From positions 124,001 to 188,000 of the forward strand of contig NW_027271066.1 of the NCBI RefSeq assembly GCF_040938485.1: 64,000 nucleotides of DNA, read 5' to 3'. Under the pieces are notes generated by a model. The model ran no database searches and was not told the DNA's origin. It worked only from the letters and a program-made list of their open reading frames with translations. Made by a program: the position numbers and the translations under genes. Positions 1 to 64,000 of this stretch are shown here, piece after piece. The stretch comes from Diadema antillarum (lineage: Eukaryota). The first letter of the stretch is position 1, and every line of letters starts with the position of its first letter.

Positions 1-189
1 TTAGCCTGTGAGGGGATGAGATCATAAACTCGCTCAGTTGCCAGTTCATATTGCCTGTTCCAGAAATGGCTAGTGAAAATTAACTTCCTTATTTTCATGA
101 GATTTTGGTCTAATTTTCACTTTTGTGCTCATAAGATTTGACTCTTTCTTGTAAGATTAACTTTTAACAGGTCCGGTGTTCCCTTTTAA
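1..189. mobile_element. Partial TTAA-flanked MITE (right end only)
   Basis: Ends in GTGTTCCCTTTTAA, near reverse complement of the TTAAAGGGAACAC end of the element at 30856; the other end lies outside the window. Confidence 0.35.
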
Positions 190-379
190 CACCAAGGGAC
201 CTTTCTCCTCAAATCTTAATGCCACTTAACACAAGGGGTCTGAAAAAAAAAACTCTTACGGAGAAGACCAATCTTGATAATTCAAACCAAGTGATCTCAC
301 AAAATTAATTCTATCATGCTGTTTACTTGAAATAGCATTTGTGCAAGCTTCTGCGATGGGAGGCTTTGATTCTTGTAGA

Positions 380-382
<3 letters not shown>

Positions 383-418
<36 letters not shown>
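383..418. repeat. (AAC)n microsatellite
   Basis: Direct run of ACA/CAA triplets; produces the spurious poly-Cys ORF 256..447. Confidence 0.9.
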
Positions 419-420
<2 letters not shown>

Positions 421-1996
421 ATCTTTATTGCCAGTTAAATTGTTCAATAGTTACATGTGTTGTCTTCTCACATAAACGATAGCGACTACAAACACGTGAT
501 GTGGATAGTAGCAGTGTTCATGATGATAATGATATAAATGAAGATGCTGATAGTAATGGTTGGATATCGTAACTCTTGCAATTATATACATCATGGATCA
601 ACTACTCCTATAAGTACTGATTTACAGTAGCAATAATGGCAGTGCGGTAGGTATCAGCATTTTCACAAACTGAAATGTTGATCTTTTTTTTTTTGCTTTT
701 TAACATCACACAAGCACAGATGCATCCTTTTCATTATTCATCATTTGACTACTATGTTGTCATGACAACATCTCTGGGATTTTGCTTACCACCAAGTCAC
801 CAAGGTGAGAGAAGACTGAATGATATTGTTTCAGAGAGGGGTTACATTTACAAAATACAGTAGCACATGCAATTTCTATTGATTTGTATACCAAGCATAC
901 GTACCGAAACGCTTCCATCATTGTGTTACTATGACAACTATTCTATCATACATGACCTTTACCTTGTAAAAGTCAGAGTTGGAAATTTACGTGCTTAGTG
1001 ATTTGTAAGCCCTATTATGTTTTTAAATACAGAAATGCTCTTATTCTTCCAACACCAATTCTGCAAAGTCATTGCCAGAGCAACGCCCCATGTTTCAGAG
1101 GAAATGTGACTTTGGATCACCAAGATTTTGATGGCTAACGAAGTTTTAACTTGAAATAGACATTCTCAGACACTTCTATTATGGTTTTGCATTATTCCAT
1201 TATGAATTATGTCAGTGTCTGGAATTTCAAGTGTTACTGTGGCAGTGGACATCATTCTCGTGATTTTGAACGGCTATGATTTCGATTGTATTTGAGCGGG
1301 TAACTTAAATTCAAATTCAAATTTTCATTTCTATTGAATAAACAGAGAAAATTATATGCAAAGTATAAGCAGAACATATTTGTAAAATTACAAAAGCGTA
1401 AATGAACAAAATACATGTGATAAGGAGTAATATAATGAAGAAACATAATTGTGCCTATTTTTCAGTATATTCATAGTACAAATCAAATAAGGATGGGAAT
1501 GGAAATGCAGAATCCCACTAAAAAGCAAGGCTGGTACGATAAGGGACCCTCAAAAAATACATAAGAAAACGAATAAATGAATTAATGAAACTGGAAACAG
1601 ATAAAAAAACAAAATCAAAGGAACCAACTGTCAACTGACATGAAATCAAATTGAGAAGGGAAAAATGAAACTATACAACACGTGCCATTGTGGACACAAG
1701 TAAACTGGATTCCATGATGTATAAGAGTAATGATAAAAATACAACCTGGATTGAATATATTGCAAAGAAGAGTGTACATTACACCTGCAAGAATGCAGTA
1801 GAGCGGATATAAAAGAAGGAGAGAATAGACACGTATTATACAGTGCAATAACAAGAACATCTGAGGACTTGTGTTTGACAGATTATTTTTCTCTAATAAA
1901 AAAAGATGATTTATATGTAATTGTTCAATGTTTTAAAGAAATAATGACTTGATTGAAATGATGAAGCGAACCTAATTCGTCCAAAGTCTGAATGTA

Positions 1997-2370
1997 GTCA
2001 CTTTTGTCACACTTTTGGTACTGTTCAATGAGAAATGTGTATTATTTTTCCCCATGGCAATGGGAGAAGACAACAGAGAATTACTTAAGTTGCAATTGAA
2101 TTATCATGAATGAATGATTTTAAATCTATTAAGTCACTTTCATCACGTTAGTATCATTTACTTGTAAATACATATGTATTTTTTAAAAAATGATTCGTTA
2201 CCATGGCAATAGGACAGATGAGAATAACTAGGACATTTATTCCAATTGAATGATTAATTCCAAATTTATGAATTTAGTCACTTTTGTACATTTTAGTTTG
2301 TTTTAATTTGAAATATATGTTGTTTCTTAAAAACAAGATAATTCATTACCATGGCAACGGGATAAGAAGC
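1997..2370. repeat. Degenerate tandem repeat, about 140 bp x3, each unit with GTCACTTTT and CCATGGCAA motifs
   Basis: GTCACTTTT recurs near 1997, 2133 and 2277, each followed by (TTA/CC)CCATGGCAA; probably subterminal repeats of an old DNA transposon. Confidence 0.55.
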
Positions 2371-3765
2371 CCAATGGCAGACCTTCTGAATGAAAGGGCT
2401 GATATCCAAATCTACTTAAGATATAATCAGTCTGTATGTTTGCCGAATATGGTGCTATTTGATAGATTTCTCACTTTTCCGCTAGACTAATAGCTCAGTA
2501 TTATACTGCATATCTTCCTTGTATAATCATGTATATACTACTTTTCGCAGTTATGAAAATGGGTTTCCTACATCTTTTTCAGAAAACCGAATTATCACAG
2601 TGTCAGATACTGCGTTTTTTCGGAGGGGGGGGGGGGTTTGTGACTGTGAATATCATTTTTCCAATTAATTTCATTAGTGAATATGCTATAATGGAAACCC
2701 GCAGAATGTTCTTTCTTTGAAATGACGATGAGCAGTAAAATGTAAGGTATACTATACCCCCTACAAAATTCATGAGTTGCGGTCAATCAAATTATGGTTC
2801 ATTTGCTAATGCAGCAGGCGTTTTGCCATCATGCTTGGCTTAGCAAATAAGAAAAAGTATGAATTAAAGATCACTTGAGTTGGGAGGTATTGTTGATATT
2901 TTGCGTCCTGATCATGTAACGCCGATAAAGCGATTCGCATGGTTGAATTGTGGAGGTCAGGTGAGAGACACTCTGGTCGTGCCAAAGACTGCTCACAAGG
3001 CAGGGAGTGCCATTCACGTGCACAAGAACACGAACACACGCACGCACATACGCAAACACACCAGGGATCCAGAGCGAGCACACTGGTAATTAGGCCTACA
3101 TATTATTTCATAACGCAGAAGTGTCCGCACAAATCAAGATGGCAGCAGTGACGAGTCTGCTGAAGTCCACTGAATACACCTACATTTGGCTGCTGCAGAG
3201 TCACGATTAACTGTGATTTTTTTTTTACCTGTTCCATAAGGGAACCTGGTGGCCCGTGTATTAAGTCTACAGGAATTTCAGAATTCAGTACGGATCGGGT
3301 TAACAATCAACCATCAATCAACGATACGACTGTTGAAAGAGTATCGGTATCGGTATCGATACCTCTTAAGCGATCTAGTGCATGTGATTGTCATGTGACA
3401 CTCGCGCACTTGTTTGCACTTGCAATGTGGCTCATCGACGAAACTGGTTTGTCCTTTCTTCTTTATTTACCCAAAGAAGACTTGGGGAAAAGTATACACT
3501 TTGTGAAACAGACGAAAGACCATTTTCGAGCGGAAATGTCGGTTCCATTAATGTGACGAATTTCTTCTACTTCGCGCTAAGTAAATGACCTTGTTTCACG
3601 GTGAATCTTTATTTCAGCAAGTGAGCTTCTTTGTCGTGACGAAGTTGCAAAGAAAACATCTTTTTAAGCTTGCATGCGGATCACACTTTCGTTCAAATAC
3701 TTATAATTGATATATTCTTAGCCAATAAACGTTTTTACAGACACAGATGTAAAAACAGCTAAACA

Positions 3766-4827
3766 ATGCAGAATTTCACTCCACCCGTCGATGAATCTAA
3801 TGAGAGTGAATTTGAGGTCGGTTTCGTCCACCGTGCCATTGGAGCAAGCATCCTCGTAGTCGTTGCCGTCATCGGCATCACCGGCAACAGCCTGGTGATC
3901 GTCGCGACGGCTGTCTCGCGAAAACTGCAGACGATAACGAACGTGTTTGTATTGAGTCTCAGCGTTACGGATCTCCTGACGTGCGCCCTGCTGCCCTTCC
4001 AGTCTTTAGGACTCGTCCACCCAGCAGGTTGGCCCTTGGACCACACCTTCTGTCAGGTGGTAGGAGCCTCTGTCTATATATCCACAATAACCAGCGTGCT
4101 CACTCTCGCTCTCATCGCCTTCAACCGCTATTATCTAATCACGAGAAGACCAGCTGACTACCAGTGGCTCTATAAACCCCTTCGATTGTGCCTCATGTTG
4201 GCCGTTGCCTGGTTCCAGTCAATACTCTGCTTGCTTGTACCAGAAGTTGTCAATATCGAGACGCTGGGCTACTTCAGCGAGCAGCGGTGGTGCAGCTGGT
4301 TGAGTAAGGAGGATCCGGTCGGCATATACGAATCAATCGCCTTTGTGAACATCTTCTTCTCGTTCCTTCTCATAATTTTCTGTTACGTCAAGATTTTGAT
4401 GCGGGTGCGTCAGCAGCGGCAAGTGTTGGCGCAAAGCGATGTCGCACCCGCTTCCGTCGTCACCGCCAACCGTCCGGAGCCCTCCGAGATGCCTGGTCAA
4501 GATCAAACTTCTGACGGTCCTCGCGGACTCGATGCCCCATCGAAGAAAGAGGTTCGGAAGAGAGACCGCCAGATCAACATGAACCTATTTTTCGTCGTGT
4601 GCGCTTTCTTCCTCTGCGTGATACCCCACAGTCTCTGCGTACTCATCCCGGGACACGAGATCCCCTCCATCTACACCTTCATCCTCATGTCCGTCAACTG
4701 CTGCATCAACCCTCTCATCTACGCCCAGAAGCATCCACATTTCAAGCAGGTGTTTCGTGCCCTTCTGAAATGTAAATACAACGACATTCCGCATCCATCC
4801 TCCTGGATAAGAGTCTCCCTGGAATGA
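3766..4827 (+). CDS. Intronless class A (rhodopsin-like) GPCR, 353 aa, NRY-type (moody/Tre1/GPR84/melatonin-receptor-like orphan group)
   Basis: Seven hydrophobic segments; TM1 GN (GITGNSLVI), TM2 LSVTDLL, Cys at TM3 start (FCQ) and in ECL2 (RWCS), TM3 AFNRY in place of DRY, TM6 CVIP, TM7 NPLIY, N-terminal sequons NFT and NES. Candidate 5'UTR acceptor TTTTTACAG just upstream of the ATG. Confidence 0.92.
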   Translation: MQNFTPPVDESNESEFEVGFVHRAIGASILVVVAVIGITGNSLVIVATAVSRKLQTITNVFVLSLSVTDLLTCALLPFQSLGLVHPAGWPLDHTFCQVVGASVYISTITSVLTLALIAFNRYYLITRRPADYQWLYKPLRLCLMLAVAWFQSILCLLVPEVVNIETLGYFSEQRWCSWLSKEDPVGIYESIAFVNIFFSFLLIIFCYVKILMRVRQQRQVLAQSDVAPASVVTANRPEPSEMPGQDQTSDGPRGLDAPSKKEVRKRDRQINMNLFFVVCAFFLCVIPHSLCVLIPGHEIPSIYTFILMSVNCCINPLIYAQKHPHFKQVFRALLKCKYNDIPHPSSWIRVSLE

Positions 4828-4895
4828 CTTTGTCAAAAATGCCTGCCCGGCGATACAAGCCTACAATAATTAGTGCTATCTATTACATTCTGATC

Positions 4896-4945
4896 TTGGA
4901 GCAATCCCAGCAAATATTGGTTGGAGCAATCCCAGCAAATATTGG
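4896..4945 (+). repeat. Perfect 25-bp tandem duplication downstream of the GPCR stop
   Basis: TTGGAGCAATCCCAGCAAATATTGG occurs twice, back to back. Confidence 0.9.
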
Positions 4946-5329
4946 TGCATCCCTGCTCGATGTAATGGCACCGGCGGCAGGTGGCTGCAGAATAAACTGT
5001 TCTTTTCTCTCTTCAGGTATGCTAGTTTCTGAGGTTTCAGCTTAGTAAACTATTTGTATCTTTTAATATCAATGACAGTCATCAAGCTAAGAGATTATTC
5101 ATGCCACATTACTGGAGTTTTCCTTTTATCCATCAGTTATCTACACTTCCAGTCCCCCCCCCCCCCCCCCGCCCTGCACAGACAATAAAAACACCAGAAA
5201 CACATTTTGCACAGCTCACCAGACCTTTCTCTGTGGGGAGGTCCAAATTCATTTCCGCATTTCACGAGTTCACTAAGTAACGCATAAATCATTTTATTCT
5301 TTCAAATCATTCAATGTACATTCTTACTA

Positions 5330-5600
5330 CCATTGTGTTATATGATGGGAAATTATTCGGCATAGCTTGACTGTCATAGCTAGTATACACACTGATGGCA
5401 GTTCACTCACATCATCTCGTAATGCCTTATTCAGTTCTTCCAGTTCCCTTGAGTTCTCTGTAGCCGTCAATGTGCGCTATCCATCTGAGTCTCAAGACGT
5501 TTAACTTCACTCAACTGTGATCAACTTTATAATTTCTCCAGTGCCTTATTTTTCATCAAACACTCAATCTCTCCCGTATATTCATATATGTATGTAAGAT
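5330..5600 (-). mobile_element. Possible highly decayed LINE 3' fragment (RTE/L2-like)
   Basis: One minus frame reads NVLRLRWIAHIDG, resembling the RLRWxGHV motif at LINE ORF2 C-termini; interrupted by stops. Confidence 0.25.
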
Positions 5601-5728
5601 AAGAAACAAAACTGGAACAAAATATGAACTTTGTTCCAGTTTTGTTTCTTATCTTATTATTTCGCCAACACGTGGACTGCCTACTATATATATATACATA
5701 TATATACACATATATTTGTGTGTGTGTA

Positions 5729-5763
<35 letters not shown>

Positions 5764-5957
5764 GCATATGTGTATGTATGTAGCTATATAATTTCTATCC
5801 CATGCATGCACCTCGGTCTTTGGTTATTTCTCTATCATACCACGCTTGTGTACAGACGATACAGCTGACCAAGAAGATCAAGTGTCGAAAGCATCAACTA
5901 ATCCAGCTGGCATCCGCCGACATCCCTTGTCTTCATTCGTCACGATTTAAACTACAG

Positions 5958-6007
<50 letters not shown>

Positions 6008-6066
6008 ATAGTGAAAACTTTGAGCAAAGAAAGTTTTCACTATCTATTATTTGTTTCTGGTCAGTT

Positions 6067-6213
6067 NNNNNNNNNNNNNNNNNNNNNNNNNNNNNNNNNN
6101 NNNNNNNNNNNNNNNNNNNNNNNNNNNNNNNNNNNNNNNNNNNNNNNNNNNNNNNNNNNNNNNNNNNNNNNNNNNNNNNNNNNNNNNNNNNNNNNNNNNN
6201 NNNNNNNNNNNNN
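6067..6213. other. Assembly gap (147 N) flanked by (TA)n and (CT)n microsatellites
   Basis: Run of N. Confidence 0.99.
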
Positions 6214-6765
6214 TCTTGCTTTTTGTCTCTCTCTCTCTCTCTCTCTCTGCCGACACATACTTTAAAGCTTGTAAGGGAGTCTAATAGGCTGGTATTTGTT
6301 AGTAGATCTGTTGTTATGTAAGTTCATTTCAGTACATGGACATGATAATAAGTGACAACAATTAGAAGATATAACCGAACGACTGTAACTTCAATTGATT
6401 CTGAATTTTATTTGCAAACGCAAACATAGATAAAACTCAAAATAATAAATAATAAATAAAATATCAAAACAACTGGCGAAACATAAATCAACAAAAATGG
6501 AATTCAAACTGAGAGATAGCCTTACAGTGGTTTTAGGATAATGTATTCACACAATTAATATTTCTTGCATTCATTTCATCAAATTGATATGAATGTTCCT
6601 TCCTAAACTAGATTTTCACGTGTTGGCAAATTGTAGGGTAAATTAAGATTGCATAAATCTTTGTTTAACAGATTATCACCAGACTTTATATAGACAAAAC
6701 TTCTGAATTTGCAAGCGACTTCTTTAGATGTGCCCCCAGCATTTTCAAATTAATCACATGTTACC

Positions 6766-6807
<42 letters not shown>

Positions 6808-8161
6808 AATATTTGCTGGAAATAAATGTCATTGAACCTGCACCTGAACGATCCAGATCACTAATGAAGATTTATACCACTGTGTATCATGGCGTGTATG
6901 TTTTTTTTTACATTGAGGTTTAACGCTGTCAGTACATGGATATTAATTATAAAATTAGAAGCGGGTACTAAGTAGTCTACAAAGTGCAAGCAATGAGAAA
7001 GAAAGTATGTGCCTGACGTTGATTTGTAAACTAAAACAACACAAAACAAACGAACATAAAAAGGAAAATGCGTGAAATAGACGAACAGAAAAGTGCATTT
7101 TTCGTAATAAATAAATACGTTGTCCGAGCAACGATGCACGAAGACGACTACCTTCAGCATGTTCAGCGTCGCCTAGGTGAAGACACCGTGCGTGCCACCT
7201 GTCAGGATGAATTAAAAAAGAAAATACGTGCAAAGAGCAACCGGGTGAATAAGAATATTGATGAAATTGCCTGAACTGAATGAAACAGTAAAGATTCAGT
7301 TACCATGGCATTGTCGTTCAGTACTGACTTCTTTTCGAGCTAATTTTCCCCATAATGGAAACGTGAAATGAATATCAGTGTCGGTTTGATGCAGAAACTA
7401 CTGATTATGTTTGTAACGATAGCCCGGTATATTTTGTCAATGGATGCCACGTTAGGATGAAAAAGCAGAATAAAGTTTCCCAGATTGTCAGCTAATTCTT
7501 GAAAAAAAAGTCATCAGATCGGTCAGCGAGGAGAAACTGGGAAAGTAGTGAAGGCCTGCTATATAAAAATGGCAGAACATCTTTTGATATGATAATCAAT
7601 GAAAAATTTCAAAACATAACTATCAAATTGTGTTGTCACTACGGTCATCTCATGAATTCGATTGAACTATTAAGATTAATGCTGAAAATGATATTAAACA
7701 CTCTTGACATTATGACAATCCAGGAAGTCTCTATCAAAGTGTGCTCTGTTGTAATCTAAGGTCTGCGGTAGTGCATACATCAGCTGAAATGCACAAAGAA
7801 AACAAGTTGGAGATCGATTAAGCAGGTGTTACCCTTTGTATTCTTGCATAAACTGCAGAGAAAACCAAATCTAAAGCAAGGGCGATATCATGTAGAAGCT
7901 AGTATAAGCATCAAATAGAGAGACCATGCCACAATTTTGTTTTCTAATCTTTGCAATGGTTTACTGCTCCATAGTTCTGTAAGAAATATAATATAGAGAT
8001 CATTAATTTCAAAAGCCTTTTGACTGATTTCATTCGTATACTAGTACAGTGTATTGAGGATCAATGATTCCACATTAAGCGTATGTTCCAGTCTCTTACT
8101 ATATAGCAAATGTACTTACCTAGCTTTTGCAGAGACCGCAGTCTAGTGGTGCGAAGGCTTT

Positions 8162-10899
8162 CTATGCAATAGTTCCCACCCTGAGATCATCTGTAAGAAC
8201 ATAATAGAAATACACTGTAGTAGTTTTTGGCAACACATATGTTCGTATTTCGAGAGAGAAAATAAAGGGGGAGCTGTAACGACGGCTTAAAGGGATGGTA
8301 TAGTATTGGTTTAAGTGAGAATTCAGCTTTTAACTTTTTGTAAAATAGTTAGAAATCATTCTATGAAATGTTAACAAACATACAATTCTAAGAGGAATTC
8401 AAAGTTTAGATGATGAAAATTGGCTTTGAAATGGCTGAGATATCCAAAACAAAAGTAAAACAACGCACTCCTAATAAAAGGTGGGTACCAACTTTTATTA
8501 GGATTGCGTTGTTTTGGATATCTCAGCCATTTCAAAACCAATTTTATTAAGCAAACTTTGAATTCCTTTTAGAATTATATGCTCTTTCATATTTCATAAG
8601 AAGTTTCTCATTATCTCAAAAAATCCTAATTAACAACACTGGAAACCTGAAGCCCCATTTCAAACGAAACTGTACCATCGCTTTAAACTTTGCACGACGA
8701 CGATGACATGAAAATAAATCAAAATGAGCATATCACATGATATTGTAATTATCGACGAGCAAATTCCCTTTTCACTGAATAAGAAGGTAACATGCATACG
8801 TTCTATCAAATAATAGCAGGAGTGCTTCGAGTCCCCTGCCTTGAAGCCACTTTGTAATCTTCAAACAATGTGTGGAATACAATGGCACATGCAATAAAGA
8901 TGATACGAGACTAAAGCATGTGTATTAGGATATTAAAAGACAGTGATGCCACATCTATGTGATTTGAAAGTAATTACAACGTGTCTCATGAAAATAGGGT
9001 CTTACTCACCACTGTCAGATGAACCACCGTTTGCATCACAGCCTGAGGAAGCAGCATCGTTCTGGGAACAGGTGCCAGTGCCGGCATCAGCCGAGGGGGC
9101 AAGAGGCACGTTTGGAGCCTGTGCGACTGGAGGTCGTGGTGCAGCAGGTGCTGCTGGGCGTGGCACCGGTGGTGCAGCAGGGCGTGGTGCAGCAGGACGT
9201 GGTGCAGCAGGGCGTGGTGCAGCTGGGCGCGGTGCAGCTGGGCGCGGTGCAGCAGGGGCTGGTGCAGCTGGTCGTGGTGCGGCAGGTACAGCTGGGCGTG
9301 GAGAGGGGGCCCGTGGTTGCACTGGAGAAAATGCGGGAGGAGCAGGTGGCGCAGGAGCTGGTGGGCCAGGGACCGGAATGCCTGCACCAGGAATGCTTGC
9401 AACCGTTGGGGAACCAGGAGCTGTTGCCGACGAATCTGACTCCCCACTAGAGTCAGCATCGGCTGCGTCAGCAGCAGGAGCAGCAGCTGCAGCAGCTCCA
9501 TCAACTCCATTAGCCCCATCTCCCGTATCAGCGGCATCTGTGTCAGCACCGTCGACGGTTTCAATGGTGTCGACCTCCTCTTCGCTGCTATCGCTGTCGG
9601 CATCACTGCCCGCTGTTCCAGCATCTGTAGCAGCGTCCGTCCCGTCAGCGTCAGCGGCGGCAAAGACAGTGCCGTCTCCTGGTGCAAATCCCACACCTGG
9701 CACGGGTGCTGCAGGGGCGTATGCTGGAACACCAGGAGATGCAGGAGCGTATCCTGGAACACCAGGAGATGCTGGGGCGTATGCTGGAACACCAGGAGAT
9801 GCAGGGGCGTATGCTGGAACACCAGGAGATGCAGGGGCGTATGCTGGAACACCAGGGGATGATGGAGCGTATCCTGGGACACCAGGGGGAGCAGGAGCTC
9901 TTGGTGGTTGAACAGGAGCACTTGGACGAGGAGGAGTAGGAGCCCTTTGGGGAGGATAGTAAGGCGCAGTCGGAGCTCTAGGGGGAGGAACAGGAGCCTG
10001 AGGTGCTCGAGGTGGGGCTACAGGGGGTCTTGGCGCTGAAGGAGCTGCAGGAGGTACTGGGACCGGAGCCCTAGGTGGTCCAGGTGCCACAGGAGCCCTC
10101 GGTGGCGCAGGTGCTGCAGGCGGGGCCGGTCCTGCAGGCGGGGCCGGTCCTGCAGGCGAGGCCGGTCCTGCTGGGGGTGCGGGAATAGGCGCGCTAGGGC
10201 CTCCGCCCCGACCACAAGCTCCTGAGTAAGAAACCGTGATCGTCGTTCCACTGGACTCAGAATCAGCCTCTATGTCACACTCATCGTTGTAGGTCTTGCC
10301 ATTGCTTCCACACACAGTACCAGAGCGACCTCTTTCGCACGAGTCCCGTGGCACTGTGGACACAAGAAGTTCAACAATTTGATGTAAAAATGTAGATGTA
10401 AATGTACATGCCTATGCTATCTTGTATGAGTGCTTGTTAATATGTTTCACCACTGCTTTCAGTATATGTAAATCAATTTCATCGATTGAATTCGGCGCAT
10501 GCTTCTGCGTGAGTACGTACCGATCTTCGGTATATCTGCGACTTGCACTTCATGAGCAGTTAAGTTATGACATTCTTTTTTTTTAAAGACCTCTTGAGTG
10601 TTGCAGCTGATGTACTCTACAAAAGATGCATTTGATTAGATTGAGAGTGTTCTATCATAGTTTCAACATTTTCATGCTTGAAAACTAGGATTGTGATTTT
10701 ATTTATCACACTATCTTGTAAGAAGGTGCACCTTTGAAAAATGACATATTCTCTCATAATGGATTATATTAGACTGTTGGAAATTAGCTGATTCAGAAGA
10801 AGTCAGCAGCTTGGTAAATTCACCTCTTGGGGCAGCTAGTGACAGCGTCGCTAAAGACAAGAGACAGCCGAGCACAGCTAGACTTGAAATCACTCGCAT
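8162..10899 (-). CDS. Gene A: secreted Pro/Ala/Arg-rich and acidic Asp/Gly/Ser-rich protein with an N-terminal degenerate (4-Cys) Kazal domain, 482 aa; candidate skeletal/tooth matrix protein
   Basis: Coding exons 10899-10824 (MRVISSLAVLGCLLSLATLSLAAPR+G), 10353-9010 and 8190-8162 (DDLRVGTIA*). All GT-AG, all phase 1, total 1449 nt in frame. Non-coding exon about 11550-11440; 3'UTR intron 8119-7784. Confidence 0.85.
8287..8686. mobile_element. Palindromic MITE with TTAA-AG termini (Kolobok-like), inside the last coding intron of gene A
   Basis: Ends TTAAAGGGATGGTATAGT and ACTGTACCATCGCTTTAA; long internal inverted repeat (TGAAATGGCTGAGATATCCAAAAC...GTTTTGGATATCTCAGCCATTTCA) centred on GGTACC near 8487. 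Confidence 0.8.
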
Positions 10900-11439
10900 G
10901 ATGAATCACGTGACTGCAAAAAAGGAACAGAAAAGATGCAAAACAAGTGAAAATGTTTATAGATGGCGTACATTGTGCGATTCTGCTAATGTAGGTCGCA
11001 TTTCAGCAATAATTGTCCCAACGTTCAAGCAGTGGGCCACTCCTTCCCCTTTAAATTATCCGTTAATCTATTAATATGTGTGTAATTAGACGTCATATGA
11101 AGTATTACAATGATTTGCTAAAGTTTCCTAAGTTTAGCGAGCGACGTGAAGTTTGAGAGGTTTCATTAGTATGTTCTAACTTCACACATATACGTGCAAA
11201 TACTCAGTGAAAGCGTGTGTTATACCCTCCACATGATATGAAGAATAATGCACTACTCTGCATACCTTTCATGGTGTTGTCAAACAGCAAAGTATAGTTG
11301 CATATCTAAAAGTTATGGACAACAATGAAATATACTTTCAAGATCACCCTTACCGCGTTATCACAAAATCCATAATCGGGAAATTTGTCTCATCATTTAA
11401 AAAGTGCAAGGAACTCTTAACAAAACGTTCAATACTCAC

Positions 11440-11581
11440 AATTGAAATGCTTTCTTCTTAGAGAACTTGACTCTTAGCTGAAAAAGGATGTCTCTTCTCT
11501 CTGGGTGCTCTGGCGTGGTTGCGGAGCAGACTTAAGCAGCCCGAAGTGATGCTGCTTTGAAGAGAAACTCCTCTATATATA
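11440..11581 (-). promoter_or_regulatory. TATA box and non-coding first exon of gene A
   Basis: TATATATA at 11581-11574; donor GTGAGT at 11439; acceptor TTTTTGCAG 14 nt upstream of the ATG. Confidence 0.6.
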
Positions 11582-13361
11582 CCATTTTCCCTCCCAGAAA
11601 TACGCTTATTCACAACCCATGGTACAGATTGGAGCAAAGATTGCAGTCAAAGGACACTGCAGCAAAGATTCAGGGATGCTCAATCCATCAGAAGCTGCAT
11701 GCACAGTAGCAACTTCCGAATAGAGTATGGCCATTGTGAGTAAACAAATGAAAATTTCCAAGAGAGATTACAAGATATACCCCAGTTGATACTCTCATTT
11801 CAATAAAAATGTATGTCAGTTTCAGCGTTCAATGTCATCACATCGATTGCACTTACTTGGGTCAAGATGCTGCATGAAGTTAGCTGTCATTCTATTAAAT
11901 CCATCTGATTGGTATCGCTCTAGAAGGAGAGAGAGGGGTTCTCCTCAGCCTTCATTGTTATAGAAATACATCGCGCTCCAAGAGTGATTCATCCTCAGGA
12001 AACTAGGAGACTATGCAAGCTCCGCGCTACTTCCGATCCCTATTAAACATTTAAGGTTTCAAAATCAGTGCTTGTTTTCTGATTGAGAACTCCACTATTG
12101 TTTCCTGTCGGGAAAACGCAGTGAAAATCCGTGATTTACTGTAAAGTCGAGACGTGATTGACTTTGAGCTCTTCAAAGTTTGACGGATCATTTTTTTAAC
12201 TCTGAGGATTGTTTGGCGGGAAACGTATAGGGCGAGATAATATCAGCCTGACGAATAGTTCTCCAAAAAGGATGATTGACATACTCGTGAAAAACATACA
12301 GCTGGTGAAACGTTTCACGGTCAACAACGTCTGAGGATCATGTTTGCGTCTAAAAACTTCGAACTTATCAGTCTAAAGGAGTAGGATTGTCTCCCAGAAG
12401 ATGCGAGAAAACGGATTTTGTCATTGATGTTAGGCCTTGCCTGTAAGATGCCGACCCAGTTTGCTGTTGTTGTTGTTGTTGTTGTTTTTGTTCATTATCA
12501 GCTAAGCAAAGATTGCCTCTTTGAAAATGCTCAAACTTTAGTAATTTGCGTTCGCGATGACATGCATTATAATTTATACACGTTATAATTATGTGTATTA
12601 TAACATTATGATAAACATGCACATATACATACGCGGTGCATGCATTTATGTCGATCGGGGAATTGTACATAAATTACTCAAACAAAATTTGTGGTCCTGC
12701 TGTTTCAGGTCTGTGTCATTAATGGACAGATTGATAGCTTGTTCTCTGTTCATTGATATTGTAGGTGTGTCAATTGTAACTTTCGTTGTTCTATGTCAAT
12801 GTGATTTCTTAGTTCGTCTGTGGTGATCTTTGAGGTGATATGCATGGTGTGAGATGTAGAATAATCTATATTTCAGTGAAATGTATTCCGATAATTTCTA
12901 GGGTTAGTAGACGTTTCTTTTGTCGGATTCGGTTTTAGTATACGTACGTAATATCAAAATCGATTACATATAAATTGAAAAAAAAGAAAATTAAGCAAAC
13001 ATAAAAAGGTTTATACATTGTTTCACGTTTATTCCTGTTACTCCTAGCGTAAGGATAAATAGACAAACGTCCAATTCATCACTCTTGATAGAGAGAGAGA
13101 GAGAAAGAGACAGGGAGAGAGGCACAGAGAATCAGAGAAAGAGAGGGAGGGAGAGAAAGGGGGAAGTATTACGAACACATTCCCATTATCTGTTGCGTTG
13201 CAATGAATTGCTGGCATAATCGAGGGAGTTCAGAGTCAATCATATAGAACATCATTCCCTTGCTGATAAAGTTTATGGAAAATATGTGCGTGTATACTAG
13301 TATGCATTTTATAACATCATGCATGGGCATGTACTCGCGTATGTGTGTATTTGTATCTATC

Positions 13362-13365
<4 letters not shown>

Positions 13366-13403
<38 letters not shown>
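13366..13403. repeat. (GT)n microsatellite
   Basis: Direct dinucleotide run. Confidence 0.9.
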
Positions 13404-13404
<1 letters not shown>

Positions 13405-14909
13405 ACGCATATTATGTATGTATGTGATGTGTAATCTTGTATGATTTTGTTTGCGAATGTTTAAGAGACAATGGGCAACCGGACTAATAGGGGGAAAAAA
13501 GCAGCAGAAGATGTAACAGGGACAGCAGCACGCTCATAGCAGTCTTTTGTCTTGGCCAACAGGATAATGCCGTCAATAACAGCATATCTGCTTTACATTT
13601 ATAGTAAAACATTAGCTTGATTTGACTCTGGACCTGAGAAAGTGGGTTACGGTAGTGTCCTGTTTTGGGATTATAATACGCATGCGTTAATATTCCTCTC
13701 CGAAATCTTACAGTCTTACGGGCATTATCTGGCAAATAATGACGATGCTTACGCTTTGAAGCCCCACTCCCCTCTTTTGACATCACAAGTTTAGCCTATA
13801 CTGTATTCTCAAGCTATTGGTTTGCCTGTGAATCAGTAGCAAAACAGTACGCGTGGAAGGAAGACACTAAATCTTCTGATCACAACTATTGAAATAATAG
13901 ATTAATAGATTAATTCTAATTAATAGAAATAGATTAATGTACGAAAATAACGTTATGAGTTTTGCATAATCAGGTGATAAACAAGTTACGATGTCAATAT
14001 GTCCCTCCTTTCATGTCAATAAAGCAAGGTCACAAGAGACACAAATAATATAATTACGATGACTGCACATGTATATGACTTATACTTTATAATTTTCAAA
14101 TTCTGTGATTGGTCTTTTACCACAAAACTTCTTCTTTATTCCTCTAACATATGACTAAAATCGAATACTTTTCCTTTCCTAGTTTTGTTTCTGTTTTTGC
14201 TGTGCCATCTTTGGCAGCTGCTTGGGATGTCACGGGCTATTACCGGAGAGATTGTGATGAATATCATAGCAATGATTGGAGTATCATTCAGACAACATTT
14301 ACTGCTTTCTTGACGTTAGAAGAAAGTCCAAGCATAGACCTCAGAATTTGGTAATGATTTGTAACCGAATTTGAATACATCCACTAACTAAACACAGTGG
14401 ATTATTTTGTTTTTGGCAGAGACAAACAATGACATAACTTTTGTGATATACTGATTGGTATGCACGGCCATGCAGTGAATTATGTATACTGTAGTTGGAC
14501 TAAAAACAGGCAAACTAAAATTTGTTCGTGGATAAATGCAATGTCCAGTTATTATTGTTAATATCATGAAGTTATGCCAATTACTTAGTTATACACGATG
14601 ATGAATTCACATGTGTTTGTGTAATAATTTTATGTGTAAAAGAGAGTGTGGACGCACATATTGTGTCCAATACAAGCCACTACAAAACACCAAGAGTTTG
14701 TCTTATAAAGCCCCCTAAAACCTGACTTCTTAAAGTATAGCGGCGAAATGTAAAGCATGGCGTCATGTCAGGGATGATATTATGTTTGCCATCAGTATTT
14801 TATTTCATTCATGCCGTATTTCATACCACTTTCTTTAAAAGATCTCTGTGATGCAACCGTAACTTAATAATAAATTATTCTTATGTTTATGGGTAAAAGT
14901 CTTTAAGTT

Positions 14910-16050
14910 TCAATCATTGTCAAAGTGGTTTTGTGACAACAGATTAATTGTTAATATTGAAAAATCAAATTATATGTATTTTTTAAAGGTAGAAAAAAGA
15001 TTCCAGAATTGGAACTTTATGATGTAAAAATGAATGATGTAAAATTATCTCGAGTAGAATATACACAATTTTTAGGGGTTTATATTGATTGTAATTTGAA
15101 CTGGAAAATACATATAACTATGATGAATAAAAGAATTTTGAGAAATATTGGAGTAATTAATAGGTTAAAAGGTATTTTATCTGCAAAGGTTTTGATTTTG
15201 TTATATAACAGTTTGATTTTATCTCATTTGAATTATTGTAATGCTGTATGGGCGAATACTCCTCAATCAAATTTACACGACACTTTCATCCTTCAAAAAA
15301 GAGCAATTCGACTCTGTACAAACTCGCATTATAAAGCGCCGTCAATGCCTCTGTTTCTGAAAATGAATGTTTTGAATATATATCAATTGAATGAATTTAA
15401 TATTCTTATGTATATGTACAAGCATAAAATGAGTTTGCTACCTGAGATGATTTCTGGTATGTTTGAATCTAATTATCAAATTCATAGTTATAATACTCGC
15501 ATTAGTAATACAAATACCGTATCATTTATTTAAGGTAGATAAGATGTATGTAATGCACACACTTAGACACACTGGACCCTCATTGTGGAATTCTTTACCA
15601 GATACAGTTATAATTTCTCCAACTACAAATATTTTTAAGAAAAATCTGAAAAGACACTTGTTAGAAAGTTAGAGTGGTCATTATGAAATACACTATGATT
15701 ATAGATACTTTTAAGGTTTTTGTTTTCTAGGAGTGATATGACTAAACACTATAATTTCATTAATGATAATATATTTTTTGTGTATGTTTGTCTGTTTGTT
15801 TGTTTGTTTTTTGTAATATTTTCACCTGTCCTACGTCTTGATCGTAATGCAATATTATTTCCTATTATTCTGTCTGTTGGGAACTACCCTGACAAGACTC
15901 CGGTCTTTTGTAGTTTCCATGTTTCATTAAGTTATTATTTTACGTACGCATGTTCATGTACTCGTTTACTGTCCTCAGATTGTCATTGTACAAATTATAT
16001 GTTTTTTAAATGAAACAGAGTAAAGTTCAAGTTCAAGTTCAAGTTCAAGT
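14910..16050 (+). mobile_element. 5'-truncated LINE (L2/Crack/Daphne-type): end of RT plus C-terminal ORF2, 3'UTR and (GTTCAA)n tail
   Basis: KWFCDNRLIVNIEKSNYM, then (frameshift) QFLGVYIDCNLNW...LYNSLILSHLNYCNAVW...LQKRAIR, and GPSLWNSLP in another frame; short tandem tail AAGTTC x5 at about 16023-16050. Confidence 0.85.
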
Positions 16051-16356
16051 TTTCTGAGGTTTTCTTCAGTTACCTCCTAGAGCCTGTTTTAAAGTTGTTA
16101 GACGTGAACATAATTGTCCTAGTTTGTTCTATATCTGCTATTATTCGGGATGTTTGTTGTGTATTCCCTATGTTTTGTTTGTGTGTCATCACTGAGAGCC
16201 AAGTACTGAAAAAATTAAAAGAACTACATGTATAATCATTGTTGAAGAACATACGCCATTTGATTCCATGGGAATTCACTCATCAAATACAACAGTGTAC
16301 AACCCCTTCTTACACGTCCACACATAAACACGCACACAGAACAACTCTTCTCTCTG

Positions 16357-16392
<36 letters not shown>
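16357..16392. repeat. (CA)n microsatellite
   Basis: Direct dinucleotide run. Confidence 0.9.
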
Positions 16393-16402
<10 letters not shown>

Positions 16403-17593
16403 GTACATACCCACATTAAGGGTACAATGACTCAAAGCTTCACTACAGACAAGAATCAATGAATCCTTGTTGTTAGGGATTTTATTTTTCGCAATAAATA
16501 GATTAAAAAATGAACAATGATAAACAAAAGGATGATAACAAATAAATAAAGGAATGTGAAAAAATAGTGAATACATCACCTCTTACATGTACGTCGTAAT
16601 AACGATAAAAAAGGAAGAGCCGAAGAAAGAGAGAAAAATAATGTATAAATAGAAGTCATAGTAACGTTGTCAAGGACGTTGCTAAAAGCCAATGTGTACG
16701 GGGAAATGTACCGCTCAATGGGATGGGAAACTTCCTTAACTGCTTTGTATATAAGTCTAAATGACATTAACGCACATAGCTGTTACAAAATCGTTCATGT
16801 CTACTGGTATAAAACAAAAGACTGTTAATGGCATGTAATTAAATTTCAGTTCCCGGACTATTCGCCTCAACAGCTAAGGGACGTCTGCATCTATATTCGG
16901 ACGCTTCGCCTCTTCTGCGTTTATTAACGTCAATGCCCTGGTTTTCCCGCCGCGCTCCCTGCGATCGGAATACCTCTCTGCTGGTCTTGATGTCGGCTCA
17001 TATGAACGTCCTTATACAGAGTCACTGCATTTGAACATAATGAGAATCATTGCTTTAATGTTAAGAAGCGCGTGACTTGACGCGAAAGATGATGCAAGAA
17101 TGGAGGGCAAAGCAAGCGTAAAGAGGGATACAATACATAGCACAGCATGAGTAATGAATATAATGATTTAAACATTCATTTCATGGAAGTATCGTTTTCC
17201 ATTAAGTCGTTGGCAGTCTTTGACAGGTTTTGTCATGAGTTGAAGTTAGAGATCATGGAGTTACAAATCTGTGTGATTGCCCTTTATTTCACCTCTTGTA
17301 AAAGTAAATAAATAAACAAACAAACTTCTTAAACAGTAATACAAAAACCATGAAAATGCTCACGTGGCTCTGAACACACAAAATTGAAATAGAAGTAAAA
17401 TTTTCGTAAACCCCTTTTTTCTCATACAGAAAGAACCCATGGCAAGAGTAATGAACAATCCTTCCACCTCCCTTCCTGTGAGACCTTTGCGAATACCTTT
17501 CGTAATATGTAAGATCATTTTATTTTGATACTCTCACTAATTGACTTTGACTATAGCTTAAAATAAGAAAACAAACGACATACCCACCATGTC

Positions 17594-20030
17594 TTAGCAG
17601 GCGCCATCCCTAGCTTTAGCGAGCTGGCGATCCCCCCTGATGCAAGCGGAGTATCGCAGGTCGCACAGGCTTTTGTAGGTGTGCCCATCCGTCCCACAAA
17701 CCTGCATGGTCTGGGCAACATAGTTGGTGGGGCAGGGGTCACAGGTCTTCTTCAGGTCATCTGGGCACCAGTGGTAATGAGGAAAAGAGGTTTTTCTCTT
17801 TTAAATTTGGTAATCCCATTGACGTAGCAATCACTGTCTTTTGACAGAGTATCCAATTCAATAATCCAAAGAGAGCAGCTATGGACAAGGTGATGTACCT
17901 AGTCAGCGACGGGTCTTTTTTTTTCTTTTGCTTTGCATAAGTTTCTCTGGGAAGGAGGATATGGTTTAACTGGCTCTATTCAAAGCAATTAACCTGTTTA
18001 GCAGTAAACCCATCGAAGATTATTCTGTTATAAATTTGATCCTATTGTTTCGAAAAATTTTGTTTTTGTCATCGTCGAACTATTTGATTAGCCTAATTTG
18101 GAACTCTCTTAGACAGGGCCATCTGAATTAGTTATTGTTTGCTTTTGCACAATTTATATATAAAAACCTGTAACAATGATAAGTTTTATTGCCTAATTAA
18201 GGCTGTCGTGCATTAGGACATAGTCTACCTCAGTGAAGGAAAGTTTCAGGATTGGTATTTACTCTTGAAATGTCAAGATCTTGAAAGGGTAGACAAACAC
18301 GTCTGAGCTTACCGTAATTAGACGTTGTGGTGCAACCGTTGCTACTGCCACCCGGTTCTCCGTTGTCGCATCCATTATCTCCGTTATCTCCGTTATCTCC
18401 GTTATCGCCTTCGCTTGGAGCCTCAGGTTCTGGTTTAGGCTCTGGAGCAGGGGCTGGAGCAGGAGCAGGAGCAGGGGCCGGAGCTGGTGCAGGGGCCGGT
18501 GCAGGAGCCGGAGCCGGAGCAGGGGCAGGAGCAGGAGCTGGAGCTGGAGCCGGTGCTGGAGCTGGGGCAGGAGCGGCTGGTCGTGGTACAGGTACAAGCT
18601 GGGGTTGACGCGGTACAGGTGCGCGAGGAGCTGGTGCCGGCGCTCTCGGAACAGGCGCCCTGGGAACAGGCGCCCTGGGAACAGGTGCCCTCGGAACGGG
18701 AGCCCGTGGAGCAGGTGCTCTCGGTACAGGGGCACTTGGAACAGGTGCTCTCGGCACAGGAGCTCTTGGAGCGGGAGCTCGTGGCTGGGGCGCGCTGACT
18801 GCGGGGAATCCAGCAGGAGCTGCTGCCGGGAAAAAGGGGGCAGGGGCAGCGGCAGGAAATCCCGGGGCAGCGGCAGGAAATCCCGGGGCTGCAGCAGCAG
18901 CCACTCCACCACCAGCGGCTTCAGCCTCAGCTGCAGACACACCTCCTTCTCCGCCATCGCCCCCTTCTCCACCATCACCCCCTTCGGATGCACCTTCTTC
19001 AGCCGACGCAGCTGCAGCAAATGCTGCCCCTACACACTCCTCGCTGCTGTCACTGTCACAGCCAGCTGAAAAGAGAAAAAAATCACTATATGATCGTAGT
19101 GTGTTTTCCATTGCATCCAGATGAATGTTTCAGTAGACAAAGTTTCCAACAGCTAGGGACTACATGAACTTTATAATGAGTTTTTTTTTTTACTTTTGTT
19201 TTTAGTGGTATCAAGATTCCGCATGATGACTTGACTAGAAGTCTAATTTATTCTAGCGAAATTTAGGAGTCTTGAAAGTGTTTTTCCAAAATGCTTTGAG
19301 TAAGTACCAGACAAAAGGTATTTTTCTTCTTTTTCAAATTAAGTTATTAGTCTGAATTGGGATGTAATTACCCGCTGCTACTTCAAAACCGACAGCTCCA
19401 TCCGCCGCATCGAATGCCGCGAAAAAGCCACCTTGCGGAGCGGGAGCAAAAGCGGGAAATGTAGCACTTGGGGCTCTTGCAGGGAAGCCAACCGCAGGTG
19501 CGCTTGCCGGAAAGCCGACTGCTGGAGCCCGTGGGACTGGGGCATAAGCTGGGGCACTTGGTGCCGGTGCTCTGGGAGCAGGGGCTCTTGGAGCAGGGGC
19601 CCGTGGAGCAGGAGCCCGCGGAACAGGGGCAAATGGTGTTGGAGCCCTTGGGGCAGGAATTGGGGCTCGTGGTGCAGGTGGCTGAGGGGCTCTTGGTGCT
19701 GGGGCCGCCGCAGGAGCGCATCCTCCTGGACCACACCCGCCGCCGTAGGATCCTCCGCTGGTATCACACGAATATCCAGGATCACCGTTGCTGCAGCCAT
19801 TGTCATCTCGTCGTTCTGGTGACAGCAAAGTGATAATCATGAGGTTGAAATCATTAATAAAGTTGGTAGTTGTTTGCGCATCTGTAGTGATTTAACATGA
19901 AAGGAAAAGTGGCCATTGATTGTTAGAACTCTTGAAAACAAGACGATATCTTACCTCTGGGAGCTGATATCACTACGCCCAAGGTGCACATGAGGGCAAA
20001 AAGTGTTGCAAGAATCCTTGTTGACTCCAT
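17594..20030 (-). CDS. Gene B: secreted Pro/Ala/Arg-rich protein with acidic Gly/Asp/Glu spacers and a C-terminal Kazal domain, 479 aa; candidate skeletal/tooth matrix protein
   Basis: Coding exons 20030-19955 (MESTRILATLFALMCTLGVVISAPR+G), 19815-19372, 19065-18313 and 17760-17594 (DDLKKTCDPCPTNYVAQTMQVCGTDGHTYKSLCDLRYSACIRGDRQLAKARDGAC*). All phase 1, 1440 nt in frame. 3'UTR intron 17583-17025. Confidence 0.87.
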
Positions 20031-20419
20031 GACTCGAAAGTTACCCTGAAATGCAAGACAAAATTAATGACTGTGAACTTTTCGATGTGAACGAAAATTT
20101 CATCTCGTTGATTTAGGCCTACATAAAGTAAAACAATCAAAACGAAGCTGCTGAAATGCTTTTAAAAGCACTTGATACGAAAAAGAAGCTTACAGACATT
20201 CACCATCAGTTCACTTTTCAAAGTGTTCAGTGCGTTCTATTCTAAACAGTTTGTCAGGATTGGGTGTAATGTGGAATGCACATCACGTGTTATAGTAAGG
20301 AAATGAATGAGTGCAAGAGGAGTAAACAAAAAAAGTACAAACAAAATACAACATGCTCTCTGTTAGCTGAGAGAATCAAAAATTCAAGAGTGAATTATGT
20401 GAATAATGCATGAACTTAC

Positions 20420-20556
20420 GATTTCTTCGAGAATGCGATTTCTTCAGAATACGAGTTCGCAACAAATATTCCTTTCCTTTCCTTTCCGTGGTCTTTCTTT
20501 CGCTTTTCGAATCCGACCGACTGATGGTTTCTAGCTGTAAGTCGAGCATTTTTATA
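20420..20556 (-). promoter_or_regulatory. TATA box and non-coding first exon of gene B
   Basis: TATAAAAA at 20556-20549; donor GTAAGT at 20419; acceptor TTTCAG with exon start at 20045, 15 nt before the ATG. Confidence 0.65.
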
Positions 20557-21399
20557 CATTTTGGAGCTGCATTCCGTCAGTCCCTTTGAATGCATAAAAG
20601 CTACGACATTTGGTTAAGATTTGATAAAATCGTTCTTTTGTGTGGTTACTTGAAGTTTCTGCTACTGCAGTAATTTATCACAACATCACAAGAAGCGGTT
20701 GAAGAAATGACATCGTCTTCATTGATGTTCACCTCGGACTGCGTTGACAGACAGTCTCCATCTACACAAGGAGATACCTCGACATTTAGGAGGCAATCTT
20801 GACTACACGTTATCTATCACTATCAGTATTAAAAGGTTAATCGCGAGCACCCTACATCTTGACAGAATATGATTAATTTCATGACGTAATAGCGATAATC
20901 ACATTCATTGCGGAAGTAAAATTGATGTCGGTGTCAATATCAGTCTCTGTATTCCAGTCGTTGTGCTTCTGTATCTCTGTTGTGTTTCACTGTCAGGGTA
21001 CAACCGAAGATCGCAGGAAGTCCTAAAACGAAGCTGAATACTTCACTAATCTACACCAAGAATCCTGAGATTAGAGTCCGTCAATTATCACTGCCTTTTT
21101 CCTCATCAGTCACTGGCAAGTTGTATCTTGTCAAGGAATAAAAAAAGAAAGAAGATTGTGGCCTGCATTTGCTTTGATACGGCCTGTTGACCAAGGTGAA
21201 TACGATAGGGCCCTACGTTGTGTGTTTATGAATCTCTTTGGATGTATAAAAACGTGCAGTAATGTAATGTTAATTCCATTAGCAATGGAAAATCCCTGAA
21301 AGAAGCTTAGAGAGTTAAATTTCAGACTTAAAAAAAGTGATACATCTAAAAGATTATGCAAAAAGGATATGTCGCATTCTTAGTTCTTCATTTTGAAGA

Positions 21400-22130
21400 A
21401 ACTTGTCTTGGTTTGAGAGGGGATAAGTACTCATGAATAAGTATTCGGAAAGAGTTATCGATACATTTTATTCCAAGTAATGAAGAACATGTTTCATTTG
21501 CATGACAAACTAGAAGGTAGGTTAGATATTCAACTTCAAACTATCAAATGCTTCCGACTAATCAGGAACATTTCGGACATTTGATTATGTTGTTACAATC
21601 AATTGATTAATTTGATTTCGAAGTTAGTGTTTAATAGACGGTTTTGACTCTGAAAAGCAGTCTGAAGAGCAAAGTATTACTCGGTATGTCGTACAATATA
21701 ATACCTGAGTCGAACATCATACCACAACACCGCTGAATATGGTTAGACCTCTCCTCAACTTTGAAAAGCTTTTGATGAAATTTATCGAAGGGCCTTCTAG
21801 AGAAGACTTTTGAATGGTTAACTTATATTCTTTCGAAATATAATGAAAATGCAAAACGTTATTCTTCTGGGCAAAATAGTTATTTCAACACGTTTATTCA
21901 AGGTACAGGAAATGATTCTTTCCGACTCTTGCTCACTATATAGTTGTACTCTATTGGGTCTATAATGTAAAGTCTCTTCTCTGACATTTTTCCCCCATTT
22001 GCAGCAGGTTTTACATTTATGTGCATTATGCATAAAGTCCCCAAGACTTCTAAGTAGGCCGTAACATAGTAACGAAATTTGGTCTATTAGCAATTAAGTG
22101 TAACTCTGTTATTCAATTTATTCAGAGAAC
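21400..22130 (+). mobile_element. Possible decayed L1/Tx1-type LINE 3' end
   Basis: Broken frames give EHFGHLI and NVILLGKIVISTRLFK, resembling the post-zinc-knuckle ET..HL and NxIILxAKxxI motifs of Tx1/L1 ORF2; many stops. Confidence 0.3.
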
Positions 22131-22319
22131 AGCAGCGTTTTATAGAAATTAATGTAAAGTGACTGTTTTGTGTTAAAAAATATGATCACACTTTCATACA
22201 CTGGAAGAAAAAATTACACCCGACAAACAAATGAACAGCTCTAGAGTGTAGAAGTTGGGACCCATTGATTACTTTAATGTGATGCTATAATCAATTATTA
22301 CGGCTAATATATCGACTAG

Positions 22320-22322
<3 letters not shown>

Positions 22323-22364
<42 letters not shown>
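22323..22364. repeat. (TA)n microsatellite
   Basis: Direct dinucleotide run. Confidence 0.9.
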
Positions 22365-22366
<2 letters not shown>

Positions 22367-23468
22367 TATATAAATATTAGCATGTGTGTATTTATGTATA
22401 AATGTGTGTGTGTGAGTGTTTGTGTCTACACGGTAAATTTAAGATTTAAAATATGCATGACTTTTTTACTTACATGATATCTTTTATCATAATTTGGAAA
22501 CTCTTTTAGGGAAATTCATTATGTATTTTTTTCATATATCTTTTTATGACGGAAAATAAATGCAATAGAATATCATACAATAAAATCTTTCGTTTCAAAG
22601 ATTGAGTTCTTGAAGTTACGCTTCATTTATTTAGATGCAAGCTTGCAGCTAACTCTTTTAGGACCATAACCTGGCAATACAGAGGGTATCATTGTCATTA
22701 CATCCAACAGAGTTACAAATGATTGTTAGTTAATCTGTTGGTCAAACACATCCACATCAACCGACCTGAGGAGAACTTTCTTGGACGCAGTCATTTTCGT
22801 AGAAAGCATACCCACACTAAGAATGACTGAACATGCAACCGAATGATATTGATTGATTTGAGAATCAATCAACTGAATGCTTTAGAAAACCGAAGGTACT
22901 TTAAACAGCAATGAAATTCACTTGGCGACAAAGGTTTTTTGTTTCAATGAACTTTAATTTTCAGGCGCGCGTTTGATGCAACGCTGCAATAAATAACTCA
23001 ACTATAAACAAAATCATACAAACAAAAATATAAAAAAAATCAACACATAAACAAAATATGGGAAATAAATTACAATAGATTACAAAAATAATATTTTGAC
23101 AAACAGGGCAATGGACTACGATAATGTAATGAACGTCTTACAATGTACCACAGGTCTTCTTTTTTTCTAGGAATTTACTTTGTTATTCAAAAAGACGTGT
23201 CTTCAAAGATTTCAGTTGAGAGATACATGACGAATGTAGAGTATTCACAACGTGGAGAGAATCGAAGAGTCGTTATCCTCTGTTCCGGAGCGCTGCACTC
23301 GTATAAGTGAGCGTCGCTGTCTTAATTGGATCATCTGTGGTTTTGCCACCAAATTTTGAAAGACGAGAAGAACATTACCACCTGGAAGAGATAAACGAAG
23401 AATTAGTATTAGAAAAAGGCTTATATTACATAATGACTAACGCGCACATCTAAAGGAAAACAAATACT

Positions 23469-23824
23469 TTAAAGGTCCTTTTCACCTTTGGTAGCAGTGA
23501 TTAAAAAGATGTTCGAGTAATCACATTTGATGCATATGTGTACGTTAGTGGTATCACTAAACATCCTACCATACAAAAATTTAGCAATAAAGCCTAAAAT
23601 AGAAAGAGATATCACTATTTTCTCACTAAACCAGAACTATAGACGGTTTAGTCTAGAAATTTTTTTATCATAACTGTTGTTCACATCTTCTATATTTAAC
23701 ATTGCTAATACCTATTAACATTATTATATTGGTTGTTTCTATCTTTGCCTCACATTTCAGAACTATTTTGAAGCACCAAAGCTGGGTTTTTGTTTCATCT
23801 GCAAATGATAAACAATGCCTTTAA
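23469..23824. mobile_element. Non-autonomous TTAA-flanked DNA element (Kolobok-like), copy 1
   Basis: TTAAAGG...AAATGATAAACAATGCCTTTAA; aligns along its length with 46967-47338 (shared TAGACGGTTTAGTCT and TTTCAGAACTATTTTGAAGCAC). Confidence 0.75.
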
Positions 23825-24668
23825 GTGATTCAAATCTTTCTAATTTCATGATGCATCCATTGTGTGGTTAAAAGAGTTCACTGGCCGTGTACAAGGCGTT
23901 AACAATGGATATCTTGACAAAAACATTAAAGACTTCGGCAAATTTTAAATCATGATATTAGAAAGAGGAAGAATTGTGTCACGGACCTGGAACCCAAATA
24001 GGTTCTCGTATATATGACGGACGGAAATGTCTAAAGTTAGATATATAAATAACTTTCCTCAATGGAACGACAGTGGGTTGGAAAACAGATAATATCTCAG
24101 ATCGTGTATGATTTTCGTTTCCCCAAGATGATTTGGGACACATTTAAAGACAATCCTAGCTGTACGAAAGTTGGCAAAGTAATATGATTCCCTATATCAT
24201 TTACCCATGATAATGTCTCGTTCATTAGAAAAGGCAGTACGTCTGTTTGTTTGTTTGTTTGTGTGTGTTTTTTTTAACAGGGGACACAATGGTGATGGTA
24301 AATCCTGAATGACTTGGGCCATCCAACTGCTTGCACCAAATGTTGGCAAAACTTCCTGTTATCACCTGCCCGCCGAGCCTCTCCGTACTCTCTTTCCAGT
24401 TGTTATGACTCCAAATCACAAACCATGATGCTGGTCAGATACGACTAATATGAATCGCGAAACCTAGTGTCCAAAGGCTGCACATCTTGCCCTCAGTTGC
24501 AATTTGCCAGCTAATTCAATTACAAGAATTCACTATGTTGTGTAACATATGGCACACTAATAATCAAAGTTTGTATTGGGTTATGTTCGGAGAGAGATTG
24601 TCCTAAGGAAACTGATAGGAAGATATTTCTCTTAGACATATTCTCTTGGTCATGTTCTCACCTATCCT

Positions 24669-37277: not shown

Positions 37278-39379
37278 TCAGTGTTTGGCACAGCCCGGAC
37301 CACCCTTACCGCCGGCGCACCCAGCACCGCTCGCTGGGCCACAGTTGCTTCCGGGTGCGTCGCATCCTCCATTGCCTCCACCGTTCCCGTTCCCGGCCCC
37401 GATACCATTCCCACTGCCGCTGCCACTTCCTTTGCTCCCTCCACCACCGTTGTCACCACTTTTCCCGTTGCCGTCTCCATTCCCGTTGTCACCGTTACCG
37501 TTGTCACCGTTACCGTTGCCATCTCCATTGCCGTTGTCACCATTGCCATGACCATTATCACCATTATCGCCATTATCGCCATTACCATTTCCATCGTGAC
37601 CGTTCTCTCCGCTTATGTCACCAGTCGGGACTCCTGGAGCAGGTGCAAAGGCAGGTACCCTTGGTACTGGCCTGCCCGGAACTGGCGCCCTCGGTGCGGC
37701 TGGTCTACCTGGAACTGGGACCCTCGGTTGGGCTGGTACTGGAGGTGAGGGGGCACGGGGTGGAAAGGGTGGGCGAGGAGCGGGAACAGGAACCGGAACA
37801 GGAACAGGAGCAGCGGCAGGAGCCCCTGCTGCAAAGCCCGGAACAGCTGGAACAGAGGGAGCTGGTGCGGCAGAGCCAGATCGACCCCAAGATGTACCAC
37901 TTCCTCCTTGTCCATCTGCTGAGCCCGATGAACCACCGGTCGTGGCACCACACTCTGCGCTGCTGTCACCCGCATCGCAACCGTTGGCACCACCTGATCA
38001 AAGGGGAAAAATAATCTTAGTTATTAGATTGAGTTCATATACAATGACAATAATGTATTTGGGTTAGGCGCAGTATGTACATGAACACTGAATATAAATA
38101 TCAGACATGTGCCATAAGGCTAAGTGTACTAAAAGTCATACCAAATGTCATACAGACATTAGTTTTGTTTTCAGTATTCTGTCATGTATCGGCCCGTGCT
38201 TAATCTTGTTTTCATAAGACACAGGCACAACAACCTTGCAATAGACACATGTAAGTTAAGAATTCCAAATACTTTAAGACGGTGATCTTGATCTCCTACC
38301 TGCGCCTCGTGAGGTTCCTGCCCCTCCTGCCCCTCCTGCGCTAACGCCGCCACCAACTCTAGCCGCTCCAAAGGCAAAGGTACCCGCGCCAGTAGCGGAA
38401 GCCACACACCCAGTGTCTCCCCCTCCGTCACAGTCACCTCCAGCACCTGCTACCTCAGCTCCATCTCCTCCTCCTCCTCCTCCTCCATTTCCGCCCTCTG
38501 TCGCTCCAGTCCCACTCCCTCCGTCTCCTCCGCTCCCAGACTCGCTGCTGCTGTCGCCCGAACTCCCTCCAGAACCTCCAGAAGTACCGCTTCCTCCACC
38601 TCCACCACCTGATCCGCCGTCGGCGCTACCCTCTGCACCACTCTTGCCATTTCCATCTCCACCCCCATCTCCGCCACCATCAACACCACCGGCATCCGGT
38701 CCATCATGGTCTGCACCAGCACCGGCCACGGCATAAGTTCCCCGTCTGTCACCTACGTGACCCACTGCTGCACTACCACCACCACCACACCCGAATCCGG
38801 GATTCACACCTGTGCAGCTTCCGCCTGTTGCAGGGTCAAAAAAATGAAATGAAAACGTGTACATTCTTTCGAAATCACTAACGAAACTCTGCACAAATGA
38901 AAAAAAAATCAAACAAACCAAAACACACGCACACACACACATCCACATCCACATCCACATACACTGAAAAGTTCTCTTTGAGCTTCGTGAGTTGTATGCG
39001 AAGCCAGATAGTGGTACATGTATTCGCAAATTAATGACCTAACTCACCGGAATGCTTGTATCGAATGTTAGCTAGCATAGATCCCTTACACATACAATAA
39101 CTGGTTACTTTTCAATACGAGTCTCACTTTAAGCACAGATGGAACTCACTGAGACAAAGTTAATCGGTTTCGGAGATTATTGTCAAAAATTCATTGTGAC
39201 AAAGTCTCCATTATTTTTTCAGCCAAACATTTCTGGTCAGCAGGGTGATGAATTTCACAGAAATTAGACAGCACGATCATTAAAAAGGATTATTGACACT
39301 TACGACTTGGGGCTGCTAGAGCTCTCGAGATGAATAATCCTACACAGAGTATGGCGACCAGGTTCGTAGAGATGCCCAT
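37278..39379 (-). CDS. Gene D: secreted mosaic of Gly/Asp/Ser-rich, Pro/Val/Arg-rich and Gly/Asn/Asp-rich blocks with paired cysteines and no Kazal domain, 438 aa
   Basis: Coding exons 39379-39304 (MGISTNLVAILCVGLFISRALAAPS+C), 38824-38300 and 37993-37278 (GGANGCDAGDSSAEC...PRVPVPGRPAAPRAP...GDNGDNG...GCAGGKGGPGCAKH*). Phase 1, 1317 nt in frame. Donor GTGAGT at 37244, acceptor before 36241, AATAAA candidates at 35899-35872. The true Gly-rich frame of the last exon is absent from the ORF track because it has no start codon. Confidence 0.8.
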
Positions 39380-39870
39380 CTTTGTAGCAACCTGCAAAAA
39401 AGATAAACCAAAGAAGCGATTATTAGTGTGGGAGGGATGTCTTATTGCATTTGCCAGCTACCTCTCAAGATCTAGGATTATCAGTGGAGAGTGACGTGCA
39501 AGACACACAATAATTGCAATGATGATTTTATGCAGCAGAAAAGTAACAATTTTGATAGTTACATTCGAAGTCACAAGAATGAATGACTCTTATTTGATAA
39601 CCATCACAACGAACTGTTTTTCTTTCATTTCAATTACAATAATTACCAAGAATATCAAAATCATAATGCAGCTATTTTTTTAAGCAATCTTCCTGCCTGA
39701 ACTGCTGATGGTAGTTACTTAAGAGTTATTACACTTATTTTTCCAGCTGAAAATCGTTTACTGGTATATCTTGTTGCATATTCAATATGTACACTTAGAA
39801 AGAAATGAAAATACATAAATTAATCTGCACTACTGCAAGCAACGATAAATTCATACAAAGTTTGCGTTAC

Positions 39871-39999
39871 CTACCAGTTTGCTTCACTATATGCCGTATT
39901 TCACTATCACGCCGCCTTTCTTCCTTCTTGTTCAGTTTTCCTTTCCACAGATTCTTCGAAGAACTGATGAGACAGTCTCTGACCGATCCAGTATTTATA
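39871..39999 (-). promoter_or_regulatory. TATA box and non-coding first exon of gene D
   Basis: TATAAATA at 39999-39992; donor GTAGGT or GTAACG at 39874/39870; acceptor TTTTTTGCAG with exon start at 39391, 12 nt before the ATG. Confidence 0.65.
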
Positions 40000-42736
40000 C
40001 CGTTGCAAACTTCATTTAACAGCCAAACATTAATCATGTTATCAAAATGGCTGATGTAAAGTCGAAACATGAACATATGTTTCTGTCAAAATTAAAGAAA
40101 AATGTTTTGGTCGAATTGTAGGGACGTTTGTCCTTTTGATTGACAGTATAATGAATTACAAACAGTTGTGATTCTTTGCGAAATAAGTAGTAGTAGCAAT
40201 GTAAGTCTATCTCATGGTCATCTGAGATTTCATCGTAAGAAACAGCAGCATGGACACTGAAATCACTTGATTAATTTTAACGCAATCTCAAGTGCTTTGC
40301 TTGACCCAAGATAGAGATACTCGAGTGTCATTTAATTAGGAGGGAATTAACGGAAGTAGCTGTCCTCCTGAACAAATGCGCCGGGGATCAATCGACAGCC
40401 ATTCGGCCCCCGCCTAGGAACCTGTTCATGCGCTTGGCTCACTTTGCAAATGATTCCCCAACGTCAGTGTAAAGTCACTGATAATATAAACAAGCAGTAT
40501 TTTTCTTTTATGTTTCTTTCTATTCAACAAAGGCTGCGTTCATTTCAATGGCTATGCTCAATTTTTTTTTCTTCGTTTCTTATTGTTTTCATGTGCAGAG
40601 ATGAGGAACAGAAAGTTTCGTAGAAGACCGAATTTAAGTAAATACAAAAATGTCAATGTACCTTTTCCAAGATGTTTAAATGAATGCCGTATAATCACTG
40701 CCGCTTGTTTATGCGATTGCACAATTATTGACTTGGCACAAAATAATGGCGAATCTTCAAAGATGATTTAAGAGTGGGTTTCATATTCAACAGGTATCAA
40801 ATGTAATCATTTATACCACTAAGCTTGTGAAAATACCCAGTCAGCCTTCTTTTTTTTTTCAGTTAACATGGTTCTGTCACATCATTGTAAACTATGATGC
40901 GAAAATTTGACCATGGTGTACTCACGCCAATAACTGAAAACTCAAAATGACTTGACTATCAAGGTGGAGCAGTTTGCTTACCCGACATCTAAGTCGGTAT
41001 ATAAAAACGAATGCACCACATATTACATGAGATATATAAACTATAGTGGATGGGTATAGACGTGAATGTGTATGTGTATGTGTGTGTGTGTTCTTTTCTT
41101 CTTCTTCTTCTTCTTTTTTTTTTACCTCAGACAGTTTATGGGGAATAGAGGCTCTTTAACATGAATGAGATCTCAAACCAGTCAATATTTGCTTGAATCA
41201 CATGGCGGACTTCGGTTGATTGGTGTTTTTATGGCTAGGAGTTTTCAGTGACGAATCAAGACATAAAGTTCCTGCGAATATTCATTAATTAAACATTGTG
41301 ACAGATTAAAAAAAAAGAGAGATGGATGCAATCTGGCTCTTAAAGCCCGATATCTAAATACGAGCTAAAGTGAAATCTTATGGAAATTAGAGCGTAAAAA
41401 ATAGTCTACTTAATCAAAAAATAGTGAAACTCTAAACCATCCTCATCTAAAATATCATTAGAATATGCAAAAGTCACATTGTACTTTACTTTCTTTATAT
41501 TCAAATGTCATATTGTATACTTTCGTCGGAAATGAAATAAGATGAAAATGAAATTAAATGAAAATCCCAACTTAGCATAATTTTGCCATTGGCGGAAAGA
41601 AACATAATGCACTTTTACCATCAAGCTCAAGCTCACATTTCTAAAATGTTCGAGGAACGTACATAATTGTTACTAAATAAACTTAAATTAAAACAGTAGC
41701 TGCAACATGACTTGTGCCAATTAAGACCCAGAAATTCGAGAACAACATTCTCATATTGCCAATTTCTGAATATTTTTGTCAAATTTAAGGTGTTCTTATT
41801 ATATCATTCAACTTTTCTCTATCATATATGACAATGGCATAGACCTTACAGGCTCTCGAAAAAAGTATTCTCATATTGCAAATTCATTAATATATTTTCC
41901 AAATTTTAAATATTCTTAGTATCATTACACTTTTCTCTATCGTAAATATATGACAATAGTATAGATCTTACATGCCCAAGTGTTGTAGCTGATGAATCAT
42001 TCGTTTACAAGAAAGTCGGTTAGATTTGAGGTTATACTGACAAGTAGCATGTGCCCTTAGTGTTGGGGCGACTTTATTTTGGTTGCTTGTCAATGCTTGT
42101 CATGAAATCACAACACTGTGGAATTTCTTTGTGGTAATTGCAACAAGTTGAAATGCAACTGAAGCACGAACGTATTCGTGATTTGGTAGATATTAGCTAG
42201 GGGATCATGATCGTTTACATTTTCGCCTTTCTCCGTGTATTTCTTGGACATATGGGCTTACATGTAGCCTGAGATCCGCATTTGACCGTGCTAGGACGAA
42301 GAAACTGTTGGCCTCCCACCAAATTTGCTGATCTCGGAAAAAGTGGACGCAAATATCCTGGGTGATAATCACTGTGCAGGGACGAAGAAAAATGCGCTGT
42401 GGACCATATGCAAATCAGCATGTCGAGCTGTGAATGGGTTCATCGGCTGTTTCATGGAGGGACTGAAACTGGCAGATATTATGAAAATATTATATTATGG
42501 TGATTTTTCGTTTCTGTAGATCCTTTTGCCTGTCCATCCCTTCACTGTGTATAGATGATGCTCCGATTTTCATTATTTTAAAAAAAGCGATAAAGATTAT
42601 GGCGGGTGGGGGGGGGGGGGGGGGGGGGCGAGTGCCCAGAATAGTATTTCCTTTTGTCCTCATATTATTATGTCTGAAGAATTTTACTCTCAGCTGTTCT
42701 CTTGTCGTTTCATAGTCATTCACTTTGAACCACTTT

Positions 42737-43025
42737 GGGGGCGCTGTGGCATAGTGGATAAGACTCCCGACTCCCGATCGGAGGACCCGAGTTCGAATCC
42801 CACCCAGTACTTACGTCCTTGGACAAGATGTTTTTACCCACTATGTCCCTCTCGACCCAGGTGTATAAATGGATACCTGGCAATGCTAGGGTAATAATAA
42901 TAATAGGGCCCTCTGGTAGAGCAGTGGCAACACTGAAGAGGCTACCCTGGGTTAACAAGACCTTATCATTATTATTAGCATTATTATCATTATCATTTTT
43001 TTAAAACTATAATTATTATTATTAT
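42737..43025 (+). mobile_element. tRNA-derived SINE
   Basis: tRNA-like head with A box TGGCATAGTGG and B box GAGTTCGAATCC; central GTCCTTGGACAAG...CCCAGGTGTATAAATGGATACC resembling conserved SINE core domains; (ATT)n-like tail. Confidence 0.8.
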
Positions 43026-43386
43026 ACCAAAAATAAAAATAAAAACAAAACAAAAACAAGATTAAAAAAAAAACAGTCTTCCTGTCGGGCTAACCAGACA
43101 GAATCTAATTGCCAACATTCACCTCTACGAGCTACTGTCACTATACTGATGTGCCCCTACATAGGATACGCAGCAAGCCATCCTCTCCCAACCCCCACCC
43201 CGAATCAACATTTCAACATTTTTCTCCATATTATGCCGTTCCCTGAAGTATAGGCGCACTACTCTACTGCAAACATCACATTCGACGAGTCGATGTCCAT
43301 CGTACATGAAATATGCCATTGGCTTCCGGAATATACGGGCCCATCGTGTAATAATGCTAAGGTGAGATATCATCAGGTATATATTA

Positions 43387-43599
43387 NNNNNNNNNNNNNN
43401 NNNNNNNNNNNNNNNNNNNNNNNNNNNNNNNNNNNNNNNNNNNNNNNNNNNNNNNNNNNNNNNNNNNNNNNNNNNNNNNNNNNNNNNNNNNNNNNNNNNN
43501 NNNNNNNNNNNNNNNNNNNNNNNNNNNNNNNNNNNNNNNNNNNNNNNNNNNNNNNNNNNNNNNNNNNNNNNNNNNNNNNNNNNNNNNNNNNNNNNNNNN
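43387..43599. other. Assembly gap (213 N)
   Basis: Run of N. Confidence 0.99.
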
Positions 43600-44857
43600 G
43601 CATCTCATTTTGATATTCATGTGATCATATGTGAGGAGATGATACACATACATCAAAATAACCTTTGTTGTACTTCGGGCAAATAGATCTCTCACCTTTC
43701 ATAAATTCTTATTGCCTGAAACTAAAAATAAGAAAATAGAAAAGAGCAAAAGTAATAATTGCTCATTAATCTTGTCATTAATCTAAGCCTAGTTGTTTAT
43801 TTTGAAGCTTATTTTCTTAAATCTGGGGTTGCATGGGCTGTCGATACTATGAATTAAGATGTTTTCGCAACAACATTAAATAGAACAAACGGGTAGACAT
43901 TATGATCTTAATGGACATGTCAGATTTTTATTTTTAAAATACTGCTTCACTTTTTTTCTTTAGATCTTAAAAGAAAAGAAAAAGGAGGGAGCCCTGGCTC
44001 TGAATTCCATGATATTACAAATAAATATGATACAATATGATATACTTTACTATGCTATACTATGATATGATATGATATAATATAATGTAATACAATATAA
44101 TATAATATAATATGATATAACAATATAATGACGTATAAGATAATATGAAATGATATATATATGTAATAATAATAATAATGATAATGATAATAATGTATAC
44201 AAATATATACATATATATATATATATATATAATATATATATATATATATCATTGTGAGGACTAGCTTACTTACTTTTGAACAAAAAACAGTTCCCACTCG
44301 GATCAACATTACAGCAAAAAAAAAAGAATAATAAATCTATAAATCAATTTGTTCATGAACACAGAGCACACTCAGGCATAGAGTTTAACAAACCGTTTTA
44401 GCTGCGATTCTATCGGAGCAATCTCGCTCTGTGAAGTTAACTTAAAGACGTATGTAAGAGAGCTTAGGCAAGATCTCGTAACTTGCGAGGCACTGAGCTA
44501 AGTTTCACAGCTGTTGACCGTGAAGTTATATCTCTGCGGGGCTCAGTGAACTACCAAGTGAAACTAGCATATACATGTATTATGACGACGATGTACGTTT
44601 GGCAAATTTCGGAATGAATTGTGTTCTGTATTGTACAATTGTATTGAACAGTAGCATGGAACTTAGTGGTGTAAAATAGTGTTCTTTCATCGACAGGCCT
44701 CGTCTAATGCTGTTACAAACTGCAGACATCATGTGATTATCGTCATAAAAATGATATTCAAATATATATAGATATATATATTTCAAATATGTATTACTAT
44801 TAATTGATTTGTAAATGTATGTTACAAATGTAATCTTGTGAGGAAACTTAATAAATG

Positions 44858-44908
<51 letters not shown>

Positions 44909-46966
44909 ACACAGAATGTTTTCCCAAAACATTCGTGCGTTCAGTCTCAGAATAATGCCGCACACGGGGGATTTATACCATGGCGCATACAGAGTTAATA
45001 GGAGTATATGCATTCAAATGTGCATACAAATAAGCAAACCTACAGTAACTTTGAAATAACGAACTATAAAAAAAAGTTATAGAGCGCACTGATATATCCA
45101 GCGATTAAGAATTTCGCGATAAAGCTTTTACTTGCGGCTATAAAATTGATGTTAGTATTCTGAAACAGTCGTCTGACTGTCAATGAATAAAAAAAATGAA
45201 AGGAAATATAGATTGCTACCATATTGTCAAAACGACTGTCACGTGACTTTTATTTTCTAACCGAGAGCCCATTTCCAATCGTCCTTGATATTTTGACACG
45301 ATTGAAATAACAAATTTTGTGACTGTAAACGAACCAGCACCCAGTTGTAACGGTCTTAAACTTTGCAAAAATGCATATGCAAATTTTACGTGTCTTCCTG
45401 GGTGATAAAAACTAAATGTAGCTATACGTTGTATGCACTGTATTATGGCAACACCATTGATCCTTTCACGTCTTCACTAAAATGCATTTCCAAAAATGTA
45501 ATTGTAAGCCTAGCGTGCATCCATCACATGAAAGTATATTTCACTATACTTGTGACAACATTCGGGCGTACATGATGTTCCTTTTTTTTTTCGGGGGGGG
45601 GGGGGGAGAAAAACATGTGGGGAAAAAAAAACCTAAGACTAGCAGAAAAATAAATAAACCAAAGTATGAAGTATGACGCTATGATGAAATCACACATCTC
45701 TTGTAACCAAACAGTCATGTAGATATCCTTATTTGTGTAAATGCCGACAGACAGAATTTAGTACATTGGACACTAAAATGAATCTGAATCTCTGAGTCTG
45801 AATCTGAATCGCTTCATAAAAAGAGGTCCAAGTGTTGCAAACTACCAAGGATTAGTAGTTTGAGACTATGTTCTGTTGAACTAAATTTAAACTGTATGCT
45901 TTCTTTATGACTTAATGATGTTCATTCTGCTCTGATCGATACTTCCTTTTTCATTCAGCCTCAGGACAGATGAATAATAAACCAGGTTCTTGATATAATG
46001 CATTATCTGTTGTGATTTTATGTTGTTTGTTTGTGAATGTGTGTGCGCGCACGCGCATTGTGAACACTTTCTGTTGTGACAGAAGGGACAAATCAATACC
46101 ACACTTTAGTCCATCTGTGGAACAGGCAGCGGTTGCCGCCGTCTAGGAAGATGAGGAATATCTCTTTCAGTTTCGTTACGTTGATCATCACGTGATCATC
46201 ACTGACGTCAGCGTGCGATCACAATACTTCAGGGTTCACTGAAGGTCATATTCTTTGATATCGATCAGAGATGTTTAAGAACTACAGAAGGCCAAATGTA
46301 TAATGTAATAGCCGTGACAGAGCTATCAAGACATCCCGAAGTTTGAAGCCTCTATAAAAGCAGCCCTTTCCAGTGCATCCTACATGTAACCCATTTTATG
46401 AAAGAATTACTGAATTAAAAGATATATGGATATATGCATGTGTTTATACTTATTAGATAAAATGAATGTAGATTTAAATATGGATGCGGTAAATGTTATG
46501 TATATAATTTTGTATATATCAATATACACATTATATATATGTAAGAAACGTGCTGTGTGTGGTGATTTATTGATACACAGATTACATAATAATGTGTAAT
46601 ATCTAAGCAATGCTTTATATACAAATCATTTGATAAGTATAAGAGCATAACCATTCTTATTGCAAGTTTCTTAATAACTCTGTGTTGTTGTTTTTTTTTA
46701 CTGTTATCAATATATTCGAGATGATTCAATTTACTAAAGCACATACATACCGAACAGCACACAGGCATATATCAATTCACATATACTTTTCTACCTTTGA
46801 GTGATTGGATTATTGAGTTGAATTTGAAATGTCATATTCTCAAAATTGAAGAGAAAAAAAACCCACAAAATTATGATACAAAGATCATGAAATTATTTAG
46901 ACGGGTCTTATGAGTCATCATCAATCATTAAACATTTACTCTGCAACAAATAGGCCTATACACATC

Positions 46967-47338
46967 TTAAAGGCGTTGTTTATCATTAGGAGCAGTGATT
47001 TTAAAAATGTTCAAGATATCACCTTTGATGCATAGGTGTGGGTCAGTTAAATCACAAAACATCCTACAATATAATATTTTTTCATTAAAGCCTAATATAT
47101 AAGGAGATACCACTATTTTTCTCATTAAACGGTAACTGTAGACGGTTTAGTCTGGAATCATGTTTATTATAATTATTGTTCACATGTTGTACATTTAACA
47201 ATACTTAACATTAATCATATTGATTCAAAATTTTATATTGGTTGCTTTTGTCCCTAACTGACCTTTCAGAACTATTTTGAAGCACTAAACCTGTTTTTTT
47301 TTTTTGTTTCATCTGCAAATGGTAGATGATGCCTTTAA
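46967..47338. mobile_element. Non-autonomous TTAA-flanked DNA element (Kolobok-like), copy 2
   Basis: TTAAAGGCGTTGTTTATCATT...AAATGGTAGATGATGCCTTTAA; homologous to 23469-23824. Confidence 0.75.
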
Positions 47339-50300
47339 AAATGACGTCCTAGTCACAAGCAACTCTCATTTACACTTTACTTTGGCGACTTTATAGCCTA
47401 CTAACAGAGTAACAGTCAGGTTTTTTTTTTTTATTTACAATCGGCAAAAATAAAATAAAACTAAAAAGTTGATTCAGCCTCCGCTCGGCATCCTTCGTTC
47501 CTCATCATTGACCCCCAAGCAACCCCATAGATAGGGATCTTCCCCCACATCCACATCTGTTCTGATGACCTTATTCCAATGGCACGCTAGTTGATCCACC
47601 CTGAGCCCCGAGTGATGCACAAGTGACGTCCCCTCCCCTCCCCCTCCCCTTCCGCTCCTCGTCCTATGACTTCCATTCTGACGCTAATACATGACGCATC
47701 CGTTTTGAACTTGACTCATCGTCACCGACCTTGATCGACAGCAATAAATATGCGCCGTGGAAGTCACATGATAGCTATGGAGCGTTTTGATTCGTCACGA
47801 TCTTTCTGCACAAGTGAATGGTACTACTCGTACGTCTTCGCGCACGTCCTGTAGATTTCACTTTTATCCAGACTTATTTTCAGTACACAAGCATGACTTT
47901 CAGTTCCCGTATCCCTGCGCATGTTACACTTCACTTTGCAGTGCCGATTGAGATGGGATTGCGTATTACGTCTACAGCAGAGAACGGGTTATAGTCTTGC
48001 ATCTGCAGTTTTATTTTTTTTTTCCGACGATTAGACGTAAGCACTTGTTAACATTCCGCGCTCGATAAACATGAGATTTCAACACGCCAGTAACGTTCTT
48101 CGTTTAATGAACATTCTCACAAGAGTTTCAAACTCCAACAGCGAAGGGTTTGCACATGAAGTAAGTTCTTTGCAATGTCTACATAGTGTACATTATTGCG
48201 TAATCTTGTCAGTCTATTTCTTTCTGATGTCAGTTGTTTCTATGGCGTTTTGAAATTGACTTCTTGTTTCCAAATGTTTTAAATCCTCAGCACGGTTGAC
48301 TGCATCCAAACTTTAAATTTTTCTCAAATTTGTGTAAAATGTTGCGTCTCACCGTTTTTTAAGCCATACCTGACGAATGAGTAACTTTCAAAATTAGAAA
48401 ATCGATTTTTGGCGACTACATCAGTTTTCTGTGACGGGTCACACGCACATGCATCACCCAACTCTTCCACAAACACACATCTTTACATTCGTATGCTTTT
48501 ATCTATCAATAATTCTCCTGATAAAACTCTGAAGACAAATGATATGAAGTAGAATGACACGACAAAGAGAGACGACAATATTGATCAATCTTGAAAAAAT
48601 TCATTGGCATTTTAATGGCGTTTGCACAAAAGAGCAGGCATGCCACTAGATAATGGTGTTTGATTATTGTTATCAGAACAGGGAAACACCACGTGTTTGC
48701 TAATTTAGCACCGCAAGACTTTAATAGAGTGAGAAGAAATAAGAAAGATTGCATATTGTCGAATAAACCAGGTACCACATGATACATTTTTGAAGTTTAT
48801 CCGTCTAAAACAAAATAAGACTCTGTGGTCTCGAAAAACAAGCAAGCAGACAAGTATATCATGCTTAAATATCAATAATCAACATTATTATGGGAGTATC
48901 ATGGTAAACAGAAATACATAAAAGTGTAATGGAAGTTTCATCAAAGGTTTGTACTCAACACGCATAGGCTACACAATAAGAAATACAGACACCACAATCC
49001 AATCCAACATATTAAAGTGTATATGCACGCGCCAGTTGCTCTAAAACAAAGTGTAGATTGAATTATTACCTTATCAACACCAACACCAAAGTTACCCAAA
49101 CCGAGTTTCTCTCTACGAATAATTTAGATTATAATTTTTGTGCTTACTCGGAAATATTTCAATCTTTTAGTCAATTAACAAATTGGTGTGCAAAAATTTG
49201 TCGTATTCTGTTGTTGTGTTTTGTGCCATCTCTTAGAAAAGGTAACACGTCAAGAAAGCTCTTACAGTTACATGCCATGCAAGCAGCGAGTTTAAACCCA
49301 TGCATGACTGCCAAGGCAACTTTGGCAGGATACAATTATGACGGCTTAACCGCTCGAAAGATGTCTGGTTATCAAAACAGTGGAAGTTGTAAGGAAAAAT
49401 GAAACATATCTCTGTGAACATTGCTGGCAAAGAGAAAAACAACAACAAAAGATAAACCTCGCAATTATGATATAACGTTGTTTTGCCATTTAGATGTTGC
49501 AACATTACTATCTTATCGATCCCACAGTCAACAAAATGAAAGCAAAACGTCCCCAATTTTCCCTTTGTTATGAACGCAACATTATCGTGACTACAGTTCC
49601 ATGATTTTTTTTTTCGTTTGTTTGTTTTTTTCTCTGCAAATGCATTGCTACAGATGGGGAGAAAACTAGAATTATTACAGATTGCGTATATTCAGCGACA
49701 CATTACATGTATTGAAAACGCTAGACAGAATAATGTTATAAAATTCAAGTCAATGAATGCATTGTACAAGAAGTACTTGACAATGGTGTTCTACGTATGA
49801 TATCCACACATGAATGATGAATGTCGAACTTCACAAGTTTGCAGTCAAGTTTTACGCAACTTCACATTCCTCTCTCATTCACACTGTTCTCTTGTACTGT
49901 CCAAGCCAACTACCGACCCACATGTCCTTTCTGAAATCTGACTATCCAGCGAGATATCCAGTTGGCCGTATACTTTAGGTGACACTGCACAATTTAGAAG
50001 CAATCTCTGCAGTGTTTCAACCGACTTTGATGTGGGCGAAATGTTTTCTCCTCCCGTAAGCCGAGTTTGAGTGGGTGAGTTTGGTGAGCGCCATACATTA
50101 TCTCAGTTAAAACGAGTTGAGTGTGGGCGATAAGTTTGCTTGTGAATATATGACGCGGAGATTGAGTAGGCGAGTGTGGTGAAAGTGATAAATCGTCTCC
50201 GGACAACGTAGACCGACTTTGCGTGGGCAAAACGCTGCCAGTCCTTTGGAGACGAAACGCTATACAGGAATATAGACTCCGATTGGAGACTGGAGCACTT

Positions 50301-61000: not shown

Positions 61001-63879
61001 AGAGAGGAAAACTGACATGAACTTTGCATCGTGGGAGCTGCTAGAGTGGAAGAAACAACAATATCAAGTAAGTTCAACGTCGTTAAAGTTCAATGGCGTT
61101 GTTTCCTTGAAGTCACCACGCGAACTAGACGCCCACGAGTCATTTGCCCAGCTAGACATTGTAGCGTCAAGCTCGAGGACTTAATGTTTGTAATGTCGAA
61201 CTTGTTGGCCTTTTAGCCAAATTACGAGCTCTTAGAACTTATTTGCCAAGTGTCTAGCTCCTGGACAGTATATCTCGAGAGACTATTTAACACTGTATAA
61301 CTCACTGTATATATCGTGAGTTGTATAAACTCGTGGGCTATATGACTCGTGGTCCGTATGACTCGTGGGCTGTATGACTCGTGGGTGTCTAGCTCGTGAT
61401 GTACACTCGGATTTCTTTTTTCGAGGGAATATCTTCTGAGGTTTGTAATGTTGATGTACCTGCTGCTGATGTCGTCAGTAGCGCTGCTGCTCTTGATGTG
61501 GTATCATCTGTGGTTTGTATGGTAGGCAAACCGACTGATGTTGTGCCTGGGGATGTTGTTGCTATCGACGTGGTACTATCGGTCGTTTGTATTGTTGATG
61601 TACCTGCCGTAGTTTCTTTTGTTGATGTACCTACTGACGTTGTGGTTGGTGGCATCGTTGTGGCAGTATCAGTTGTCTGTATTGTTGATGCACCTGCTGA
61701 TGTTGTGATAGATGGAGTCGTTGCTACCGAGGTGGTAGTATCTGTTGTTTCCATTGTTGATGGACCTAATGTTGTACTCGGAGGAGTCGTCCCCTTTGAA
61801 GTAGTACCACGAGTTGTTTGTGTTGTTGATGTACCTGCCGATGTTGTGCGTAGTGGCGGCGTTGCTGTCGAAGTAATATCGATTGTTGTTAGCGTTGTTG
61901 GTGTACCTGGTGCAGTCGTGGGTTTTGAAGAGGAAATCGTTGCAACAATCGTGGGCATTGACGTAGATGTTGTTGTGACTGCAGTTTTCAATGTGAAACA
62001 AATCGTGGGTCTTATTGTAGTGCAGATGGTCGATTTTGAACATTTTTACTTTACATTTTTCTTATGGATCACTCTATGCATGTTATTGTAGGGCATTATG
62101 CTTTAGGTATAGATGTATCTTGCATAATTCAATACAATAATATACAAGTATTGTGATTGCGTTTGTGTTATTATGTCTGTTTGTATGTAAGTTGCTACTT
62201 TGAGGGTGCAAGTCCGATATGTTGGTTATCAGTGTGATTTGACCGTGATTATCATAATTATTGTTATCACATATTATTATCACTATCAATCGTAAAATCT
62301 TTCCATCTTCCTATGATGATTATCGCTGCGAGGGTAGCATGCAATCATCCGACAGAAACGCATAATTTTATGGTCCTACTTAATAGCTACACCCTGTTCT
62401 GAAAAGAAAAAACAAAACAAGAAAACGTGAAGGTAAATATCAAATAAAATGGATAAAGATTGAAATTAAAAACAAAGTCATGAAAATAAATATAAAATAC
62501 CAGCTCGTTGAGGTAGAGAACAATGTTTCTACATGTGTATTTGATGGAAAGAAACGTGCACTCAAAGCAATTAAAATGATATGAAAGAAGACAAGACGAT
62601 AAATGAATATAAATAATATATAGATATTAGACAAGATAATTGACATGAATATCAAAACGTGGGAGTTGCTCACAGAAGGAACACACTACAACATAAAGTA
62701 GGTTCATCTGCAATATTTTTTTTTTCTGGCGTCTTTTCTCTGGAGGCAATAAACATCTGACGTTCGTAGCTGTAATGTACCTGCTGCTGATGTGCTCCGT
62801 GGCGCCGTAAGTTTTGAAGTGGTAACATCTGTGGTTTGTATTGTAGATGATTTAGTCGATGTTGTGTCTGCTGGTGTCGTTGCCCTCGAAGTGGTACTAC
62901 CGGTCGTTTGTATACCTGCCGTAGTTTCTAGTGTTGATGAACCCACCGACGTCGTGGTCTGTTGCGTCGTCATGGAACTATCAGTACCTGTTGTCTGTAT
63001 TGTTGGTGTAGTTGATGTTGTTGTGCTAGATGGCGTCGTTGATGTGAAAGTTGTGATACCTGTGGTTTCTATTATTGATGAACCTAATGTGCTCGGAGGC
63101 GTCTTTGCCTTTACCATGGTACCAATGGTTGTTTGAATTGTTGATGTACCTGCCAAAACTGAGCGTAGTGGTGGTGGTGGGGGGGGGGGGGGGGGGATGA
63201 GGGTTGAAGTAAATATCAAATACTGATTCGTCGAGGCAGAAGAAACATGCAAACAAATATATCGTATAAAGATTTTATGAATGAAATGTGAAATTAAGGA
63301 TAAGAAGATGAATTTACATGGATAATTGACAGGCAAGATAATTAACATTAATTTTGCTGCATGAGATGGGTTACAGTAGGGGGGGGGGAAACGTTAAGTA
63401 AGGTTATTGTTTATAACTTTAAGCTTGATTAGCATTGTTGCTTTCGACGTAATATCATCTCAGGTCTGCACTATAGATGCTTGATGTACCTGATGCTGAT
63501 GTGCTCCGTGGCGCCGTTGGTTTTGAAGTGGTAACATCTGTGGTTTGTATGGTAGATGAACCAACTGAAGTTGTGTCTGGTGGTGTTGTTGCTCTCAAAG
63601 TGGTACTATCGGTCGTTTGTATTGTTGGTGTACCTGTTGTAGTTTCTATTGTTGATGAACCCACCGCCGTCGTGGTCTGTGGCGTCGTCGTGGCGCTGTC
63701 AGTACCTGTTGTCTGTGTTGTTGGTGTAGTTGATGTTGTTGTGCTAGATGGCGTCGTTACTGTGGAAGTGATTATACCTGTGGTTTCTATTATTGATGAA
63801 TCTAATGTTGTGCTCGGAGGCGTCTTTGCCTTCAAAATGGTACCAATGGTTGTTTGAATTGTTGATGTACCTGCCAAAG
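50624..63879 (-). CDS. Gene E (5'-incomplete): Thr-rich mucin-like tandem exons followed by five Kazal domains; probable secreted O-glycosylated multi-Kazal protein
   Basis: Symmetric phase-1 exons 63879-63490, 63158-62781, 61978-61460, 60140-59565, 58754-58362, 56168-55842, 54888-54742, 53734-53378 (K1+K2), 52561-52412 (K3), 51591-51445 (K4) and 50781-50624 (K5, stop). All internal lengths are multiples of 3. Joining the mucin and Kazal halves into one transcript is inferred. Confidence 0.62.
56912..57255 (-). CDS. Candidate alternative terminal Thr/Arg-rich exon of gene E
   Basis: Strong acceptor GTGCTTTTCAG in phase 1; reads ETTKVSRTTRTR...PPIIIEKK*; AATAAA overlaps the stop codon; no convincing in-frame phase-1 donor. 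Confidence 0.45.
58240..58265 (-). CDS. Candidate short alternative terminal exon (A)ACYNNAI* of gene E
   Basis: Acceptor TTCTTTTCTCCTTCAG after a 96-nt intron; downstream donors at 58163 (GTAAAG) and 58099 (GTAAGT). Confidence 0.3.
61117..61398. mobile_element. MITE with about 25-bp TIRs and subterminal repeats, inserted in an intron of gene E
   Basis: Left CACGCGAACTAGACGCCCACGAGTCAT versus right ATGACTCGTGGGTGTCTAGCTCGTG; (TATG)ACTCGTGG repeated four times at 61329-61383. Confidence 0.7.
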
Positions 63880-64000
63880 CTGTAAGTGGTGGCAGAGGAA
63901 AATCACAGTAAATATCAAATACTGATTCGTTGAGACAGAACAAACGTTGCCTACATGTGCAGTTCATGAAAATATATCGTATGATAGAATAAAATGTACG

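Follow-up and report, generated by a model that had tools for sequence, protein, structure and literature searches.

A tandem cluster of secreted low-complexity and Kazal-domain genes in the sea urchin Diadema antillarum, probably a tooth-matrix protein locus

The window, a stretch of 64,000 nucleotides from Diadema antillarum (assembly GCF_040938485.1, contig NW_027271066.1, forward-strand positions 124,001 to 188,000), contains five co-oriented genes on its minus strand, as originally predicted (Table 1). Models rebuilt from the minus-strand reading give four complete genes, A to D, and one partial gene, E. An assembly gap separates D from E; it is at least 3.4 kb from the nearest exon and is crossed by no gene model, and the adjacency of E to D is seen independently in two Lytechinus assemblies.

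Table 1. Genes and other features of the window, with positions counted from its first letter.
Feature	Position	Strand	Content or basis
Rhodopsin-type receptor	3766-4827		orthologues in Diadema antillarum, L. pictus
Gene A, 482 aa	8120-11581	-	coding exons 10899-10824, 10353-9010, 8190-8162
A 5' end	TATA 11581; inferred non-coding exon 1 ends 11439	-	motifs
A signal-peptide exon	10913-10824, ATG 10899	-	gene model
A large exon	10353-9010	-	four-Cys Kazal, Ala/Pro-rich block, acidic block, second Ala/Pro-rich block (PRPAA repeats)
A last coding exon	8190-8162; predicted 3'UTR donor near 8120	-	gene model
Gene B, 479 aa	17585-20556	-	coding exons 20030-19955, 19815-19372, 19065-18313, 17760-17594
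B 5' end	TATA 20556; exon 1 ends 20420; signal-peptide exon 20045-19955	-	model
B exon	19815-19372	-	Cys pairs and PRAP repeats
B exon	19065-18313	-	CDSDSSEEC motif, acidic Gly block, PRAP/AP repeats, DNG repeats, Cys pair
B C-terminal Kazal exon, six Cys	17760-17594	-	Kazal_2 37.8 bits (cutoff 22.8)
Gene C, 637 aa	24662-28487	-	coding exons 27932-27851, 27177-26266, 25997-25227, 24817-24669
C 5' end	weak TATA-like box 28487; exon 1 ends 28352	-	motifs
C signal-peptide exon	27944-27851	-	82 nt coding
C exon	27177-26266	-	22 Cys, forming 11 C-x4-7-C pairs
C exon	25997-25227	-	FVPQFYPVPIPIPRPRF motif at centre
C C-terminal Kazal exon, six Cys	24817-24669	-	Kazal_2 42.9 bits (cutoff 22.8)
Gene D, ~439 aa	36207-39999	-	coding exons 39379-39304, 38824-38300, from 37993
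D 5' end	TATA 39999; exon 1 ends 39874; signal-peptide exon 39391-39304	-	model
D exon	38824-38300	-	acidic, Gly/Ser-rich
D exon	from 37993	-	CDAGDSSAEC motif, Ala/Pro-rich block, DNG repeats, Cys pairs
D 3' end, option 1	stop 37277-37275, 3'UTR donor 37245	-	frame reads on to the stop
D 3' end, option 2	phase-1 donor 37310 spliced to 36241-36207	-	alternative
Assembly gap (N)	43387-43599	.	AT-rich intergenic DNA between D promoter and E 3' end
Gene E, partial	50624-63967	-	5' end outside window; all boundaries phase 1
E Thr-rich mucin-like ORF blocks	54728-63967	-	ORF translation
E K1+K2 exon	~53744-53378	-	Kazal
E K3 exon	52561-52412	-	Kazal
E K4 exon	51591-51445	-	Kazal
E K5 exon	50781-50624	-	Kazal; ends in stop

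Genes A to D are tandem paralogues with a common exon plan, in which a signal-peptide exon ending in phase 1 is followed by phase-1 symmetric exons. The ATG-to-donor coding segment of the signal-peptide exon is 76, 76, 82 and 76 nt long in A, B, C and D respectively, the lengths first proposed, and the claim that all coding introns of these genes are in phase 1 was borne out, with canonical GT..AG sites throughout. An acceptor lies 12-15 nt 5' of each ATG, the predicted TATA-like box is seen in all four genes, 126-143 nt 5' of a GT donor, and another GT donor falls 41, 9, 7 and 32 nt 3' of the stop codon (A, B, C and D). From the sequence we infer a TATA element, a non-coding exon 1 and a 3'UTR intron in each of the four, with exon 1 of every gene, and the 3'UTR intron in B, C and D, placed by motifs alone. 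The sole junction supported by RNA is in A, where a contig from a related species, approximately 9% diverged, joins 9010 to 8190 exactly; its alignment breaks off at 8130, some 10 nt short of the predicted 3'UTR donor. Among the indels listed for this contig (12 others lie outside the listing), which bear on coding constraint, the only one within the A coding exon is of 9 nt, those in introns and UTRs include some of 1, 2 and 7 nt, and one of 3 nt is at 8194, just 5' of the last coding exon. No RNA runs were listed for gene B. Because the exon plan is shared, the suggested diversification of A to D from one scaffold gene is plausible.

The proteins encoded by A to D are predicted to be secreted, and are composed of low-complexity blocks. 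The first 24-27 residues of each form a hydrophobic stretch that ends, by inspection, in AAPR, SAPR, AAPR and AAPS, and the signal peptides of A and C are 48% identical. Basic PRAP/PRPAA blocks that lack acidic residues alternate with acidic Gly/Asp/Ser blocks, which bear SSEE-type motifs and short-range Cys pairs, and the mature pI computed from the models ranges from 4.05 to 5.06. The compositions are 25% Pro and 24% Ala for A (pI 4.39); 26% Ala and 22% Pro for B (pI 5.06); 55% Gly and 14% Asp for C (pI 4.05), with a Pro-rich core of only 20 residues; and 35% Gly, 9% Pro and 13% Ala for D (pI 4.35), with one Ala/Pro block. In B, C and D alike, the third coding exon begins with a CDxDSSxEC motif, and exon-against-exon alignments within the window gave z-scores of 7-11, with D being B-like (z of 11.3 between their third exons); low-complexity proteins, being built of blocks, inflate such values. 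By analogy with Lytechinus, the favoured 3' end of D is the stop codon followed by a 3'UTR donor (option 1).

The claim that the cluster carries Kazal domains held for A, B, C and E, which all match Pfam profiles (PF00050 / PF07648, curated cutoff 22.8 bits), but not for D, in which a search found neither a Kazal domain nor a cryptic Kazal exon; the module is hence present in three of A to D. The A domain is N-terminal (Kazal_2, 29 bits) and has four Cys, as in the A-type members of S. purpuratus, with the C1 and C5 positions absent in an alignment to K4 of E, in which the K3 and K4 segments began after their first Cys. Two positions after C2, A has an Arg, as do three of five S. purpuratus A-type units; this residue is the P1 position, as in the ovomucoid third domain. 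Downstream of A, no cryptic Kazal exon was found, and a word-indexed homology search with the A Kazal region alone gave no match. The same type of search matched the A large exon only to bacterial MreC, which was spurious, because low-complexity words swamped the candidates. An exhaustive representative search with the B Kazal exon returned multi-Kazal proteins only, ordered by summed domains, with a single-Kazal orthologue absent from the best 150; the E orthologue P0119 was also recovered.

It is very improbable that some of these low-complexity ORFs, especially those of C and D, are simple-repeat DNA or pseudogenes, or are translated in another frame. Such a reading could be prompted by exon 2 of C being open in two frames across approximately 300 codons, and by the Val/Glu/Ala-rich frame taken for a similar exon in the Glean3:17588 model of S. 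purpuratus. However, the phase-1 donor of the C signal-peptide exon, the downstream exons and the Kazal exon fit the Gly/Asp/Cys frame only, and the Cys in this frame are even in number and form 11 regular pairs. Two Lytechinus species also have conserved D-like genes whose exons follow the same order, and the C-like part of Glean3:17588 has yielded the sequenced peptides FVPVVVFPSK and GVAGGSEDVGK. The 'acidic Val-rich motif' of that model probably arose from reading a Gly/Asp/Cys exon in the wrong frame.

Gene E is the mucin/multi-Kazal neighbour that had been proposed, combining Thr-rich blocks with five Kazal domains spread over four exons (25.7-60 bits), each with six Cys (K5 by inspection of the exon translation). 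Judged by sequence and domain order, it is orthologous to a multi-Kazal gene conserved in echinoderms, which encodes the 'dipetalogastin-like / agrin-like' proteins, with relatives in L. pictus (XP_063952263), A. rubens (XP_033647454) and P. miniata (XP_038054207). Its five domains run in the same order as the final five of L. variegatus XP_041460528, each at 55-83% identity, and both proteins have a C-terminal ...GCNLAIP; the Thr/Pro linker of the L. variegatus protein ends ...RQFGGNNT, and E is similar at 54728-54940 (...PEFGGNNS). This linker spans approximately 60 residues in Lytechinus, whereas E has approximately 9 kb of Thr-rich exon blocks, and the N-terminal part of E with two more Kazal domains, as in the L. 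variegatus protein, lies outside the window.

Synteny was checked in other echinoids and in toothless echinoderms, as originally proposed. In both L. variegatus and L. pictus, the E orthologue is followed 7-9 kb downstream by a D-like gene on the same strand, the L. variegatus copy scoring best against D (679 vs 445 against B, with similarly inflated z of 16.2 and 17.4 respectively). In two sea stars, which are toothless, no such low-complexity gene was present within 10 kb of the multi-Kazal orthologue. The gene neighbouring the A. rubens multi-Kazal orthologue on its upstream side combines a Kazal domain with a stretch of acidic residues and, at the C-terminus, a hydrophobic stretch, perhaps a membrane anchor; being unrelated, it was rejected as a family member. 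Synteny with a GPCR was likewise rejected: the receptor orthologues in Diadema antillarum and L. pictus lack any family gene within 10 kb, and in the latter species the receptor is 5 Mb from the E orthologue. Therefore the 'similar to serotonin receptor 2B' label on Glean3:17590 is only a weak hint.

In the S. purpuratus tooth matrix, Mann et al. 2008 (PMC2614417) described, with MS peptides, a group of proteins in which Ala/Pro-rich neutral or basic blocks without acidic residues alternate with acidic Gly-rich blocks (pI 4-5, 17-21% Pro, 14-25% Ala), most members carrying Kazal domains, an account that the original prediction gave accurately. Local alignments to the sequences in Additional file 7 of that paper support the proposed family identity for A, B and C, with z-scores against residue shuffles, again inflated by block structure, of 30 for A against the A-like unit of Glean3:17588 (score 168), 20.6 for A against the N-terminus of Glean3:17590, 8.5-10.9 for B against Glean3:17587 (10.9 at the C-terminus), and 6.2 for C against residues 241-285 (N-terminal part) of Glean3:17588, the region that holds the MS peptide FVPVVVFPSK. 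The published group and this cluster have in common a signal peptide ending ...AAPR, a DSSEE motif, a tail of DNG repeats with a Cys pair and, in A and B, the alternation of PRAP-type and acidic blocks; A and the published A-type members also share a four-Cys Kazal domain directly after the signal peptide (C-x-R-G-x-S-G-x-V-C-G-S/D-N-G).

A and B fit the block pattern, with Pro and Ala slightly over the published ranges, whereas C and D are Gly-rich and lie outside the Ala/Pro composition that defines the group. No counterpart of D was identified among the published S. purpuratus sequences. This distant echinoid has one gene each of the A, B, C and D types, whereas S. purpuratus has several A-type units. 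The C-terminal Kazal exons of B and C are absent from the 2008 S. purpuratus models. In the 'Kazal-less' Glean3:17587, the Kazal exon was probably missed because the model reads through into an intron. The S. purpuratus entries are numbered consecutively, next to that of a multi-Kazal protein: Glean3:17586, a 6-Kazal protein likewise found in the tooth matrix (PMC2614417). This matches gene E adjoining A to D, and Glean3:17586 is probably the S. purpuratus counterpart of E. S. purpuratus SPU identifiers were looked for in the papers, and none was found.

This evidence from sequence, together with the MS peptides (PMC2614417) and a phosphopeptide (PMC2830187) of the family from S. purpuratus tooth matrix, makes it likely that the cluster is a tandem locus of the tooth-matrix family, adjoining a conserved multi-Kazal gene. 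The locus is real and orthologous, and belongs to a known family that has been little studied, rather than being something categorically new; the novelty is a clear gene layout in a second, distant urchin. A tooth or skeletal location for the A to D proteins would be carried over from S. purpuratus by analogy. The genes might instead be real but code for secreted proteins of a general kind (extracellular-matrix, mucus or immune), belonging, for example, to connective tissue, epidermis or coelomocytes and incidental in tooth extracts, rather than forming a dedicated biomineral locus. This we consider unlikely, although toothless echinoderms (sea stars and a brittle star) have conserved the mucin-like multi-Kazal type of gene to which E belongs, and tooth preparations, whether powdered or intact, gave the S. 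purpuratus proteins at similar abundance, implying that part of the protein is outside the crystals (PMC2614417). Against it, the S. purpuratus family was in the matrix of hypochlorite-cleaned tooth powder and not in the earlier-analysed test and spine matrices (PMC2614417), a paper on spicules singles it out as possibly tooth-specific (PMC2909932), and the multi-Kazal orthologues of two sea stars have no low-complexity family gene beside them.

As tooth-matrix components, the A to D proteins would be secreted into the tooth's mineralising compartment. Their acidic, phosphorylatable blocks may bind calcium or calcium carbonate, while the proline-rich blocks may form extended spacers or self-associate. 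The Kazal modules, with P1 Arg in A, could restrain trypsin-like proteases, or merely add a disulfide-locked knob. The family would have grown through tandem duplication, repeat expansion and the reuse of phase-1 Kazal exons like those of E, making the locus a tidy case for the origin of biomineral matrix genes by these routes. The family has been 'hypothetical' since 2008, with flawed published models, and clean exon models should improve peptide assignment in echinoid tooth proteomes; the adjoining multi-Kazal gene is suggested to belong in the same picture.

More tentatively, and with the balance of probability against it, the low-complexity genes could be an echinoid-specific offshoot of the ancient multi-Kazal gene that they adjoin. 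A duplication of the 5' end of that gene would have supplied the signal peptide and an acidic C-x-D-S-D-S-S-x-x-C motif as a starting gene, and this motif lies directly after the signal peptide in the L. variegatus E orthologue. Phase-1 Kazal exons would have been reused, and repeat expansion would then have generated the block proteins recruited to the continuously growing tooth. If true, the cluster would be a calcite counterpart of the vertebrate SCPP cluster, whose enamel, dentin, milk and saliva proteins derive from SPARCL1. The comparison is one of analogy only, as the two have no sequence relationship, and differ in intron phase (0 in SCPP genes, 1 here) and mineral (apatite vs calcite). 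Nevertheless, both consist of tandem genes for secreted, disordered, acidic or Pro-rich proteins associated with mineral, both place the signal peptide on its own exon and keep to a single intron phase, and the SCPP parent gene carries a Kazal/follistatin-type module, which can be likened to the multi-Kazal parent envisaged here.

The four complete minus-strand tandem genes, A-D, have orthologues among proteins that were physically isolated from the tooth mineral of another urchin. The original prediction had pointed to a small, mostly Kazal-bearing group of tooth-matrix proteins in Strongylocentrotus purpuratus, and the literature bears this out: Mann, Poustka and Mann 2008 (PMC2614417) report five such proteins with exactly the architecture of A-D, of which four contain Kazal domains. 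When aligned locally, with shuffled controls, to the S. purpuratus sequences in Additional file 7 of that paper, which are designated by Glean3 numbers, the window's proteins support the proposed reading of the locus as a cluster of this family. Firstly, A aligns to an A-type unit within Glean3:17588 (score 168, z 30), with the common pattern ...AAPR-x-PRDSC-x-RG-x-SG-x-VCGSNGK-x-YND-x-CD..., and to Glean3:17590 (z 20.6), while the tail of its Kazal domain is matched by the Glean3:17589 peptides TYHNECDVEDDSSR and SGVSISVNHK. Secondly, B aligns to the tail of Glean3:17587 (z 10.9; ...PEPE-x-PS-x-GDNGDNG...SNGC-TTT...). Thirdly, C aligns to residues 241-285 of Glean3:17588 (z 6.2), which include the sequenced peptide FVPVVVFPSK (PMC2614417); a tooth-matrix phosphopeptide also lies within the C-like part of this protein (PMC2830187). 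The adjacently numbered Glean3:17586 is a 6-Kazal protein, also from tooth matrix (PMC2614417), and its peptide YACFTNTPK is similar to ...RACQDNTPS... in Kazal 3 of gene E, the partial multi-Kazal fifth gene. Tooth specificity has also been suggested as a possibility for the group (PMC2909932). The observation of the cluster was real, and its interpretation right. The family has been known since 2008, and the consecutive numbering of its genes already implied that they are clustered; a literature search found no paper on the cluster or on how its exons are arranged. The locus is mainly of value for the clean gene models that it provides and as a case study in evolution.

With the strand read directly and the models rebuilt by script, the predicted plan of four complete minus-strand genes was reproduced. 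The coding part of the signal-peptide exon spans 76, 76, 82 and 76 nt in A, B, C and D respectively, ending in phase 1, and each such exon opens with a strong acceptor 12-15 nt 5' of the ATG; the remaining coding introns are GT..AG and phase 1 without exception. The further elements that had been proposed were recovered as motifs, from which the exons and introns themselves are inferred. Each gene has a TATA-like box 126-143 nt 5' of a GT donor, a spacing consistent with a short non-coding first exon, and a GT donor follows every stop codon within 7-41 nt, as would fit a 3'UTR intron.

Sequencing runs bear on gene A, which is present in four: three are DNA, given their even intron coverage, and one is probable RNA from another organism. 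A 908-nt contig of the latter aligns to 9010-9256 and resumes directly at 8190-8130, a join (9010|8190) coinciding exactly with the predicted last coding intron; this is the one predicted junction matched by RNA. The contig ends approximately 10 nt short of the predicted 3'UTR donor, where collinearity is lost. Among the DNA-run indels listed, to which 12 more would be added in a full listing, the large coding exon has just one, of 9 nt, and those in introns and UTRs include lengths of 1, 2 and 7 nt, with another of 3 nt at 8194, in the intron immediately upstream of the last coding exon; these lengths are consistent with coding constraint on A. No RNA run was among those listed for gene B.

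The encoded proteins are secreted block proteins with paired Cys and, in three of the four genes, Kazal modules. All are acidic overall (mature pI 4.05-5.06). In protein A (25% Pro, 24% Ala), a Kazal-like domain is followed by an Ala/Pro block, then an acidic Asp/Ser/Gly block that contains SSEEE, and finally a block of PRPAA repeats. Protein B twice pairs a Cys-pair/acidic sequence with PRAP repeats, and then carries DNG repeats and a Cys pair ahead of its Kazal exon. Protein C (55% Gly, 14% Asp) has 22 Cys in exon 2, forming 11 C-x4-7-C pairs, then a short Pro-rich core and a C-terminal Kazal exon. The third coding exon of D resembles that of B (z 11.3), and in B, C and D this exon starts with the motif C-D-x-D-S-S-x-E-C; a search for a Kazal domain in D found none. 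The Kazal_2 scores of A, B and C (29, 37.8 and 42.9 bits) all exceed the Pfam cutoff of 22.8 bits. The A domain has four Cys only, missing the C1 and C5 positions, and is nearest to Kazal 4 of gene E (42% identity). The acidic Gly/Asp/phospho-Ser blocks may bind calcium or the mineral surface, and the PRAP-type blocks could serve, where matrix meets mineral, as extended positive spacers or to mediate self-association, with the Kazal modules as putative inhibitors of trypsin-like proteases (Arg at P1 in A), or folded anchors.

These models suggest corrections to those of 2008. Exon 2 of gene C (26266-27177), read one base out of frame, gives 304 open codons of 25% Val, 21% Glu and 22% Ala. Glean3:17588 starts with an 'acidic Val-rich motif' of 31% Val, 20% Glu and 16% Ala, in which no peptide was identified (PMC2614417). 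This composition approximates the +1 frame of such a Gly/Asp/Cys exon, and the motif probably results from a wrong reading frame. Taken whole, Glean3:17588 resembles a fusion of C-type, B-type and several A-type genes, because internal signal peptides are visible in the printed sequence. Glean3:17587 runs from ...TTTGDY into unrelated residues exactly at B's phase-1 donor before the Kazal exon, and probably owes its missing Kazal domain to read-through into the intron.

Synteny extends to other echinoids: in the assemblies of both Lytechinus variegatus and L. pictus, the E orthologue is followed 7-9 kb downstream by a D-like gene on the same strand. The signal segment of this gene is 73 nt long and its introns are in phase 1; it also has the motif ACNDGDSGNC, an Ala/Pro block, DNG repeats, a terminal Cys pair, and a GT donor directly after the stop. 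Among window proteins it scores best against D (679, z 16.2; B: 445, z 17.4). By analogy with this gene, we favour a D model in which the frame stays open to the stop at 37277-37275 and a 3'UTR donor follows at 37245, over the alternative, in which the phase-1 donor at 37310 is used. The L. variegatus gene has no 5'UTR intron, whereas all four of A-D are inferred to have one, and tRNA-like sequence in its first intron (27380-27700 of the L. variegatus segment; ...GTGGTGTAGTGGTTCTGAC...GTTCGAACCCCACC...) suggests insertion of a tRNA-derived SINE. In the toothless Patiria miniata and Asterias rubens, no Ala/Pro-rich or Gly-rich ORF was found less than 10 kb from the multi-Kazal orthologue, a weak indication, limited to that distance, that the low-complexity genes were added in echinoids.

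Other features of the window
Feature	Position	Strand	Remarks
Rhodopsin-family GPCR, intact, single-exon	3766-4827	+	7tm_1, E 9e-45
Second assembly gap, 147 N	6067-6213		Between GPCR and gene A; outside models; flanks (CA)n and (CT)n microsatellites
Very-high-copy element	8293-8685		Inside last coding intron of gene A
ORF, reverse transcriptase C-terminal fragment by look	15009-15533	+	A-B intergenic
ORF, reverse transcriptase C-terminal fragment by look	34032-34454	-	C-D intergenic
Assembly gap	43387-43599		AT-rich, microsatellite-laden intergenic DNA
Gene E Thr-rich linker	54728-63967	-	At least 8 ORF blocks, T-T-S-x-G-T-S-T-I-Q-T-T-D-type repeats; exon borders approximate

No model crosses the assembly gap between D and E; the TATA box of D is 3.4 kb away from it, and the stop of E 7 kb. 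The evidence that E precedes D goes beyond the scaffold join, since both Lytechinus assemblies share this order. The window is echinoid DNA, and the GPCR its sole ordinary gene (79% identity to a Diadema antillarum 'octopamine receptor beta-2R-like', 67% to an L. pictus 'melatonin receptor 1B-A-like'); orthologue locations led us to reject it as a conserved cluster neighbour. The high-copy element looks MITE- or SINE-like, given its summed contig depth in DNA runs (up to 1.9 million; flanks approximately 40), the numerous joints within it that reflect deletions and inversions, and its inverted-repeat structure. Judged by eye, the two intergenic ORFs look like remnants of non-LTR retrotransposon reverse transcriptases; neither had a Pfam match at E 0.01.

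Gene E encodes five Kazal domains on four exons, with a stop at 50624 and every boundary in phase 1, and Thr-rich ORF blocks upstream reach the window edge. All five domains have collinear counterparts, at 55-83% identity, in XP_041460528 of L. variegatus ('dipetalogastin-like', 490 aa), and relatives occur in sea stars as well as a brittle star. Just past its signal peptide (residues ~24-44), XP_041460528 contains ...SCEDSDSSDYETMC..., similar to the CDSDSSEEC motif of B, C and D, possibly a trace of a common origin of gene E and the low-complexity genes. The true 5' end of E, and two more Kazal domains, lie beyond the window. The short Thr/Pro linker of XP_041460528 ends in ...RQFGGNNT, matching ...PEFGGNNS at 54728-54940, and hence the Thr-rich blocks are part of E. 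This linker is approximately 60 residues long in Lytechinus, whereas that of D. antillarum is expanded to at least eight ORF blocks.

Follow-up and report, generated by a model that had tools for sequence, protein, structure and literature searches.

Gene A of Diadema antillarum, on the minus strand of the 64,000-nt stretch of DNA analyzed here (the window), probably encodes a member of the sea-urchin tooth or skeletal matrix family, whose N-terminal Kazal-like domain (domain A) would have inherited a single, ancient loss of the I–V disulfide bond. This reading of the sequence assigns the Diadema locus to a family first recognized in proteomic work on Strongylocentrotus purpuratus, with one small addition: the N-terminal Kazal-like domains of the family lack the I–V bond, possess an acidic helix instead, and keep an arginine at position P1 (with one Gly among the S. 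purpuratus domains printed in the supplement of the proteomic study).

The full coding sequence of gene A comprises 1449 nt (482 residues). Its features are given below in the direction of transcription, together with exon K4 of gene E, which serves as comparator.

10824..10899, minus strand: coding exon 1, a signal peptide of ∼22 residues followed by APR, ending in phase 1 (sequence and signal-peptide scan)
10823-10822, minus strand: GT donor of exon 1
10354..10823, minus strand: intron 1, 470 nt (donor and acceptor read)
10214..10353, minus strand: four-cysteine Kazal-like domain, domain A (translation, Pfam, alignment, structure model)
10349-10351, minus strand: Pro27, in the place of Cys I (alignment with K4)
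10337-10339, minus strand: Cys II
10331-10333, minus strand: Arg33, at the P1 position
10310-10312, minus strand: Cys III
10277-10279, minus strand: Cys IV
10259-10261, minus strand: Ser57 (TCT), in the place of Cys V (alignment with K4)
10214-10216, minus strand: Cys VI
9677..10213, minus strand: Ala/Pro-rich basic block 1, residues 73-251 (composition)
9434..9676, minus strand: acidic block, residues 252-332 (composition)
9089..9433, minus strand: Ala/Pro-rich basic block 2, residues 333-447, with PAAPRP repeats (composition)
9010..9088, minus strand: 3′ end of exon 2, coding for an acidic tail that contains the GTGTC...GC cysteine pair
9009-9008, minus strand: GT donor of exon 2
8162..8190, minus strand: coding exon 3, ...DDLRVGTIA and stop
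51452..51589, minus strand: K4 of gene E, a canonical six-cysteine Kazal exon outside gene A

The join between exon 1, which is also present in haplotig L002, and the exon starting at 10353 is in phase 1, and the signal peptide directly precedes the Kazal-like domain. The acceptor consists of cag followed by exonic TG at 10353, which gives a phase-1 opening with a split Val codon. The initial annotation named a micro-exon supplying Cys I as a finding that would overturn its reading. There is none in the predicted join, which reads ...LAAPRVPRDSC and matches ...LAAPRSPRDSC of S. purpuratus, and the paralogues in Diadema show the same two-exon start. In the initial annotation, the RVPR of this join is a putative furin motif that reuses the Cys I position.

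Domain A contains exactly four cysteines with the spacing C-x8-C-x10-C-x20-C, and the translation of 10214-10351 (minus strand) bears out the earlier count. Only Cys II, III, IV, and VI of the usual six-cysteine pattern (disulfides I–V, II–IV, and III–VI) are present; position I is occupied by Pro and position V by Ser or Ala. The two missing residues are indeed disulfide partners, as had been proposed, according to the 1–5/2–4/3–6 pattern of Kazal domains (PMC1236909). Domain A is a true Kazal-type domain. Both Pfam profiles suggested for a check matched it above their cut-offs, with 34.9 bits for PF07648 Kazal_2 (cut-off 22.8) and 32.5 bits for PF00050 Kazal_1 (cut-off 21), and a profile of the four-cysteine family matched chains of agrin, follistatin, ovomucoid, and GmSPI-2. 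The AlphaFold model, which has a five-row alignment behind it and is of moderate confidence (pLDDT 70.9), assumes a Kazal-like strand-strand-helix-strand order with a strand at residues 13-15 and a helix at residues 24-34. All 50 PDB matches listed by Foldseek for this model are Kazal or follistatin-type domains (TM ∼0.5–0.7, rmsd ∼2 Å, weak E-values). The fold would be held by the two disulfides II–IV and III–VI, expected as C31–C51 and C40–C72. All eight Kazal domains that had been counted in the window are present, on the minus strand.

Four-cysteine domains are found at three other Diadema loci with the same exon layout as gene A. Each of the four loci has an allelic copy, and a phase-1 signal-peptide exon lies directly upstream in 3/3 of the loci checked. 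A first MAFFT alignment put the first cysteine of domain A into the Cys I column. It was rejected, because the partner Cys V is absent and Cys IV would be left unpaired, and tree building was restricted to the region from Cys II to Cys VI (43 columns). In this tree of 53 Diadema Kazal domains, the four four-cysteine domains form one clade (support 99/96), with K4 placed elsewhere. Five aligned Diadema sequences all have Arg at P1 within an equally invariant C-x-R-G...V-C-G frame, and each member of the family has a strongly acidic helix after Cys IV that contains runs of Asp or Glu. The GPCR frame that adjoins gene A falls exactly into a protein cluster with Diadema antillarum and D. setosum sequences. 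As a sign of segmental duplication, a GPCR paralogue was sought next to the paralogue on C504, and none was found there.

The closest known relatives are proteins of the S. purpuratus tooth matrix, identified by proteomics as Ala/Pro-rich and acidic, with a group comprising Glean3:17587–17590 and 22278 (Mann et al. 2008). They are described as alternating neutral or basic Ala/Pro-rich blocks, devoid of acidic residues, with acidic Gly-rich blocks at an overall pI of 4–5; the domain is termed "predicted Kazal" there, with no remark on the cysteine count in that section or in the supplement. Gene A has the same composition: basic block 1 (39% Pro, 24% Ala, no Asp or Glu) has a pI of 11.0, the acidic block (23% Asp, 6% Glu, 12% Gly) of 4.1, basic block 2 (37% Pro, 30% Ala, 9% Arg) of 12.0, and the whole mature protein (joined sequence; 25% Pro, 24% Ala) of 4.4. 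Both also possess a signal peptide, a ∼45-residue Kazal-like domain with four cysteines, a GTGTC...C ending, and a tandem gene cluster. The domains printed in the supplement, compared by eye, have four cysteines, and two start with PRDSC (VPRDSC and SPRDSC). They share APR-x-PRDSC, CGSNGK, PAAPRP repeats, and the GTGTC ending with gene A. Position P1 is Arg in three of the four printed domains and Gly in one, and the helix after Cys IV contains Asp/Glu runs here, too. There are also differences. Diadema belongs to a different urchin order, repeat numbers and block lengths deviate, and gene A is a single unit, whereas the 2008 model 17588 consists of several units strung together. We therefore regard the product of gene A as a putative secreted matrix protein of the Diadema tooth or skeleton, which would be organized as signal peptide, four-cysteine domain, basic block, acidic block, basic block, and cysteine-pair tail.

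Because the same four-cysteine domains occur in other Diadema loci and in S. purpuratus, the loss of the I–V bond predates gene A and, contrary to the earlier assumption, did not take place within it. The bond was probably lost once, in the ancestor of the subfamily before the split of Diadema and Strongylocentrotus, and gene A would have inherited this state rather than acquired it after a copy of K4.

The initial annotation held that the K4 exon was copied into gene A by exon shuffling and that Cys I and Cys V were then lost there. Domain A and K4 share 18 of 45 aligned residues, including NGKTY and the T-ITV-x-Y-x-G-x-C tail; gene A and K4 lie on the same strand, ∼41 kb apart, and K4 is among the canonical domains that score best against domain A. 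In both exons, five residues, one of them a shared Asp, precede Cys II after the phase-1 start, and this previously noted spacing is common to domain A and K4 only. The phase-1 opening is common to every Kazal exon examined, and the exact TTITV motif is carried by a domain on C601. More generally, gene E (K1–K5) and the agrin- and follistatin-like arrays on C601 and C1436 all share C-G-x-[DN]-G-x-T-Y-x-x-x-C and phase-1 exons with domain A at 43–46% identity, whereas these canonical domains have six cysteines, lack the acidic helix and a fused low-complexity region, and fall outside the four-cysteine clade. The score of domain A against K4 (28–32 bits) equals that against the unlinked C1436 and C601 domains (29–31 bits) and is exceeded by that against the C504 paralogue (39.6 bits), and domain A is not among the ten best partners of K4. 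A tree had been suggested as a check, and the one built here does not group domain A with K4, an outcome that the initial annotation had named as refuting its reading. Domain A falls within the clade of four-cysteine domains on other contigs, and forcing it together with K4 costs 21.5 log-likelihood units, although with 43 columns the AU test still permits this arrangement (p 0.114). Recent gene conversion between K4 and domain A was considered and rejected, since a third-codon-position identity of 0.40 and the same codon at 11 of 18 identical residues give no signal of it, and the former value likewise does not indicate recent copying. Together with the four-cysteine PRDSC-type domains already present in the printed S. 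purpuratus sequences, these results make a transfer of K4 into gene A highly improbable. The gene A locus reveals neither a recent exon-shuffling event nor a new mechanism.

A copy at a much earlier stage fares somewhat better, but is still unlikely: the founder of the subfamily could have arisen before the euechinoid split as a copy of a K4-like exon in an adjacent multi-Kazal gene, with the likeness of domain A and K4 as a remnant that gene A retained best. The AU test permits a clade of the four-cysteine family with K4 (8.3 log-likelihood units, p 0.32), gene E adjoins the matrix-gene cluster, and the distance from exon start to Cys II would be a trace of common origin. However, the free tree resolves no sister of the four-cysteine clade, and unlinked domains resemble domain A equally well. 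We also considered that gene A is a decaying or mis-modeled locus and that its four-cysteine state is damage. None of the listed sequencing runs is on record as RNA, and word searches with residues 1–60 of exon 2 and with the whole exon returned no scoring match and no annotated protein; the empty searches are likely due to low-complexity filtering and length limits and do not speak for an absence of relatives. Against decay, the open frame is intact in both haplotypes (469 or 484 residues), the splice sites are canonical, and the exon join matches an S. purpuratus protein identified by MS/MS. In contigs from a second organism, only four differences are listed within the 140-nt domain, two of them synonymous and none in a Cys codon; one such contig shows 52 differences in total across an 801-nt stretch, and differences are far denser in intron 1 than in the domain. 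This sparseness and the invariant Arg at P1 count in favor of constraint on domain A, and a damaged locus is highly improbable.

There are established examples of active Kazal domains with only two disulfides. GmSPI-2 from Galleria mellonella (PDB codes 4hgu and 2m5x) has only the equivalents of II–IV and III–VI, yet assumes a Kazal fold in its solved structures and is strongly active (PMC4169406). Like domain A, it lacks the I–V bond and has P1 two residues after the first cysteine; its cysteines are at positions 5, 13, 24, and 39, compared with C-x8-C-x10-C-x20-C in domain A. GmSPI-2 stands alone as an inhibitor of 36–40 residues; its loop comprises 7 residues with Thr at P1, and it acts on subtilisin and proteinase K. 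In gene A, by contrast, the domain is followed by ∼410 residues of disordered matrix sequence in the same protein, and its loop comprises 8 residues with Arg at P1. The family profile matches GmSPI-2 weakly (E 0.0085), which does not indicate common descent. Searching with the four-cysteine alignment gave 1638 profile matches, and among the best 150 (unrelated multi-Kazal proteins, ranked by summed score), Cys I and Cys V are both missing from 26 domains. Losses of this pair thus recur; the resemblance between domain A and GmSPI-2 is convergent, and the two losses are independent. A further precedent is EPI1a of Phytophthora, a Kazal domain without Cys III and Cys VI that still inhibits (PMC1236909). 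It has also lost one disulfide, but the missing bond is III–VI instead of I–V.

The C-x-R-G of domain A, with Arg at P1, appears to preserve a reactive-site loop of the canonical type. There is about an even chance that, within the mineralizing space, domain A inhibits serine proteases of the trypsin-like or convertase type, which could protect the Arg-rich disordered blocks downstream of the domain. The strongly acidic helix at the former Cys V site would face calcium or mineral. The loop from Cys II to Cys III, one residue longer than usual (8 instead of 7), Gly at P1′, Glu at P2, and the P1 Gly in one printed S. purpuratus domain count against assured inhibition. The other possibility, to which we give somewhat less than an even chance, is that domain A is no longer an inhibitor and acts as a small acidic module stapled by disulfides, with calcium, mineral, or a matrix partner as its ligand. 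It would fit with the pI of 4.3 of domain A, with the longer loop, and with the helix after Cys IV, which is strongly acidic in all members from Diadema and in the printed S. purpuratus domains. The family profile also matches many Kazal modules of the follistatin and agrin type, which are not known to inhibit proteases. The invariant Arg at P1 argues mildly against a non-inhibitory domain; the same holds for the C-x-R-G...V-C-G frame, conserved in Diadema and in three of the four printed S. purpuratus domains, and GmSPI-2 demonstrates that a Kazal domain without the I–V bond can be a potent inhibitor. For biomineralization, the question is whether these domains are protease inhibitors, mineral binders, or both. 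In a combined scenario, which is rather improbable as a whole, a single copy of a K4-like exon from the neighboring multi-Kazal gene founded an echinoid-specific subfamily of this module, which has been kept for >200 million years at the N-terminus of tooth-matrix proteins as a P1-Arg inhibitor with a calcium- or mineral-binding helix. If so, domain A would form an N-terminal cap that keeps trypsin-like proteases away from the Arg-rich disordered matrix, and the loss of Cys V would have freed the acidic helix to bind calcium or mineral.

The replacement of Cys I by Pro in the alignment with K4 was as first described, and that of Cys V by Ser is correct for this haplotype but is not a fixed state. 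The second haplotype has GCT (Ala) at this position instead of TCT (Ser), and Ala is also found in contigs of 4/4 other sequencing runs (10261 A>C). The Ser is thus a minority allele, and the single step between TGT and TCT pointed out earlier is coincidental: all other copies seen have GCT.

Translation of 10214–10351 on the minus strand yields the Kazal-like peptide quoted in the initial annotation, with exactly four cysteines (domain A). The missing Cys I and Cys V had been described as disulfide partners, and this pairing logic is right. Domain A exceeds the Pfam cut-offs for both Kazal_2 (34.9 against 22.8 bits) and Kazal_1 (32.5 against 21 bits). Its exon starts at 10353 after a cag acceptor, where TG completes a split Val codon, and from domain A the open frame runs unbroken through ∼400 low-complexity residues, Pro/Ala-rich and acidic. 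This long frame is intact in both haplotypes. The joined coding sequence of gene A comprises 1449 nt (482 residues); composition and pI were derived from exons joined by a script, and searches were done on the separate exons.

Organization of gene A
10824–10899, minus strand: exon 1, hydrophobic signal peptide ending in ...SLAAPR plus one base; GT donor at 10823–10822
9010–10353, minus strand: exon 2, Kazal-like domain followed by low-complexity blocks
8162–8190, minus strand: exon 3, nine further residues (first codon split with exon 2) and stop
Residues ∼1–22: signal peptide
Residues 26–72: Kazal-like domain, pI 4.3
Residues 73–251: Ala/Pro-rich block 1, 39% Pro, 24% Ala, no acidic residues, pI 11.0
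Residues 252–332: acidic block, 23% Asp, 12% Gly, pI 4.1
Residues 333–447: Ala/Pro-rich block 2, 37% Pro, 30% Ala, 9% Arg, pI 12.0
Residues 448–482: acidic tail including a cysteine pair, pI 4.1

Gene A is very probably a further member of an already known tooth-matrix family. The section and supplement on these proteins in Mann, Poustka and Mann 2008 (PMC2614417) describe a group of five proteins from the Strongylocentrotus purpuratus tooth matrix (Glean3:17587–17590 and 22278) that have signal peptides, blocks switching between a basic Ala/Pro-rich and an acidic Gly-rich type, and an overall pI of 4–5; four of the five carry one or two "predicted Kazal" domains each. In composition and pI, gene A matches this description block for block. 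As printed in Additional file 7 (PMC2614417), the 17590/22278 domain has just four cysteines, the pattern C-T-R-G-V-S-G-x-V-C-G-D-N-G, and a run of Asp, and model 17588 contains two more four-cysteine domains, the first preceded by a signal peptide (...LAAPRSPRDSC) and the second starting with VPRDSC and having the core CGSNGKSYNNEC. The 17588 unit that opens with the VPRDSC domain possesses PAAPRP repeats, a PGVGFAPG motif, and a GTGTC...C ending, all three of which are also present in gene A. The Diadema sequences were compared with the printed S. purpuratus sequences by eye. In the 2010 phosphoproteome paper, 17588 and 17590/22278 are among the test and tooth matrix proteins listed as phosphorylated. 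The C-G-(x)-D-S-S-E-E-C motif, initially annotated in window genes B–D, is also printed for Glean3:17587 and 17588 (PMC2614417 supplement).

We searched the whole Diadema genome with domain A. Both haplotypes are in the assembly, contig C843 being the haplotig of C178, the contig of the window.

Matches of domain A in the Diadema genome
C504 (allele C1072): 50% identity, 39.6 bits, best non-self match
Gene E exon K4, C843 haplotype: 45% identity, 31.8 bits
C1436 domain, unlinked: 43% identity, 31.0 bits
C601 domain, unlinked: 46% identity, 29.0 bits
Gene E exon K4, window copy: 43% identity, 28.0 bits

The C504 exon encodes a Kazal domain with four cysteines and then APYAPAAP repeats. In two C503 exons, which have alleles on C614, a four-cysteine domain leads into acidic Gly/Asp sequence that contains cysteine pairs. 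A genome-wide profile search with these domains found exactly four four-cysteine loci, all of them also present as an allelic copy. In all three loci examined (gene A, C504, and one C503 locus), a signal-peptide exon with a phase-1 donor lies directly upstream of the Kazal exon. The exon join of C504 (...GAPYSQC) resembles that of printed S. purpuratus 17590 (...GAPYSNKC), which supports the splice as well as the orthology. A micro-exon supplying Cys I is neither needed nor likely. The four-cysteine state is a trait of the family. Loss of the I–V bond probably predates the divergence of the Diadematoida from the Strongylocentrotus lineage, which dates back more than 200 million years. That this state extends across the whole family is a small addition, unremarked in the section and supplement of the 2008 paper on these proteins (PMC2614417). 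The C503 paralogues L011/L012 (G000:C503:1014840-1014962 and its C614 allele) and L030 (C503:1006074-1006196) are arranged head-to-head ∼9 kb apart and have a shortened four-cysteine domain; the extreme Gly/Asp sequence after it contains W-D repeats (WDWDWDWGWDYDWDW) and numerous cysteine pairs at close spacing.

The initial annotation counted eight Kazal domains in the window, and the seven besides domain A were all found on the minus strand. Gene E carries K1 to K5, and a Kazal domain closes both gene B and gene C.

17597–17746, minus strand: gene B, canonical six-cysteine Kazal domain in the last coding exon, stop right after Cys VI
24672–24815, minus strand: gene C, likewise

Whereas genes of the gene A type open with a four-cysteine domain, genes B and C close with a six-cysteine one, indicating two distinct Kazal positions in a single matrix-gene cluster.

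The gene A exon had been proposed to derive from K4 (51452–51589). A tree was built from the Cys II to Cys VI region of 53 non-redundant Diadema Kazal domains, retaining 43 columns and omitting allelic copies, partial transporter-type domains, and three fetches in the wrong frame. In this tree, all four four-cysteine domains group in a single clade on a long stem (ultrafast bootstrap 99, SH-aLRT 96). K4 is placed in a different, poorly resolved region, and the proposed derivation was thus not borne out. A clade of domain A with K4 was 21.5 log-likelihood units worse (AU test, p = 0.114) and a clade of the whole four-cysteine family with K4 8.3 units worse (p = 0.32), neither being formally rejected with so few columns (43). 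By pairwise score against domain A, K4 is level with the C1436 and C601 domains; domain A is absent from the ten best partners of K4, and one C601 domain likewise contains TTITV in exact form. The phase-1 start shared by domain A and K4 is real but provides no link to K4, as it is general (A, K3, K4, K5, C, and the C504/C503 paralogues). The equal distance from exon start to Cys II (five residues) is found only in these two and is a weak point for the K4 proposal. The Ser codon TCT, taken as one step from TGT, belongs to a minority allele: GCT stands in the second haplotype, and position 10261 is C, giving GCT (Ala), in contigs of all four other runs, under both organism codes. Its closeness to TGT is therefore no trace of history. 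With 18 of 45 residues identical and a third-position identity of 0.40, domain A and K4 show no sign of recent copying or conversion. A K4 origin as an event within gene A is not supported, and a K4-like origin of the whole four-cysteine subfamily is at most possible.

The family profile matches solved Kazal structures, namely agrin (8s9p), follistatin, ovomucoid, and GmSPI-2 (E = 0.0085). An AlphaFold model from a five-row alignment (mean pLDDT 70.9) comprises a strand (13–15) and a helix (24–34). All 50 PDB matches listed by Foldseek are Kazal or follistatin-type domains (TM ∼0.5–0.7, rmsd ∼2 Å), with weak E-values for this small domain. GmSPI-2 is a solved, highly active Kazal inhibitor with two disulfides only, Cys5–Cys24 and Cys13–Cys39, equivalent to II–IV and III–VI, and its P1 lies two residues past the first cysteine (PMC4169406). 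As GmSPI-2 is folded and active without the I–V bond, loss of this bond need not destroy fold or function. Loss of Cys I and Cys V recurs; 26 domains lacking both were found among the 150 multi-Kazal proteins listed in an exhaustive search. A Kazal-type domain at G000:C54:1064825-1065010 (L053) lacks Cys V and seemingly keeps Cys I, which would leave an unpaired cysteine.

The P1 position of domain A is Arg-33, and C-x-R-G and V-C-G are invariant in five Diadema sequences; Arg is also at P1 in three of the four S. purpuratus domains printed in the supplement (PMC2614417). Domain A may retain an inhibitory loop directed at trypsin-like or convertase-type proteases, and such a loop ahead of Arg-rich disordered blocks would make sense. 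Because this loop exceeds the usual length by one residue and has Gly at P1′, the chances that domain A is a protease inhibitor are about evenly balanced. The helix after Cys IV is acidic in every family member and might face calcium or mineral.

Across the 140 nt of domain A, four differences are listed in contigs with the second organism code: two synonymous, Ser57Ala, and Tyr68His, the last giving the His found at the same position in the printed VPRDSC-type S. purpuratus domain. None of the listed differences hits a Cys codon. One such contig covers the entire 801-nt stretch with 52 differences, those listed being mainly intronic, in keeping with constraint on domain A.

An additional gene lies ∼3.3 kb past the end of gene A.

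3766–4827, plus strand: intronless rhodopsin-type GPCR, "moody-like" in the NCBI Diadema annotation

The GPCR frame (3766–4824) exactly matches a member of a protein cluster that includes Diadema antillarum and D. setosum proteins, which places the window in a Diadema sea urchin. The S. purpuratus 17590/22278 entry is annotated as "similar to serotonin receptor 2B" (2010 phosphoproteome paper), which may reflect a similar GPCR neighbor that had been merged into the earlier model of the gene. No GPCR beside the C504 paralogue was among the matches listed on C504. The window contains 360 N, part of them in a run near 43.6 kb. Past its upper end, more canonical Kazal exons are found at G000:C178:193355-193489 and 225022-235641, which may represent an upstream extension of gene E or another multi-Kazal gene.
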